From Caldisericia bacterium (GTDB lineage Bacteria > Caldisericota > Caldisericia > JAAYUI01), in assembly GCA_963674785.1 (NCBI GenBank), contig OY771555.1, forward strand, positions 640,001 to 704,000: a DNA stretch of 64,000 bases, in the 5' to 3' direction. The notes beneath the pieces were generated by a model that did no database searches, was not told the DNA's origin, and was given only the letters and a program-made list of their open reading frames with translations. Position 1 is the first letter of the stretch. Each line of letters starts with the position of its first letter. Positions 1 through 64,000 of this stretch are shown in pieces. A program made the position numbers and the translations under genes.

Positions 1-1188
1 CTTCAAGAGTGTGATTTGCTTGGATGTTCAAGTCAATACCCAGTAAAATACAATCCTGAGAACAACTCTCTCCTTACTTTCGATAAATCCGATGGGTGTT
101 CAGGAGTAACTGACAGAGGCGGAATATACTTGTACGACTTGAGCGAATTCAAAACAGTTTACAGAAAAGCATTTGATTATCCACCATATGAGATTGCTGG
201 ATACAAACTCGAAGATGACAAAATAAAGATATACAAGATTAATTATACAGAAGATTATTGGAAATTTTTTTCAAAGGGTTATTACGGTGAGTTTGGAAAT
301 TATGAAAAATCAATGATTAAACCATGGTATTATGATGGGTTCTGGTTTCAGACAGAGATGATGTATGGAGAATTGACGGTTCATGATAAAAAATTAAATT
401 ATCATTTTGATATTAAATCATCAGGTTACAATGGTAAGTGGCTAATTAAAGATGGAAATGTGATACACCTGAACAAAGGGCATGACACGATTGAAAACGT
501 TACAATAAGCTCCTATGACCTATACACTGGAAATGAAAATTGGAACTTTACCTCATTCTCCGTAAAAGATATTTTGCTTCTTGAGGATTCGATTCTTGCA
601 CTAGTATTGAATAAAGAAAGTGGCGGATTTGATTTTCTTGAAATTGATTATGAAACAGGAACATCTAAAGTCACCTACAAGAATGCATTTTTCAAAAACC
701 CAGAAAGAGAGTTTTTCTGGAAATATTACTACAAAAACAAAGGATTTGAAGTATTTGATGACAAAATAATAGTTGATGACAGGATTTGTTATGCAGAAAA
801 ATCAAAATATCCAGGAGTAATAATTCCCGATCAAGCGGTGGTTTTTTCAGTGGTCGACATTCCTGACACAGAGGACGAAGGCGGATGGGCATCATTTGAA
901 CTCTCTGGTTATCTGGAGGAAGACACCTTCACAATTTTGAACAATACCAAGGAAACCAAAACCTTTGAGATAAGTAACATTGATGAGAGATTGGAGATTT
1001 CAGCAGTAAGTTTCACACTTGATCCGGATGAAACAAAAGAAATCGTGGTAAAACAAACGGCACTTGAGCACGGGAAATCACCTAACATTCAGATTACCGA
1101 TATGAAAGATTTGGTAATAACATGGGATGATGGTGAAAAAATTCTGCCTGTAAGATTCCCCGAAGCACCATATAACCCTGGGGATTGA
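1..1188 (+). CDS. Surface (lipo)protein, array A member 1, 5'-truncated by window edge; propeller-like core plus C-terminal Ig-like domain
   Basis: Frame is open from base 1. C-terminus (FTILNNTKETKTFEISNIDERLE...WDDGEKILPVRF..APYN.GD) is clearly paralogous to the next two ORFs. Confidence 0.8.
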   Translation, partial: LQECDLLGCSSQYPVKYNPENNSLLTFDKSDGCSGVTDRGGIYLYDLSEFKTVYRKAFDYPPYEIAGYKLEDDKIKIYKINYTEDYWKFFSKGYYGEFGNYEKSMIKPWYYDGFWFQTEMMYGELTVHDKKLNYHFDIKSSGYNGKWLIKDGNVIHLNKGHDTIENVTISSYDLYTGNENWNFTSFSVKDILLLEDSILALVLNKESGGFDFLEIDYETGTSKVTYKNAFFKNPEREFFWKYYYKNKGFEVFDDKIIVDDRICYAEKSKYPGVIIPDQAVVFSVVDIPDTEDEGGWASFELSGYLEEDTFTILNNTKETKTFEISNIDERLEISAVSFTLDPDETKEIVVKQTALEHGKSPNIQITDMKDLVITWDDGEKILPVRFPEAPYNPGD

Positions 1189-1206
1189 CAAAAAAGGAGG
1201 AGGTAT

Positions 1207-3069
1207 ATGAAGAAATTGAATCTATTATTGGTTGGGATGTTGGTAGCTGTACTTGTATTTGGTGGGTGTGGTGGAAAATCACAAGAGAATCCAGGTGCAA
1301 CAGTCACCAACGAAAACCTTGAAAAAAATGTTGAAGCTTTGCCAAAGGAAGATCCAGAAAAGATAACCACAACCGAGGCAAATGAGAACAATAGAAAATT
1401 TGAAAAAATCGCCATAAAAGATTTTGAAATAAGCGTTGGCCAAGATACAGAAATCGAAAACCCCGCACTTTTTCACGAACTTGCAAGCAAGTATGAAGAA
1501 ATAAAAATAGAAGACCTGCCAGAAATTGAAATAATAGAAATCCCATCGTTGATTGCATTTCAAGTAAAAGACTCGAAGAAACACAAAATTTCAGGGGAAC
1601 TTATAAAATTGTGGAAAACAAACACTTTATTTTATCATGGAGAAAGCAAAGTTGATGAAATATTCCAATATAACGGAGAAACATATTTCTACTGGCATAT
1701 ATATTTTCTAGGAGAAGGCGGAAGAGAAAATCATATCGGAAAAATGAATATTGAAAACGGTGACCGTGAAAACTTCTACACCTTCAAAGAGCCAGCATTT
1801 TTCAACACAGAGGATACACATGACTATCCTTCTGACTACAATATTCCACGATGGTCAGTAATTTATGACTACCCCTATAAATACGAAGGAGCATCAATAG
1901 ATAAGCATAATGATTCAAGTCAGACTTATGAAGACCACGGCTATTTGGGTTTCAATTTTGATTTTAACTACATATTACACTTTAATCCAAAAAACGGACT
2001 ATTGATTATGACAAATGAGTATGAAAAAGGGATTTATATTTATGACATAAAAACATTCAAACTGATAAGAAATATCAAACTTGAATATGAAGATTATGAA
2101 ATACACAAGGTTGAGTTTGAGGACAATAGACTGAAGGTATACTTAATCAAATACCCAGAAAATCACTGGAAAATGTTTACGAAATCAGATAAATCAATTC
2201 TTGAAAGCAAAAAAACAAAATGGCACACTGAAAGGTATAAAGATTACTGGGTAGTTCGTGACTCACATGATAGCCCTGAATTCCGTATTTATGATAAAAA
2301 CTATAATTTTTTACACAAACTTCAAACCGGGGATAGCGTATATAAATACTTTTACACCAACGGGAATCTTGTGGTGATGGCACCATATTGGAGAAATCAG
2401 GTCCAGTTATTTGATATAAGCACGGGGGAACTAATGTGGGATCCGGTAGATGTATATGATATTGCCATACTTGAAGATTCAATTCTTGCGTTATCAGGCA
2501 ACGAGGATGAGTATCTCGACTTAATAAAGATTGATTATGAAACAGGGAAAACCGAAATGCTTTACGAAGATATATACTATACCAGATACAGCCAGTGTGA
2601 TCCAAAAGCAATAGATATAATCGATGGAAAAATAATACTGGATAACGATCAGTGTTTTGTAGAAAAATCAAAATATAAGCAGGTAATCATACCAGAAAAC
2701 AATCTACTTCTTGTAAGTGTTAATCCACCCACAACAGAGGATGAATACGGGTGGATAACATATGGAAAATCAGGATATGTTGAAGAGGTGTCTTTTTCAA
2801 TATTCAATAACTCGCAAAATACAAAAAGTTTTGAAATTACAAATATCGATGAAAGATTAGAGGCATCGGAAACAGAATTCACAATTGAACCCAACGAAAC
2901 AAAAGAAATTAGAATAAAGCAGAACATAATTAAACGGGGAGACCCAGTAAATGTCAATCCAGGTGACAGGTTGGTCGATGATCTAGAGTCAATTGTTATT
3001 TCATGGGAAGATGGTGAAAAGGTTATACCAGTGAAATTTGCGGTTGCCCCATATAACGGCGGGGATTGA
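1207..3069 (+). CDS. Lipoprotein, array A member 2 (620 aa)
   Basis: AGGAGG RBS; signal peptide with lipobox VFGG-C; PQQ-like D/G-x-x-x-W repeats; shared C-terminal Ig-like domain. Confidence 0.85.
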   Translation: MKKLNLLLVGMLVAVLVFGGCGGKSQENPGATVTNENLEKNVEALPKEDPEKITTTEANENNRKFEKIAIKDFEISVGQDTEIENPALFHELASKYEEIKIEDLPEIEIIEIPSLIAFQVKDSKKHKISGELIKLWKTNTLFYHGESKVDEIFQYNGETYFYWHIYFLGEGGRENHIGKMNIENGDRENFYTFKEPAFFNTEDTHDYPSDYNIPRWSVIYDYPYKYEGASIDKHNDSSQTYEDHGYLGFNFDFNYILHFNPKNGLLIMTNEYEKGIYIYDIKTFKLIRNIKLEYEDYEIHKVEFEDNRLKVYLIKYPENHWKMFTKSDKSILESKKTKWHTERYKDYWVVRDSHDSPEFRIYDKNYNFLHKLQTGDSVYKYFYTNGNLVVMAPYWRNQVQLFDISTGELMWDPVDVYDIAILEDSILALSGNEDEYLDLIKIDYETGKTEMLYEDIYYTRYSQCDPKAIDIIDGKIILDNDQCFVEKSKYKQVIIPENNLLLVSVNPPTTEDEYGWITYGKSGYVEEVSFSIFNNSQNTKSFEITNIDERLEASETEFTIEPNETKEIRIKQNIIKRGDPVNVNPGDRLVDDLESIVISWEDGEKVIPVKFAVAPYNGGD

Positions 3070-3087
3070 TAAAAAAGGAGGAGAAAA

Positions 3088-4944
3088 ATGAAGAAAATGA
3101 ATCTATTGTTGGTTGGGATGTTGGTGGTCATAATTATCTTTGGAGGATGTAAGCATGAAGACGTTATTAAAACATCGGCAGAACCTAAATCCATAGAAGA
3201 AATAAAAATTACCGACGTTATACCTGAGGCCGATGCGAATGCATATTCTCATGAAGAAGACTTTGAGAGGAGAAGAAAAGAATTTTTCAAGATTATTGAA
3301 GATGCAAAAAATAACTTCGAGAATATCGATTTAGAGAATCTACCTGAGGTCAAAACCCAATATATTACAATCGAAGAGGTTCTCACATCTGAGAGCAAGG
3401 CAAATCAACCAGACATCAATGGAGATCTGATCAATATTTGGAATCTCACAATTGAATCCTGTGGTTTCGATTTGTTCAACAAAAGGGGTGGTCTGATTTA
3501 TCAAAATAAAGATTTGTATTATTACCATAACCGCCATGTCTTTCCGCCAACTGAAAAAATTGAGAAAATTGATGATGCTACAGGAATGATTGAATGTGAT
3601 TTTATTCCTGATGATTATGATTTTGTCATGACACCAACCAAGGAAACTATCCTACATTTCCCATTTTCCATTCGTTACTTTGGAAAAAGGGAAATCTACC
3701 GCCCCCTTCTGTATTCATTTTTCTCACTCGAAGAACTTTCAAATTTAAGGGAGAAAGATCCAGAATTACCTGATCTAATCGAATCAAGGGGGTTATATAA
3801 TAAAAGAGGAAATGAAATTAAACTATCAAGTTTTATTGACTACAACCCAAAAAATGGATTATTGATATCTTTTAATGAACACTATAACAAGATTCTTTTC
3901 GTTTCATTTAAGGAAATGAAGATTCTTAAAACCATCGAATTCGATACGGAAGAATTTTACAATGCAGAGTACAGAGATTCAACGCTGTATCTCAACTATA
4001 TTTCAAGAGATAATGCACTATTCAACTATTATTTTGAGAATGCCAGTGAACGAACTCTTGAAGATTGTTTGAGTCGAGTGAAAACCTATTTTTATTTTTT
4101 TGATGGCATATGGGTCTACAAAGAAGATGGTATGAAAGCGATGGACTCAAATTTTAATAGTATTTGGGAAGACCTAAACCTTAATCAGGACTCAAGTATC
4201 TCAACAGCAATCAATCCAATATTCTTTGAGGATTCCTGCTATTGTGTAATAAAAGAGGATGGTATATCTTACTTTTCTTCATTTGACTTAAAAACCGGCA
4301 CAGAAAAATGGAGATTGGAGATTGAATTGCCAATGGATTTGATCTTTTTAAAAAACCACATTCTTATGCTTGTAAAAAAAGACAGTGATTTCCACGATCT
4401 AATTTATATCGATTATGAATCTGGGGATACAAAAGTTGCTTGCACCGATTTTTATCCCTTGAGGCAAGGAATTGGTTCAATTGGTGACTCAATTTTTATT
4501 GGTGGATATCACCGCTTTATTGAATCCTCCAAATTCGAAGGTGTGAATGTTGCAGAAAGATACGTTTATATAAAATGGCTCGACGAAATACCTATCTATT
4601 ACGATTTTGAGGAAAAGGTTGACTACGAAGTCGAGTATTGGGATTATTCCGATAAATCATCAATCAATATCAGCAACAACACAGACTCTGAAAAAACATT
4701 CAAAGTTTCTTCAAATCATAATAGCTTCACCGTTTCTGATTCACAATTCACTCTTCAACCCGGGGAAAGAAGGACTATTCTTGTAACACAGACATTGAGA
4801 AGACACGGTGAGAGAGTGCATGAAAATCCATTCCTAGGAAATTATGATCTCGATGGGTCAGAATCAATCACCGTCAAATGGGATGACGGGGAAAAAACGC
4901 TTCCTATTAGATTTGGATATATACCCTACCCGACGGAAATATAA
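3088..4944 (+). CDS. Lipoprotein, array A member 3 (618 aa)
   Basis: AGGAGG RBS; lipobox IFGG-C; SFDLKTGTEKW propeller motif; shared C-terminal domain (WDDGEKTLPIRF). Confidence 0.85.
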   Translation: MKKMNLLLVGMLVVIIIFGGCKHEDVIKTSAEPKSIEEIKITDVIPEADANAYSHEEDFERRRKEFFKIIEDAKNNFENIDLENLPEVKTQYITIEEVLTSESKANQPDINGDLINIWNLTIESCGFDLFNKRGGLIYQNKDLYYYHNRHVFPPTEKIEKIDDATGMIECDFIPDDYDFVMTPTKETILHFPFSIRYFGKREIYRPLLYSFFSLEELSNLREKDPELPDLIESRGLYNKRGNEIKLSSFIDYNPKNGLLISFNEHYNKILFVSFKEMKILKTIEFDTEEFYNAEYRDSTLYLNYISRDNALFNYYFENASERTLEDCLSRVKTYFYFFDGIWVYKEDGMKAMDSNFNSIWEDLNLNQDSSISTAINPIFFEDSCYCVIKEDGISYFSSFDLKTGTEKWRLEIELPMDLIFLKNHILMLVKKDSDFHDLIYIDYESGDTKVACTDFYPLRQGIGSIGDSIFIGGYHRFIESSKFEGVNVAERYVYIKWLDEIPIYYDFEEKVDYEVEYWDYSDKSSINISNNTDSEKTFKVSSNHNSFTVSDSQFTLQPGERRTILVTQTLRRHGERVHENPFLGNYDLDGSESITVKWDDGEKTLPIRFGYIPYPTEI

Positions 4945-4945
4945 C

Positions 4946-4993
4946 CTACCCGATAACCTCAACGTTCCACTGTTCATCGCCACCCACAACCTA
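4946..4993 (-). repeat. Divergent copy of the 3' end of the 6004-6306 gene
   Basis: ctacccgataacctcaacgttccactgttcatcgccacc vs ctatccgataacctcaaccttccacttttcatcctcacc at 6004. It encodes GGDEQWNVEVIG* vs GEDEKWKVEVIG*. Confidence 0.8.
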
Positions 4994-4996
4994 TGA

Positions 4997-6004
4997 TTAT
5001 TCTTTCAATTTCTTCAGGTACTTTGCGGTAGACTTATCAAAATCGGAAATATAGTTTCGATCCTGAAGGATTTTGAACTTCTCATATTCACCTTCAGCAA
5101 GGGCTTTTGCAACTTTTTTCTGAACAATTCCAAAGTTTTTTAACACATCAATTGTGTTAAATTCGAGGAAACTATCTAGTTTTGTAACCCAATCAGACAT
5201 GTTCATGATAACATTGTTTTCTGCTTGAAGCTCAGCAAAATCCAAAAACATTGTCACAATCCGATTTAGTTTTCGAAGCTCTTCGGGAGATAAATAGTTC
5301 TTTGATACAGAAACATCTGATTTTAAAATCTTACCACCTGGCGAGTTTTTCCAAGTATAAAGCCCCATGTTTGGAATCTTGGAATTAGCTCTATCTTTGA
5401 TAATTTCAGTAGATGTTTTACCGGTTATTCCATACAAAAATTTATTTTGAACATGGGCAAAGAATTTCTTTGTTATATCGAGTTTAGGGTCATAATCTGC
5501 AGAAAGTGCATAAATGTCAGTAATCTTTTGATAAAACCTTCTTTCGCTTGCTCGAATATCTCGAATCTTTTCGAGTAAATCATCGAAATAGTCTTTGCCA
5601 AAATGCCGGCCATTCTTGAGTCTGTTTTCGTCTATCACAAAACCTTTGATAATAAATTCGCGGAGCTTTTCAGTTGCCCAGATACGAAACTGAGTTGCTT
5701 TCAATGAATTGACCCTATAACCGACAGAAATAATTGCATCAAGATTGTAATACGTTGTTTTGTAGGTTCTACCATTCTCTCCGATATGTTCCAAAATGGA
5801 ACATATCGTTTGTTCATTTAATTCACCTTCATTAATGATGTTGGTTAGATGTTTGGTAATTGCAGGTCTTTGAACACCAAACAGGTCAGCCATCATCTTC
5901 TGAGTCATCCAAATCGATTCATCCTCAAACCGGACATCAACCTCAACATCACCAGCAGGTGAAGTATAAAGAATAAGTCTTCCGATATTATCGGAATCAG
6001 ACAC
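4997..6004 (-). CDS. rhuM: RhuM-family (Virulence_RhuM) DNA-binding protein
   Basis: Motifs ESIWMTQKMMADLF, YNLDAIISVGYRVNS..ATQFRIWAT, IRDIRASERRFYQKITDIYA, KNYL..EEL. GTG start overlaps the upstream stop. Confidence 0.9.
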   Translation of the reverse strand: MSDSDNIGRLILYTSPAGDVEVDVRFEDESIWMTQKMMADLFGVQRPAITKHLTNIINEGELNEQTICSILEHIGENGRTYKTTYYNLDAIISVGYRVNSLKATQFRIWATEKLREFIIKGFVIDENRLKNGRHFGKDYFDDLLEKIRDIRASERRFYQKITDIYALSADYDPKLDITKKFFAHVQNKFLYGITGKTSTEIIKDRANSKIPNMGLYTWKNSPGGKILKSDVSVSKNYLSPEELRKLNRIVTMFLDFAELQAENNVIMNMSDWVTKLDSFLEFNTIDVLKNFGIVQKKVAKALAEGEYEKFKILQDRNYISDFDKSTAKYLKKLKE

Positions 6005-6306
6005 TATCCGATAACCTCAACCTTCCACTTTTCATCCTCACCTTCAAACTTGAGTGTTTTTCTGTAGTGAAAGATATCTGGAACAGAATCCTCAAACTTG
6101 ATCATAAACATATATGTTTTTGTCTTGTTGTTCCTGCTACCCATTGATTTGTCTTCGTCGCGGTAGAGGAATGCTTTAAATTTCTCTTCGCCAAAGGCCA
6201 GTTCGAATCCACCTCTTGCTGGGAACCAGTTTTCACGTCCTCTTGGAAGAAGGATATATTTAAATTTTACTTCCTCACCCGATAATTTTTTTTCAAAATC
6301 TGCCAT
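6004..6306 (-). CDS. Hypothetical 100-aa protein, possible B3/EcoRII-N pseudobarrel DNA-binding fold
   Basis: GGAGG RBS; N-terminus FEKKLSGEEVKFKYILLP...WFP resembles the B3/EcoRII-N F.K.LT.SD....L.IP...FP pattern. Confidence 0.65.
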   Translation of the reverse strand: MADFEKKLSGEEVKFKYILLPRGRENWFPARGGFELAFGEEKFKAFLYRDEDKSMGSRNNKTKTYMFMIKFEDSVPDIFHYRKTLKFEGEDEKWKVEVIG

Positions 6307-6460
6307 AATTGCCTCCTTTATTGAATATACTACTCAGTCTACGTCGTGCCAGACATAATCTGGTGTCCAGGATTATTTGCTATTCAGGAATCTTCTATTC
6401 AACAATTTTTGACACGTATCAAAAATCTCTCCTGACAAAAACAAAACGCTCTTCTCTACC

Positions 6461-6533
6461 CTGGACCCCGTGTCAAGCACGGGATGACGAGGGAGACAAG
6501 CATCCCCTGGATTCCAGCCTTCGCTGGAATGAC
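6461..6533. repeat. Pair of REP-like palindromes (GTCAT(T/C)CC..GGA type)
   Basis: ggaccccgtgtcaagcacgggatgac and ggattccagccttcgctggaatgac hairpins; relatives occur at 32535-32669, 36148, 38279, 41959 and 57889. Confidence 0.7.
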
Positions 6534-6618
6534 AGAAACAAAGTCACTATTTATAAACCAATTGTTGTAGATATTATAGCAGTTGAAAATAGTTTTGTGA
6601 AGTCTTACCCTAAGCCCT

Positions 6619-7341
6619 GTGGGTTACTTCAAATCAACTGGAATTATTTTTGATACAAAACAGACCGGTGAACACGATAAATATCTGGAATTAATCCTTG
6701 AAGACGGGCGAAGGATTTCTGCAAAAATAAGGAAAGCCAGGCATACAAAATCAAAGTGGGGAGCATCGACAGAACCCGTAACTGTAGCAAAATTTGAGCT
6801 TTATGAAAAACAGCACAGATTCACAGTAACAGGAATCTCATCTCAAGAGCAGCTCCTTACAATCTCAAACAGTTTTGAGAAGGCAATTGCATCAAAATAT
6901 GTTGCAGAGATGATAACTGGCACAACCCCATACGACATTTCAGAAACTGGAACATTTGAAATCACTCTCGATGTTTTCAAAAAAATCAATGAATCAAAAA
7001 ACGTGTTGGTTACAGTTAATGAATTCCTTGCAGAGATAATAAACTCAGCAGGATACCCAATTGAAACAAGGTATTGTCTTGTTTGCGGAGAGGAAATAAA
7101 AGGTGATTGCAAGTTCTCAATTACTGAATGCTCGACAATCTGCGAGAACTGTTCAACAATCAACCAGGTGAAATTCCCAGGGTTTGCACGGGAAGGACTT
7201 TCAAAAATATGTGGTTGTGAAGGGGACAATTCCGGCATGGATAAAAAACTTCTTCTTGGTCTTCACGAGCTTCTTGAGAGAATCATCTATACACATTTCA
7301 ACTTCAAACCAAGAACTTCTTTACACCTGCGTAGTTTGTAA
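6619..7341 (+). CDS. recO: DNA repair protein RecO
   Basis: N-terminal OB fold (GIIF..KQTGEHDKYL.L...G.I.AK.R.AR..KSK.G...EP) and Zn finger CLVCG...C..C..C. Confidence 0.88.
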   Translation: MGYFKSTGIIFDTKQTGEHDKYLELILEDGRRISAKIRKARHTKSKWGASTEPVTVAKFELYEKQHRFTVTGISSQEQLLTISNSFEKAIASKYVAEMITGTTPYDISETGTFEITLDVFKKINESKNVLVTVNEFLAEIINSAGYPIETRYCLVCGEEIKGDCKFSITECSTICENCSTINQVKFPGFAREGLSKICGCEGDNSGMDKKLLLGLHELLERIIYTHFNFKPRTSLHLRSL

Positions 7342-7359
7342 ATAGAATAGTAGGTCTGT

Positions 7360-8187
7360 ATGCTAAATAAACTTATTCTCTCGGTAAATAAGCTATTCAT
7401 GAGGGGTGGATATGTTCACCCGCTCACACTAGAAAAAGAGAGTCCAGGCTCATATGCCAAATGGGAATATGATATTGCCAAAAAAACATTTGCATACTTT
7501 CCAGAAAATTTCCTAAAACCAGAAAACTTCAAAGGTAAAAAAATCCTTGATCTCTGCTGCGGTGCAGGTGGAAAATCAATTCTTCTTTCAGAGCTTGGTG
7601 CAGCTGAGGTTGTTGGTATTGATATAGACGAGCAGTTCATCGACATGGCAAACAAACATGTAAAATCAAAGGGATTTGCAAACTGCAGGTTTGAGGTGGG
7701 TGACGCAAGAAACCTCAAATACGCAGATGACACCTTTGATTATGTTTTCTCGTTTGACGCTCTTGAACATGTCAGCCCACCTGATGAGATGGTGGCAAGT
7801 GCAAAAAGGGTTTTAAAACCAAGTGGAAAGCTGATCATGTCATTCACAAATTGGGAACGTCATGATGGTCATCATATGACAGATGCTATCAGATTCCCCT
7901 GGGTACACTTGCTTGTATCTGAAAAAAGGCTTCTTTCAATATATCGAGGGCTTGTAAATGACCAGATGTATCTGCTTCGAGCAGGGTCACTTGATTCAAC
8001 AAAAATTGGTTATGTAAACAAGCTCAGATTAAAACAAGCAAGAAAGATAATTAATAGTTCGGGAATGAAAAAAATACATTACAAGGAAATCACCTATGGA
8101 GGAATGCTTGGAATAATCGCAAAAATTCCAGGTCTTTCGAAATATTTCACACGTGTAATAACAACAATTCTGGAGGATACGAAATGA
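7360..8187 (+). CDS. Class I SAM-dependent methyltransferase
   Basis: ILDLCCGAGG motif I, VVGIDID, GDARNL.YADDTFD, ALEHV, RVLKPSG. Confidence 0.9.
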   Translation: MLNKLILSVNKLFMRGGYVHPLTLEKESPGSYAKWEYDIAKKTFAYFPENFLKPENFKGKKILDLCCGAGGKSILLSELGAAEVVGIDIDEQFIDMANKHVKSKGFANCRFEVGDARNLKYADDTFDYVFSFDALEHVSPPDEMVASAKRVLKPSGKLIMSFTNWERHDGHHMTDAIRFPWVHLLVSEKRLLSIYRGLVNDQMYLLRAGSLDSTKIGYVNKLRLKQARKIINSSGMKKIHYKEITYGGMLGIIAKIPGLSKYFTRVITTILEDTK

Positions 8188-8930
8188 AGAGAAAAGATCG
8201 CGACATGATCAAGGGGATGAAATCATCAATCAGCGAAAAAGACGCTGAAAGAATCAAGGCAGCAAAACGCACAAAGGATAAGGAAAGAAAAAAAGCAGCA
8301 AGAAAAAGAAATCTGATTGTTGTTGCTGGAGTCATTGTAGTCGCAATTATAGCAATCAGTGTTGTGATTCTTGTTAACAGAGCTCCATCATCAGATACAA
8401 TCCCTGAACCAGACCAAACAGAGACTGCAGCAAATACAGCTGTCCTTGAAACCAGCAAGGGAACAATCCAGATTCAGCTCATGCCAGAGGCAGCACCAGC
8501 AACCGTTGCAAACTTCAAAGAAATAGCAGAAGCAGGACATTACATAAACTCTTTCTTCCACAGAATAATAAAAGACACAAGCATGGAATGCGCAATCAAT
8601 CCAGATTCTCAGAATAGACCAGGATTTGATGACGTTATGCCAATCGAGTTAAGTTCAGCAGGAGCAGGCACCTACACACTCTCAACAGTTCTTCAGCCCG
8701 GAGCAGATGGCATGATGAAACAGTGCTTCTTTAAAATAAATAAAGGCATGCCGGATGATAATGGAACAGTTTTTGGAAAAGTAGTTTCTGGACAGGAGAT
8801 TGTTGATGAGATGCTTGCCATCCCAACAATTAAACATGTCGAAGATAATAACTATGATGTTGATCCAGCTGAGGTCACATATCCAGAAAACCCAGATGAT
8901 GTAAGGATATTCAATATCAGCTTCCAATAA
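8184..8930 (+). CDS. Membrane-anchored cyclophilin-type peptidyl-prolyl isomerase (divergent active site)
   Basis: LETSKGTIQIQL..EAAPATVANF, FHRIIKD, TVFGKVVSGQEIVD; basic N-terminus plus one TM helix. Confidence 0.8.
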   Translation: MKRKDRDMIKGMKSSISEKDAERIKAAKRTKDKERKKAARKRNLIVVAGVIVVAIIAISVVILVNRAPSSDTIPEPDQTETAANTAVLETSKGTIQIQLMPEAAPATVANFKEIAEAGHYINSFFHRIIKDTSMECAINPDSQNRPGFDDVMPIELSSAGAGTYTLSTVLQPGADGMMKQCFFKINKGMPDDNGTVFGKVVSGQEIVDEMLAIPTIKHVEDNNYDVDPAEVTYPENPDDVRIFNISFQ

Positions 8931-8958
8931 TCCAAATTCATAAAAAAGTGTTATTCAC

Positions 8959-8987
8959 AAAACCCCCTGAAAAAATCAGGGGGTTTT
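8959..8987. terminator. Bidirectional intrinsic terminator
   Basis: aaaaccccctga-aaaaa-tcagggggtttt between convergent genes. Confidence 0.85.
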
Positions 8988-9026
8988 ATATTGATAAATA
9001 TTCATTCGAAAATCAATAGGAGACTT

Positions 9027-9764
9027 TTAGATTATCCATCTCTTTTTGATATTAACCAAGCTGAGATAAAAAAGAACAAGACAAAAACCGATAAGCACTA
9101 AAAGGTCAACATAAAGAGGCATTGTATACGTTCCCTCAATCGCACCATGAAGCATATCAGAGCCATACGTGAGTGGAAAAATATATGAAAGTGGTCTTAT
9201 GAAAATCGGCAGGTTGGAGATTGGGAAAAAGAGTCCGCATAAAAAAATCATTGGGAATCGGAAAAAGTTTGAGAATGTCTGTGCTTCAAAAACTTCACTT
9301 ACACCAACAGCGATAAAAAGTCCCAGGAAAGTGGAAGCAATTGAGATCAGGACAATTGCAAAAAACAAAACTAACCAGGAAATACCGGAAAGGTCGACGA
9401 AAAATGCAGCCATAATAAGAGGCACCAAAGCGTTAAAGATTCCGAAAAGAATAGCTCCACTTGTCTTGGCAATCATTAAAACCTCAAGCGAAATCGGTGC
9501 AAGAAGAAGCCTTTCAAAAGTACGATTCTTTTTTTCAAAGGTAACCGCAACAGCAAGAAGAGATGTCGTTCCAAACATTATTGAAATCGCAATAACTCCT
9601 GGAAGAATAGATATCAGACTCTCAAATCCGCTTCCAGATTTGATAAAAAACATTCCAGACCACGCAAAAGGAAAGATTATCCCCCAGCTGATGTTTGGTG
9701 GTTTAAGATAATAGGTTTTTACATCCTTTGAAAGGATGCCCAAGAAAGCGATAAAAGTGTTCAT
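9027..9764 (-). CDS. ABC-2 type exporter permease
   Basis: About six TM segments; EKKNRTFERLLLAPIS and FLCGLFFPI..LP...PLTY motifs. Confidence 0.9.
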   Translation of the reverse strand: MNTFIAFLGILSKDVKTYYLKPPNISWGIIFPFAWSGMFFIKSGSGFESLISILPGVIAISIMFGTTSLLAVAVTFEKKNRTFERLLLAPISLEVLMIAKTSGAILFGIFNALVPLIMAAFFVDLSGISWLVLFFAIVLISIASTFLGLFIAVGVSEVFEAQTFSNFFRFPMIFLCGLFFPISNLPIFIRPLSYIFPLTYGSDMLHGAIEGTYTMPLYVDLLVLIGFCLVLFYLSLVNIKKRWII

Positions 9765-10729
9765 ACCTTTCCTCCTTTCTTTCTGTCCTTTTTCATTTCA
9801 GAAATTGTAACCCCAGTTATCTCACAAAAAACATCTTCAAGGCTTGGAATAATTCTTCTGGCTTCAAAAACATCAACCCCTCGACTTTCAAGAAGACTTG
9901 TGACCGGTGATATGTTGATAACTTCTTTGTCTTCAATAACCAACATGTTCTCTTCAAGAAATAGAACCTTTTGAGTTGGAAACATGGAATCAAGCTCTCT
10001 TTTTATTGCCGACAAAGCATTCGAACAATGAAATTGAACTATATGTCTGTCTTTGACTGGATTTAAAAGATTTGAAACACTATCTGATTTTACGATATTG
10101 CCTGATACGATAAAAGCAATCCTATCGCAGAGTCTTTCCGCTTCCTCAATGTAGTGTGTTGTCAAAAAGATTGTTGTGCCTTTTTTGTGTAGATTATTTA
10201 CGATCTGTCGAAGTTTTCTTGCACTTGCCACATCTATTCCAGTTGTGGGTTCATCGAGAAAAAGAATCTTTGGTCGATGAATCATTCCAGCAGCAATAGT
10301 CAATTTTCGCTTCATTCCCTTGGAGTAGAAAGAAAACTTTCTGCCAGAGGCCTCAGATAATTCAAACTCCTCAAGAAGTTCACTTGCCCGAGACTCCCTC
10401 TCTTTTCTTCCAATCCCAAAAAGAGACGCACAAAAGCAAAGGTTTTCGAAACCTGTGAGTTCAGGGTAAAGATTGCTCTCATCAGGAACAATCCCAATCA
10501 AGTGCTGTGCTGTTCGGGGTCTTTTAACACAATCAATTCCAGAGATATTAATATCTCCAGAATCAGGCCTTGCAAGCCCTGTCAACATGTTAATTGTTGT
10601 TGTTTTCCCAGCACCATTTGGGCCAAGAAATCCGAAAAGCTCACCTTGCATAACATCGAAGCAAACATCATCAACAGCAACAACATCATCAAATGCTTTT
10701 CTTAAATTCTGGACACTAATTGCAGTCAT
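9761..10729 (-). CDS. ABC exporter ATP-binding protein (DrrA/CcmA-like)
   Basis: Walker A GPNGAGKTT, signature YSKGMKRK, Walker B LFLDEPT, TTHY switch. Confidence 0.95.
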   Translation of the reverse strand: MTAISVQNLRKAFDDVVAVDDVCFDVMQGELFGFLGPNGAGKTTTINMLTGLARPDSGDINISGIDCVKRPRTAQHLIGIVPDESNLYPELTGFENLCFCASLFGIGRKERESRASELLEEFELSEASGRKFSFYSKGMKRKLTIAAGMIHRPKILFLDEPTTGIDVASARKLRQIVNNLHKKGTTIFLTTHYIEEAERLCDRIAFIVSGNIVKSDSVSNLLNPVKDRHIVQFHCSNALSAIKRELDSMFPTQKVLFLEENMLVIEDKEVINISPVTSLLESRGVDVFEARRIIPSLEDVFCEITGVTISEMKKDRKKGGKV

Positions 10730-10745
10730 GTATCCTCCAATTGAT

Positions 10746-10767
10746 AAAGTTTATACGCATATACTTA
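10746..10767. promoter_or_regulatory. Putative ArsR operator, copy upstream of the ABC ATPase
   Basis: AAAGTTTATACGCATATACTTA, near-identical to the palindrome at 11075-11096. Confidence 0.6.
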
Positions 10768-10785
10768 AATAAAAATGCAAAAAAA

Positions 10786-11058
10786 TTACTTGAAAAATTC
10801 TTTTACAACCGAACACCACTCTTCATAAACGGATTCATTCAAGCTGTAGTGAACAAAATATCCTTTCTTAAGAGCGGTCACGATACCAACATCACGAAGA
10901 ATTCGAAGGTGTTGAGATGCTGCTGCAGGTGTTATCTCAAGTTCTCTAGAAATAGCGTTTACGCAGCGTGGTCTTTCCTTTAACATCTCAATTATTTCGA
11001 CTCTAGATTTTATTGAAAGAGCCTTAAAAATCTTCGCCTTCTCTTCCGAATTGGACAT
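10786..11058 (-). CDS. ArsR/SmtB family transcriptional regulator
   Basis: IFKALS...RVEII..L, CV.AI...L.IT..AASQHLRILR..GIV...K.G..V.YSL. Confidence 0.93.
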   Translation of the reverse strand: MSNSEEKAKIFKALSIKSRVEIIEMLKERPRCVNAISRELEITPAAASQHLRILRDVGIVTALKKGYFVHYSLNESVYEEWCSVVKEFFK

Positions 11059-11074
11059 TATTACTCCATTTATT

Positions 11075-11096
11075 TAAGTATCTACGCATATACTTA
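11075..11096. promoter_or_regulatory. Putative ArsR operator upstream of arsR
   Basis: Inverted repeat TAAGTAT-n8-ATACTTA, 17 bp upstream of the start codon. Confidence 0.65.
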
Positions 11097-11144
11097 TACG
11101 AAAAGAAAGTTCAGTTACAATTAAATGGTCGGACACGAAGCAAA

Positions 11145-12326
11145 CTACTTCAAACAGATGATTGACTCTCGAGTTTGTACGATAAGTTCATCGGCCAAAG
11201 AAATAGATGTCACCTCTCTCATCATCCCGTTTACAACAGCAACAAGCTCATAATCTGATTTTCGGTATTGGTAAAGAAACGGTGACCCGTCGGAAAGCAC
11301 AAAAAGAAACTTGTCGGATTGAACGATAAATTTCGGAATAAGATCGGCTGATATAAAAATCTGTTTTTCAATGTGACCATGTCGAAGATTAACAATTCTT
11401 ATCTCATCTCCAACAATGTATATAACCTCAGAGCTTGAAATAGACACTGGAACATCAGTAGTTACAGGGTGGTCGGTCTCATCATCCTTGAGGCGATTTG
11501 TCCAAAGGTAACTACCATCCTCAATATCAAGACATGTAAACTTGCCAGTTTCAGTTATAAACACATTGTGTTTTGCAATCTGTGGAGGTTTTGAGGCAAC
11601 TCCGTCAGATATATAACTCCACTTTGTTTCGCCAGAATCGACGTCAATGCAAACTGTCAATGAGTTTCCTTCACCAAGACCAAACCCTGTAAAAATTGCG
11701 AGAGAGTCTTTTACAGACACAAACTCATAATCAAACCCCTCAGGGAGTTTGACCTCCCAGTGGGGCATCCCGGTTGATAAAATCAAAGAGAAGGCGTATC
11801 CATCGGTACTTGCTGCGAGGATATTATCATCTGAAACAGCCATGCTTTGGATATTTGAAATCCTTGTTTTTTGTGACCAGATGGGATTCATAGAGCAGGT
11901 ATCAAGAACGATCATTTCAGAATCACAAAGGACGACAAGCCTGTTTGAAACAAGTTCGAGCTGATATTCAATGCTTCTTGGAAGATTTCTAAAAACATTA
12001 TTTGCAAGCACAGAACCGATTGATTTCCTGATCTTTACAATCTCATGACCACGACCACTATCAATTACAGCATACAAAAACTCTGAATCACAAACGATAT
12101 TTGACCAAGCCATTGTGTTACCAAGTTTAATATCCCAAACCACTTCTAGCTGTGGTGGAAGCTCAGTTTTTGTGCAAAACAATCTACCTTTTCCACCAAA
12201 CTTTGTCCAAGATAGAGAAACATCATTCGTAGGAATCAGTCCATTACAACCTAATATTGTGATAATTGCAACCGCACAAACGATGGTTTTAAGCACGTTT
12301 CTTCTCATTTGTTGCCATTTTAGCAT
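11145..12326 (-). CDS. PQQ-like beta-propeller lipoprotein (BamB-like repeats)
   Basis: Lipobox ILG-C; repeated IDVDSGETKW / LDIEDGSYLW / LSTGMPHW motifs. Exact start uncertain. Confidence 0.8.
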   Translation of the reverse strand: MLKWQQMRRNVLKTIVCAVAIITILGCNGLIPTNDVSLSWTKFGGKGRLFCTKTELPPQLEVVWDIKLGNTMAWSNIVCDSEFLYAVIDSGRGHEIVKIRKSIGSVLANNVFRNLPRSIEYQLELVSNRLVVLCDSEMIVLDTCSMNPIWSQKTRISNIQSMAVSDDNILAASTDGYAFSLILSTGMPHWEVKLPEGFDYEFVSVKDSLAIFTGFGLGEGNSLTVCIDVDSGETKWSYISDGVASKPPQIAKHNVFITETGKFTCLDIEDGSYLWTNRLKDDETDHPVTTDVPVSISSSEVIYIVGDEIRIVNLRHGHIEKQIFISADLIPKFIVQSDKFLFVLSDGSPFLYQYRKSDYELVAVVNGMMREVTSISLADELIVQTRESIICLK

Positions 12327-12352
12327 AAAATATGAATAATTTCATCAAAGTT

Positions 12353-12525
12353 TTATTCACACTGTGGATAATGGTGTGGATAAGAGTTAATAAATCAATC
12401 CAGATATGTTGGTAAAAAAATCATACTCTCACAAATATGAAAATTATGAAAGATAACTTATGCTGCAAAAACCATGACTTCATTTTTTAGAATTGAAAGT
12501 GATTCGCACTAAAAAATGTGGATAA
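12353..12525. promoter_or_regulatory. DnaA-box cluster 1
   Basis: TTATTCACA 12353, TGTGGATAA 12363, 12375 and 12517. Confidence 0.8.
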
Positions 12526-12567
12526 CTTTGAAAATCGACCATCAAAAATGTCGATTTTTCGTGGAAG

Positions 12568-14358
12568 TTAGTTATAAAGAGCAGGTTCAAGCTGTTCGAT
12601 AGTTTGTGGAAGAGTATCAAACCAAACATTCAAAAGCTCGGTTTCGGTATCAACTGCAACAAGAACCTCAAGACCAAGAACTTTCCCAAGGATAAACACG
12701 TGGTCAACACCAATGATATTTCTTGTAAAAATACTCTCTGGGATGAAATGGATTGCCCAATTGTGATTCTCTTCTCCAAAAAGAATATTCCAATCTGTTA
12801 TCTTAAACGATTCATTTCCAATGATTGTTGGTTGAACGTTTGTATTTGAAACAATTACCCAATCTGAAATACAAACAATCTCATTAGGGTTGCTGTTCAG
12901 TTTAATCGTTTTATTCTCACCGGTTTCGATCTCGTGTCTTGTTAATTTATCATCATCTAGTACAAAAAAGAAACGATTATCGTATGAAAAAACTGCGCTG
13001 TTTCCAGGAAACTCAACTGTAGAGGCAGAAAGTGAAAAAAGTTTTACGATATCTTCAGTTATGACCGCAGCATTTTGTAAATCTGTTGAAACGATTATTT
13101 CTCCATCGCTATTTCCAATATTGAAGCTTTTCTCAGGGTTATCGCGATTGATTAGGTTTCCATCCTTTAATATAAATCTAGGGTTATTCATAATTCCGCC
13201 CATTGCCTCTGGTTCTTCAGAAAGAAGTGTAAACCAATCGATCCCGGTTAGAGGCTGCCCCAGATATTCAATCTGAGAGTGTGGTGGAAATTGAAGGTTT
13301 ATCTCTGTTTCTTCGATCTCACCAACTGAATTGACATCAACAAGCATCATTGATGCAGAAACCCCGTCACGAAGTCCGATAAAAAGAGCATTTTCTGGAG
13401 TTGTTCCGGTCATCGTCAGATATGTTGAAAGAGTATTGAGTTCAATCTGGGTTGGGGTTGTATCAGACAATATAAGAGGAATAGCATCTTCCGATATTCT
13501 GCCATCATAAACAGGAAGCACAAAAACCTTTGCACCAGGGATATGTGTTCCACCAATTGTTCCATGTATTCGCACACCCTGATTATCGAGAGGGTAAATA
13601 ATCTCGAGATCAGATTTTATTTCGATCTCTTCTTCAATAATCTCATACCCGCCATCTTTTGCAATCTTGATAGTATGTAGTCCATATCCAATCCTTGAGA
13701 CCCATGGGGTTTGTCCAAGATGCTGACCATCAATGAAAAGCTCAGCTCCTTGAGGGTCTGAGTCAATTACAACGTTATGCAGAATTTGCTCAAGTTTGAT
13801 TTTGAATTCGGTCTTACCAGAAAGGTCCTCGATTATCTCAAGTGGACTGTATCCATATTTTTCTAGTTTAAGGGTTGTCGGTTTTGATGTATCAAGTCCT
13901 CTGAAAACAAACGGGGTTTTGCCAATAAACCTTCCTTCGGCAAAAACACTTACTTCATCAGGAACAGAGGTAAAAATAATCTTTGACTCTCCGCCTTCAA
14001 ATACGATGCTGATTGATGTGTTTGCAGGAGATACCTCAATCTTTTTCTCCTCTGGTACATAACCACTAATCTCGGCTCTTATCTGATAATCTCCATCCTT
14101 CAAAGATTTTGTAAACGGAGTGGTACCGATCTCTTCACCATCAACATAGACAACAGCACCATCAGGGATAGAACTAAAATAAACATCCCTACTTGATGTT
14201 TTTGGCATACAGAAAAAGAACACAATCAAAGCTACGACAACAACGATTATTGAAATCAACATCATCCAAACTCTAAACTTTGGATTCTTTGAACTGTATC
14301 TATCGGAGCCTTTAAGTTTATCCCTGTCCATCCAGAGAGTCATTCTGGTATTTGACAT
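12568..14358 (-). CDS. PEGA-domain membrane-anchored protein
   Basis: N-terminal TM helix; three S.P.GA.VYVDG..IG.TP repeats. Confidence 0.88.
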   Translation of the reverse strand: MSNTRMTLWMDRDKLKGSDRYSSKNPKFRVWMMLISIIVVVVALIVFFFCMPKTSSRDVYFSSIPDGAVVYVDGEEIGTTPFTKSLKDGDYQIRAEISGYVPEEKKIEVSPANTSISIVFEGGESKIIFTSVPDEVSVFAEGRFIGKTPFVFRGLDTSKPTTLKLEKYGYSPLEIIEDLSGKTEFKIKLEQILHNVVIDSDPQGAELFIDGQHLGQTPWVSRIGYGLHTIKIAKDGGYEIIEEEIEIKSDLEIIYPLDNQGVRIHGTIGGTHIPGAKVFVLPVYDGRISEDAIPLILSDTTPTQIELNTLSTYLTMTGTTPENALFIGLRDGVSASMMLVDVNSVGEIEETEINLQFPPHSQIEYLGQPLTGIDWFTLLSEEPEAMGGIMNNPRFILKDGNLINRDNPEKSFNIGNSDGEIIVSTDLQNAAVITEDIVKLFSLSASTVEFPGNSAVFSYDNRFFFVLDDDKLTRHEIETGENKTIKLNSNPNEIVCISDWVIVSNTNVQPTIIGNESFKITDWNILFGEENHNWAIHFIPESIFTRNIIGVDHVFILGKVLGLEVLVAVDTETELLNVWFDTLPQTIEQLEPALYN

Positions 14359-15218
14359 TAGTGACTTCCGTCCCCCACGATTATATCACAGATTCTAATC
14401 AGATCTTCATCTGAAAAGTAGTTTATTGTTATAGCTTTTTCTTTGACTTTGACCTTTGTAGAAAGCACTTCCCTCAAGATTGACTCAACCTGTTTTTGTT
14501 CTGGAGATGTGGAAGTTTCAATTATCTTGGGTTTCTTTTTTGTTTCCTTTGCTGCCTCTTTGACAAACTTCTCTGTCTGACGAACTGACATCCTCTCAGC
14601 TTTTACACGCTCGAGACTATCAAGAATCAGTTCAGGTGACTTCAAAGAAAGAAGCGCACGCCCATGTCCTTCTGATATCTCACCTTTGAGAATATCTTCT
14701 TGAACCTGCTCTGGAAGATCAAGGAGCCTCAACAAGTTTGTTACGTATGGTCTTGATTTTTTTACACTCTCTGCAATTGATTCTTGAGTGTAACCGAAAT
14801 TTTTCCGAAGATTCTTCATCGCCCTTGCAATATCAATGGGGTTGAGATCTTCTCTTTGTATATTTTCAACAAGTGCAAACTCAGCAGCGTTTTCATCAGA
14901 GATCTCACGGATTACAACAGGAATTGTTTCAAATCCTGCAAGCTTTGCTGCACGTATTCGGCGTTCTCCGGCGATTAACTCATACTCTCCGTCAACCTCT
15001 CTTACAACAATAGGTTGAATGACACCAGAACGCTTTAGAGACTCAGAGAGTTCTGCAAGTTTTTCAGCTGATAACTGTGTTCTCGGCTGGTAGGGTGAAT
15101 ACTTGATCTCAGAGATTGGAAGTTCAGTTACATTCTTTTCAAATTCTTCTGGAGTATTTTCACCATCTTTGGGAAGAAGAGCTGATAATCCTTTCCCTAA
15201 ACCAAATTTCTTAGCCAT
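14358..15218 (-). CDS. parB: Chromosome partitioning protein ParB/Spo0J
   Basis: GLGKGLSALL, YQPR, GVIQPIVVR, IAGERR, ALVENIQREDLNP, HTH. Confidence 0.97.
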   Translation of the reverse strand: MAKKFGLGKGLSALLPKDGENTPEEFEKNVTELPISEIKYSPYQPRTQLSAEKLAELSESLKRSGVIQPIVVREVDGEYELIAGERRIRAAKLAGFETIPVVIREISDENAAEFALVENIQREDLNPIDIARAMKNLRKNFGYTQESIAESVKKSRPYVTNLLRLLDLPEQVQEDILKGEISEGHGRALLSLKSPELILDSLERVKAERMSVRQTEKFVKEAAKETKKKPKIIETSTSPEQKQVESILREVLSTKVKVKEKAITINYFSDEDLIRICDIIVGDGSH

Positions 15219-15234
15219 TTCACCCTCCTTTTTT

Positions 15235-16005
15235 TTACTTTGCAGCCACGCGATCGATTATCTCACACGCCAAGCTCTCATAAGCATGAGACCCCTTACT
15301 TGTTGGATCGTATACAGATATTGGTTTACCAAACGATGGAGCCTCAGAAACACGAACATTTCTTGGGATGACAGAATTGAAAAGCTCGGATTCAAAGTAT
15401 TTTTTTACTTCGGCTGCAACGGATTTTGATAATGTTGTGCGTTCATCAAACATTGTAAGAAGTACTCCAAAGATACCAAGTTCTGGGTTGAGCGTTCCCT
15501 TGATGAGTTTGTATGTGTTAATGAGCTGTGAGAGTCCTTCAAGTGCATAGTACTCAGTCTGGATTGGTATGAGGATTGCGTTTGATGCAACAAGTGCGTT
15601 GACTGTTAATAAGCCAAGTGATGGTGGACAATCAATGAGTATAAAATCATATTTGTCTTTAACAGATGAGAGTGCGATCTCAAGTCTTCGCTCACGATTA
15701 TCCATCTCAACAAGCTCAATTTCTGCACCGGCAAGGTCGATATCTGATGGGATTATGTCGAGACCTTCATAATCAGTTTTGAGGATAACATCTGAGGGCT
15801 TTTTTCTCTCGATCAAAAGATCATAAACTGAACCTTTCACCTGTTCACGGTCAATGCCAATGCCAGTGGTTGCATTCCCCTGAGGGTCAATGTCACAAAT
15901 CAAACATCTCTTTTTATTTCTTGAGAGATTGTAGCTGAGATTTACGGTTGTTGTGGTTTTTCCAACACCACCCTTCTGGTTGCTAAGCGCAAGTGTCATC
16001 GCCAT
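15235..16005 (-). CDS. parA: Chromosome partitioning ATPase ParA/Soj
   Basis: NQKGGVGKTT, DIDPQGNAT, DCPPSLG, IPRNVRVSEAPSFG; AAGGAG RBS. Confidence 0.97.
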   Translation of the reverse strand: MAMTLALSNQKGGVGKTTTTVNLSYNLSRNKKRCLICDIDPQGNATTGIGIDREQVKGSVYDLLIERKKPSDVILKTDYEGLDIIPSDIDLAGAEIELVEMDNRERRLEIALSSVKDKYDFILIDCPPSLGLLTVNALVASNAILIPIQTEYYALEGLSQLINTYKLIKGTLNPELGIFGVLLTMFDERTTLSKSVAAEVKKYFESELFNSVIPRNVRVSEAPSFGKPISVYDPTSKGSHAYESLACEIIDRVAAK

Positions 16006-16016
16006 GGTCGTACTCC

Positions 16017-17060
16017 TTACTTACCTTCACGGATATCAATTTGTTGTTCTACCTTTTTTATTTCTTTATCAAAATCGCTAATGTAATTCTTATCCTGAAT
16101 TACCCTAAATTTTTCAAATTCTGCCTCCGCATGCTTTTTTGCATTTTCTGCAGAAATACTGCCGGCATTATCAAGAACTTCTCTTCCATCAAATTTCAAA
16201 AAATCATCAATCCAATTTGACCAATCTTTCATTGTCATCGGGATTTTTCGATTTGCTCGGTCTTCGGCAAGATCAAGAGCAGCATTTACAATTCTTCCCA
16301 TTGATTCAAGTTCATCCTTGGTTAGATAGTTTTTTGCAATGGTTACATCCTTTTTTGAAATCTTACCATCAGGAGAGTTTTTCCAGGTTGTCAAACCCAT
16401 ATTTAGTTCACCGCTATCTACTCTTTCTCTGATGAGTTCAGAGGCAGTGTGACCATGTGTTCCAAAGTGCAACTTATTTTGAACAACCTTGAAAAACATC
16501 GAAGCTGTTGGGGCATCATTATTGTAGTCAAGGCTTGTTGCAAAGATATCTGTGAGTTTCTGATAAAACCTTCTCTCAGAGAGTCTGATCTCCCTGATCT
16601 GGGCAAGAAGTTCTTCGAAATAATCGTGTCCAAGGAAGTCACCGTTTTCCATTCTTTCACGATTAATGACATATCCTTTTATAGCAAATTGAGTTAAAAC
16701 CTTCGTTGCCCACTGTCTGAACTCTGTTGCCCGGATTGAATTTACTCGATAACCAACAGAGATAATGGCATCAAGGTCATAATGCTTTGTGTTGTAGGAT
16801 TTTCCATCATCGGCAGTTATCCGGAAATTCCGGATAACTGAATCTTCGTAAAGCTCCCCTGTTTTGAAGATGTTTTTCAGATGTTCGTTAACAGTTCTGA
16901 CATCGACATCAAAAAGTTTGGCCATCAGTTTTTGGGTAAGCCAGATTGTCTCATCTTCATATCGAACCTCAAACGTGTCCTTTGAAGATGATGCGAACCT
17001 CAGAAACTCGATCGTACTGTTTCTGACAAGTTTTATTTTTTCATTGCCACTTTTTTTCAT
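16017..17060 (-). CDS. rhuM: RhuM-family protein, second copy
   Basis: ETIWLTQKLMAKLF, YDLDAIISVGYRVNS.RAT.FRQWAT, IREIRLSERRFYQK. An alternative ATG at 17069 overlaps the tmRNA CCA. Confidence 0.9.
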   Translation of the reverse strand: MKKSGNEKIKLVRNSTIEFLRFASSSKDTFEVRYEDETIWLTQKLMAKLFDVDVRTVNEHLKNIFKTGELYEDSVIRNFRITADDGKSYNTKHYDLDAIISVGYRVNSIRATEFRQWATKVLTQFAIKGYVINRERMENGDFLGHDYFEELLAQIREIRLSERRFYQKLTDIFATSLDYNNDAPTASMFFKVVQNKLHFGTHGHTASELIRERVDSGELNMGLTTWKNSPDGKISKKDVTIAKNYLTKDELESMGRIVNAALDLAEDRANRKIPMTMKDWSNWIDDFLKFDGREVLDNAGSISAENAKKHAEAEFEKFRVIQDKNYISDFDKEIKKVEQQIDIREGK

Positions 17061-17068
17061 AAAAATCA

Positions 17069-17422
17069 TGGTGGAGGTGACGGGAATCGAACCCGTGTCC
17101 AGCTTAACTCAAGCATCGATGGAATTACAAGCTTCCCCTATTTAGTTATTGCCCAGTGATAACAGGGAAAATCAGTAGGACAAGCGACCTGGTTTGTACT
17201 TGAGCGATCTCGAGCAGGCCACCCTAAAACGCCAAGAGTCCGTGTAACGACGGCTCCCCACTACCCAGACTACTCTCGTGGTTCACCGTAGTGCTTCTAT
17301 TAAGCAGCTAAAGCGTAATTGTTGTCGGCATTTATTTTGCCTGGTGTCTTGTTAACGAGGCTGGCACCATCCTCGGCTTGCCATCAGATTCAATTGTCAA
17401 GTGTCGAAGCCAATTCACCCCC
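17069..17422 (-). ncRNA. ssrA: tmRNA (SsrA), tag peptide (A)ADNNYALAA
   Basis: 5' GGGGGTGAA..GCTTCGAC; 3' GACACGGGTTCGATTCCCGTCACCTCCACCA with G3-U70 pair. Tag ORF GCCGACAACAATTACGCTTTAGCTGCTTAA at 17329-17300. Confidence 0.97.
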
Positions 17423-17474
17423 GACCAAATATCATACTACTTGAGAGTCATATATGTTCAAGCAAATTTAGGTT

Positions 17475-17640
17475 GTGAAACATCGTGAAACATCCAAAAT
17501 AAATATTAAAGAAATGTACTAGTTACAAACTTTTATCCACATTGTGGATAACCGTGAAACTACGTGAAACATCGGATAAATTGACATGTTATTTGAAGTT
17601 ATCCACACCTATCCACTGAGATTTCCACAAAAGTGGAAAA
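17475..17640. promoter_or_regulatory. DnaA-box cluster 2 with interleaved GTGAAAC direct repeats
   Basis: TTATCCACA 17533, TGTGGATAA 17543, TTATCCACA 17599 plus variants at 17609-17640; GTGAAAC at 17475, 17485, 17554 and 17564. Confidence 0.8.
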
Positions 17641-17715
17641 AATCTTTCAAAAAATGAATCAATATCATTAATCTTGTGAGTTTTTTTGGGAATTGGTACA
17701 CGCTTCTCAAGAGTT

Positions 17716-17742
17716 AAAAAAAGACCCCATAAATATGGGGTC
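17716..17742 (-). terminator. Intrinsic terminator of hisS
   Basis: gaccccata-ttt-atggggtc followed by a T-run on the minus strand. Confidence 0.8.
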
Positions 17743-17774
17743 ATGATGTATAAAAGTAAAAAGAAGACTATTAA

Positions 17775-19067
17775 CTACTTACAAATCTTCTCCATCTCAG
17801 ATGAAAGTTCATCAAACGTGATTGTTTTTTGTTCCCTTGTATTTGTATCTTTGATTGTAACAGAATTACCAGAAACCTCGTCCTCACCGATAATAACTAT
17901 AGCTTTAACACCCTTTGAAACAGCATGTTTCATCTGCCATTTCATTTTCTTGTTTCCATATCCGGTGATTACGTTGATTCCGCTCTCTCGAATCTTTGAT
18001 GCAACCCTCAATGAATACTCAAGTGTGGACTCCCCAAAGTGCAGAATATAAACATCTGCAACAGATAAACAACTACTTGAGATTCCAATTTCTTTCATGG
18101 CAGCAAGGATTCTATCAAATCCAAGTGATGCTCCAACAGCGGGAATCTCACGACCAGAAAAGATGCCAACAAGTTTATCATATCTTCCGCCACCGGCAAT
18201 TGATCCAAACTTGATATCTGTGAGCTTGGCTTCAAAAACCGGACCTGTGTAGTAGCTTTGACCACGTGCAAGAGATGGGTCAAATGTAACCTTAGCACCA
18301 CCAAGTTTTGCAAGTTTTATAATTCTTGCAACCTGAGCAAGGGCATTTGCTCCGGCTTCATCGCCTGACAAAACTGATGTAAACTTTTCAAGTTTCTCCT
18401 CAGATGTTCCCTCAAATGATAACAGATCGATTATCTCTGAACCATTAGAAACACCAATCTTATCAAGCTCTTTTGTCACACCATCGGCACCAATCTTATC
18501 AAGTTTATCAATCTCAATAATCACATTTCGCTTTTTATCATCAGCAACAGAAAAATGGGTGAGGATTGCATCAAGGATTTCGCGTGAATTGATGTTTATA
18601 ACAAAATTTTCAAACCCGATATTTGATAATGCGGAACTTATAACTGTCACAATCTCAGCATCAGCTGTCACATCCTCATCACCAAAGATATCAACATCAC
18701 ACTGATGAAACTCTCGATACCTGCCTTTCTGTGGTCTATCAGCTCTCCAGACCCTTTGAATCTGGTATCTTTTAAATGGCATGGCAATTTCGGGATTTGT
18801 TGCGATCATCCTTGATACAGGAACTGTCAAATCATAGATCAATCCAACGTGACGCTTACCCAGATCCTCAAAGTTGTACATCAACATTTCCGAGTCTCCA
18901 CCCTCTTTTCCAGCAAGTGTAGAGTAGTACTCAAGGGATGGTGTTTCAATTGGGTCGAATCCAAATAATTCAAAGGTTTCACGAATTTTTTCAATCAATC
19001 GGTTTCTTTCAATCATATCACTTGGAAGTGAATCTCTAAATCCTGATAAAATCTTTGGTTTATCCAT
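17775..19067 (-). CDS. hisS: Histidine--tRNA ligase
   Basis: GFRD.LP, YDLTVP, RADRPQKGRYREFHQCDVD, LARGQSYYTG.VFE, GGGRYD.L, C-terminal anticodon-binding domain. Confidence 0.98.
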   Translation of the reverse strand: MDKPKILSGFRDSLPSDMIERNRLIEKIRETFELFGFDPIETPSLEYYSTLAGKEGGDSEMLMYNFEDLGKRHVGLIYDLTVPVSRMIATNPEIAMPFKRYQIQRVWRADRPQKGRYREFHQCDVDIFGDEDVTADAEIVTVISSALSNIGFENFVININSREILDAILTHFSVADDKKRNVIIEIDKLDKIGADGVTKELDKIGVSNGSEIIDLLSFEGTSEEKLEKFTSVLSGDEAGANALAQVARIIKLAKLGGAKVTFDPSLARGQSYYTGPVFEAKLTDIKFGSIAGGGRYDKLVGIFSGREIPAVGASLGFDRILAAMKEIGISSSCLSVADVYILHFGESTLEYSLRVASKIRESGINVITGYGNKKMKWQMKHAVSKGVKAIVIIGEDEVSGNSVTIKDTNTREQKTITFDELSSEMEKICK

Positions 19068-19184
19068 TTCTAAATAATTCCTTTTTTATATTTCACCAAC
19101 TGGAAGTCTCTATTTATCGGTTGTGATAGTGGAGGAAATCTCTTTCTGATCGAAAATTGCAGTTCTGTAATGTGTTTAGAAAAG

Positions 19185-19432
19185 TTATTCACAAATCCTC
19201 CAATAAGAGTACACACCCAGTGTGAACAATTCTTAGCGATGTGTCACCCATTCTCGCAAGCATTTCTTCATTTGTCAACATATTCACACCCTATACATAT
19301 AATAACATGAAAGACTTACTTATTATTATATGTATAGTCGGTTAGTATGTATAAAACTCAAAGAAATCATTTCTAATACAGCAATACTCTATCCAGTATG
19401 TTGTGTTTATAATATGTTGAAAATGTGGATAA
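19185..19432. promoter_or_regulatory. Probable oriC unwinding region / DnaA-box cluster 3 downstream of dnaA
   Basis: TTATTCACA 19185, TGTGAACAA 19221, TGTGGATAA 19424; AT-rich tract near 19295-19335 with TAA-TAA-TAA trio-like run on the minus strand. Confidence 0.65.
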
Positions 19433-19434
19433 GA

Positions 19435-20748
19435 TCAGCTATCAAGTTTGGAGATGATGTCACCTACTGCTGTATCCATGGCATCATCCTTGTTTCGAAG
19501 TTGAGAAATCTTATCTCTTGCATACATAATTGTTGTATGATCTCTTCCCCCAAATTTTTCCCCAATCGCCTTTAATGACAGGTCTGTGAGTTCTCTTGCC
19601 AAATACATTGCAACCTGCCTTGGGATAGCAACGTCATTTGTCCTTTTCCTTGTGATAATATCATCTTTAGTAAGCTTGAAATAATTACAGACACTTTCAA
19701 TGATCTTATCAACAGTAATCCTCTTTGTGGTTTTAGGAATCATATCTTTAAGAACTTCACGGGCAGATGAAAGTGTTAGGTCCATGTTTTGTAGTGATGC
19801 TATTGCAACAAGCCTGATGAGTGAGCCTTCAAGTTCACGGATATTACTAAAGCCATGGCTTGCAACATAATTAATAACATCTTGGGGAACCTCAACATGC
19901 TCCTGATGTGATTTTTTCTCAAGAATTGCGATTCTTGTTTCAAGGTCAGGCGCTTGGATGTCCGCTTGAAGACCCATTTCAAATCTAGACTTTAATCTAT
20001 CTGTAACTCCCATGAGTTGTTTTGGTGGTCTATCTGATGTGAAGACTATTTGGCTACCAACATTATATAGTTCATTGAATGTATGGAATAACTCTTCCTG
20101 GGTTCTTTCCTTCCCCTTCAAAAACTGGATATCATCAATGAGCAGAACCTTGATGGTTCTATAGAATTTATGAAATTCATCGATTTTATTGTCCTTGATA
20201 GCTCTTACAACATCTGCTGTGAAGCTTTCCGTGGTTGTATATATCAAATCAGATGAAGGATGGTTTGAAAGAATCTCGTGTCCGATTGCTTGAAGAAGAT
20301 GGGTTTTACCAAGACCAACACCCCCATATATAAACAGTGGGTTATAGGCTTTTCCTGGATTTCTTGCGGATGCAAGGCATGCTGCGTGTGCAAATTTGTT
20401 GGAATTACCAATTACAAATGAGTCAAATGTGTATTTTGGATTTAGGAGTTGACCGTTTTTGGCAGCAATCGTTGTTTCCTCCTCAGGTGGCGGAGAGTTC
20501 AGCTTTTCTTCCTTTGAAACTACGAAAACAACGTCCATCTTTTGAGAGGTAATCTCTTCTGCGATGTCTTTTATCATCCCATAGTATTTAGATTGAATCC
20601 AGTCTTTTGCAAAGTCTGTTGCCACTGACACAACAACCCTGCCCTCTGATTCTGACACAAGTTTTGATGATGAAAACCACATTTCATAACTTGGGATAGA
20701 AACCTTTTCGCGTAATTTGTCCAACACCTCATTCCAAATATTATTCAT
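19435..20748 (-). CDS. dnaA: Chromosomal replication initiator DnaA
   Basis: LNPKYTFDSFVIG.SN, YNPLFIYGGVGLGKTHLL, LLIDDIQF, GGRDHTT. Confidence 0.99.
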   Translation of the reverse strand: MNNIWNEVLDKLREKVSIPSYEMWFSSSKLVSESEGRVVVSVATDFAKDWIQSKYYGMIKDIAEEITSQKMDVVFVVSKEEKLNSPPPEEETTIAAKNGQLLNPKYTFDSFVIGNSNKFAHAACLASARNPGKAYNPLFIYGGVGLGKTHLLQAIGHEILSNHPSSDLIYTTTESFTADVVRAIKDNKIDEFHKFYRTIKVLLIDDIQFLKGKERTQEELFHTFNELYNVGSQIVFTSDRPPKQLMGVTDRLKSRFEMGLQADIQAPDLETRIAILEKKSHQEHVEVPQDVINYVASHGFSNIRELEGSLIRLVAIASLQNMDLTLSSAREVLKDMIPKTTKRITVDKIIESVCNYFKLTKDDIITRKRTNDVAIPRQVAMYLARELTDLSLKAIGEKFGGRDHTTIMYARDKISQLRNKDDAMDTAVGDIISKLDS

Positions 20749-20756
20749 AACAACAT

Positions 20757-20784
20757 ATGTTATCTAATTGGATAGGCACGTCAA
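20757..20784 (-). promoter_or_regulatory. Putative sigma-70 promoter of dnaA (probably leaderless)
   Basis: TTGACG-16-TAACAT ending 8 nt before the ATG; no SD sequence. Confidence 0.45.
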
Positions 20785-20956
20785 CAGGGGATGATGAATT
20801 TTATGTATACTTTATTGTATAAAAATAATGTGCTTTGTATATTTTGTACACATGATGCGTGCTAATAACTCATATCAAGCTACAAATTATGGTTTGTCAA
20901 TTCCGAAGTCTGTGAAATTTCTGAAATATGGCTGTGAATCCAAAGCAGTTTATTTG

Positions 20957-20972
20957 TGGCACGTTAATTGCA
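20957..20972 (+). promoter_or_regulatory. Sigma-54 (-24/-12) promoter of giant protein 1
   Basis: TGGCACGTTAATTGCA is an exact match to TGGCACG-N4-TTGCW. Confidence 0.85.
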
Positions 20973-21228
20973 TGTATGTCGTGTGGTAAGTAGTGGTGCG
21001 TGGATGCACTTGCGGTTTGCACGCTCATTTCTGCCAATTTTACACAGAGATATTTATTCTTAAGTATCGGTTACATGGAGGCATATTGAATCACCTCCCT
21101 CTAGGGTGGTAGTTATTGTTATGTGGCCATACTGTGTGATTTATTGTTTTTTGGCATGGCTTATGGTCGGGATGGTAGGCGAACGACCGAAACCGTGCTT
21201 GGTTTGCAAATATGAAAGGAGATTGGTG

Positions 21229-24200
21229 ATGAAGAAGTCAATCAGCATTCTCGTGGCAATTTTGATGCTATTTACAGCATTTACCGCCACAACTCAATTC
21301 AGCACAGACGATGTGTTGGCAACAGACAATACAAATGCTGTATTTATTGCAGTAAGGTGGGCTCCAAATGGTAGAATTTGGAGTGGTGATCAGATCTACC
21401 CACCTGCAGGCGAGTCAGCCATGGAGGCAAGAAACTTTACCTCCGGTGGACACGTCGTTTCCTGGGGAAGACCAGGATTCCAGATGCCCGCAGGCGTACA
21501 CTGTTGGACAGAATTCTATCTCGATGTTGATGCAAACAGAGGTGAATCTCAGGAAAGCAATCACTGGTATGCAATCGTCGATACAGATGGAAATCTTTGG
21601 TTCGACAGAGATGGTCACTTCCATGATTCAAGATACTATACGTATGCTGATCCATGGACCGACAATTACCAGCAAGATCCAGCAAGAACAGACGACAATT
21701 GCAAGGATAACCCCTATGCAAGAGTCGACCCAATAACCTCAAACAACACACAGGGACCATACACCTTCCCACAGTACAACATCTCTGGAGCACTTAATCC
21801 AAATGATCCATTGGATGAGAATCCAGTGTACTTCATGGACAAAAATGTTGGCAGAACATTCCGTGTTGGATATGCAGATCTTGAAGCTCACAATCCAGGT
21901 TCAGTTGTCCAGGCTGATCCATATACCGGACAGAACCCATGGGATTATGGTCTTGATCTTGAGAGATTCCTTGATGGAAGAAATCCACAGAATCCAATGC
22001 CACCAGTCATGCAGGAGCCACCATGGGATTATGACGGTGCAGCCGGCCCAGCAATAAACACCTATGATGTCAATGAATATTTCTTTGACGGAGCACTTGA
22101 CACATGGAACTACGGTGAAGAATGGCACGCAGACAATGCCCCAGGTACCCGTGACACAACCGGACCAAACAACATGCATGAATACCTTTTCGGAGATTTC
22201 ATCTACAGAAAAGGTACTATTGATGCAGGTAATATTGTTACAGGTATGGACAGAAACGCTGGTGCAGATGCTGACTATCCACATATGTTTGGATGCACAA
22301 GGCTTACACCTGTTGTTGTCCCAACATCATGGGGAAGATATGTAAGATACCCAGCTGGCTCAGTCGTAGTTGACTCCAGATCAAATGGTGGAACACCAGG
22401 AACAAGAGACCCAGGCGACGACCTTGATGTTGGTCTTGCTGTTTATAGATTCCCACTCTCTGCAGACAACTTTGACCCTGCAGGAAATCCTCCAATGAAC
22501 CTCAACAATGCTTGGGGAAGCATCGGCTCAACAGTCCATCTTGAAGAGCCATGGGGATATGAAGAGCTTGAGTGGAATGGTGCAAACCCAGAACTCTTTG
22601 ATTATGCAGTTCAGCAGACACCAAACGGAAACGTTTCACTTTCAGAAGCCATCTACATGAAAGACACTGGCGGCTCCACAATCGACTTTACTGACAGAAG
22701 ACTCACAAACTGGGGATCTGGACAGATGTTCCTTGACAGAACAGATGTCACAGGATTCATTCAGCCAGGTGATGTTCTTATTCTCTCAGAAGTCCTTCGT
22801 GGCGGATGCGCAACACCAACATATGACATCTCTGTTGAAACAGACCTTTGGGAAGGAATGCTTCCATCTGTTACATCAGCAGCTCTCAGATCACCAAATG
22901 GTGAGATCACATATAGGGCACAGACAATCCAGAAATCAACAGTTCTTGGACAGGATCCAGATGATTTCGCGGTTCCAGCTTGCACCTTCGAGGGTGTTAA
23001 ACTTGACTATCGTGAATATCTCGGAGTTGAGATTTGGAAGGATGATGGTGTAAACAACATGCTCGACCTCGGTCAGCTTTTTGCAACCCCATCAACATAT
23101 GTCGCAACCGAATATAACAACACAGACGACTATCACGAAGGTGAAGTCAGTGAACTCTTTGTTGGTGCACAGGGATCAGAAGTTGATACCGATATTGGTC
23201 TTGGTCATGACACCCTCACAATGGGTAGACAGACTGCACCAACCAACATGGTTGTTCTTCCAATGTCAGACTTCTTCCAGCAGACAAGAAGACTCGACTT
23301 CAATGCTCCAAATGGTCCAGTGGGAGCCGGAACATATGGTGCAAATGGTCATCCATATTATAACCAGCTTGCTCCAAATGCAGAGCAGTATTTTGAAGTC
23401 AATCCAAACGGATTCGGTGCACCAGTAAGATTCTTTGATGTTCAGAATCCTGGTGGATATATGAGCGATGCTCTTGGACAGAATATCTATGGTTGTGGCG
23501 AAGCCCTCTATAGAGACATGGACTATCTCCTTCCATCAACAGCTGAAGGTGTTGGTGCATTCGAGATCTCAATGGGTGACATCAGACTTACTGAAGTCAC
23601 AGTTACCAGAATGGATCCAGCAACAAGCACTTCAACTGTCATCGTTTATCACAGAGACTCAGTTGTTGCCCCAGGTGACCAGGACGTAAACCTCTGGGCA
23701 GGATTTGGTGGATGGGATGCCTACAATGATATTCCTTGTGGTAATGACCTCTCACCATTTATGACCAACTATTATGATGGTTATATTATGGCTCACGAAG
23801 TTTATCCATGGTCAGCTGGAACAGTCATTTCCGGAAACTTCCAGCCAGTATGGCTTGACTGGGAACATGAAGACCCATACGACAACACAAAAGACATCGG
23901 AATGAACTACCGTTATGATGCAGGTGAGTTCATCTATGATGTTGGTTTCCTCTTTAGTAAGAATCAGGAAGACAAAGATCCAACAGACCCAGGTCTTGAA
24001 TTCCCAGGTGAAGATAACCTCTCATCATGGGCAAACCCATTTGGAACAGTTTCAGAGGGTTGGACAAGACTTACACCTGTCGAATACGGCGGAAGATATT
24101 ATCAATGTGGAACCCAGACTTCAATCACTGACGAGTGGATCAATACCATTCCAGTGCAGGGTATCACATATGGAAGAAACGGCAACAGACGTTACCTCGA

Positions 24201-27200
24201 CATGGAAGTTATTCCAGGTGACCCAGGAATCGTCGTTGAAACATCATCAAACCTTAAAGTTGAGCAGACAACCGAGTTCAGAGTTTCATTCGAATCAGGT
24301 GCTGAGCTTGTTGAGGGACATTGGGACGGTCCATCATGGGTTCCAGATGAAGTTGGATACGTAATCCTCCAGGGTAACGGTATTTTCTACGGTCCAGAAG
24401 GTGCAACATATCTTAATAATGTTCTTTATGAACTTACACCTGACAGACCAGAGGCAAGATTCCACTTTACACCATATCGTGGAAACTGTCTCACAAACCC
24501 ACCAGGTGATCCAGGCGACATGGTCGAACTCTTTGTTATCAGAGAAAAGGGCGGAGTTGTTCCTGCACCACCAGACGGATACTATGCTGACTACTTCTTT
24601 GAGAGATGGTACAAGAATGCTAATTATGATCTTGGACAGACACCATATCATTACATCCCAGCACTCGAGATTCCAGATGAGAACAGACTTCCATACCCAC
24701 CACTTCCAGACAACCTCAAGAACAACTATGACTGCTTCAAGAAAGTCCAGTACCAGGTAGAACCAGAAGAGCTTATCATCGAGTCAAACAAACTCTGTAT
24801 CACAACACTTGATCAGAGATTCCCAAACCTCGAGTTCACACTCTTTGATGCAGATAATGAGAATGATGTTAATGATCCAGCAAACATCCCATTCTCAATC
24901 CCATTTGATAACAACACAATTCAGCAGCCATTCCACACCAATATTGTAAACTACAACTGTCATGGTGGCGGAATTGACTTTATGTGTGTTGCTGCACCAG
25001 AAGATCCAACATATGTTAACGACCCATCAAATCACAAGTTCATCATTCAGTACAACCTTGATGGTACATATTTCTACTGGTACTGGTATGAACCAACAAA
25101 CTCCGCAACAATCAATAACCCACAGATTCCAGGTGCTCTTGATCCAAATGACGTAGTCATCGGTCAGGAATGGAACATGGGCTTCCCAATCGATCCAAAC
25201 ATGGATGTCAAGAGAACTCCAGTTATGGTCGAGGATAGAACCACAATTGATGATGTCGACTGTTCAAATGGCGCAACACTTTGTGATGTTTGTTACATCG
25301 ATGGCATGAGAGCAATTGGTGACATCACTGGTAAATACCATAACGAACTTCGTTCAGATAAACTTGGTATCTTTGATGGCACATTTGGTCACATCTATCA
25401 GTACGGTATCCCAACATATGTAACAGGATACGGACAGCTCACAGATGCAGATCAGGGCGGAACATGTCTTGCTCTTGCAAAACCAACCGATGGTTCAACA
25501 CACATGGAAGTAAGAATTTATTCTTACATGAACGTGTTTGACTATAACTCAACCATCGCACATCCAGAGCTTACAGATGGCGCTCCATACTTTGTTTATG
25601 ACAAAATGGGTGGAGAAATGCCGAGCTACGGAATCGACTACTGTGGAACACACGACATGAAGGTTTACCCACCAGATCCATACGTAAACTTCGCAGAATT
25701 CCACGTGATCGACCATGGTCTCCAGTTTAGTAAAGTTCATTACACAGCCGGTGCAAACACCGGTGGATATATTGGACCATTATCACCACTTCAGATCCCA
25801 ACCCCACAGATTATTGCTCCATACGATCCAATCCTTAGATACATCCCAACCGAATTCAGATGTTATCCTGGTGGACAGACCCACGCAGGTAGAGCAACTG
25901 GTCAGGTTTGGGGTAATTATGGCGGACCATTTGGTTGGAACGCATATCCAGCAATCTGGTCAAGACAGACAAAGAAAAATCTTCAGTACGAACAGTATGG
26001 AAAACTCGGAACTGAGTTCTTCCCACTCACAGACTATATGCTTCTCTTTGTACTCAAAGACGGTTCAGGAAGACATCTTTCCTTCGACCCAGACCATGAT
26101 CCAGACAGAAGAATCACAAGAATGGTTGTCTCAGGTCCATTTGCAAGACCAAAAGTTCTCAACAACATTACTGGTTCAGTTGTCGCACCATACGAATACA
26201 ACCAGATGACACAGGTTCCAATCCAGTATGACTTCTCAGGTAAGATTGTTATTGATGAAACAAACTGGACAGATTTCGAAATGGTCGAAGTCACTGAGAA
26301 CTTCAATGGTGATGCAGCAAACGAACCATATGCAGGTTACGGAAACATTCCAAACGAAAACGATCAGTACAGAGATCCAAACCCATTCATTGAAAAACTT
26401 GATAACCTTAACTTCGCATCAATTGGTTACATGAACCCAATCGGTGCAGGTCAGCACGAAAACACAGATAACGTATTCGTAATTGACGAACTTATCCCAT
26501 GGCAGCCAGGAAAAATCCTTGTTTACGTCACACTCTATGATGGAACATTCAAGATGTACCAGGATTGCTGTACCTCACCACCAACCGATGGTATCGATGT
26601 ACATGCACTTGGAATTGAATACACAATCTCAGAAGACGAAGAGATCAGACACATTCCACTTGGAATTGACAACAAACTTGAGATCAAACTCACAGAAGAG
26701 CAGCCATATCATAATGACATCGCTGAGGCTTCAATATTCTGCAACGACGCATACATTTATGTCTGGCAGGATAGAGGTGTCGCAAGAGCTGGTGAAGACT
26801 TCTACACAGGTGCAGGCGATGCTTGGGTAACAAACCCACCAGGTTCATCAAGATTCTACTATGGTAGAGATGATGGAAATGCAGCACAGTATGATGTTAC
26901 ATGGGACGACAACCCAATCGACATCAACGGTAACGGAATCGTTTCATTTGCAGAGCGCGAAACAGAGATCGTTGGATCATACAACATCGCAACAAACACA
27001 TGGAGCGGTGGACTTGTTGATGCAAGAACATTCCAGAGAAATAATGGTATCTATGTCTTTGAACTTACAGAAGACAACGGTTGCCAGGTAACAGATTCAG
27101 GTCTTGACTTTGGTGGTGAAGAGGGTGTTGGTGATGAGCCAGACCATATCATCTCCGATAAAGAACTCCTTCCACTTTATATTACAGCATACAAATACGG

Positions 27201-30200
27201 TGATGATAACGCAGACCGTGCATTCTCACCATATTGGGATCCAAGCCCACTTCAGGAAACATACCAGTCAGACAACGCTCCTGAAAACCAGATGAGATAC
27301 TCACACGAAGTTTACCTTGCAGGTCAGATGGCAATTCCAGTAGAGCCAGAAGACACACTTATTGTTAACCTTGCAAGTCCAAACAAACTTACCGCAGGTA
27401 TCACACCAGAACTTATCTCACCAGATACACCTCTCATGATTGAGGTCAAAGACGAGTTCGGTGCCCCAGTTGACCTTTCATATGGTATCGAAGATATAGA
27501 TGGTGAATTCATTGTCGAAGATGAAGATATTTGGAAATATCTCTTCAGAGATCCACATCCAGATAACAGATACTACTTCGGACAGGATGCTTCACTTCCA
27601 CAGTACTACTATCTCAGAACTGACCTTCACAACACAGACGAAACATATGCAAACAACGAAGAGCTTTACTCGGTAAGAACAATTGATTCAGCAACATGTG
27701 TTGAGTCAATGGCAATCCCATTCAGACCAATTGAAACAAACTTTAGCAATAAAGAAAACGGACAGTACATCTTCCGTGGATTCTGTGCCAATGACGTCAC
27801 CGTTTGGAAGGGTGAACCAGGCGATCCAGAAGAAGAAGAATGGCTTAAACAGCATCAGTTTGTTGTCTATGTCTACACACCAGACAGAACCCAGCGTGGA
27901 ACCCTCGTGATTGATATCGAGTCACCACAGGTTGAGTATGAAATTACAAACGTTGAAAACCTTGAAATGACTCAGATGTCACCAGGCGACCCAGACTTCG
28001 TCATGACAGCCGCTGACAACAGAGTTTACAAGATCAGAGCAACCGTTAAGGACGCAGAAGGTAGACTCGTTAAGGGTGTCACCAAGGGCGTTAGTGTTTG
28101 TGGTGGTGGTGTTAAGAGTACCGCAAGATTTACACCATTTGTCACAAGACCAGAGAGCTTTGAGTTTGACTTCTCACCATGCGAAGGTGCACCATGTGGC
28201 GAAAAAGTTTATCCACACATCGGATTTGACTTCAACGCTTCAGGTAAAACTGCAACACTTATCGATGACATCATCGAACCAGGTAACGAAGAATTCTACC
28301 AGATGGGTGGATTCTTCCTTAATTCAGATCTTTCATATCAGATTTGCCGTGACAGAACTGCATCAGGTTATGTTGAATACAACACAACAAACCACTGGTA
28401 TCAGTTCGACAACACATGGGAAACTGACTATGTCAACCCATCAGATCCATCCCACAAGGGTTGGGCAATCAACATGACACTTCCTCCAAACCTTGAGTTC
28501 CTTACAGAAGGAACAACCGAACCAGAGGTTAGAGGCTGGGGACTTGGTTCAATCTATAACTACGAGTGGTACACAGGTGCCCTCTTCACAGATGTTGATA
28601 GAAATGGAAACCTTGATTATCACGACTCACTTGGACTTGATGTCAACGCTCAGACAGAGTTCTATCTTTGGGCAGAAGACGTATTCAATGTCGGTGGACT
28701 TGTTGGTAGCAACGTTTACTGTAACAACCTCAATGAAGCTGACCTTGCTGGTTATCCACCAAGAGACAGAACAGACCCAAGAGAAATGCACAGAAGATTT
28801 AGATACACAGTATCTAATGACCAGACATTCTATCTTGACTGGGAAGCATGGCCAGATCATACAGCAGCAGTTAGAGCTCCATACATTGAAGTAAGACATG
28901 CAGACGACATGGATAGACCAGAATACAGCAAAGAAAAATTCTGGAATCCAGAAAACTACGACCTTGTTTACAATGTTCCAAACCACATGGTTTGCTTTGT
29001 GTATCCAGCTGACTACAAGACATCTCGCGATGAGTTCAGAGATGTTCCAATGCATAACGACGGAATTGTAATCTTTGTTGGTAACCAGCACGAGACAGTG
29101 ATCTTTGGTAAGACTCACGACTCAGACTTCGATCCAAATGCAAAAGAGACAACCAGTCACTACACCCCAACCGGAACCGGTGAAGGTACTCTTGAGATGT
29201 TCTACATGTCAAAGAACAAGTGGTATGTCCTCAACACCGAAGTTTGCTGCGAAGGCGAAATCAAACTTGATAACCCAGAGTACTACAGTGTTTACGTTCA
29301 GGATCTCGATGTCTACAAGGGACTTGCAATTGATGTCAAGACTCTTGAGCCACTCACTCCAAAAGCAACTGTAACACTTTACATCACAGTCACCGAAATG
29401 GGTGCAGGATATCCAATCAGTGGAGCAAATGTTAAAGTAAGCGGACAGGGACTTGATATCTCCAAGAGAACAAACTCCGAAGGTAAGGTAGAAATTGAAG
29501 TAGCACCAGCATCAACCGGATTCATCACAATCACAGCTGAAAGTGATGCAAACGGATCAGGTGAGGTCAGATTGATGGTCGGATCCGACAAGACCCCACC
29601 AATGCTCGTTGTTGACCCACCAGCACCAGTTACCAATAAGAAAGAGATTTCTGTAACAGGTACAACAGATGCAGGTGTCGTTGTTACAATCAACGGCAAC
29701 AAAGCAACTGTCAAAGCTGATGGAACATTCACAGGCAAAGTTAACCTTCAGCCAGGTAAAAACCCAATCACTGTCGTTGCAAAAGATGGTTCTGGTAACA
29801 TGACAACAAAGACTGTCTATACAACACTTGATACTGAGCCAGCATCAGTTCTTCTTGAGACAAAAGGTCCATTCTACAATGCAGATCCAGCAGAAGCAGT
29901 AACTCTCAAGGGTCGCGTTGAGGAAGGATGCACCGTTGTCCTTAAAGATAGCAGCGGCGGAAAAGTTGCCGACGCTTCAGTTGTTCATGATCATTTTGAA
30001 GTAGATGTTAAACTCAAAGCTGCACCAAGCAAAAATGAGTTTGTAATCGAGGCAACTGACCCAGCAGGTAATGTAACATCTTCACCATTTGTCATTGAAA
30101 ATATCGAGAGAATCGAAATTGCTGTTGTTGCTGGTAAAGCTGGCGTCACAGTCAATGGTGAACTCAAGACACTCCCAGAAGCAGTTCAGACAAACAATGT

Positions 30201-30477
30201 CGCACCATATCAGCTCTTTGAGTATCTTGGTGCAGTCCCAACCGCAAACAACGCTTCCGGAGTTGTTGAGATTAAACTCAATGGAACAACAATCACTGTT
30301 AATGTTGGTTCAACAGAAGCAACAGTTGACGGTAAAACTGTCGATATCGCAATAGCACCAACAAAAGGTAATTCAAGCATTTTGGTTCCAGTAAGAACCA
30401 TAGCAACTGCCCTCGGCATCACAACATGGATTGGTGACGACGGTACAACTCTCTACCTTAGATACGACAGACACTAA
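21229..30477 (+). CDS. Giant secreted surface protein 1 (~3082 aa) with C-terminal Ig-like domains and divergent stalk/Cu-amine-oxidase-N domain
   Basis: AAAGGAGA RBS before ATG 21229 (MKKSISILVAILMLF signal peptide); colinear paralog of 46458-55934; DKTPP.L.VDPP...TN Ig modules; strong codon bias. Confidence 0.9.
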   Translation: MKKSISILVAILMLFTAFTATTQFSTDDVLATDNTNAVFIAVRWAPNGRIWSGDQIYPPAGESAMEARNFTSGGHVVSWGRPGFQMPAGVHCWTEFYLDVDANRGESQESNHWYAIVDTDGNLWFDRDGHFHDSRYYTYADPWTDNYQQDPARTDDNCKDNPYARVDPITSNNTQGPYTFPQYNISGALNPNDPLDENPVYFMDKNVGRTFRVGYADLEAHNPGSVVQADPYTGQNPWDYGLDLERFLDGRNPQNPMPPVMQEPPWDYDGAAGPAINTYDVNEYFFDGALDTWNYGEEWHADNAPGTRDTTGPNNMHEYLFGDFIYRKGTIDAGNIVTGMDRNAGADADYPHMFGCTRLTPVVVPTSWGRYVRYPAGSVVVDSRSNGGTPGTRDPGDDLDVGLAVYRFPLSADNFDPAGNPPMNLNNAWGSIGSTVHLEEPWGYEELEWNGANPELFDYAVQQTPNGNVSLSEAIYMKDTGGSTIDFTDRRLTNWGSGQMFLDRTDVTGFIQPGDVLILSEVLRGGCATPTYDISVETDLWEGMLPSVTSAALRSPNGEITYRAQTIQKSTVLGQDPDDFAVPACTFEGVKLDYREYLGVEIWKDDGVNNMLDLGQLFATPSTYVATEYNNTDDYHEGEVSELFVGAQGSEVDTDIGLGHDTLTMGRQTAPTNMVVLPMSDFFQQTRRLDFNAPNGPVGAGTYGANGHPYYNQLAPNAEQYFEVNPNGFGAPVRFFDVQNPGGYMSDALGQNIYGCGEALYRDMDYLLPSTAEGVGAFEISMGDIRLTEVTVTRMDPATSTSTVIVYHRDSVVAPGDQDVNLWAGFGGWDAYNDIPCGNDLSPFMTNYYDGYIMAHEVYPWSAGTVISGNFQPVWLDWEHEDPYDNTKDIGMNYRYDAGEFIYDVGFLFSKNQEDKDPTDPGLEFPGEDNLSSWANPFGTVSEGWTRLTPVEYGGRYYQCGTQTSITDEWINTIPVQGITYGRNGNRRYLDMEVIPGDPGIVVETSSNLKVEQTTEFRVSFESGAELVEGHWDGPSWVPDEVGYVILQGNGIFYGPEGATYLNNVLYELTPDRPEARFHFTPYRGNCLTNPPGDPGDMVELFVIREKGGVVPAPPDGYYADYFFERWYKNANYDLGQTPYHYIPALEIPDENRLPYPPLPDNLKNNYDCFKKVQYQVEPEELIIESNKLCITTLDQRFPNLEFTLFDADNENDVNDPANIPFSIPFDNNTIQQPFHTNIVNYNCHGGGIDFMCVAAPEDPTYVNDPSNHKFIIQYNLDGTYFYWYWYEPTNSATINNPQIPGALDPNDVVIGQEWNMGFPIDPNMDVKRTPVMVEDRTTIDDVDCSNGATLCDVCYIDGMRAIGDITGKYHNELRSDKLGIFDGTFGHIYQYGIPTYVTGYGQLTDADQGGTCLALAKPTDGSTHMEVRIYSYMNVFDYNSTIAHPELTDGAPYFVYDKMGGEMPSYGIDYCGTHDMKVYPPDPYVNFAEFHVIDHGLQFSKVHYTAGANTGGYIGPLSPLQIPTPQIIAPYDPILRYIPTEFRCYPGGQTHAGRATGQVWGNYGGPFGWNAYPAIWSRQTKKNLQYEQYGKLGTEFFPLTDYMLLFVLKDGSGRHLSFDPDHDPDRRITRMVVSGPFARPKVLNNITGSVVAPYEYNQMTQVPIQYDFSGKIVIDETNWTDFEMVEVTENFNGDAANEPYAGYGNIPNENDQYRDPNPFIEKLDNLNFASIGYMNPIGAGQHENTDNVFVIDELIPWQPGKILVYVTLYDGTFKMYQDCCTSPPTDGIDVHALGIEYTISEDEEIRHIPLGIDNKLEIKLTEEQPYHNDIAEASIFCNDAYIYVWQDRGVARAGEDFYTGAGDAWVTNPPGSSRFYYGRDDGNAAQYDVTWDDNPIDINGNGIVSFAERETEIVGSYNIATNTWSGGLVDARTFQRNNGIYVFELTEDNGCQVTDSGLDFGGEEGVGDEPDHIISDKELLPLYITAYKYGDDNADRAFSPYWDPSPLQETYQSDNAPENQMRYSHEVYLAGQMAIPVEPEDTLIVNLASPNKLTAGITPELISPDTPLMIEVKDEFGAPVDLSYGIEDIDGEFIVEDEDIWKYLFRDPHPDNRYYFGQDASLPQYYYLRTDLHNTDETYANNEELYSVRTIDSATCVESMAIPFRPIETNFSNKENGQYIFRGFCANDVTVWKGEPGDPEEEEWLKQHQFVVYVYTPDRTQRGTLVIDIESPQVEYEITNVENLEMTQMSPGDPDFVMTAADNRVYKIRATVKDAEGRLVKGVTKGVSVCGGGVKSTARFTPFVTRPESFEFDFSPCEGAPCGEKVYPHIGFDFNASGKTATLIDDIIEPGNEEFYQMGGFFLNSDLSYQICRDRTASGYVEYNTTNHWYQFDNTWETDYVNPSDPSHKGWAINMTLPPNLEFLTEGTTEPEVRGWGLGSIYNYEWYTGALFTDVDRNGNLDYHDSLGLDVNAQTEFYLWAEDVFNVGGLVGSNVYCNNLNEADLAGYPPRDRTDPREMHRRFRYTVSNDQTFYLDWEAWPDHTAAVRAPYIEVRHADDMDRPEYSKEKFWNPENYDLVYNVPNHMVCFVYPADYKTSRDEFRDVPMHNDGIVIFVGNQHETVIFGKTHDSDFDPNAKETTSHYTPTGTGEGTLEMFYMSKNKWYVLNTEVCCEGEIKLDNPEYYSVYVQDLDVYKGLAIDVKTLEPLTPKATVTLYITVTEMGAGYPISGANVKVSGQGLDISKRTNSEGKVEIEVAPASTGFITITAESDANGSGEVRLMVGSDKTPPMLVVDPPAPVTNKKEISVTGTTDAGVVVTINGNKATVKADGTFTGKVNLQPGKNPITVVAKDGSGNMTTKTVYTTLDTEPASVLLETKGPFYNADPAEAVTLKGRVEEGCTVVLKDSSGGKVADASVVHDHFEVDVKLKAAPSKNEFVIEATDPAGNVTSSPFVIENIERIEIAVVAGKAGVTVNGELKTLPEAVQTNNVAPYQLFEYLGAVPTANNASGVVEIKLNGTTITVNVGSTEATVDGKTVDIAIAPTKGNSSILVPVRTIATALGITTWIGDDGTTLYLRYDRH

Positions 30478-30508
30478 TTATTCTTAAGTAAACAATCTTA
30501 GGACTTAT

Positions 30509-30540
30509 AAAGCCCGCGGCAGAAATGACCGCGGGCTTTT
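30509..30540 (+). terminator. Intrinsic terminator after giant protein 1
   Basis: aaagcccgcgg-cagaaatga-ccgcgggctttt. Confidence 0.9.
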
Positions 30541-30786
30541 GTTATATATGGATACATTTTTTTGCTTTTAGGTTTTTTCATAGTTCTTTTAAAGTATCTG
30601 CATGTCTTGTATTAACGCTGTGGATTTAAAAATGATTCTCAGTTTGGTTTGCGATAACCATGTGAACAATATTGGTAAAGATTAGAACTTAATAGAATAG
30701 AAGAAATATCTCGATGGTCATAACTTTTTTGAGAGAACCCATGCAAGCAGTTGTAGGACTTTTGGCTTAGTTTTTTGAGTGTGTTT

Positions 30787-31851
30787 TTATTTGTTTTTTG
30801 TTGGCACACATATCGCAAGCACAATAACCGTCAAAAATACAATGCCGATCACGATTGGCCATATATATTCAAAAAGCTGGTTGCCGATTGATGTTGCGGT
30901 TATCACACCGATGATAAGCCAAAAATATCCAAGTGTCTTGTCAAGCGAAAGAGCAGCCCAAAGCATTATTATGGGGATCGAAAAAAGGATTCCACCCGAT
31001 AGAAATGACGCAAGGGGAACAATTGAGATAGGAAGATATGCGTAGATGAATAATGAAATTCCACCGACTCCAACAATGGCTGCGATCGAATAGAAACAGG
31101 CAAGACTCAGGTCATAGTTTCCAATCTTCCAAAGGAAAATACCAGCAAGAATCAGGAACAAAATGATAAGTCCAAGAAAGAGAAATGGTGGAAGTGTTGG
31201 AATGAACTCTGATTCAGTGATGAGAGAATAAAGAGTATAATTCCTGTTGAATGTGAGATTTTTTCTGTTTATGGTGAAGTTGTTGTCATGATAAGTCCAG
31301 CTAACGGTTTTATCATTGATACTGAAATCTGTGAGATTTTCTCTGTCTCCTGAGATATTGCCATCTCCTTCAGCCCAGTTTTCAAGATAATAGTAAAGAT
31401 TCAAATAATCATTTTTGACCCAACTGTCTGGGTTTAGAGCAAAAAAGCCATGAGGACTTACAACAGCAATATTATTTGTGGTAACAAGAATCAATCCTCC
31501 CTTGTGAATACCTCTGTCGATACCCACTGCAAGCAGTTTGTCGGTGGTTTTGTTTGATGTTTTCACATCGAAGTGGATATAGAAACCAAATGAGAACGGC
31601 GAAATTGATGTTCCCTTTGAGATCATGTAAAACTCGGGGAGGAATTCCTTTTCCTGGAAGACCTTTGAAAAGCTACCAGAAAGACCATCTTTTGGCATAC
31701 TTGATAATTCGGATATTCCAAATGTTTTTGGTCTTACTGAGAGCATCTTTTCAGAAACGATATGAATCCCGCAAAAAACAACCCCTGCAAGAAGAAGGAC
31801 TGTAAGAACGATTGCAATAACTAGAAACCCATTAACTCTACTACTTTTCAT
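30787..31851 (-). CDS. Hypothetical membrane protein (N-terminal TM, extracytoplasmic domain, ~5 C-terminal TM)
   Basis: GGAGG RBS; hydrophobicity pattern. Confidence 0.75.
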   Translation of the reverse strand: MKSSRVNGFLVIAIVLTVLLLAGVVFCGIHIVSEKMLSVRPKTFGISELSSMPKDGLSGSFSKVFQEKEFLPEFYMISKGTSISPFSFGFYIHFDVKTSNKTTDKLLAVGIDRGIHKGGLILVTTNNIAVVSPHGFFALNPDSWVKNDYLNLYYYLENWAEGDGNISGDRENLTDFSINDKTVSWTYHDNNFTINRKNLTFNRNYTLYSLITESEFIPTLPPFLFLGLIILFLILAGIFLWKIGNYDLSLACFYSIAAIVGVGGISLFIYAYLPISIVPLASFLSGGILFSIPIIMLWAALSLDKTLGYFWLIIGVITATSIGNQLFEYIWPIVIGIVFLTVIVLAICVPTKNK

Positions 31852-32084
31852 TTCGCCTCCGTATGGGTTTTATTGTAATAATAAGCCTCATAATTGCAAT
31901 ATTACAGGGGTTTGTAGCACCCATTTTTGGAATTTTTCACCCATTATGTCACATTTCTCCTTCGTCTTTACGGGCTCGACCCGGAAACTCTTCTTCCATG
32001 TTGCATCTGTTTGCTTGAGATTCTGAATCGAATTCAGAATGAAGTTGTTCAGATATGCAGTCATAACCTGGTGTATGTTATTCA

Positions 32085-32112
32085 TTGACAAAACAGTGAA
32101 CCCTCATAGAAT
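32085..32112 (+). promoter_or_regulatory. Sigma-70 promoter of tRNA-Leu
   Basis: TTGACA-16-TAGAAT. Confidence 0.75.
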
Positions 32113-32130
32113 TTGATTCGTCTTTTTTGT

Positions 32131-32218
32131 GCCGAAGTGGCGGAATTGGTAGACGCGGTGGATTCAAAATCCATTGAGCTCAACACTCGTGAGGGTTCGA
32201 GTCCCTCCTTCGGTACCA
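32131..32218 (+). tRNA. tRNA-Leu(CAA)
   Basis: GCCGAAG/CTTCGGT acceptor stem, D-loop GGAATTGGTAGAC, anticodon loop TTCAAAA, long variable arm, GGTTCGAGTCC, encoded CCA. Confidence 0.97.
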
Positions 32219-32447
32219 CATCAAAAAAACTCCAACATCCAAACTCCACCCACCTCATCACTCGAACGGTTTTCGAGTCCCTCCTTCGGTACCACATCAA
32301 AAAAATCTTAAACCTCCAAATGTCCACCTCCCTCAACACCTCGTACGTGTTCCGTCCCTCCTTTGGTGCCACATCATACAAATCTCAAGCCTTCAATCTC
32401 CACCTCGCTCTACACTCATTCGGTATCTCCTCCCACCTTCGGTACCA
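32219..32447 (+). repeat. Three tandem degenerate copies of the tRNA-Leu 3' half (76-77 bp period)
   Basis: CCA ends at 32218, 32294, 32371 and 32447; 32196-32229 is identical to 32272-32305. Confidence 0.85.
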
Positions 32448-32534
32448 AGGATTCTAGTCGTTCCTTTCGGTTGCTGAACTTGCCTGTGCATGACACGGAA
32501 TCACTCGCTCGTCATGATGGGCGAAGAAATGGAA

Positions 32535-32669
32535 CCTCCCCACCCTAACCCTCCCCTCATGGAGGGGATTGCTCTCCGGTCATTCCCGACTCCCTATTCC
32601 CCGCCATTCCCCGCTTGACTGGGAATCTCCTTCCCAGCACGTCATTCCGGGCTTGACCCGAAATCCAGG
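32535..32669. repeat. Cluster of REP-like palindromes
   Basis: ccccaccctaaccctcccc..ggagggga; cattccccgcttgactgggaatc; gtcattccgggcttgacccgaaatcc (19 bp identical at 41959). Confidence 0.7.
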
Positions 32670-32920
32670 GTTACTCTTGATGCATGAATTCTCTGTTTTT
32701 ATAATTATTGATGTTGGATGGGCGATTTCACCTGACAAAAAAACTTCGATTTTTGATGCCCTGGTTTCCTATTTTCACAGGAAAGACATAGAGAAGGTTT
32801 GTTGTCCCAGACCGGCTCCTTCATTTCCGATGGTCACTGAGCTTTATTTACATTAAGTTTATCGAAGTACGATCGGAAATTCCGGGATATTCACGATGCT
32901 GTAACCATATCCCCAAATAT

Positions 32921-32956
32921 AAAAAAACACCGGACTCCTTCTCAGGCGCCCGGTGC
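32921..32956 (-). terminator. Intrinsic terminator of the DUF4405 gene
   Basis: caccgg...ccggtg stem followed by T7 on the minus strand. Confidence 0.65.
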
Positions 32957-32984
32957 CGAATCTATATACGCTCAACAGTGTTTC

Positions 32985-33884
32985 TTATGCCGTTTGAGCG
33001 GTGATCCTCTGAGCTTTGTTTTTCCAACCAAACAGATATTTTTCAGAGGCATATGTTAGTGACGCAAAAAGCACCATAATTAAGAAGCTATATAAAACAT
33101 TTGATGTTGTTGGTGCTCTTTCTCCCCCGTGAGGTCCTCCTCCCTCACCTGTAGCTCCGTAACGGTTTCCGTTCCCTAATCCTTCTCCGTTACTATTTCC
33201 GTAACCGTTCCCATTTCCACCTCCTGTTATTTCGCTATCATCGAAACCCTCACCATTTTCGCCTGATTCGATGTTAAATTGGCCATCTGGTCCCCCGTGA
33301 AAACCCTTTGAAGCACTTATTGAAGTGGGGTTTACTCTGTTGAAATAATTATACTGAACAATCCCCAAAACTCCCAATGAAAGACAAATAACAACAGTTA
33401 CGACCGCCAAAATCTCCCCCACTTTTTTTGATGGGCAGAAAAATCTTTTGAAAAATGCACTAATAAATCCTATGTGAAGCCCTATATGAATTCCAATCAA
33501 TGCGAGGGCTACGTGTGCTGCGAACTTATGCAGTCCTTGATTTATCCCCATGCTCGCTGTCTTTGGACCCACAAAGATTGTTTCTGAAATTTTAATACCT
33601 GTTATAATTATTATTGTAACTGCGACAAGAAGAAGAATATCAATAATATAAATAACCTTGGTTCTTGTTGTCATTTTTTTGTTGAAAAGATTTTTTGAAA
33701 CCTGAATGATCCAGTTGTAGTTTAGAAGATTATGAATCAAGAACAAAACCCCAATTCCAATTCCAAGTAACTCATGTAGGTTCATCCCAGTAAAAGACTT
33801 ACTGAAGAAGGCGACAAATGTGATTGTCAAAACTACATCTAACACAATTTGCAATGCTGACTTTTTGCTTTTCATCTTTTTCAA
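32985..33884 (-). CDS. DUF4405 / cytochrome-b-like membrane protein with Gly/Asn-rich loop
   Basis: TM helices with paired His (LHELLG..IHNLLN; LHKFAAH..IHIGLH); GNGNGYGNSNG low-complexity segment. Confidence 0.78.
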   Translation of the reverse strand: MKKMKSKKSALQIVLDVVLTITFVAFFSKSFTGMNLHELLGIGIGVLFLIHNLLNYNWIIQVSKNLFNKKMTTRTKVIYIIDILLLVAVTIIIITGIKISETIFVGPKTASMGINQGLHKFAAHVALALIGIHIGLHIGFISAFFKRFFCPSKKVGEILAVVTVVICLSLGVLGIVQYNYFNRVNPTSISASKGFHGGPDGQFNIESGENGEGFDDSEITGGGNGNGYGNSNGEGLGNGNRYGATGEGGGPHGGERAPTTSNVLYSFLIMVLFASLTYASEKYLFGWKNKAQRITAQTA

Positions 33885-33910
33885 ACCATCCTTTTTTCAT
33901 TTACACCTTC

Positions 33911-33930
33911 TTATACGCCTGGGGGTATAA
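33911..33930. promoter_or_regulatory. CsoR/CstR/RcnR-family-like operator
   Basis: TTATAC-GCCTGGGG-GTATAA: TAC..GTA inverted repeat around a G-tract, just upstream of the DUF4405 gene. Confidence 0.55.
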
Positions 33931-34056
33931 TTTGTTAGTTAAATGATTACTAAGAGTTGTAGTATAAAATTGTAAAAGAGTTGCAATGAGGATTTCTCCG
34001 GTCATTTCTGAAGGTCACTGAGCAATCCTTCAGGTCTAAATGTGATCTGGAATATG

Positions 34057-34086
34057 AAAAAAGGCCGATTATTGAAACCGACCTTC
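34057..34086 (-). terminator. Intrinsic terminator at end of array B
   Basis: aaggtcggtt-tcaat-aatcggcctt-tttt on the minus strand. Confidence 0.7.
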
Positions 34087-34132
34087 ATAAACGTTTCTTA
34101 TTAGATGAGTTGTTAGCTCTTCTTTCCGTGGT

Positions 34133-36127
34133 TTATTCGATTTTTTTGCAAATGAGATACCGTTGGCGTCTATCTTCTGATTGCTCTAAAAATTCTGGAC
34201 ACTCGCCTGTATACAGTATATACCCATCCTTTATATCAAAAATATAACCATTAGAGCATTTTGAGTCTAAAGTGATGCTTCCAAGTTCTGAGAAAGTCTC
34301 TGGATCAAACCACTGTCCATTATCAATAATGTAGCCATCTAAGGAATATTTTTCTCTATCAAGAATGCTTCTTCTGTGCGTAAATTGATAAAATTCCGTT
34401 TTTTCCTCAATTATTTTTGCATCATCAAGATCAAAAAACATTTTCATATATGTTGGAACATATCGGGAATCCTCAATTACAATTTCGATGTATCCATCAT
34501 AAACAGTTGAACTATAAAGACGCTCAAGTTCAAACTTTTTTGTGTCCATAGTCCATCTCTCTTCACCTGTCTCTATGTTGATTGCAGATATCAAGTTCCC
34601 CCTAAAAACAATTATTTGATCTTCATCAAAATACCATTCTCTCCACCTTTTAGTAGAATCTAGTTCATGATCATCTCTATCTTGAATCTTTTTTGTCCAA
34701 ATAGGTCCAAGAGTTTCTTGGTCGATGTATGAGATATAATCAAGATTCATAAAAGCCATATCGTCATGATAAACTAATGAAGGATATGGGTCGTGTCGGA
34801 CATTACTAACATCACCAAATTCAATAGTTCCTGATTCAAAGAAAAGATGATTGCCCGAATAAAGAAAGATGGTGATATTGTCAGTCATTATAGATTTTTG
34901 TAATTTGCCGTCCAAGGAATACTTCTGAATGTAATGTTCTTTTTCCCAGGTATTTTCATTGCTAGCTAAAGAGTAAGAAACAAAAATCATCTCATCGATT
35001 ACCTGGAAATCAAAAATTTCATCGTATTGGAGCTCCCATAAATCCTTGTCATCTTTTGCATCATAGATTACTGCAAGTCCGGGGATATTATCTTTGTCAA
35101 CTCTGATTCTGTAACGGTTTTCGGCAGTTACAGTGTTACTGATGATGAATTCTTTTATCTCCTCACCGGTGTCTGGGAGAATTTCGCCAGTATAAATATT
35201 TGCACAGTATTGCGTGGTATTCTGAGGTTGTTTCTCTTCAAAAAAATCTCTTGTCAGATCAATTTTTTCTGTAGAAAAAACAAGTTTGTCATCTATAAAC
35301 TTGAAATCTGTGATTTTTTCTTCTCCAAAAACATCTTCTGGAATCACCCATATTTCATTACCTGTTTTAAAATCCAAACAAGTAAAGCTGTACCAAGAAT
35401 CACAGGGTATCCAATAGCCTTCGTTTGAGCAATTAACAAATCTAGTCTGTAAGTATATCTTGTCACTAATTAGTTTTATAATCTGTGTACTACTATCATC
35501 ATTCGAAGGCAACTCTTTTTCCCACACAAAATTGACTTCAGGTGCATCAATTTTTTCAACAGATACACGTTTTATGAGGTTTTTATTTCCAGCAACACCG
35601 GAAATTTCATTTTCTTCATTTTCAAAGCGACACTCACCAAGTACAAGCCAAATGTTGCGTAAATCATTATGACTAACCTGTGCAATTGCTGTTAGTTCTA
35701 ACGTTTCTCCTGATTTTATCTTAAAGGTTTTTATCAAATTTCCCTCTTTATCCAGGTACTTTGCATAAAAGCTGAATATGAATTCAATATCAAGATCAAA
35801 TTCGCTTATATTTGTCAACTGAAATGGGTAGCTTAAAATATCTCCCTTATGAGCCGTAATCTTTTCCTCATGCCCTGATGGCCAGTTGTATGACAAGTAT
35901 TCCTCTGGATTGTTGATATTGATATTTTTTGTAAGGGTTTCATATTTGAGAACCCGTTTTGAGATTTTTTCATCTTTTTTTGGGAACAGATCTTCGAAGG
36001 TGTTTTCTTGATTTGTGACTTCAACTTCACCTTGAGTTTCAGGCGGTGTTTTTTCTATGTCCACACCACATGAAACAACCGAGATAACCAATATGATACC
36101 GATAATGCTTGTGATAATCTTCTTCAT
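34133..36127 (-). CDS. Lipoprotein with PQQ-like propeller repeats, array B member 3
   Basis: GGAGA RBS, MKKIITSIIGIILVISVVS-C lipobox; LDFKTGNEIW and INIETGEERW motifs; paralog of 36270-38258. Confidence 0.85.
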   Translation of the reverse strand: MKKIITSIIGIILVISVVSCGVDIEKTPPETQGEVEVTNQENTFEDLFPKKDEKISKRVLKYETLTKNININNPEEYLSYNWPSGHEEKITAHKGDILSYPFQLTNISEFDLDIEFIFSFYAKYLDKEGNLIKTFKIKSGETLELTAIAQVSHNDLRNIWLVLGECRFENEENEISGVAGNKNLIKRVSVEKIDAPEVNFVWEKELPSNDDSSTQIIKLISDKIYLQTRFVNCSNEGYWIPCDSWYSFTCLDFKTGNEIWVIPEDVFGEEKITDFKFIDDKLVFSTEKIDLTRDFFEEKQPQNTTQYCANIYTGEILPDTGEEIKEFIISNTVTAENRYRIRVDKDNIPGLAVIYDAKDDKDLWELQYDEIFDFQVIDEMIFVSYSLASNENTWEKEHYIQKYSLDGKLQKSIMTDNITIFLYSGNHLFFESGTIEFGDVSNVRHDPYPSLVYHDDMAFMNLDYISYIDQETLGPIWTKKIQDRDDHELDSTKRWREWYFDEDQIIVFRGNLISAINIETGEERWTMDTKKFELERLYSSTVYDGYIEIVIEDSRYVPTYMKMFFDLDDAKIIEEKTEFYQFTHRRSILDREKYSLDGYIIDNGQWFDPETFSELGSITLDSKCSNGYIFDIKDGYILYTGECPEFLEQSEDRRQRYLICKKIE

Positions 36128-36227
36128 TTTTTTAAGTCTCCCCTTCCCTGTCATCCTGCACGTCACTGAGCCTAAGCGGAGTGTGATGCGGGATCTAGGT
36201 TTTAAGTTATTTTATTCCTTCTGACAA
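36066..36227. repeat. 162-bp direct repeat (copy at 38197-38358): fpg stop region + REP hairpin + RBS + signal-peptide coding
   Basis: By-eye comparison shows no mismatch at an offset of 2131 bp. Confidence 0.9.
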
Positions 36228-36269
36228 TCCGGGCAATAGTAAACACTGCCCCTTGCAACAATCTCGTAC
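36212..36269 (-). pseudogene. Short 3' fragment of an fpg/nei allele
   Basis: Reads ...RGSVYYCPDCQKE* vs GGSVYYCPSCQKE* in the intact gene. Confidence 0.8.
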
Positions 36270-38258
36270 CTATTCGATTTTTTTGCAAATGAGGTATGTA
36301 GTGAATTTATCTTCTAATTCTTCTGTAAGAACAGGGGTGCTACTTTGATAGTAGATATATCCATCTCTGATGTCTATGATTCTATCATAGCAAATCTCAT
36401 CTTCTGCAATGCTCCCTATAAGTTCAAATGTTTCTGGATCATACCATTCTGTTTTTAAAACTATATATCCATCAGATGAAATCTTTTTTTCAAATCCAAG
36501 CTGGTATTTTGGAATAAATTCTGTTTTGTCAGGGAGAATTTCTCCTGTTTTTATCTCATAAAACTCTTTTTTGTAGGGTGGCACTAAATTGTTGTCATCG
36601 CTTAGAACTTCAAGATATCCATCGTTTACCTGCGTGTTAGATGTGTTTAGTCTAGTAGAAAGTTCTGGTTCCATCTCCCAGAGAACATCACCATTTGATA
36701 TGTCGATTGCGGTGATTTTTGAGTTACTAAAAGCGATCATCTCTTCTTTTTCAAAATACCATCTATCCCATATTTTTGAGTTACTACCTGTTAATTCATC
36801 GTATTCATGAATCTCCTTTGTCCAGATGGGTTCTAATGTTTCCTTGTTTATTAGTGAAATGTCGTGAACATCAACATAAGCCATATTGATAAAGCCGTAT
36901 AAAAACTCCATTGATTCGTAAGAGCGGATATCCGCAAAATCAATTCTTCCACTTTCAAAAAAGAGGTTGTTATGTGAATAAACAAATATTGTAATTTCAG
37001 GGTTTTCATTTTGCTTTTGAAGCATTCCGTCAAAACTATACTTTGAAACAATATTTCTAATCTTGCCTGAGTGGATGTCAGAATCAGCAAGTGAATACGA
37101 AAAATAGATAGCATCATCAGTGATTTGGAAGTCGAACATCTTATCATAAGCAAGTTTCCATATCACTTTGTTTTGCTCTACATCATAAATGGATGCGATG
37201 TTTGAGTCTCCTTCTTTGTGCCTGTAAACTTCGAACTTTATTCCGCGATCAAGCTTCTGTTTGTTTACAATTCTTGTGATTTGAGATTTGTCTAAGAAGA
37301 GTATTTCTCCGGAGTGCTTATCCGCAAGATATGGGATTTTCAAGGGTTTGTACTCTTTCTTATTAAATGACGCACCTAGGAATTCAAATGAATCAGTATA
37401 AAAAACTAGATAGTCTTCAAATTCATAGTAGTCAACTATTTTTTTATCTCCAAAAACATCTTCAGGTATGTTCCAAACCTCTTCACCAGTCTTTGAGTTT
37501 ATATATGTGAAGCTGTACCAAACATCGTAAAAAACATGGATACCAGCCTCTTCGCTGTTATCATGATAATTGATTAAAAGTATGTAGTCATCAACTTCAA
37601 TCTCGGGGAGCAACTCAACATGCTGGTTATTTAAGTCTCTTTCCCACGCCACTTTATGATCTGGGGCATCGGTGCGTTTCACGAAAAGGACTTTTATTAA
37701 TTCTGTTTTGAAAACAGTTGAACCAAAAATCTCATTTTCTGCATTATCAAATCTGAATCCACCACCATAGAGTCGGAATACTTTTCTGTTATCATCGATT
37801 TCAAAATTTACTGTCAATTCAAGGGATTCGCTTGAACCCAGCATGGTTTGTTTGATGGTTTCGCCGCTACTGTTTGTGATAGTAACATTCTTCATATATG
37901 GAAACTCAATTTCAAAATCGAATTTGCTTATGTTTGTTACTTCAAATGGATAGCTCAAGATATCACCATTTTTGGCAATAATTTTTTCTTCTTGCTCCGT
38001 AAACCACTTGTAGCTGATATATTTACTAACATCGACAATATTTCTCTTTGCAGTGAGAGACTCATGGATTGGAATCTGTTCTGTGATTTTGGTTTTTGAT
38101 TCTTGTTTGGTTTCATTAGCAATATCATCTATTGTCTTTGTGACTTGTTTTGATTGTGATATGTCGGCTTTGTGTTCTGTTCTATCTTTGTCCACCCCAC
38201 ATGAAACAACCGAGATAACCAATATGATACCGATAATGCTTGTGATAATCTTCTTCAT
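36270..38258 (-). CDS. Lipoprotein with PQQ-like propeller repeats, array B member 2
   Basis: Same signal peptide and YLICKKIE C-terminus as member 3, with a divergent middle. Confidence 0.85.
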   Translation of the reverse strand: MKKIITSIIGIILVISVVSCGVDKDRTEHKADISQSKQVTKTIDDIANETKQESKTKITEQIPIHESLTAKRNIVDVSKYISYKWFTEQEEKIIAKNGDILSYPFEVTNISKFDFEIEFPYMKNVTITNSSGETIKQTMLGSSESLELTVNFEIDDNRKVFRLYGGGFRFDNAENEIFGSTVFKTELIKVLFVKRTDAPDHKVAWERDLNNQHVELLPEIEVDDYILLINYHDNSEEAGIHVFYDVWYSFTYINSKTGEEVWNIPEDVFGDKKIVDYYEFEDYLVFYTDSFEFLGASFNKKEYKPLKIPYLADKHSGEILFLDKSQITRIVNKQKLDRGIKFEVYRHKEGDSNIASIYDVEQNKVIWKLAYDKMFDFQITDDAIYFSYSLADSDIHSGKIRNIVSKYSFDGMLQKQNENPEITIFVYSHNNLFFESGRIDFADIRSYESMEFLYGFINMAYVDVHDISLINKETLEPIWTKEIHEYDELTGSNSKIWDRWYFEKEEMIAFSNSKITAIDISNGDVLWEMEPELSTRLNTSNTQVNDGYLEVLSDDNNLVPPYKKEFYEIKTGEILPDKTEFIPKYQLGFEKKISSDGYIVLKTEWYDPETFELIGSIAEDEICYDRIIDIRDGYIYYQSSTPVLTEELEDKFTTYLICKKIE

Positions 38259-38342
38259 TTTTTTAAGTCTCCCCTTCCCTGTCATCCTGCACGTCACTGA
38301 GCCTAAGCGGAGTGTGATGCGGGATCTAGGTTTTAAGTTATT

Positions 38343-38495
38343 TTATTCCTTCTGACAACTTGGACAATAATAAACACTGCCCCCAAGATATGCCTGTTTG
38401 ATGATGTCCCCTTCGCAAACAGGACATGGGTCTTTGTATGTTTTTGCAGAAAGCAGGGTTTTATATCCACCTGGAGCAAAAATATATCTTTTTTC
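38343..38495 (-). pseudogene. ~150-bp 3' fragment of an fpg/nei allele
   Basis: Reads PGGYKTLLSAKTYKDPCPVCEGDIIKQAYLGGSVYYCPSCQKE*, matching 40538-~40690. Confidence 0.9.
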
Positions 38496-38522
38496 TACAA
38501 AGCTACCTTCCATTTCTTTTCT

Positions 38523-40535
38523 CTACTCCATATCAAAAAAACTTGGATGATGAAGAGGTCTTTCTTCAGATTCTGATATTACTGAAATCTCAAGGTTTTC
38601 ATCAATTGCTGCATGACCATAGCTATACTCTTCTTCCTGGTAATATTCAACCCAATTGCCTTTTCTTTTCATTATTGAAAGATAGATTTTGTCATCGACA
38701 AATGAGGAAAAATATCCTTTATTTGAATCGATTATGATTGAATCTTCTACTCCAGAGATTTTTTTAAAAATTCCTGTTTCCATTTCAAGTGCATAAATCT
38801 CTACAGCATGCCCTGTAATATGATCTTTTGCCAGGTCAAGGCTTTCATATTCATCTACCGACTCTGGATAACTATTTTCAGTCTTTTTCCGATCAATTTC
38901 TTTTGTTACTGAACAGATCGCATAAAGTTTTCCATTAAAAATCCCTGATGTATAAACAACGAAAGCTTTTGGATTTGTTATGTTGTTTAAGGATAATATG
39001 TCTGGAATATAATATGTTTTGTCGCCTTCAAGATTTGATATCCACATTGTTTGTTCTGGCCTTGGAGTGTGGGTTGGTAAATTCCAATCAGAGTATCCAA
39101 TTGGTCTTTTATTTGGTGATGCATAACAAACAAGCCCTGTTTTGTGATCAGCATAACTTACCCAAGGGCTTGAAGGTTGGTAGTTGGTTTCTTCCATTTC
39201 CATGGTATCTAAAGAAAGCTTAATAATATTTGCGCTTGCATAGGGTGATTCTAATCCCCTATGACCTAATCCTGGGAAGGACTCTTCTTGGCCTCTTCTA
39301 AAGTATTTATCTTCTTTTGTCTGCTCGAGAAGATATAGATTGCCATCATCAGTCCATTTGAGTGGGTAGTACCATTTGCCCTCCTCTTTGATGACTTGAT
39401 CGTTATATTGTGCCCATTCATAGTCTTTACTGCTTTGAATGAGAGATTTTTTATATGTTGTTCCCAAGCAATACTCATTATTTGTTTCTGTATTCTTGAT
39501 AACGAAATGATTGAACATTATGTAAATAACCTTATCATTTCCATCGACAAAAAGCTTATTGGGGTCAAGCGTCTCGTTGCCTTCCAGTGATTCATACCCA
39601 AATTTTATTTGTCTCTGGTAGTCACAAATAACCCATTTTCTATCTGGGGAAATAGCCATTGAGTATATAAAAGGTTCATAAGGCAAAGCATTTGGATGAT
39701 TCATAACTGAGTTATAATAATTTTCATCAACATCAGATATGTGATACCTGGCTTCTTCAAATAAATTTTCGTCTTGATTGAGATTGTATGATACCAAATG
39801 AATTGGATTACCATTGAAAAGTGTATAGGCCATCACATCAGAGGAATTCTGAGCTTGCAATTCAGCTTTTTTATGATATCCATATTTATCGAATATATCT
39901 AAAACAAATGGATTTTCATTCTTGCTGCTTAGCGTAATAGAGGTCTGAAACAACTTAGAGTTATTTGACTGAATCTCTCTTTTTACACCATCTTGGTCAG
40001 TTAGTGTTACCAAATCTAATTCTTTGTTCGATTCAATTGTTACCACTTGTGACTCATCAACGGTTTTCCTGTCAAAATGGATGACAATATTTGGTTCGCT
40101 TATGACTGTGACTGATGTGTATAAAGTGATTGGTTCGCCACCATCTGATGGTACTCCAGTAACAGCAATTTGATATTCATCAAAAAAAGAATCATCAGAA
40201 ACGGTCAATTTATCAGACCACCGTTTCCCTTCTGGTTTCACCTTGCTGGTCTCTTGTTTGTGTTTGAACCCAAAATTTACTAACTCGATCTCTTTTGAAA
40301 ACTTTGCACTGACAGGGATCTCTGTTCCCTTGTATGCGTATTTTTGCACCGATACAAATTGACCGAGTTTATCTTCAACTCTATTAAGATCGTTTAGCTC
40401 AAAGTCTATTTGATGAAAGTTGTCAATGTCCCCAGAGTTATTATCACTTTCCTTTGTATCTGTGCTTCCGTTTGGGTTACAGGATACAAAAAAGAGTATT
40501 GTTAGAACTAGAAATGTTTTCATTAAATTTTTCAT
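38523..40535 (-). CDS. Lipoprotein of unknown function, array B member 1
   Basis: ATG 2 nt after the fpg stop with AAGGA RBS inside the fpg 3' end; lipobox FVS-C. Confidence 0.82.
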   Translation of the reverse strand: MKNLMKTFLVLTILFFVSCNPNGSTDTKESDNNSGDIDNFHQIDFELNDLNRVEDKLGQFVSVQKYAYKGTEIPVSAKFSKEIELVNFGFKHKQETSKVKPEGKRWSDKLTVSDDSFFDEYQIAVTGVPSDGGEPITLYTSVTVISEPNIVIHFDRKTVDESQVVTIESNKELDLVTLTDQDGVKREIQSNNSKLFQTSITLSSKNENPFVLDIFDKYGYHKKAELQAQNSSDVMAYTLFNGNPIHLVSYNLNQDENLFEEARYHISDVDENYYNSVMNHPNALPYEPFIYSMAISPDRKWVICDYQRQIKFGYESLEGNETLDPNKLFVDGNDKVIYIMFNHFVIKNTETNNEYCLGTTYKKSLIQSSKDYEWAQYNDQVIKEEGKWYYPLKWTDDGNLYLLEQTKEDKYFRRGQEESFPGLGHRGLESPYASANIIKLSLDTMEMEETNYQPSSPWVSYADHKTGLVCYASPNKRPIGYSDWNLPTHTPRPEQTMWISNLEGDKTYYIPDILSLNNITNPKAFVVYTSGIFNGKLYAICSVTKEIDRKKTENSYPESVDEYESLDLAKDHITGHAVEIYALEMETGIFKKISGVEDSIIIDSNKGYFSSFVDDKIYLSIMKRKGNWVEYYQEEEYSYGHAAIDENLEISVISESEERPLHHPSFFDME

Positions 40536-40537
40536 TT

Positions 40538-41359
40538 TTATTCCTTCTGGCAACTTGGACAATAATAAACACTGCCTCCAAGATATGCCTGTTTGATGAT
40601 GTCTCCTCCGCAAATCGGGCAGGGGTCTTTGTATGTTTTTGCTGAAAGCAGGGTTTTATACCCGCCGGGTTTACCAAAGATGTCCTTTTCGGTATCGCGA
40701 CCGCCATGTTTTGTTATCTCAGAAAGGATGTTTTTGACAGAATCAAACATGTTTTTCAGCTCAGAATCTGATAAAAACTGAATCTTCCTTTTTGGGTGAA
40801 TGCGTGCGTTAAAGAGGATGTCTTGAAGGACTCCGTTACCTATGCCTGGAATCCTTTGTTCTGTTGCCAGAAATGCTTTTGCGCTTTTTTTTTCGTTGCC
40901 AGTTATCAATGATTTGAAGTATGGATAATCAAAAGCATCGGTAAGAGGCGATGGCTTTTCCTTGGCCATCTGATAATATTTGTTATCAAGAGTACCTCGA
41001 ACAAAAGCTCCAAGTCCTCCATACATGGCAATTGAGCAGACGATAGATGTGCCGTCATCAAACTCTACCAGTAGTTGGTGTTTTGCTGGTAGCTTGCTCC
41101 CACTTTCAAAAAAACGGATGTTTACCCCATCCCCGAAAAGAAACTCAATGTCGCCTGCTGAAATTGAAACAAGAGCACCAAAGCTTTCTGTGCCGTCTAT
41201 TTTTTTACCGGTCAAAAGATCACTGTATTTTTCCTTGTCTCCATAAAACCAAGCGAGTTTATGTGGGCTTTTTTCTGTGATGACATTATTTATGGTTTTC
41301 CCGACAATTGTGCTACCAAGTTGTTTTGCAATGTTTATCGCCTCAGGCATCTCAAGCAT
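40538..41359 (-). CDS. Fpg/Nei family DNA glycosylase-like protein (endonuclease VIII-like)
   Basis: MLEMPE N-terminus, H2TH motif IPGIGNG..QDILFNARIHP, C-terminal Zn finger CPICG..YYCPSCQ. Confidence 0.9.
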   Translation of the reverse strand: MLEMPEAINIAKQLGSTIVGKTINNVITEKSPHKLAWFYGDKEKYSDLLTGKKIDGTESFGALVSISAGDIEFLFGDGVNIRFFESGSKLPAKHQLLVEFDDGTSIVCSIAMYGGLGAFVRGTLDNKYYQMAKEKPSPLTDAFDYPYFKSLITGNEKKSAKAFLATEQRIPGIGNGVLQDILFNARIHPKRKIQFLSDSELKNMFDSVKNILSEITKHGGRDTEKDIFGKPGGYKTLLSAKTYKDPCPICGGDIIKQAYLGGSVYYCPSCQKE

Positions 41360-41867
41360 TTTTCATGCTCCTTTTCTTTGGATAAAAGACCTCAAAAAGC
41401 TCTATGTAGTCAGGGATAAATTCCATTTTAGGTTTTTGAAACCAAAAGGTTGCACCGTTGCACTTTTCTATTCTTCTTCCATCAATGGTATAGATCTTTT
41501 GAAACCGGCATGAATTGTCATCCCGACTGTATTTGCAGTGTTTGCATTTGCCAAAATCACCAACAAACACTTCTTTGATATGAGGTTTTGCCTTTTCTAT
41601 AAACTCTCTGTGTTTATCAACCTTTGAAAAATAGAGTCTCAGAACCAAACCATCATCACGCAGATAAATCCTGGCATATGATTTGTCGCTTTTGACTCCC
41701 TTTTTTCGATAGATAATCATGTCATTGCCCCAACAGTGACCCTCAACAGTTTCCCCGCTGCAGGTGTATCCAAGCCTCTCAAATTCTGCATCAATCATAT
41801 CTATAAATTTTCTGTCAGGATCAGAGATATAGCCAAACTTCTCATCATTAAGCACATCACTTATCAT
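41352..41867 (-). CDS. Hypothetical protein with Cys cluster (CKHC..C..C), overlapping the fpg/nei start
   Basis: Protein-like ORF. The upstream ATG at 41927 lies within a REP-like hairpin, so 41867 is preferred. Confidence 0.7.
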   Translation of the reverse strand: MISDVLNDEKFGYISDPDRKFIDMIDAEFERLGYTCSGETVEGHCWGNDMIIYRKKGVKSDKSYARIYLRDDGLVLRLYFSKVDKHREFIEKAKPHIKEVFVGDFGKCKHCKYSRDDNSCRFQKIYTIDGRRIEKCNGATFWFQKPKMEFIPDYIELFEVFYPKKRSMKNA

Positions 41868-41900
41868 GATTGTAAGTGTAACATATGGTGCAAGAATCTT

Positions 41901-41980
41901 AACCCTCCCTGCTGACTTCGTCACCATCCCTCCCTCTCAGGGAGGGCATTTTAGACCCGTCATTCCGGGCTTGACCCCGG
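41901..41980. repeat. REP-like palindromes
   Basis: ccctccctctcagggaggg and gtcattccgggcttgaccccgg. Confidence 0.6.
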
Positions 41981-42097
41981 TGTAAACATGATGGGTGAGA
42001 AAATACACCTGGTTCCCATCTGACCTGATATAATCATTTGCGAAAAACCATCATCAGGAGTACAATAGAAACTGAAAAAAGAAAGTGAGGTGTAAAA

Positions 42098-44386
42098 GTG
42101 AAAATAACCAAAAATCTCGTTGTAGCCGTTGTTGTTTTAGTGCTTGGTCTGACCCCGACTCTGTTTGGTTGTGGTGGCCCAGATGTTGTTGATAAAGACA
42201 TCTCAGGAACAGTCTCAGAAGAGAATTTGACACTTGGAAAAACAGATGGAGTATCTGTCACATTCTCTCCAATGGATATCGACGCTGAAGCCGAAGTGAA
42301 AGTAACAAAAGTTGAACTTGAAAACACCTCAGAAGACCCAGATGCAACAGTTACAGCCTATGACGTCACATGCACTGGAAAACACGAATTCATCTCACTT
42401 ATAGAGATAACAATCCCCTATGATGCAGAAAAAATCGAAAGTGGTGAAAACCCTGCTGATTATGTTGAGGCTTTCTATGTGAATGATGAAACGGGTGTTT
42501 TGGAGCCCATTGTTTACGAACTGGATACTGAGAAAAATCTCGCAATCATCACAACAGACCATCTTTCAGAATTTGCTGTTTTTACCTATAGCAAGAAGTA
42601 CACAAGAAAAACAACAATTTCTGTGAATTCTGCTGCATATATAAACATGATTGGTGGTGATAGAGAAACCTACAAAAAAGTGTTTGAAGAAGTTTTTGCA
42701 AATGGCGGAACACCAGGTGACATAACACTTGAAACAGGGTTCAACATTGCAAATGAGGCTTTGGGAATATCTGGTAACGCCCTCACATTTGTCACAGAGG
42801 CGATGTATTCGACAGAGCTTCTGGGTAACTTTGGAAATCTTTTCACAGGACTAGGTGTTGCAGCAGCAGCACTTCAGGCTGCATATGACTGGAAAAACTG
42901 GGAAAAGGATGATGGACTCGCCTTCAAAACAAACCTCACAAAAAATGTCTCTTATCTTACAGTTTCATTTGTGGGAAGCAGTGCTGCAAAACTTGCATCA
43001 GTTGGTGTTTTTGCAATTGATTATTCTCTCAACAAGTTTGGCTCGGAAGCCTGGGCAGGAAGAAACGCCGTTTATCAGAAGGCCTATAACGCTTATTACA
43101 CCGATATGTATCGTGGTGGAAAACTTGCAAGAACTCTTTATTCAAGGCTTTTGGATGAATACAAAAAACATGCTGGTAGCCCCCAGAGTTTTGATTTGAG
43201 TGCTGCAACTAAAAAAGTTGTGATGGATTTTGCAGGAGAATTCTGGGCTGATGATGGCAACCTTCCTGTTTATCTTCAGCAGGTTGGAATCACATTCTCA
43301 GGGTACGGTGGACTCAACAAAAATACGATAGAAGAAACAAAAAACTCCTATTATGTTGAGCTTATGCAAACAGTTATGCAGCCCGTATTTGTGAGTCTTC
43401 GCAATAAGATTACAAATGACATCAAGCTTGAATACATGAAAAAACTCTATGCTGTCAAAAATGAAATGAACAGAAGAGTACCAATAATCATCACTGAGTC
43501 AAAGGAAAATGATGATGCTGAATATAAATATGCAAACCACCAGATAAGGTTTGCACCTCTTGCCCCCGAGGCTGACAAAACATACTGGACTGGAAAACTT
43601 AAAAATGATGCGACTGCAAAGTCATATTTTACAGTGATTGGATATATCACAAGTGGGATACCAACAAAGCTTGAAATTTACGCTCCAGATGCTGATCTTG
43701 AAACTGCAGAACCCGTGGAGGTTATTGATTTCAAGTTCACGCTTGATATGAAGGAACTTAAGATTGACATAGGTTCAAGCCCACCAACACTTGATGATCT
43801 TGTCGGCACCTGGGAGAACAGGAACAACAAACTTACACTTCTTAATGCTGATGCAAACTGGGATGAAATGAAACAAAATCTGCTTGCAGCATCTGAACAA
43901 GCAACACAAGAGCTGAAGGAAGAGTATGGCTGTGAAGAGGGGATTGACCTTAGCCCTGAAACAATTGACCAGGTTGAGAGTAGTCTAAAAGCTTATATCG
44001 GCACATCACAATATATGATCTTCAATATTGGAAAGGTAAATGAAACAACTGGGAAGATGACGTTTGTTTCATTCCCAGATGCCTCAGAGGGGCAGTGTGA
44101 TTCAACAGCTGGATTGACTTTTGAATTTACGTATGATGCTGGAAATATGACCGTGCTTTACGGTTCACTTATCGATTTTTTGAAAACATCATCTCAAGAA
44201 GGAGTTGATATGGGTGCTGTTCCATTTATCCCGGGAAGTGGCAAACTGACAGCTACATTTGCGAGAAATGCTGATGGAAAAAAGACAATAATAATCGATG
44301 GCAACCTTGATTATTCGATGGTTGATACTGGTGAAGAGTTCCCATTTAGAATGTATATCAACTATGGAATACATGGAGAAAAGTAG
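42098..44386 (+). CDS. Lipoprotein (762 aa) with ZU5/GPS-like T.HLS.FAV motif and hydrophobic helical region
   Basis: GAGGTG RBS, lipobox LFG-C, IITTDHLSEFAVF. Confidence 0.82.
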   Translation: MKITKNLVVAVVVLVLGLTPTLFGCGGPDVVDKDISGTVSEENLTLGKTDGVSVTFSPMDIDAEAEVKVTKVELENTSEDPDATVTAYDVTCTGKHEFISLIEITIPYDAEKIESGENPADYVEAFYVNDETGVLEPIVYELDTEKNLAIITTDHLSEFAVFTYSKKYTRKTTISVNSAAYINMIGGDRETYKKVFEEVFANGGTPGDITLETGFNIANEALGISGNALTFVTEAMYSTELLGNFGNLFTGLGVAAAALQAAYDWKNWEKDDGLAFKTNLTKNVSYLTVSFVGSSAAKLASVGVFAIDYSLNKFGSEAWAGRNAVYQKAYNAYYTDMYRGGKLARTLYSRLLDEYKKHAGSPQSFDLSAATKKVVMDFAGEFWADDGNLPVYLQQVGITFSGYGGLNKNTIEETKNSYYVELMQTVMQPVFVSLRNKITNDIKLEYMKKLYAVKNEMNRRVPIIITESKENDDAEYKYANHQIRFAPLAPEADKTYWTGKLKNDATAKSYFTVIGYITSGIPTKLEIYAPDADLETAEPVEVIDFKFTLDMKELKIDIGSSPPTLDDLVGTWENRNNKLTLLNADANWDEMKQNLLAASEQATQELKEEYGCEEGIDLSPETIDQVESSLKAYIGTSQYMIFNIGKVNETTGKMTFVSFPDASEGQCDSTAGLTFEFTYDAGNMTVLYGSLIDFLKTSSQEGVDMGAVPFIPGSGKLTATFARNADGKKTIIIDGNLDYSMVDTGEEFPFRMYINYGIHGEK

Positions 44387-44396
44387 ATAGTAACTG

Positions 44397-45197
44397 ATGC
44401 TCCCAAAGATTTCTTTTTTTGGGTACATAATTTCAACATATCCGGTGATGGTGTTTGTTAGCTCCGTCACCGGTTTGTTTTTGCTTGTCTATAATCTTAT
44501 CAAAGATGATTACAAGTGGTCTTTTGTTTTAAAGATGATACTTGGAATCATCATAGGCTTTTTCACTTTTGCAAGGCTACTGAATGTTTTATTGCATCTT
44601 GATTACTACAGGCTTGCACCAAGCCTGATTTTCAGGTTTCAACTGAAGGGTTTTTCTGTTCTTGGTGGGATGATTGGGGCATCTTGTGTGTGTCTGTTTT
44701 TGTTGTGGAGAGAAAAGAAGGATTTTAAAAGATTTTTTGATATAACTGTTATCCCCTTTTTCACTGGTTTTTTTCTCATGAAGATTGGCTGTTTTCTAAA
44801 TGGCTGTTGCGGCGGGAAAATTACAGCAAGCTGTTTGGGTGTATCCTTCCCGACATCCCCTGCTGCCTCTAACCCCATGAAGATGCTTGATTTTGTATCA
44901 GGACTTTTGATGATTCCAAAAGCAGTCTTTCCAACACAGCTTTTTGAAAGCTTTGCAGCACTTATCTTTATTCCAGTGGTACTGCTGATAAGAAGAAAAA
45001 ATCTTGCTACTGGCAAGCTTTTTATAATTTCCGCTATCTATTTTTTGTGTTTTCGGTTGGTCATTCACTTTTTCAGGGATTTCCCCTATCCACCAGTGGT
45101 AGTCAACATCATCTATCCTGCTATCTATGTTGCCCTTATTGCAACCCTAGTTTTTTGTTATTTTTGGATATACAGGAAAAGTACTAAGAGTGCTTGA
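44397..45197 (+). CDS. lgt: Prolipoprotein diacylglyceryl transferase family protein (divergent)
   Basis: About 7 TM; GFSVLGG, KIGCFLNGCCGG, FPTQLFES, YF.FR..I.FFR. Confidence 0.8.
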   Translation: MLPKISFFGYIISTYPVMVFVSSVTGLFLLVYNLIKDDYKWSFVLKMILGIIIGFFTFARLLNVLLHLDYYRLAPSLIFRFQLKGFSVLGGMIGASCVCLFLLWREKKDFKRFFDITVIPFFTGFFLMKIGCFLNGCCGGKITASCLGVSFPTSPAASNPMKMLDFVSGLLMIPKAVFPTQLFESFAALIFIPVVLLIRRKNLATGKLFIISAIYFLCFRLVIHFFRDFPYPPVVVNIIYPAIYVALIATLVFCYFWIYRKSTKSA

Positions 45198-45242
45198 GGA
45201 AAAAACCCAAAATATTGAATACTTGTAAGAAAGCAAACATTA

Positions 45243-45689
45243 TTGTATATATTTATATATCAATTTATGGAGTGTGAGAAGATGAAAACAAATTCTGGTT
45301 TAGTGAAGGTTTCAGTGATAATTGCGACAGTATTGTTCTTGTCTATTGCGATCTTTCAGATACTTGTACTACTTGGTGTTTTCCCAGTTTCTATGACCTG
45401 GGGTGGGCAATTTGAGACTATCACTCCTGTATTGATGATTTCAAATATTATTGCGTTTTTTCTGCTCACTTTTTTTGCCTGTGTGATTTGGATACGTGCC
45501 GAGATTTCAAAGGGAAGAACCCCTTCAAAATTCTTTTTTGTTATGTCATGGGTTATTACTGGGCTTATGCTTCTTAATACTCTGGGCAATATCACATCAA
45601 AGAGCGCCCTTGAAAAAATGATATTTACTCCAGCGACAATTATTTTATTTGTTACATGTCTTATTGTGTCGCTTTCAAAGACAAAGTAG
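45243..45689 (+). CDS. Small 4-TM membrane protein
   Basis: Hydrophobic, with WGG and N..GN..SKS..EK motifs; true start is probably ATG 45282. Confidence 0.75.
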   Translation: MYIFIYQFMECEKMKTNSGLVKVSVIIATVLFLSIAIFQILVLLGVFPVSMTWGGQFETITPVLMISNIIAFFLLTFFACVIWIRAEISKGRTPSKFFFVMSWVITGLMLLNTLGNITSKSALEKMIFTPATIILFVTCLIVSLSKTK

Positions 45690-45771
45690 TTTTTGATACA
45701 TCTTTGGGTGCATGAAATAATCCTTTATACATGAAGTAATTTCTGATAGTGTTTGTAGTTTTAAAAACTAC

Positions 45772-45800
45772 TTGACATAACAGATACTAATATGTATAGT
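45772..45800 (+). promoter_or_regulatory. Sigma-70 promoter of the Fis-like gene, followed by a DnaA box at 45828
   Basis: TTGACA-17-TATAGT; TTATCCACA at 45828-45836. Confidence 0.75.
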
Positions 45801-45861
45801 TTATAAACATACTACTGAAATTTGAATTTATCCACATTGAGAAAAATAATCCCCAGGGGGT

Positions 45862-46161
45862 GTGCGAATGTTAATAACTTCCGATATATTGAGCGAAGAG
45901 ACACGTGCAAAAATTGCACAAGAGATTGCAGCAGCTATTGATGTGAATGGTGCAGAAGTTGTTATTGAGGGTATAAATTACGAGTTTAAAAGCGAATCCC
46001 TGAATCTCAAAGATGTCACACGCAGAACCCTTATAAAAGCTATTGCAAAATCCCGTGGCAAGATAACTGACTCTGCAACAGCACTTGGTGTAACCAGGAA
46101 AACCCTCTATGCGATGATTGAGAGATACGGATTACAGTCAGTAGTAAACATGCATGAGTAA
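45862..46161 (+). CDS. Stand-alone Fis-family (HTH_8) DNA-binding protein
   Basis: LKDVTRRTLIKAIAKSRGKITDSATALGVTRKTLYAMIERYGL matches the Fis/bEBP C-terminal HTH; no AAA+ domain. Confidence 0.85.
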   Translation: MRMLITSDILSEETRAKIAQEIAAAIDVNGAEVVIEGINYEFKSESLNLKDVTRRTLIKAIAKSRGKITDSATALGVTRKTLYAMIERYGLQSVVNMHE

Positions 46162-46298
46162 TTTTTGAATATATGTGTAATATTTATCCAATACGGGGCT
46201 TCTTTACTCAAAATCACCCACTTTCTTCAAATCTTCTGTGGATAACCCTTGGTCTACAGTGAGGGGAAATAGCCTGTATTATTGAAGGTTTGATTCTC

Positions 46299-46314
46299 TG
46301 GCATACAATTTGCA
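46299..46314 (+). promoter_or_regulatory. Sigma-54 (-24/-12) promoter of giant protein 2
   Basis: TGGCATACAATTTGCA with correct GG-N10-GC spacing; DnaA box TGTGGATAA at 46237. Confidence 0.8.
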
Positions 46315-46457
46315 TAATGATAGGCGGAGCCGTAGTCATGGTGTCTATGGCTGAGCTATGTATCAGCATAACAATGGGCTGACCAGTGCTTTCTCTGGTT
46401 AGTCAAAGTGAACTGAAAGCGTATTGCCTGCGAGCGCAGGTGAAAGGAGACAACGCA

Positions 46458-49400
46458 ATGAAGAAGATCATAGGATTTATGATTGCATTGTTCTTAGTAG
46501 CGTCATCACTGGTAGTCCCAGGTATGATGATCGAGACAACATCAGCTGCCGAAACTGATGTTCCAGCAATTTTTATCGCAAACCGCTGGGCACCAGTCGG
46601 AGCCAGATGGAATGGTAACAGTCTCGTAGCAGAGAGAACACGTGAATTTGATGGTGTTGGCACCTCATGGGGAACCACCCAGTACAAGATGCCAGGACCA
46701 GGTGCAACAATGGAGATTAACCCAATGTCAGCACCAAATGGAGTTGTTATTAACGTAACTCCAGACAGAATCACTGCTCCATTCCCATCTGTTGCAGATG
46801 ACCAGAGATATTCTATTCCAATGTATTGGACAGAGTTCTATCTCAGAGTCGAACCTGCAATGGGTGAATCACAGGAGTATGAGAGATGGTATGCAGTCGT
46901 CGACGACATGGGACAGCTCTGGTTTGACCCAGATGGAAGATTCCATGATGGCAGATACTGCGCAACAGCAGATCCAAACACCGAAGCATATAAATACTTT
47001 GGCGGAACTGGTAATGACAATTGCAAAAACAACCCACACACAAAGGTTGACCCAAGCAATGCAAACAATACCCAGGGACCATACCTTTATATGCCAACCA
47101 CCCTCTATGGTTTCTTCAACTATGGAGTCAGAGTAAGTGAACCAGGTAGCTACACAGATCCAAGCAACTACCCACTTTTCGACACTGACCCAGAGACAGG
47201 TGGACTTTTCTTTGTTCCAGATCCAGACCGCACACATGGAACAAAGAGAACATTCCAGGTTGGATACAACGATATGCCAGACTTCCCACTCCTCAGAGAT
47301 GGTGCATCAACAATTACCCTTGCCGGAATCTCAAGACCAAACATTCCAGCAATCGGAACCAATCTTGTTGACACAGTAGTCGGCGTAACAACAGTTATCA
47401 GAGACACAACTGTCTTACCATATGAGACAGATGAGATTGATGACTGGGATGTTTCACTTCCATACGTCAGATTTGTTGATGGTTATGATGCAAGCATTGC
47501 TATTCCTCCACTTCCACCAAGCTTCCCACCAGGACCTCCAGGTGCATATGATGACAACCTTATGCCTCCACTCGTAGACCTTAACAACTACTTTGCAGTT
47601 GATAATGATCTCTTTGAGTATGGTGAAGAATGGCATTCAGCAAACATCGTTCTCGACCCACCACCAAACCAGGCAGGACAGCCAATGCAGAACTTCACCG
47701 GTGTTAGAATGGATATATATGATCCAGGTGAATGGATCTACAGAGCCGGTATGAACTTCATGGCTATTGCGCCAAACTTACAGGCAGTTCATGGTTACGA
47801 TTACACAAACCCAGTAGAAACATATGACTATGCATACTTTGGTTGTACAAGACTTACACCTGTTTCCATGAGATACAACGGACAGTTCTTCAACTATGCA
47901 CCAGGTTCAATCGTAAGAGACGCAACCAATGGTGGACAGTATGGAACATACGAAGAAGGCGACGACGTTGACCTTCTCGATCCAGTGACTCTCCAGTCCC
48001 CACATCTCCTCTACAGATTCCCACTTGCAGATTCAAACTTCCAGGGACCAGGAACAGGCCCATCAACCCTTCAGCACGAAGCATATGAAACAGTCCATCT
48101 TGACAACTACAACTACAACGCAAATGAGAGATGTACTTCAGGTGCAAACTACTACGATCCTTATGAAGGAATCTACATGAAATCCAATCAGAGTGGCGGA
48201 GAAACATCAATCCAGCCAGGAGATTGGAGACTTACAAACGTTAACGGTAACTCTTATTCAATCGATGCATGGATGGGTTGGATTGGCAGAGACGGTGGCA
48301 CACTTCCAGCAGCCGGTGGAACAGAAGAGAGACTCTTCTCACTCGGTGGAATGTGGCACGGTGATGTCCTCGTCCTCTCAGAAATCGTAACTGGTGGATG
48401 CGACTCACCAGAGTACAACCTCTCAGTTCAGACAGATGTCTGGGAAGGAATGATCCCATCAGAAACATGTGCAGCACTCAGATCACCTAACGATGATTTT
48501 GATAGACTCGCACAGAACGTCCAGAAAAACGCAGTTCTTGACCCAACCGGAACAAACTTCCAGTATCCAACAACTGTTTTCCAGGACATGAAATTTGGTT
48601 ACAGAGAATTTGTTGGTGTCCAGGTTTGGCACGATGACAACAAAGACTGCAACCTCGGACTCCAGGAAACAGGTCCAGTACCTCCAGGCGAGAACTTATT
48701 CATGCTCAACCTCGCAGATGACTATATCCAGGGAAGAACTGGTGAAGCACACATCGGTATGGCTGACGGTTATGCAGCAAAAGATGTTGGCAGAACCCTT
48801 TCACAGTTCTGGGCAGAAAACATTGATCCATCATTCAATGGTTATGGTCTTGGTGACAACTGGAACGGACCACTCACACCAGTAGAACCAGGTCCAAGAT
48901 TCTATGACACCCACAATGCAGGTGGATACACCAACGGTGGTGTTGTAAACCTTAACATGTATGGTGTTGGCGAAGCAATTTATTACGATACAGACGCAAA
49001 CTACGACATTTCTGCTGGTGACGTCAGAATGAGCGACGTTACAGTACAGCGTGGAAATGGCACATTTGCCGAAATCGTAAAATATAACAAAGGTTCAATT
49101 GTTACAGCAGGTGATGCTGATGTTAACATGAGAAACGGCGTTGGCGATGACCTTTCTGAGTTCGTTCCAGTAATGAACCCAGCAGGACAGGTTATCTATT
49201 GGCCAATGTACTTCGATGAGAGAATCGAAGACGTAGTAAACCCAGGCAAATATTTCGAAGTAAACGGAAGATTTGACACAGACGAAGCAATCTATGACGC
49301 ATCCTACACCGGATATGCAGTAGTTGCTCCAGGATTCCAGAGACTTACAGAAATTAACCTTGGTGGAGTTACCTATGCAGCAGGTTCAACCATTGAACAG

Positions 49401-52400
49401 CCAGACATGTGGCTTTATCAGATGCCTCTCTACGGTATCACAATGGGAAGAAACTGCAAATTCCAGTACACAGACATGATCGTTGCCCCAGGCACAACTG
49501 GAATGCAGGTTGAAATCGATAAACCTCTCAAGGTTGAGCAGACCAGCCAGATTGATATTTCTTTCTCCCCACCACCAGCAAAAGAAAGATTTGATGAGTT
49601 TGGTAACTATCACCCAGAAGAAGTTATCTATGTAGTAATCGAGAATGTTGGTAGCCCAGGCTACAATGACATTAACGAAATGTATAGGGTGGTTTCAGGC
49701 AGACAGCCAACCGCTCGCTTCCAGTTCACACCATATAGAGGTTCATGTCCAAACTCAGGAAACTCAGACTTCGTGAACTACCTCGATGAAGATTCAAACT
49801 ACTATGTAAGAATCAGATCTTACAGAGACTTGAACCCATCATGTGAGAACCCAATTTGTAACACAGGTGAAGTTGCTGATTGCACAGACCCAAAGAGCAA
49901 CGTTGCCCCACTCGACAGAAAATATAACGACCCATGGTGGTACAAGAGAACACAGGCTGACCCAACAATGATCGAGGGTAGACCACTCCGCGACTATCAG
50001 AAGGGTGTTGAGATTTGTGCTCCATCACCAATGCCACCACTCCCATATGCATTGGAAGATTCATATGACTGTTATGTTGAGAAGAAATATCTCATCTCAC
50101 CAGAAGACATTGATGTTCTTCCATCAGTTGCCTGTTTGCAGACACTTGACCAGAGATTCCCAAATTTCAGTGTTACACTTACAGACGCTGACAACCCAGA
50201 CGATGTAAACGATCCAGCAGGAATGAGAATCTCCGTTCCACTTACTGATGATACAAATGTTGATCAGGCATACGGAAGAGAAGATTATCTCATCGCCACA
50301 TACAATGGACATGGCGGCGGAATCGACTGGATTGGTACTGCAATCGACAACAACGGAACAGCACAGAGAAAGTACATCCTCCAGGCAAACGAAGATGGAA
50401 CATATCTCTATTGGTACTGGCTTGAGCCAAACCCAATCACCTCCGGTATCGTTGGCGCAGTCAATCCAAATGCAGCACCACAGCTCGAGGGTGTCCTTGA
50501 TTCAAACGACCTCCTCATTGGTCGTGACTTCACCGGTATTGTTAACTGGACAGTTGTTGATGGAAAATATAAACCATCAATTCCTGCAGACGAGAGAGTT
50601 TGCAGAACTCCAGTTCATGTTGATGACAAAGAATACTGGAAAGACAGCGATTGCTCAGCAAAATACACAACATGTTCAGCCTGCTCAATCGAAGGACTTA
50701 AACCAATGGGTGAAGTCACAGGTAGACATGCAAACTGGAATGCTTACAGAGACACATTCAACAACCGTGTTTCACACCTCGCAAGTGACTACTATGGACA
50801 CTTTGATGGTGTAGGACCACTCAACAGCTTCACCAATGCAAGAGCTTGGATTGCCGGTATCAACCCAGCTTATGACATCGGTGGACCAAACCAGATGCTT
50901 TGGACAGGTCCATGGGCATCAGGATTTGGTGTACAGACACTCGTAACCTCATACGGACAGACAGAAGACGAAGATCCAGGTGGAGATGCTCTCATCGCCA
51001 TCCTTCCAAGAGACGGAAGAACACATCTCAACCTTCAGGTTTACACTGTCAACGCAATCTATGACTACAACTCAACAATTCCACATCCAGCAGATGGTAC
51101 ATCACCATACTTCGTAATCGATCCACTCAAAAACGAAGGTATCGACTATTGTGGTACCGCAGACATCAAAGTTTACCAGCCAGACCCATATGTAAACTTT
51201 GCAGAATGGCAGATTGTTGACCATGCACTCCAGTATTCAGAAGTTGATTATACAGCTGGAACTGGTGCACTTCACGATCTCAGAGTCCCAACACCACAGA
51301 TTCAGTCACCATACAATCCAATCCTTAGAACATCCAAGGGTGGATTCAGATGTTACCCAGGTGGACAGACTCATACCGGTAGAGTTACAGGTGGAACATT
51401 CGGAGTTGGCGGAGCATTCGGTTGGAACGCATATCCAGCAATCTTCGATAACAAATTCTACAAGCTCGGAACAGAGTTCTTCCCACTTACAGACTATGGT
51501 ATCTACTTCATCCTTAAAGATGGCGAAGGCAGACATCTTTCCTTCGACCCATGCTGGCCAGTAGACCTTAGAATCAAGAGAATCGAAATCGTTGGACCAT
51601 TTGCAAGACCAAGAATCTGGGACATCGACGAAAATTCAGTATTACCAAAATACAAACAGTGGGGACTTGAAAACGTACCAATCCAGTATGACTGGTCTGG
51701 TGAAATCGTTATCGACTCAAACAACTGGAAAGATTACGAGTACAGAGGAGTCGACAGCAACGGAACAGGACTTCCACTCGACTTTACAAACAGATCACAC
51801 TTTGGTGACGTAACACTTCCGTCACCAAACCCATGGCTTGTCTACAACGGCAGACTTGACTACACAATGGTCGGAGAATGCTCAGAGCCAAGCTCATATG
51901 ATAACCTCTTTGTTGTCGACGAAATCATTCCATGGAACTACGGCAAAATCCTTATTTACGTAACTCTTTGGGATGGAACATTCAAGATGTACCAGGATTG
52001 CTGTGTATCTCCACCAGTTGATGGTATTGATGTACAGGCACTCGCAATGTCACTCGAGATCGAAGAAGATCCAGAGAGAGACAAAGCATTTATCCAGCTT
52101 GATGATGATGGCACAATTATGATGCCACAGCAGACCTTCAATGTAACTCTTGCAGAGCATCATGATCTTGAAAAAGGTCAGAAGCCACAGCCAGAGTGGT
52201 TTGACAGCGAAGGTGACGAAGTTTCAGAATGTAACGACGCTCTTATGTACGTATGGCAGGACAGAGGAACAATGAAACGTGGAACCGGCACACTCCTTTA
52301 TGGTGCAGGTGACGGTTGGGTTTCAATGGCTCCAACATCCTCATTGCTTACATTCCACCCAGAACAGTATGAAGAACCAGACGACATTAATGAAGATGGA

Positions 52401-55400
52401 AAAATCACATTTAATGACTGGGAAACAGAAATTCTTGGAACATACGACATGGCAACCAATACATGGGCAGCCGGTATCATTGATGCAAGAACCTTCCAGA
52501 GAAACGATGGACTCTACAAGTTCAGCCTCAACGAAAACACCGCAATGGTAGATACCGTTGGTCTTGACTTTGGTGGCGAAGTTACAGTTGACGAACAGGA
52601 CCACTTGATCGCAAGAAACGAAGTCCTTCCACTTTACATCACAGCATACAAATATGGTGATGATGATGTAGACAGAGCATTCACACCAATGTGGGATTAT
52701 GAACCACAGGCACAGCAGACAGAAACAACAAGACGTTACAGTCATGAAGTTTACCTTGCAGCCCAGATGGCAGTTCCAATTGAACCAGAATGTGACCTTA
52801 CAGTAACAGTAACACCAGAGAGACTTACAGCTGGTGTCACACCAGAGCTTGTTGACGTTACAAAACCACTCACATTCAACGTCATGAAAGACTCAGCACC
52901 AATGAACCTCCTTGAAGGTATCGCAGATGACTGGGGTAACACAGAGGTCAAAGAAGAAGACGCATGGAACCACCTCTTCTATGATCCACATCCAGACAAC
53001 GAATACTTCTATGGATATGATGCATCACTTCCACAGTACTACTGGGTAAGAACTGACCTCCATAATGACGACGGAACAGAGATTTGTAACTCCGAACTCT
53101 ATGGTCTCAGAAACGACCCATCAGGTCCAGTTGTTGTTCCATTCAACCCAATCGAAGCAGACTTCAGCAACTCCGCTGAGGGTTCATATGTCTTCAAGGG
53201 ATTCTGTGCCAACGACAACAACCAGTACATGGAAGACTTCCCGAACTATGACGACAAAACAATGGATCCAAATGTTGAAGATCCAGAGGAATGGTGGAGA
53301 GAGAAACACGCATTCTACGTAAGAATCTACTCACCAGACAGAAGACACGCCGGTTGCGTAAACCTTGACGTTTACTCACCAGACGTAACATACCAGATTA
53401 CAAACTTTGAGAACAAGGGCGAAATCCATGAGTCACCAGGTGACCCAGACTTCGTTATGACAGCAGCAGATAACAGAAGATATATCGTCAAGGTAACAGC
53501 AAGAGACGCAATGGGCGTACTCCTTAAAGGTGTTACCAAGGGCGTCAGCGTCTGCGGTGGCGGTGTCAAGAATACCGCAAGATTCCTTCCATTCTCAACA
53601 AGACCACAGTCATTCGACTTCACATTCGAACAGTGCATGGCTCCACCATGCTGCACACCAGTTGAGCTTCACATTGGTTATGACATTGTTCCAGATGGCG
53701 ACATCACAAGAACAGATAAAGAACTCTACCTCCTTTCAGGGTTCTCAATGAATAAGTCAACCAGTGCAACAACATGCTCAGGTTCAGCATCATCAGTCTC
53801 CATGGGTTCAATCCGCTACAACACCACCAACAAGTGGTATTGGGGAGACAACAAGTGGGACGTCACAATCGAAGATGGCGACGAAGTAATGCCATGGGTT
53901 GCATGGGATCTTCCACCACCAGTCGAAGGCTGGGGCGCAGGTTCAATCTACAACCATTGCTGGTACGGCGGATTCCTCTTCGCAGACTTCAACGAAGACG
54001 GAAAACTTTCATACCTCGACGAACTTGGACTTGATGTTAACGCACAGACAGAATTCCACATCTGGGCAGAAGACATCGCATACATCGGTGGACTTGTTGG
54101 TGACAACGAATACGTCAACACCCCAGCATATGCTGACCTTGCCGGATTCCCACCATTCAACGACAAAACCGACCCAAGATACACAGAGAAGAGATTCAGA
54201 AACATGTATACCAACGACGAAACCTTCTTTGTTGACTGGGAAGCACCACCAAAGAACGTCGCACTCATCGACTCACCACTCATTACCATCCTCAGAGCAG
54301 AAGACAGAATGCCACTTGGCAAAGATATGTTCGATCCAGAGAACTACGATCTTACATATGCATTAGACAACCACATCATCGCAGTTGTCAGCCCAGCTGA
54401 CTACTCTGACGAAGCAATGAAGCCAAATTCAAGAGTTTACATGTCTGGTAACCAGCATGAGACAACAGTCTTTGGACACACAGAAGTTTCAGAAGAGTTC
54501 GAAGGTGCAGTTGAAACAACAATCGAATTCAAACCAACTGGTGTAGGAACAGCCGTTGCTGAACTTACATTCATGTCACCAAACGAGAACTATCTCAAGG
54601 GTGAACTCCAGTTCGTTGTACCAGAATGGTACTCAGTTAGAAAACATGGTATGAAGAGTGTTGCCGGATACGGTGATGATGCATCCGAGTGGAGAAAACA
54701 CAGAGACGCAGAAGAAGCCGAAAAGGGATACCCAGAATACTACATGGAAGATTGGAACCCATGGACATTTGACGCAGGCAAAGGACTTACAATTGAGCTC
54801 TACAAGGAAGGCGAAATCTTCCCACAGACCAAGGGTAAACTCATTGCAATCGTCAAAGAAGCCGGAACAAACATGCCTGTCCCAGGAGCAAAAGTAGTCT
54901 TTACAGGTGCTGGCGTTGATGTCGAAAAAGAGACAAACAACGACGGTGAAGTACTTGTTGAAGTTACTCCAGACGAAATGGGATTCATCAAAGCAAAAGC
55001 TTCAAAAACAGAATATCTTGGTTCACCAACAGCAACAATTGCTGTCTCCAGAGATGTTACACCTCCAAGCCTTGTCGTTGATCCGGTGAAAACACCAACC
55101 AACAGCAAGACTCAGACACTCACAGGTGTTGCAGAGCCAGGTTCAACCGTTCTTGTCAATGGCAAGAAAGCAACAGTTGGACCAGATGGAAAATGGTCAA
55201 TTGATGTTGAGCTTAGCGAAGGCGACAATGTATTCTCAATCATCGTCAAAGATGCTGCAGGAAACACAACACAGCAGTCAATAACAGTCAAACTCGACAC
55301 AACACCTCCAGACATCCTTGTTGAGCCATTCGAGTCTGTACTTGAAGGCACAGAGTATACAATCGTTGGAAGAGTTGAGCCAGGTTCAAAAGTTTGGGTC

Positions 55401-55934
55401 AATGGAACTGAAGCAGAAGTCGTCAACGACTTCTTCAGAATCACAATCCCACTTAAAGAAGCTCCATCATTCACACCAGTAAACATCACTGCTGAAGATG
55501 CAGCTGGTAACAAAGCAGAGCATGAAACGATGAGAATTGAAAATGTTGGTATGCTCAACATGAAGCTTTGGATTGGTGCACCAGACATGGAAGTCAATGG
55601 TGAAACTAAAACGCTTGATGTTCCAGCACAGATTGTTTCCGGAAGAACAATGGTTCCACTTAGAGCTGTTGCAGATGGTTTTAACGCTGAGACTGAGTGG
55701 GTTGCCGCAACAAAAACTGTTGTAGTTAAATACGGTGACCTAACAATTGAACTCCCAGTTGGCAACAGTACTGCAACTATTAATGGTGTCGCAGTTGAAT
55801 TGGAAGTTCCAGCACAGATTCTTGATGGAAGAACAATGGTTCCATTTAGATTCATTGCCGAAGCATTTGAAGCTGAAGTTGCATGGCTTGGCGATGAGCG
55901 CGCAGTAACAGTTAAAAAAGCAATCTATCCATAA
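46458..55934 (+). CDS. Giant secreted surface protein 2 (~3158 aa) with Ig-like domains and C-terminal copper-amine-oxidase N-terminal (stalk) domain
   Basis: AAAGGAGA RBS, signal peptide MKKIIGFMIALFLVASS; GRTMVPLRAVA..F.A..EW and GRTMVPFRFIAEAF repeats; paralog of 21229-30477. Confidence 0.9.
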   Translation: MKKIIGFMIALFLVASSLVVPGMMIETTSAAETDVPAIFIANRWAPVGARWNGNSLVAERTREFDGVGTSWGTTQYKMPGPGATMEINPMSAPNGVVINVTPDRITAPFPSVADDQRYSIPMYWTEFYLRVEPAMGESQEYERWYAVVDDMGQLWFDPDGRFHDGRYCATADPNTEAYKYFGGTGNDNCKNNPHTKVDPSNANNTQGPYLYMPTTLYGFFNYGVRVSEPGSYTDPSNYPLFDTDPETGGLFFVPDPDRTHGTKRTFQVGYNDMPDFPLLRDGASTITLAGISRPNIPAIGTNLVDTVVGVTTVIRDTTVLPYETDEIDDWDVSLPYVRFVDGYDASIAIPPLPPSFPPGPPGAYDDNLMPPLVDLNNYFAVDNDLFEYGEEWHSANIVLDPPPNQAGQPMQNFTGVRMDIYDPGEWIYRAGMNFMAIAPNLQAVHGYDYTNPVETYDYAYFGCTRLTPVSMRYNGQFFNYAPGSIVRDATNGGQYGTYEEGDDVDLLDPVTLQSPHLLYRFPLADSNFQGPGTGPSTLQHEAYETVHLDNYNYNANERCTSGANYYDPYEGIYMKSNQSGGETSIQPGDWRLTNVNGNSYSIDAWMGWIGRDGGTLPAAGGTEERLFSLGGMWHGDVLVLSEIVTGGCDSPEYNLSVQTDVWEGMIPSETCAALRSPNDDFDRLAQNVQKNAVLDPTGTNFQYPTTVFQDMKFGYREFVGVQVWHDDNKDCNLGLQETGPVPPGENLFMLNLADDYIQGRTGEAHIGMADGYAAKDVGRTLSQFWAENIDPSFNGYGLGDNWNGPLTPVEPGPRFYDTHNAGGYTNGGVVNLNMYGVGEAIYYDTDANYDISAGDVRMSDVTVQRGNGTFAEIVKYNKGSIVTAGDADVNMRNGVGDDLSEFVPVMNPAGQVIYWPMYFDERIEDVVNPGKYFEVNGRFDTDEAIYDASYTGYAVVAPGFQRLTEINLGGVTYAAGSTIEQPDMWLYQMPLYGITMGRNCKFQYTDMIVAPGTTGMQVEIDKPLKVEQTSQIDISFSPPPAKERFDEFGNYHPEEVIYVVIENVGSPGYNDINEMYRVVSGRQPTARFQFTPYRGSCPNSGNSDFVNYLDEDSNYYVRIRSYRDLNPSCENPICNTGEVADCTDPKSNVAPLDRKYNDPWWYKRTQADPTMIEGRPLRDYQKGVEICAPSPMPPLPYALEDSYDCYVEKKYLISPEDIDVLPSVACLQTLDQRFPNFSVTLTDADNPDDVNDPAGMRISVPLTDDTNVDQAYGREDYLIATYNGHGGGIDWIGTAIDNNGTAQRKYILQANEDGTYLYWYWLEPNPITSGIVGAVNPNAAPQLEGVLDSNDLLIGRDFTGIVNWTVVDGKYKPSIPADERVCRTPVHVDDKEYWKDSDCSAKYTTCSACSIEGLKPMGEVTGRHANWNAYRDTFNNRVSHLASDYYGHFDGVGPLNSFTNARAWIAGINPAYDIGGPNQMLWTGPWASGFGVQTLVTSYGQTEDEDPGGDALIAILPRDGRTHLNLQVYTVNAIYDYNSTIPHPADGTSPYFVIDPLKNEGIDYCGTADIKVYQPDPYVNFAEWQIVDHALQYSEVDYTAGTGALHDLRVPTPQIQSPYNPILRTSKGGFRCYPGGQTHTGRVTGGTFGVGGAFGWNAYPAIFDNKFYKLGTEFFPLTDYGIYFILKDGEGRHLSFDPCWPVDLRIKRIEIVGPFARPRIWDIDENSVLPKYKQWGLENVPIQYDWSGEIVIDSNNWKDYEYRGVDSNGTGLPLDFTNRSHFGDVTLPSPNPWLVYNGRLDYTMVGECSEPSSYDNLFVVDEIIPWNYGKILIYVTLWDGTFKMYQDCCVSPPVDGIDVQALAMSLEIEEDPERDKAFIQLDDDGTIMMPQQTFNVTLAEHHDLEKGQKPQPEWFDSEGDEVSECNDALMYVWQDRGTMKRGTGTLLYGAGDGWVSMAPTSSLLTFHPEQYEEPDDINEDGKITFNDWETEILGTYDMATNTWAAGIIDARTFQRNDGLYKFSLNENTAMVDTVGLDFGGEVTVDEQDHLIARNEVLPLYITAYKYGDDDVDRAFTPMWDYEPQAQQTETTRRYSHEVYLAAQMAVPIEPECDLTVTVTPERLTAGVTPELVDVTKPLTFNVMKDSAPMNLLEGIADDWGNTEVKEEDAWNHLFYDPHPDNEYFYGYDASLPQYYWVRTDLHNDDGTEICNSELYGLRNDPSGPVVVPFNPIEADFSNSAEGSYVFKGFCANDNNQYMEDFPNYDDKTMDPNVEDPEEWWREKHAFYVRIYSPDRRHAGCVNLDVYSPDVTYQITNFENKGEIHESPGDPDFVMTAADNRRYIVKVTARDAMGVLLKGVTKGVSVCGGGVKNTARFLPFSTRPQSFDFTFEQCMAPPCCTPVELHIGYDIVPDGDITRTDKELYLLSGFSMNKSTSATTCSGSASSVSMGSIRYNTTNKWYWGDNKWDVTIEDGDEVMPWVAWDLPPPVEGWGAGSIYNHCWYGGFLFADFNEDGKLSYLDELGLDVNAQTEFHIWAEDIAYIGGLVGDNEYVNTPAYADLAGFPPFNDKTDPRYTEKRFRNMYTNDETFFVDWEAPPKNVALIDSPLITILRAEDRMPLGKDMFDPENYDLTYALDNHIIAVVSPADYSDEAMKPNSRVYMSGNQHETTVFGHTEVSEEFEGAVETTIEFKPTGVGTAVAELTFMSPNENYLKGELQFVVPEWYSVRKHGMKSVAGYGDDASEWRKHRDAEEAEKGYPEYYMEDWNPWTFDAGKGLTIELYKEGEIFPQTKGKLIAIVKEAGTNMPVPGAKVVFTGAGVDVEKETNNDGEVLVEVTPDEMGFIKAKASKTEYLGSPTATIAVSRDVTPPSLVVDPVKTPTNSKTQTLTGVAEPGSTVLVNGKKATVGPDGKWSIDVELSEGDNVFSIIVKDAAGNTTQQSITVKLDTTPPDILVEPFESVLEGTEYTIVGRVEPGSKVWVNGTEAEVVNDFFRITIPLKEAPSFTPVNITAEDAAGNKAEHETMRIENVGMLNMKLWIGAPDMEVNGETKTLDVPAQIVSGRTMVPLRAVADGFNAETEWVAATKTVVVKYGDLTIELPVGNSTATINGVAVELEVPAQILDGRTMVPFRFIAEAFEAEVAWLGDERAVTVKKAIYP

Positions 55935-55986
55935 TCGGGTAATTACTTTTTGAATGAAGACTTACTGTCTCTAAAGCAGTAACTAC

Positions 55987-56018
55987 AAAGACCCCCAAGA
56001 AATTGGGGGTCTTTTTTT
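55987..56018 (+). terminator. Intrinsic terminator after giant protein 2
   Basis: aaagacccccaa-gaaa-ttgggggtcttttttt. Confidence 0.92.
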
Positions 56019-56169
56019 ATTGGATCGGTTATGATTTGATATTTGGGAAAATATTACACTTTTTTTGACAAACTTTTTTTGAAACTGAATTACCCTTTAA
56101 GCTGTATGAATTCACATGAAGAAATCTTCCTTACTTCAAAAAGCTGATACTGGTGTTATCATCTCACAC

Positions 56170-56838
56170 ATGATAAGAAAAAAATTTCTTGCCATTATTT
56201 GTTTACTGGTTTTCATAAGCCTTTTGTCCTGTGGGCAAAAGATTCGAGTTGATGAGACTGTTACCCGGAAAGATGTTACACTCCCAGCAAGTTTTGAGGT
56301 TGTCGATGTGAAAACAGATGGTGCTGAGTTTGTTATTTCTGTTAAGAAAGATGATCTGGTTTACCAGTTTGTGGTAACTGATGATGCAGCGATATACTAC
56401 AACTCAGGCACGGTTTCAAAGGCTTTACTTAAAAAAGGTCAGGAGGTATATGTTTCGGGTGAGGATGCTGATAGTATTTCCTCGATAATCATTACAAACT
56501 GGCCTGGAATGGTAAGCGTTTCTGAGAAACCCATGGTAAAAACTGAATATGTCAATGTTACAGTTCTGCTTTCAAATTACCTTTTTGATAATCATCCAGA
56601 GCTTGGTATCATACCCGATTCAAAGTGGATTTTGGATGATTCAATTTCAGTTGATGACCCACCAAACCATGTTGATTTTTATCGGTTTGATAGGCATATT
56701 TTGGTTATCAAGTGGCGAGAACACGATTTCCCTGATTACAATATGATGCTTGTTTCGCACCTGGAGGGTGCTGCGTATTGGAGTGGAAGACTAAATGAAT
56801 ATGGAGAGTTTGAGGAGAGTTTTTATGAAGCACAGTAG
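56170..56838 (+). CDS. Lipoprotein, hypothetical
   Basis: MIRKKFLAIICLLVFISLLS-C lipobox; ORF track starts at 56116. Confidence 0.75.
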   Translation: MIRKKFLAIICLLVFISLLSCGQKIRVDETVTRKDVTLPASFEVVDVKTDGAEFVISVKKDDLVYQFVVTDDAAIYYNSGTVSKALLKKGQEVYVSGEDADSISSIIITNWPGMVSVSEKPMVKTEYVNVTVLLSNYLFDNHPELGIIPDSKWILDDSISVDDPPNHVDFYRFDRHILVIKWREHDFPDYNMMLVSHLEGAAYWSGRLNEYGEFEESFYEAQ

Positions 56839-57559
56839 ATTTTTGGTTTTTGTATTGCTTTTAGTGATGACAATTTCTGTTATCGGTTGTGGTGGGGCAG
56901 ATGACCAAAACAATAATTCAACCGAAGATACTGATTCAACCGATGAAACTTCGAAGGTGGAGAATGTCGTGAACCACAAACTGCCGGTGGAAGGGTTTGT
57001 TGGACAGTTTGATGGCGAGAATAACTCCTTTGTGCTTGCAACACTACCAAAAAGTGAAGGCCAAGCACCAGGACAAATCTCAATAAACTTTGACAATGGG
57101 ATTTCACTTGTTGATTTGGATGGAGTGGATACGACTATAAAAGATTATGATAGAGTAAGGATTGATGAGGGAGAAACTACATCATCTGGAATAACAGCAA
57201 CAAAGATCACGCTACTTAAGAGCTCAAAGGCGTCTGAATACGCTAAGCTTATTTCGGACAATAAAATATCAACCATGGGTTCAGATGACTACCTTAGTGT
57301 ACCGTCGATTTTGAAATCATCGATTGGTGCTGATTTACCAAAATCATTCCCAGGTGCTGCTGCATGGACGGTACATCTACCAAAGGATCACCCAACAATT
57401 AAAGGTGCAAAAATAATCGAGCTTGTAAGTGGGAATTGGTCGATATATCTGCTTTCAAATCCTGAAACAGAAGAGAAGTATTCAGTGACAATCACAGATC
57501 GAAATGAGTTTGAGTGGACTGGAATTATAACAGAGGATGACAAGGTAGAGCAAAGATAG
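56825..57559 (+). CDS. Lipoprotein, hypothetical
   Basis: GAGGAG RBS, lipobox VIG-C. Confidence 0.8.
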   Translation: MKHSRFLVFVLLLVMTISVIGCGGADDQNNNSTEDTDSTDETSKVENVVNHKLPVEGFVGQFDGENNSFVLATLPKSEGQAPGQISINFDNGISLVDLDGVDTTIKDYDRVRIDEGETTSSGITATKITLLKSSKASEYAKLISDNKISTMGSDDYLSVPSILKSSIGADLPKSFPGAAAWTVHLPKDHPTIKGAKIIELVSGNWSIYLLSNPETEEKYSVTITDRNEFEWTGIITEDDKVEQR

Positions 57560-57595
57560 CAGGACAAAAAAATCAACACATATTCTAAGCACACA

Positions 57596-57626
57596 AATCC
57601 CTCGGAAAACTTCGGGGGATTTTTTT
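57596..57626 (+). terminator. Intrinsic terminator
   Basis: aatccctcgg-aaaa-cttcggggattttttt. Confidence 0.75.
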
Positions 57627-57994
57627 GTTCACCTTTTTATCATTTTGACCTTATTTGTATTCCTGTCGATTTTTTTAGTAACTCACCGTATCTCCTCTAT
57701 CATCTGCACCCTTGCCTTCCTCTGTTATCCCGCACTTTATGGGGGATGGAAATGACCAGATTTTCTTAACGTCTTTCCAGCGAATCCTGGAAACCCGGGT
57801 ATAGAAAAACGTATTTTTTTGTCTGGAAAATAATTCCTCTTTCATCAAAAATGACTGAATGAGTAATACACGTATCAAAAACAACCCGGGATTTCTGGTC
57901 GTAGCCAGGAATGATGTTTTGTGGAATTTATCTTTGATTTCTCTCCCGTTTTACACATAATATAAGCTATAAAGAAAAGCTTGGGAGGTAAGAT

Positions 57995-59425
57995 ATGAAA
58001 CTGAAAAATACTCTTGTTATTGTGGGGATAGTTGTTGTTGCCTGCATAATTGCTTACTTATTGTTCACCAATGTTTATTTGAAAATGCCACATCCAGCGA
58101 ATGTCAGTCGCGATAAAGACTATTCATATGAACCAATAATGCTTTTGGATTCAGATGATAACCCACACATAATCTGGGAAAGTGATGATGCAGATGGTGA
58201 TCTTTGGGACTCGGAAATCTATTATACCAAATGGAATGGTGAGAACTGGGTGAATGATAAAGGAGAAATTGTTGATAAATATAGGATAAATCTAAATATA
58301 AGTGAAAACTCATTTGATTCAGGATTAGGATATTTTTTCCTGGATTCTAAAAATTACCCGCATGTTCTGTGGTTTGATTCCCGGGTGTTGGGTGGAGGGC
58401 ATACAGTTTACAGAAAGTGGGATGAAAATGGCTGGGTTGACATCAAAGGTTCTACTGAATCAACCTATTACTCGGATTTTGATAATCCAATCGGCACCTC
58501 TGATGTTGTTATGGATAGTGATGACAACTTGCATGTTATTACACATGTATCAGTCCCAAGAGGGGATACTTTTGATTATCGAATAGGGTATCTAAAAAGG
58601 ATTGATGGAAAATGGATTAATATTTTCGGGGATGAATACTCTAAAGATAATGATTTTCTCGGTATTGTGATTCCATCGATAGTTGATTTAAAGATTCAAG
58701 TTGATTCTAGTGGTTATCCCTGCATCCTATGGACGGATGATGACTATGATACCGATGGGTTTATATATTTTATAAGGTGGAATGGTGAAGATTGGGTGAA
58801 TGTGGCAGGCGAGTCTTGCAATATCGGTTTTGAAAATTCCAGGATTTACGACAAACTTGTAGATATCTTTAGAGTGGATTTCATGCTTGATAGTGACGAT
58901 AACCCTCATATTTTCATGAATTATTTCTCTGAAAAAATTGAAGAATATGACTATTGTCTTTTGATTTATTATGTGAAATGGGATGGCAAAAAATGGATAA
59001 ATGAAAAAGGAACCATTAAAAACTCCTTTGATGAAAAAAACTGGTCATTGAAGATGGGATACTCTGATTCCTTGGTATTTTCATTTGACCTGGATTCAAA
59101 AAATCAACCACATATATGTTTTTCTAGCTGGGTCGAAAATATCGGTACAAACATCTATTATGCACATCTGGATGGAGATACCTGGAAAACTGCATCCGGT
59201 GAATTTTTTGATAAAGATATGAAGAGCGGATCTTTAAGTCAAAATTATTATTCATCATGGCAGCCATCGCTTGCAATTGACTCAGATGATTTTCCCCATA
59301 TCTGCTGGCGCGATAATCTTAGGTGGGAAACATATGATGAGATAATGTATGTCAAATGGAATGGTGAATCCTGGGTTTGTGCAGATGGCACACCATATAA
59401 ACCAAGCAGATATAAAGGGGAATAA
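57995..59425 (+). CDS. Membrane-anchored repeat (propeller-like) protein, array C member 1
   Basis: GGAGG RBS, N-terminal TM, ~7 repeats of LDS...PHI.W...Y..W.G..W....G. Confidence 0.85.
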   Translation: MKLKNTLVIVGIVVVACIIAYLLFTNVYLKMPHPANVSRDKDYSYEPIMLLDSDDNPHIIWESDDADGDLWDSEIYYTKWNGENWVNDKGEIVDKYRINLNISENSFDSGLGYFFLDSKNYPHVLWFDSRVLGGGHTVYRKWDENGWVDIKGSTESTYYSDFDNPIGTSDVVMDSDDNLHVITHVSVPRGDTFDYRIGYLKRIDGKWINIFGDEYSKDNDFLGIVIPSIVDLKIQVDSSGYPCILWTDDDYDTDGFIYFIRWNGEDWVNVAGESCNIGFENSRIYDKLVDIFRVDFMLDSDDNPHIFMNYFSEKIEEYDYCLLIYYVKWDGKKWINEKGTIKNSFDEKNWSLKMGYSDSLVFSFDLDSKNQPHICFSSWVENIGTNIYYAHLDGDTWKTASGEFFDKDMKSGSLSQNYYSSWQPSLAIDSDDFPHICWRDNLRWETYDEIMYVKWNGESWVCADGTPYKPSRYKGE

Positions 59426-59454
59426 TTGAAATTCATCTGCGCACTCATTGTTGT
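59426..59454 (+). pseudogene. 5' fragment of a VOC/glyoxalase allele
   Basis: ttgaaattcatctgcgcactcattgttgt (LKFICALIVV) vs atgaaattcatctgctcattaattgttgt (MKFICSLIVV) at 62338. Confidence 0.75.
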
Positions 59455-59524
59455 AGGAAGGTTTATAAAGTGTCTTATTTTTTGAGATATGTATATATCA
59501 GATAGGAGGATGAGGCGGAAAAAA

Positions 59525-60940
59525 ATGAAAGAGATTTTTGAAAAAACAAAAAAAATCGTACTTCCAATAGTTGTGGTTGCCGCCATTTTCTTGGTGGGAT
59601 ATCTTGCAAACAAAACTGAAATAGATAAGTTTTTCAAACCTATTGATCACTCAATTATCAGCGAACACAATGAATCTCCAGGTATCCCTTCGATAGATAT
59701 TGATGGAGAGGATATTTGTGTAGAGTGGGATGTTGTAAATGGTGACAACATAAGAAAAATGCGTGGGAAGATTGATAATGGAAATATTGAAAAATCATAT
59801 GAAGATGAGAATCCAATAGTTTCTCCACTTGTCAAAGAGAGGCGTTTTCAAGCCTCAGAGGTTTTTGATAAAGATGGAAACCCAAATATTGCCTGGTCTG
59901 GAATAGATATTATAGGTTTTTCAAGGTTTGATGGTGGTAAATGGGTAAACATTGAAAATGAAGAAACAGATATTTTAGATAAACATGTTGTAAGTTGGCA
60001 GCGTTCAAAAAATCCTTTGTTATTATTGGATGAAAAAGGAATTCCGCATATTCTTTGGGTTGGATATACGGACAATACACCCGGATGTAAATCAGACGTT
60101 ATGTACACAAAATGGAATGGAAAAAACTGGGTATCTGCAGATGGGGAGGTTTTTAATCCTGATAATAATTCAACTGTAAACATCAGTCTTGATGATGATT
60201 ATTGTTTGGTGAAAAAGTTTTTGCTTGATGAGAGAGGGTTTCCTGTAGTTATTTGGGGGCGTTTTGATAAACTAAACTTGATAAGATGGGATGGAGAAAA
60301 TTGGGTGACAATAGGCGGGACATGCTATATTCCAAATTCAGGAAATGCAGTTATAGCTGAGTCTAGTAGAAGCATACATTTGAAAAGAGCATTTTTTGAT
60401 AAGCACAACAAACTTTGCCTTTTTTGGAAAGAAAGTGATCATGAAACCCATAGTAATAATATTGTTTTTGTAAGATGGGATGGTCGAAAATGGGTGAATT
60501 CTGATGGTTCAGATTATGTTGATAGTGAGTCATACATCCTGAAAGATTCTGAACTTTTGCATGATGTTTGTGTAACTCTTAAATTGGATGATGATTCAAA
60601 CCCACACATCTTGATTGAGTCTGATTTAAAAAAATGGAACTGCACTTATTTGATATATATCAAGTATGATGGAAAAAACTGGGTTTCCGCAGATGGCAAT
60701 GAAATTGATATAAATACGGAAAACCCAGCGTTTATTTTTTCTGAGGATGATGATGTAGAATTTGATTTTGCGATTGATAAAAATGGAGTCCCGCATATTG
60801 TTTGGGGTTCGAATGTAATCCCTGAAGAAAGAAGATATCAGGAATCCTCGCATGCCATAAAATATGTCACTTGGAACGGCGAAGCCTGGGTTTGTGCCGA
60901 TGGCACACCGTATAAACCAAGCAAATATAAGGGGGAATAA
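59525..60940 (+). CDS. Repeat protein, array C member 2
   Basis: Same repeat; C-terminus WVCADGTPYKPSKYKGE is almost identical to member 1. Confidence 0.85.
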   Translation: MKEIFEKTKKIVLPIVVVAAIFLVGYLANKTEIDKFFKPIDHSIISEHNESPGIPSIDIDGEDICVEWDVVNGDNIRKMRGKIDNGNIEKSYEDENPIVSPLVKERRFQASEVFDKDGNPNIAWSGIDIIGFSRFDGGKWVNIENEETDILDKHVVSWQRSKNPLLLLDEKGIPHILWVGYTDNTPGCKSDVMYTKWNGKNWVSADGEVFNPDNNSTVNISLDDDYCLVKKFLLDERGFPVVIWGRFDKLNLIRWDGENWVTIGGTCYIPNSGNAVIAESSRSIHLKRAFFDKHNKLCLFWKESDHETHSNNIVFVRWDGRKWVNSDGSDYVDSESYILKDSELLHDVCVTLKLDDDSNPHILIESDLKKWNCTYLIYIKYDGKNWVSADGNEIDINTENPAFIFSEDDDVEFDFAIDKNGVPHIVWGSNVIPEERRYQESSHAIKYVTWNGEAWVCADGTPYKPSKYKGE

Positions 60941-62314
60941 ATGAAAAAAGGAAAAAAAGCTTTAATATCTATCACATTCAGTTTTTTTCTAATAAACATT
61001 CTGTTGGCTTTATATAGCTTCGGGATAATCAAGTTTGAAAGCCCTGTAAATGTGAGCAGGGATGAACTTCACTCATATTCTCCGGTGATGGTTTTGGATA
61101 AGAATGACAATCCTCATATTGTTTGGCGTTCTAGGGGTGATGATTTATTATTGTATTCTGGTGATCTTTTTTATGCGAAATGGGACGGATCAAGCTGGGT
61201 TAATGTGAAAGGTGAAAGAGGTGCTGGTTTCAGAATTGAAACGGAGATACCGAAATATGAACCCAAAGAAATATTTATTGATTCGAATGGAAACCCATTA
61301 ATTGTAACTGGTATAAGTGGATACGCAAATGCAGACTATCTGTGGTGGGATGGCTCAAGCTGGAAGAATCATATAAATGTGTATTCACATGGGTATTTTG
61401 AATTATTCACAGAAGATTATGCCAAAATAAAAGCACTTACTCTTGATAGTAACGATAATATCCATTTCTTGCTTGAAAAAAATAACAGGTTGGGATTGTT
61501 TCTGTTTGATGGAAAAAGCTTTAAAACAATTGATAGAAGTCAGATAGAATCGATAGATGCTCATTATTATATTAATGGGTGTTTTTCAACAATCAAAAGT
61601 TGCGATATAAAGCTTGATAATAAAGGACTCCCACACATATTGATAAATGAAAGAGATGAAAATCTCTACTACATAAGGTGGAACGGAAAAAGCTGGATAA
61701 CCGTCGACGGGAAAAAGTTTGAAAAAGACTCATCGAAGGCTTTAGTTACATGTGAATCAGGTGAAATTGATGCGGACATGAGGTTGGACGCAGATGATAA
61801 TCCACATATTCTTTTCAGTGTATATGAAGAAGATGATGTTGGTAACCAAGTTTTTGATCTGAATATACCAGTTTCTTACATTAGGTGGGATTGCAATAAC
61901 TGGGTTTACTTGGATGGAACAAGATATAATCAGGGCAACCTATCTTCGATTTTAGTTAAAGCTCTGTGGTCTGGAACAAGTTATTCATTTGATGTTGATG
62001 ATGAAAACCTTTCACATTTAGTGTGGAATCAACCTTTTGATCGTGAACAACTGAATCCTGATTTGTGTCACATCAGATGGGATGGAGAAGGTTGGATAAC
62101 AGAAAACAAAAAGAGACTTGATGAAACTAAATGTTTTGGTCGAATTGAGAAATCATTAAATAAGTCATTCAGTCCATTTGTTGTTTTGGATTCAAATGGT
62201 TACCCAAATATTGTTTGGTGTGATAAAATCCATAAAACAAACAAATATGATATTATGTTTGTCAGGTGGAATGGCGATGAATGGGTTGCTGCAAACGGAA
62301 AACGATATAGGTAA
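60941..62314 (+). CDS. Repeat protein, array C member 3
   Basis: Same repeat; P.NVSRD..SY.P.M.LD..DNPHI.W is shared with member 1. Confidence 0.85.
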   Translation: MKKGKKALISITFSFFLINILLALYSFGIIKFESPVNVSRDELHSYSPVMVLDKNDNPHIVWRSRGDDLLLYSGDLFYAKWDGSSWVNVKGERGAGFRIETEIPKYEPKEIFIDSNGNPLIVTGISGYANADYLWWDGSSWKNHINVYSHGYFELFTEDYAKIKALTLDSNDNIHFLLEKNNRLGLFLFDGKSFKTIDRSQIESIDAHYYINGCFSTIKSCDIKLDNKGLPHILINERDENLYYIRWNGKSWITVDGKKFEKDSSKALVTCESGEIDADMRLDADDNPHILFSVYEEDDVGNQVFDLNIPVSYIRWDCNNWVYLDGTRYNQGNLSSILVKALWSGTSYSFDVDDENLSHLVWNQPFDREQLNPDLCHIRWDGEGWITENKKRLDETKCFGRIEKSLNKSFSPFVVLDSNGYPNIVWCDKIHKTNKYDIMFVRWNGDEWVAANGKRYR

Positions 62315-62337
62315 GATACGAGAAAAATGGGAAATAA

Positions 62338-62799
62338 ATGAAATTCATCTGCTCATTAATTGTTGTTTCAGACATCAAAAAATCTCGACACCTATTCGAA
62401 GGGGTTTTGGGTCAAAAAGTCAAAGCTGACTTCGGAGAGAACATTACCTTTGAGGGAGATTTTGCGATTCACCAGAGAGACCACTTTGAAGGACTGATTG
62501 ATGGAAGATCTGTAACACCAAAATCAAACTCTTGTGAATTGTATTTTGAAGAGGACAACATCGAATGGGTAGTAGCAAAACTTGAAGCTGAAGGGCTGGA
62601 ATTTGTACACCCAATGCGAGAGCAACCCTGGAAGCAGAGGGTGGTAAGGTTTTATGATTATGATGGAAATATCATTGAGATTGGAGAGAGTTTGACATCA
62701 ACTGCCAGAAGGCTTCTTGCAGGTGGCAAGTCAGCAGAAGAGACAGCAAAGATTACATATCTTCCGATTGATGTTGTGAAGAAGCTGGAATTGCAGTAA
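62338..62799 (+). CDS. VOC/glyoxalase family protein
   Basis: LIVVSDIKKSR.LFE.VLG, ELYFEE, EQPWKQRVVRFYDYDGNIIEIGE. Confidence 0.92.
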   Translation: MKFICSLIVVSDIKKSRHLFEGVLGQKVKADFGENITFEGDFAIHQRDHFEGLIDGRSVTPKSNSCELYFEEDNIEWVVAKLEAEGLEFVHPMREQPWKQRVVRFYDYDGNIIEIGESLTSTARRLLAGGKSAEETAKITYLPIDVVKKLELQ

Positions 62800-62835
62800 A
62801 CATAAAGTAAGGGGTAATTCTAAGGAGATTTTGAA

Positions 62836-64000
62836 ATGAAGTGGAGTGCAAAAATGAAACACGCGAGAGTTATATCAATTATCGTATATTTGTTAATCAT
62901 GGTGGTTGCTGTGAACATGGGTTGTGGTGGAAAGCCTTCAGAACGGGAAACAGACTCGACTGCTGATATTTCAAAGTCAAATACTGAAACCAAGCCCACA
63001 AATGTTAATGGTTGGAAGGGTGCTTGTGATTTTGATTCAGAAAATGTACCTTCCAGCTTGTTTCACTCGGGAAGACATCAAGTAGGTGGCGGAGTTAATT
63101 CGCTGAAGATAGATAACCAAGGAAGAGCGAATATCTTGTATCATGATAATTACTCCAGGAAAATGTTCACTCTTATTGCTGATGGAAAAAGGTTTGAACT
63201 AAATGGGGACACACAGGATTGTTCTAACTATGACTTCCTGCAATTGCCAATTGGAAATAGTGATGAATATGAAATCAGAATGTGCATTGATAGTTTAGAT
63301 AGAAAGCATTTTTTGACTTGGGATGATGCTGGCATCTATTATTTTGTTTGGGATGATACAGGCTGGAAGACCATTGATGGTCTTGAGCTTGATTTAGAAA
63401 ATCTAGCTTGTGGTTTTCTCTTCCCAGCATTATATGAGAATCCCAGCTTTGAGGCATCCTTTGAATTAGACTCAAAAGATAATCCAAGTCTGGCGTTATT
63501 TGTGGGACATAATATTCATTATTATCACTGGGATGGTTTGAAATGGATTACATCAAATGGAAGCAAATATGACCATAAAACAAACGATGGGTTGATATAT
63601 ACATCAACCTCTGTAATTAGCCAATTGGAGTTGCTTTTTGATGTTGATGATACACCTCATATTGTTTGGATGGAAAAAAAAGAGTATTGTGATCCGATAT
63701 GTATCAAAACAATGATTTTTTCTGACAGTAAGTGGCTGAATATAACATCCCCTCTTGGAATCGATTATGATGCTGTTGTTGATCTGAGAGGTAAACATTT
63801 ATTCATAAACATCTATGATTTCTATACTGTTATTGATGAGAAAGATGTTTTTCATCTGGCATGGGAATACCGTGACACAGACGATTCTCTGTGGGTCTTT
63901 TGTTATATGAAAAATGATAATGTTGCCCGAAATACTGGATGGAGAAACATTAATGGTGAGATGGTAGAGAAAGCACAGGACACAAATACTCCTGTTTCAA
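62836..64000 (+). CDS. Lipoprotein related to array C repeat proteins, 3'-truncated by window edge (missing from ORF track)
   Basis: AAGGAG RBS, ATG 62836/62854, lipobox NMG-C; manual translation is open to the end with LDSKDNPSL..YYHWDGLKW and FDVDDTPHIVW repeats. Confidence 0.8.
   Translation, partial: MKWSAKMKHARVISIIVYLLIMVVAVNMGCGGKPSERETDSTADISKSNTETKPTNVNGWKGACDFDSENVPSSLFHSGRHQVGGGVNSLKIDNQGRANILYHDNYSRKMFTLIADGKRFELNGDTQDCSNYDFLQLPIGNSDEYEIRMCIDSLDRKHFLTWDDAGIYYFVWDDTGWKTIDGLELDLENLACGFLFPALYENPSFEASFELDSKDNPSLALFVGHNIHYYHWDGLKWITSNGSKYDHKTNDGLIYTSTSVISQLELLFDVDDTPHIVWMEKKEYCDPICIKTMIFSDSKWLNITSPLGIDYDAVVDLRGKHLFINIYDFYTVIDEKDVFHLAWEYRDTDDSLWVFCYMKNDNVARNTGWRNINGEMVEKAQDTNTPVS

Follow-up and report, generated by a model that had tools for sequence, protein, structure and literature searches.

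Genes and features at the locus

The window (the whole stretch of DNA that was analysed, 64,000 nt of a Caldisericia bacterium genome; contig OY771555.1, positions 640,001 to 704,000) carries two giant genes encoding the proteins P0001 and P0002, each a monocistronic unit behind its own sigma-54 promoter (Table 1). The proteins are paralogs, colinear over their whole length: BLASTP matches them end to end (37% identity over 3411 columns, E = 0), and in a global alignment 45.3% of the 2808 aligned columns are identical. They contain 34 and 36 cysteines, 19 of which pair Cys to Cys in the global alignment. Read by eye, both begin with a Sec-type signal peptide (MKK, a hydrophobic run, then VLA/TSA). 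The same AAAGGAGA ribosome site stands 6-7 nt ahead of each ATG, and each gene is followed by a strong terminator, a hairpin with a T-rich tail. All of these features had been put forward in the original prediction, and the seven motifs that it quoted are present in both proteins in identical order.

Table 1. Coordinates of features in the window
Feature	Position	Strand	Details
Sigma-54 promoter 1, TGGCACGTTAATTGCA	20957..20972	+	GG 20958-9, GC 20970-1; predicted start ~20983
Predicted 5' leader of gene 1	20983..21228	+	246 nt; includes AAAGGAGA at 21215-21222
Giant paralog 1 (P0001, 3082 aa)	21229..30477	+	ATG start 21229, enclosing ORF 21106-30477
~60-aa repeat 'YDxGExIY..GDxRLT..GS.V', P0001 copy 1	22183..22374	+	
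~60-aa repeat 'YDxGExIY..GDxRLT..GS.V', P0001 copy 2	23482..23691	+	
Glucodextran_B / Big_6 Ig-like domain, P0001	29599..29832	+	Residues 2791-2868; Pfam, 51.6 bits
Partial Cu_amine_oxidN1 ('stalk'), P0001	30214..30441	+	40.7 / 47.9 bits; profile positions 27-102 of 108
Intrinsic terminator of gene 1	30512..30543	+	8-bp GC stem GCCCGCGG..CCGCGGGC, then TTTTGTT
Stand-alone Fis-type HTH (HTH_8) protein, 97 aa	45868..46161	+	24.6 bits; directly upstream of promoter 2
Candidate upstream activator site, CTCAAAATCACCCACTTTC	46207..46225	+	92 nt before promoter 2
Sigma-54 promoter 2, TGGCATACAATTTGCA	46299..46314	+	Predicted start ~46325
Predicted 5' leader of gene 2	46325..46457	+	133 nt; includes AAAGGAGA at 46443-46450
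Giant paralog 2 (P0002, 3158 aa)	46458..55934	+	ATG start 46458, enclosing ORF 46386-55934; architecture as P0001
~60-aa N-terminal repeat, P0002, four copies	47715-47921, 48147-48245, 48954-49127, 49263-49406	+	
Glucodextran_B / Big_6 / Big_13 Ig-like domain, P0002	55074..55298	+	Pfam
Full-length Cu_amine_oxidN1, P0002	55593..55910	+	113 / 119.7 bits
Intrinsic terminator of gene 2	55987..56021	+	12-bp stem (55987-56014), then T-run

The gene 1 terminator folds at -20 kcal/mol; it was found by reading, having been missed by a consensus terminator scan. The predicted leaders show no significant folding relative to shuffled controls (MFE z -1.4 for gene 1 and -1.6 for gene 2). Contigs from a metatranscriptome library that belong to a ~90%-identical relative (5591, 714, 798 and 2413 nt; word depth 31-77) cover positions 21081-30515, from the gene 1 leader to its terminator. 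The RNA aligns from 21081, with 85 further letters upstream, to its other end at 30515; if the leader lengths are equal it begins ~13 nt past the predicted start, a weak hint given that the contig is an assembled one. Contigs on the flanking parAB genes are few (depth ~5) and there are none on dnaA or hisS, an absence that is uninformative there; since contig depth cannot rank genes, the depth contrast is likewise a weak hint.

Sigma-54 promoters and the activator

In sigma-54 promoters, 10 nt separate GG from GC in the context TGGCAC-N5-TTGCA. The two sites in the window take the form TGGCAY-N5-TTGCA and score 11/11 (20957) and 10/11 (46299). They are the only matches to TGGCAYN5TTGCW in the window, where 0.18 are expected, and 3 of 100 shuffles reach two. 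Three genera of the same family supplied 12 orthologous loci that could be read, and every one of them keeps the promoter at 10/11 or better; a 13th locus, L011, was left out of the count as unreadable owing to N. At the five P0001-type loci (L006-L010, four of which were aligned) the match of at least 10/11 lies 227-277 nt ahead of the ATG, and the P0002-type promoter is kept in 3/3 loci. The promoter is the best-conserved block within otherwise diverged intergenic DNA.

The 2.23-Mb genome holds seven strict sigma-54 sites, five of them intergenic and correctly oriented. Four of the five are near-identical and precede giant-gene units; the fifth precedes rapZ-x-rpoN. The -24/-12 promoters of the original prediction are thus borne out by their rarity and their conservation, and the check that it proposed for rpoN and bacterial enhancer-binding proteins (bEBPs) found both: rpoN is present (Sigma54_DBD match, 156.5 bits), as is one true bEBP, the only one above 200 bits (242 bits), which is NtrC-type with REC, Sigma54_activat and HTH_8 domains.

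Upstream of promoter 2 lies the gene for the 97-aa HTH_8 protein, which is single-copy in the genome and occupies the same place in 3/3 P0002-type loci elsewhere (51-63% identity). Between the two is one copy of a 19-nt motif, CTCAAAATYACCCACTTTC (18 specified bases), with only one other copy in the genome, 87 nt before the promoter of a four-gene cluster. The motif is a candidate upstream activator site, and it stays a candidate since orthologs keep it only in part. A second element, GTATAC-N-GTATA, occurs ~150 nt upstream in several P0001-type and 593818-type orthologs; it was dropped as an activator site, since in this genome it matches solely before gene 1.

Codon use

The original prediction had remarked on restricted codon use relative to neighbouring genes, and all of the codons in question are raised in the two giant genes compared with the other genes of the window: CCA for Pro (0.93 vs 0.54), AGA for Arg (0.86 vs 0.45), TTC for Phe (0.68 vs 0.29), CTT+CTC for Leu (0.94 vs 0.54) and ACA for Thr (0.65 vs 0.53), each as a fraction of the codons for that amino acid. 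The bias has the direction seen in ribosomal genes and a greater strength. The codon adaptation index (CAI) is 0.787 for gene 1 (99.6th percentile) and 0.780 for gene 2 (99.3rd percentile), both above the mean of the ribosomal-protein/EF reference (0.714), so the CAI comparison suggested at the outset shows values that are not ordinary. The seven sigma-54-driven family genes span 0.752-0.787, which places them between the 98.2nd and 99.7th percentiles of 1523 genes; the genome median is 0.585 and EF-Tu reaches 0.80-0.81. Other top-CAI genes that were checked include GroEL, EF-G, an oxoacid:ferredoxin oxidoreductase, butyrate-pathway enzymes and solute-binding proteins. Paralogs without the sigma-54 promoter have CAI 0.59-0.66, and two other giant genes (4684 and 2732 aa) fall at the 87th and 69th percentiles. 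The cumulative GC-skew minimum is at genome position G000 694406, and all seven sigma-54 genes (593-782 kb) lie around the replication origin, each on the leading strand. With CAI and, for gene 1 in a relative, RNA contigs as proxies, the seven giants are apparently very highly expressed.

The family in the genome and across Caldisericota

The genome encodes ~11 family members, nine large paralogs and two short ones, and the sigma-54-driven genes are seven in four transcription units; the idea of a two-protein system is therefore abandoned. One of the units is a 41-kb cluster of four genes, in which hairpins without a U-run occur. The seven genes amount to 68 kb, or 3% of the genome, and the giant members are 2,900-3,700 aa in size. 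Among 1.84 billion proteins 57 representatives match, and the named relatives are Caldisericia; on this sequence evidence the giant secreted proteins form a family specific to Caldisericia. Orthologs of the P0001, P0002 and 593818 types are present in all three genera, and a genome of the same genus (G066) has nine matches with corresponding placements.

In 65 of the 93 Caldisericota genomes, among them every genome of families f3, f4 and f7, the query found no match at E <= 1e-10, so the family is not a phylum-wide general envelope solution. Nor is sigma-54 control intrinsic to it, since sister family f6 has kept the proteins without rpoN (0 of 13 genomes above the cut-off) or the sigma-54 element (0 of 7 loci, with upstream sequence limited to ~240 nt at one of them, L025). 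A TATAAT-like box can be seen ~220 nt upstream in f6. Sigma-54 control is thereby narrowed to one Caldisericia family.

Domains and fold

In P0001 the leader is followed by an N-terminal module (residues ~30-960), a conserved beta-sandwich core (~940-2040), a module shared with the short paralogs (~2040-2700) and, after ~2700, Ig-like domains and then a degenerate stalk domain. Terminal Ig-like and stalk domains, as originally predicted, were matched by Pfam in both proteins, the Cu_amine_oxidN1 stalk being full in P0002 and partial in P0001. Among the seven sigma-54 paralogs only P0002 has a high-scoring Cu_amine_oxidN1; the domain is weak (28-51 bits) in 5/7 and absent in the 593818 type, so wall tethering of each protein stays putative. 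The genome has 148 matches to Cu_amine_oxidN1 vs three to SLH, which supports the former, and not SLH, as the general surface-anchoring module of this organism. PF07833 is treated as a wall-binding or wall-hydrolase-associated module in the accessible text of two sources (bioRxiv 10.64898/2026.09.23.753664; PMC4137172). An SLH protein was considered as a canonical S-layer candidate and rejected, the sole high-CAI SLH protein being a 5'-nucleotidase. A copper amine oxidase enzyme was likewise rejected: the Pfam and NCBIfam results contain the N1 'stalk' domain but not the catalytic Cu_amine_oxid domain. The ~60-aa repeat of the N-terminal part is shared with subtilisin-like and CarboxypepD_reg/PEGA proteins of Caldisericia.

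The first ~2700 residues matched nothing in Pfam (E <= 0.1), NCBIfam (E <= 1) or, by phmmer, the PDB sequences (E <= 1), and ESM Atlas feature searches yielded nothing of use on the N-terminal 971 aa (best 0.77) or on residues 2036-2720. The core (1101 aa, pLDDT 70.6, pTM 0.70, nearly all beta) models as packed beta-sandwiches. Foldseek and VIA match it with MG/Ig beta-sandwich arrays alone, and these matches are generic (Z <= 8.3, TM ~0.1); those from VIA include the alpha-2-macroglobulin (A2M) protein ECAM, domain MG1 (Z 8.3), the Haloferax S-layer protein 7ptp (Z 7.5), SbsC (Z 6.9) and SlaA (Z 6.5). The N-terminal model (931 residues, pLDDT 65.4, pTM 0.54) matched no known fold, with a best Foldseek E of 0.18 and a best VIA-wide Z of 3.9; the model being only moderate, a new fold is not proven for this module. 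No enzyme domain was found in the whole proteins by Pfam and NCBIfam, nor in the two modelled parts by fold search. That the body belongs to no characterised family, as first proposed, agrees with the profile, PDB-sequence and fold searches alike.

Interpretation

On balance, the giants are probably abundant components of an envelope coat, an S-layer or sheath, under sigma-54 control. Of the original picture of very abundant structural envelope proteins, the sigma-54 units, the extreme CAI and the unmatched body stand, and the two-member system falls. Each protein would be exported by its N-terminal Sec-type leader, as read from the sequence. The models suggest a body built as a rigid stack of beta-sandwich domains behind a ~930-aa N-terminal module of unrecognised fold, which evolves faster than the core, and the C-terminal Ig-like domains and stalk, a module used on ~150 proteins of the organism, may tether the protein to the wall. 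The seven genes would be transcribed from four sigma-54 promoters opened by the single NtrC-type response regulator, so that the coat genes switch on together upon a phosphorylation signal. Codon adaptation at the level of translation and central metabolism, an origin-proximal position on the leading strand, long leaders, and strong ribosome sites and terminators together point to very high output. We prefer co-assembly of several paralogs to interchangeable alternative coats, since all paralog types are kept in three genera and the stalk is intact in the P0002 type only. The 3,100-aa size and the 19 shared cysteines are atypical of characterised S-layer proteins.

A more specific form of this proposal is speculative, and we hold it to be doubtful: the seven giants would form one multi-component sheath, pinned to the wall by the P0002 type alone and deployed by a single phosphorylation-controlled NtrC-type activator, with rpoN itself sigma-54-promoted. 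If true, it would be a regulated hetero-oligomeric envelope layer of 3,000-residue subunits with an N-terminal new fold, and nothing comparable would be known among characterised S-layers.

The strongest competitor, which we consider rather unlikely, is that the giants are adhesins or biofilm-matrix proteins that reach from the wall to partner cells, filament neighbours or particles and form no continuous coat. Like giant fibrillar adhesins (the Bap/Ebh/SiiE/LapA/MpAFP type), they are very large and secreted, with Ig-like domains. They carry a wall-binding module at one end, and the ~60-aa N-terminal repeat is a mobile extracellular module that is also found on other Caldisericia proteins. The distal N-terminal module also evolves faster than the core, to judge from identities of 77/59/53/51% vs 85/72/63/60% in the same orthologs, and the sequencing runs that contain the sequence come from microbial mat and wastewater, both biofilm habitats. 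Adhesins of that type differ from the giants in having a long near-identical tandem array; here the body has unique domains, colinear between paralogs at 30-45% identity, and the core is modelled as a compact, defined multi-domain body at the pTM given above. Codon bias at translation-gene level, seen in seven genes here, is unusual for adhesins.

It is also conceivable, and in our judgement improbable, that the paralogs are mutually exclusive coats, switched against phages or grazers or for different conditions. Several paralogs do have diverged N-terminal parts, two types of upstream motif stand before different promoters, and the extra Fis-type HTH gene is tied to the P0002 type only. Against this are the four near-identical promoters with a single bEBP in the genome, the nine matches in G066 with the three types in three genera, and the equally high CAI of all seven genes; ortholog retention and equal CAI speak for paralogs that are in use at the same time and are not redundant. 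In a reading by eye, neither inverted repeats nor a recombinase were noticed beside the promoters.

Very improbable are A2M-like or other functional surface machines (protease traps, polymer-binding or -degrading platforms): the top Foldseek matches of the core are indeed C3, A2M, CD109 and ECAM (E 2.6e-8 to 1e-6), ECAM MG1 is the best VIA match (rmsd 2.0 A over 77 residues), a few family members have a precomputed bMG3 match (PF11974), and long MG/Ig-like beta-sandwich arrays are common to the giants and proteins such as ECAM/YfhM, C3 and CD109, but there is no global superposition (rmsd >25 A with TM ~0.1, which leaves just the type of domain in common), no A2M or thioester domain in Pfam at E <= 0.1, no CxEQ motif in either protein, and no catalytic domain in any search, the models having covered the N-terminal part and the core.

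Relation to known envelope systems

To our knowledge, Caldisericota has one cultured species. [quoted passage not shown] We found no description of the family in literature on Caldisericota surface proteins, S-layer, cell envelope, metaproteomics or sigma-54; Caldisericia proteins are reported in a biofilm metaproteome, with none named in the portion of that paper that could be consulted (PMC4100146). At 3% of a small genome, in seven codon-optimised, origin-proximal genes, the family is an evident candidate for a principal component of the envelope within a single branch of the class. It also offers ~2,700 residues per protein without a recognisable family, including a 930-residue N-terminal module without a recognised fold, and an extracellular repeat of ~60 aa as yet without a name.

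Gram-positive-type S-layer proteins with a terminal wall-binding module include the SLH-anchored Sap/EA1 and SbsB, SbsC, and the CWB2-anchored SlpA. The giants resemble them in the Sec leader, the acidic multi-domain beta-sandwich body, the wall-binding module at one terminus and the signs of very high expression (strong ribosome site, long leader, strong terminator), and single core domains superpose on SbsC, Haloferax 7ptp and SlaA. They differ in being two to three times larger, in having Cu_amine_oxidN1 and not SLH or CWB2 as their anchor, in numbering seven co-regulated paralogs and not one or two genes, and in their 19 conserved cysteines and sigma-54 transcription. Neither Pfam nor phmmer against the PDB found sequence similarity between them and these proteins.

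Sigma-54 and NtrC-type regulators control surface structures elsewhere, as for pilA with PilS/PilR and for flagellins in Caulobacter, Vibrio and Campylobacter. The arrangement here is alike in its -24/-12 promoter before a highly expressed structural surface gene and in the REC-AAA+-HTH_8 activator in the genome, and unlike in that the giants are neither pilins nor flagellins and the regulon appears to comprise almost only the giant genes and the rpoN operon. This is a compact natural sigma-54 regulon, seemingly devoted to surface-coat genes, and a sister lineage has moved these genes under a different promoter following the loss of rpoN.

The giant genes and their family

Two very long ORFs on the plus strand start with ATG at 21229 and 46458 and encode 3082 and 3158 residues (proteins 1 and 2). 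AAAGGAGA stands 6-7 nt ahead of each ATG. Both genes are closed by GC-rich hairpins followed by T-runs, in line with the strong terminators originally proposed. The colinear paralogy noted earlier holds over the full length: the proteins align end to end, at 37% identity over 3411 columns by BLASTP and at 45.3% across 2808 aligned columns in a global alignment, where identity peaks at 49-57% in residues 1250-2500. All seven motifs listed before are present in both proteins in identical order. Protein 1 has 34 cysteines and protein 2 has 36, with 19 aligned between them.

Counting two paralogs was an underestimate. The window spans positions 640001-704000 of the source genome, G000 (one contig, 2.23 Mb, 39% G+C). 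BLASTP of proteins 1 and 2 against all ORFs of G000 found nine large paralogs, and also two short paralogs, of 994 and 846 aa, whose beginning corresponds to about residue 2040 of protein 1. BLAST aligns the N-terminal ~1000 residues among some paralogs only. By HMM, a ~60-aa repeat (YDxGExIY ... GDxRLT ... Y.xGS.V) occurs two to four times in the N-terminal third of each of the nine large paralogs, and in four copies in a secreted 1962-aa protein. The latter also has Big_2 and Glucodextran_B domains, its codon adaptation index (CAI) is in the 93rd percentile, and its gene begins within the 3′ end of the only gene for a sigma-54 activator of the NtrC type (bEBP).

Features of the window and of the source genome (positions prefixed G000 are genomic)
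Feature	Position	Strand	Remark
RhuM-family ORF	16017-17069		abuts tmRNA gene
tmRNA gene	17069-17422	-
Perfect DnaA boxes	17533, 17543, 17599, 19424		around hisS and dnaA
Gene 1 (large paralog)	21229-30477	+
tRNA-Leu(CAA)	32131-32218
Lipoprotein-rich DNA	34133-45197, 56116-57559		between and after giant genes
Two ~676-aa paralogs	34133-36166, 36270-38297		40% identical; in lipoprotein-rich DNA
ORFs of 696 and 762 aa			no Pfam match; in lipoprotein-rich DNA
Two ~250-aa ORFs			in lipoprotein-rich DNA
lgt	44397-45197		in lipoprotein-rich DNA
97-aa HTH_8 gene	45868-46161		directly upstream of promoter 2
Gene 2 (large paralog)	46458-55934	+
GC-skew minimum (cumulative)	54406		G000 694406
Three tandem ORFs	57995-62314		476, 483, 457 aa
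Large paralog	G000 115842-122696	-
Large paralog	G000 593818-602751	-
Four tandem large paralogs	G000 740434-781660		four-gene cluster
Internal intergenic regions	G000 750316-772552		three, within the cluster
bEBP gene and gene of 1962-aa protein	G000 1003242-1010511		L002/L042
Large paralog	G000 1685079-1693304	-
rapZ, 431-aa ORF, rpoN	G000 1879175-1882755		outside window
Top-CAI gene	G000 1936841-1938157		L026

Sigma-54 promoters and regulators

The predicted -24/-12 promoters of both genes were found as TGGCAY-N5-TTGCA sites, the only two in the window, where 0.18 would be expected. Genome-wide, the strict pattern TGGCA[CT]N5TTGC[AT] has seven matches; two are inside ORFs, and five are intergenic and face a gene at most 300 nt away. 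Four of the five stand ahead of giant-gene units: the 593818 paralog (minus strand), gene 1, gene 2 and the first gene of the four-gene cluster. Since the fifth precedes rapZ, a 431-aa ORF and rpoN, it suggests that sigma-54 autoregulates its own rpoN operon.

The intergenic regions inside the cluster contain strong hairpins without a T-run, and a true terminator follows the fourth gene only, so that its four genes probably form a single operon of ~41 kb. Each of the other three units is monocistronic. A common CGAGARAGAA..GATTTAT motif comes after each internal hairpin, and the 41-kb transcript may be processed or stabilised at these sites.

The regulators that such promoters call for were found. 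G000 has rpoN. A complete sigma-54 interaction domain is present in a single protein, the 467-aa REC-AAA+-HTH_8 response regulator on which the promoters presumably depend. The stand-alone Fis-type HTH (HTH_8) gene next to promoter 2 is single-copy in the genome and has the same position in all three loci of the protein 2 type from other genomes (51-63% identity). Its product may act at this promoter as an additional regulator or by bending the DNA.

Conservation across Caldisericota

Twenty ortholog upstream regions were retrieved. The sigma-54 element (at least 10/11) is present 142-277 nt before the ATG in 12 of 12 readable loci from three genera of G000's family, where a thirteenth locus is broken by N, and it is the best-conserved block of intergenic DNA in the ortholog alignments. 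None of seven loci from the sister family, f6, has it (one has only ~240 nt upstream). The protein core was found in 28 of 93 Caldisericota genomes: all 10 of family f1 plus G000, 13/13 of f6, 1/2 of f5 and, with weak matches, 3/9 of f2; none of the 58 genomes of f3, f4 and f7 matched. rpoN was found in 75 of the 93, with none over the cut-off in the 13 f6 or the 2 f5 genomes. Given these loci and this survey, sigma-54 control appears real and under selection in G000's family, yet not intrinsic to the giant proteins. In rpoN-less f6 the giant genes (L019-L022) also have a long leader (~215 nt); the conserved box resembling TTGTTATATAAT ahead of it suggests that a promoter of the sigma-70 type has taken over.

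Codon usage, transcription and chromosomal position

Restricted codon use, as first noticed, is clear from comparison of the two giant genes with the window's other genes: CCA makes up 93% versus 54% of Pro codons, AGA 86% versus 45% of Arg, TTC 68% versus 29% of Phe, and CTT plus CTC 94% versus 54% of Leu. We calculated CAI relative to the ribosomal-protein and elongation-factor genes of G000. The seven sigma-54-driven giant genes score 0.752-0.787 (98.2nd-99.7th percentile, n=1523 genes), above the reference mean (0.714) and the genome median (0.585); EF-Tu scores 0.80-0.81, and paralogs without a sigma-54 site 0.59-0.66. Size alone does not yield high CAI, since two other giant genes (4684 and 2732 aa) are in the 87th and 69th percentiles. 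The 16 other top-CAI genes checked include those for GroEL, EF-G, ribosomal protein L9, oxoacid:ferredoxin oxidoreductase subunits, butyrate-pathway enzymes, glutamate dehydrogenase and solute-binding proteins, so CAI acts as an expression proxy here. The highest CAI (0.833) belongs to L026, whose 437-aa product has no Pfam match and is a further candidate abundant protein of unknown function.

In one metatranscriptome library, contigs of a ~90%-identical relative jointly span 21081-30515; the first has 85 extra letters upstream of 21081 and the last stops within the terminator. Word depth is 31-77 over gene 1 versus ~5 for the few parAB contigs, although contigs give neither levels nor ends. 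This is a weak hint that the gene 1 unit is transcribed as predicted.

The seven genes sum to 68,328 nt (3.06% of the genome) and all lie on the leading strand, either side of the GC-skew minimum. dnaA is directly upstream of gene 1 in divergent orientation. The predicted replication origin region is inside the window.

Domains and fold of the body

As noted originally, the ~2700-aa body cannot be assigned to a known family. Pfam matches in proteins 1 and 2 are limited to the C-terminal end, where Glucodextran_B, Big_6 and Big_13 mark Ig-like domains, alongside the stalk domain Cu_amine_oxidN1 (PF07833), and NCBIfam and PDB sequence searches added nothing for the body. No enzyme signature was found in the parts examined. 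Word-indexed search listed 150 relatives, labelled Caldisericia bacterium or plain bacterium. When 1.84 billion representatives were searched exhaustively by phmmer, with residues 1500-2400 as query, only 57 proteins matched at E <= 1e-3; the 38 at E <= 1e-30 are mostly giant proteins and the weaker matches are short fragments for the most part. The profile of the N-terminal repeat matched 62 longer proteins, including Caldisericia subtilisin-like (PF00082) and CarboxypepD_reg/PEGA proteins, and no PDB sequence.

For the core, residues 940-2040, AlphaFold2 gave a model (34-row alignment; mean pLDDT 70.6, pTM 0.70) that is almost all beta and of beta-sandwich type. Its best Foldseek matches are complement C3, A2M, CD109 and ECAM (E 2.6e-8 to 1e-6). 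Since TM is ~0.1 and rmsd >25 A, the modelled core has the domain type alone in common with these. VIA-align against 48,161 chains gave a top Z of 8.3 (ECAM MG1, 77 residues), followed by single beta-sandwiches from the Haloferax S-layer protein (7.5), SbsC (6.9), glycosidase accessory domains and SlaA (6.5). Residues 30-960 gave a weaker model (40-row alignment; pLDDT 65.4, pTM 0.54); at this moderate quality no fold matched (best Foldseek E 0.18, VIA Z 3.9). Atlas search with residues ~2040-2700 gave no lead. Orthologs are 77, 59, 53 and 51% identical in the N-terminal part versus 85, 72, 63 and 60% in the core.

A proposed surface coat

The most economical reading is that the giant proteins are major structural cell-surface proteins of an S-layer- or sheath-like coat, whose deployment in G000's family would rely on sigma-54 and a single NtrC-type response regulator. 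Behind the envelope/S-layer idea stand the family, the conserved promoters, rpoN and the bEBP, the codon bias, the chromosomal position and the predicted beta-sandwich core; high protein abundance, wall tethering and any lattice we infer. Excerpts of two sources (bioRxiv 10.64898/2026.09.23.753664; PMC4137172) describe Cu_amine_oxidN1 as a module predicted to bind the wall or as a typical part of wall hydrolases; it has 148 matches in G000 versus 3 for SLH. Its one full-score copy in the seven sigma-54 paralogs is that of protein 2 (119.7 bits). In five of the others the copy is weak (28-51 bits), and in the 593818-type paralog nothing matched at E <= 0.001. An SLH protein was rejected as coat candidate, the sole high-CAI one being a 5′-nucleotidase.

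We lean towards co-assembly of several paralogs rather than alternative coats, because every paralog type persists across three genera, the paralogs have one promoter type and one activator in common, and the stalk domain is intact in one type only. The main rival to a coat is that these are giant adhesins or matrix proteins. An A2M-like function, hinted at by the Foldseek matches, is unlikely; the CxEQ thioester motif is absent from proteins 1 and 2.

With the query used, 65 of 93 genomes gave no match to the giant family, which therefore cannot account for the whole phylum's envelope. Excerpts report an outer-membrane-like envelope by EM, yet no BamA, in Caldisericum exile (PMC4104836) and place Caldisericota near Terrabacteria (PMC11915815); these excerpts do not mention giant proteins. 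The family was not described in the literature found on the envelope, S-layer or surface proteins of Caldisericota and C. exile.

Neighbouring features

The DNA around the giant genes encodes many predicted lipoproteins (Cys-containing lipobox-like leaders). The three tandem ORFs farther downstream are paralogous (24-28% identity), with weak BNR_4 matches and N-terminal membrane anchors. The RhuM-family ORF resembles a mobile element inserted at the tmRNA gene, since relatives' contigs in two runs skip it, joining 16018 to ~17068 or to 16906. Depth spikes in all runs compared are due to the tRNA-Leu(CAA) and tmRNA genes.
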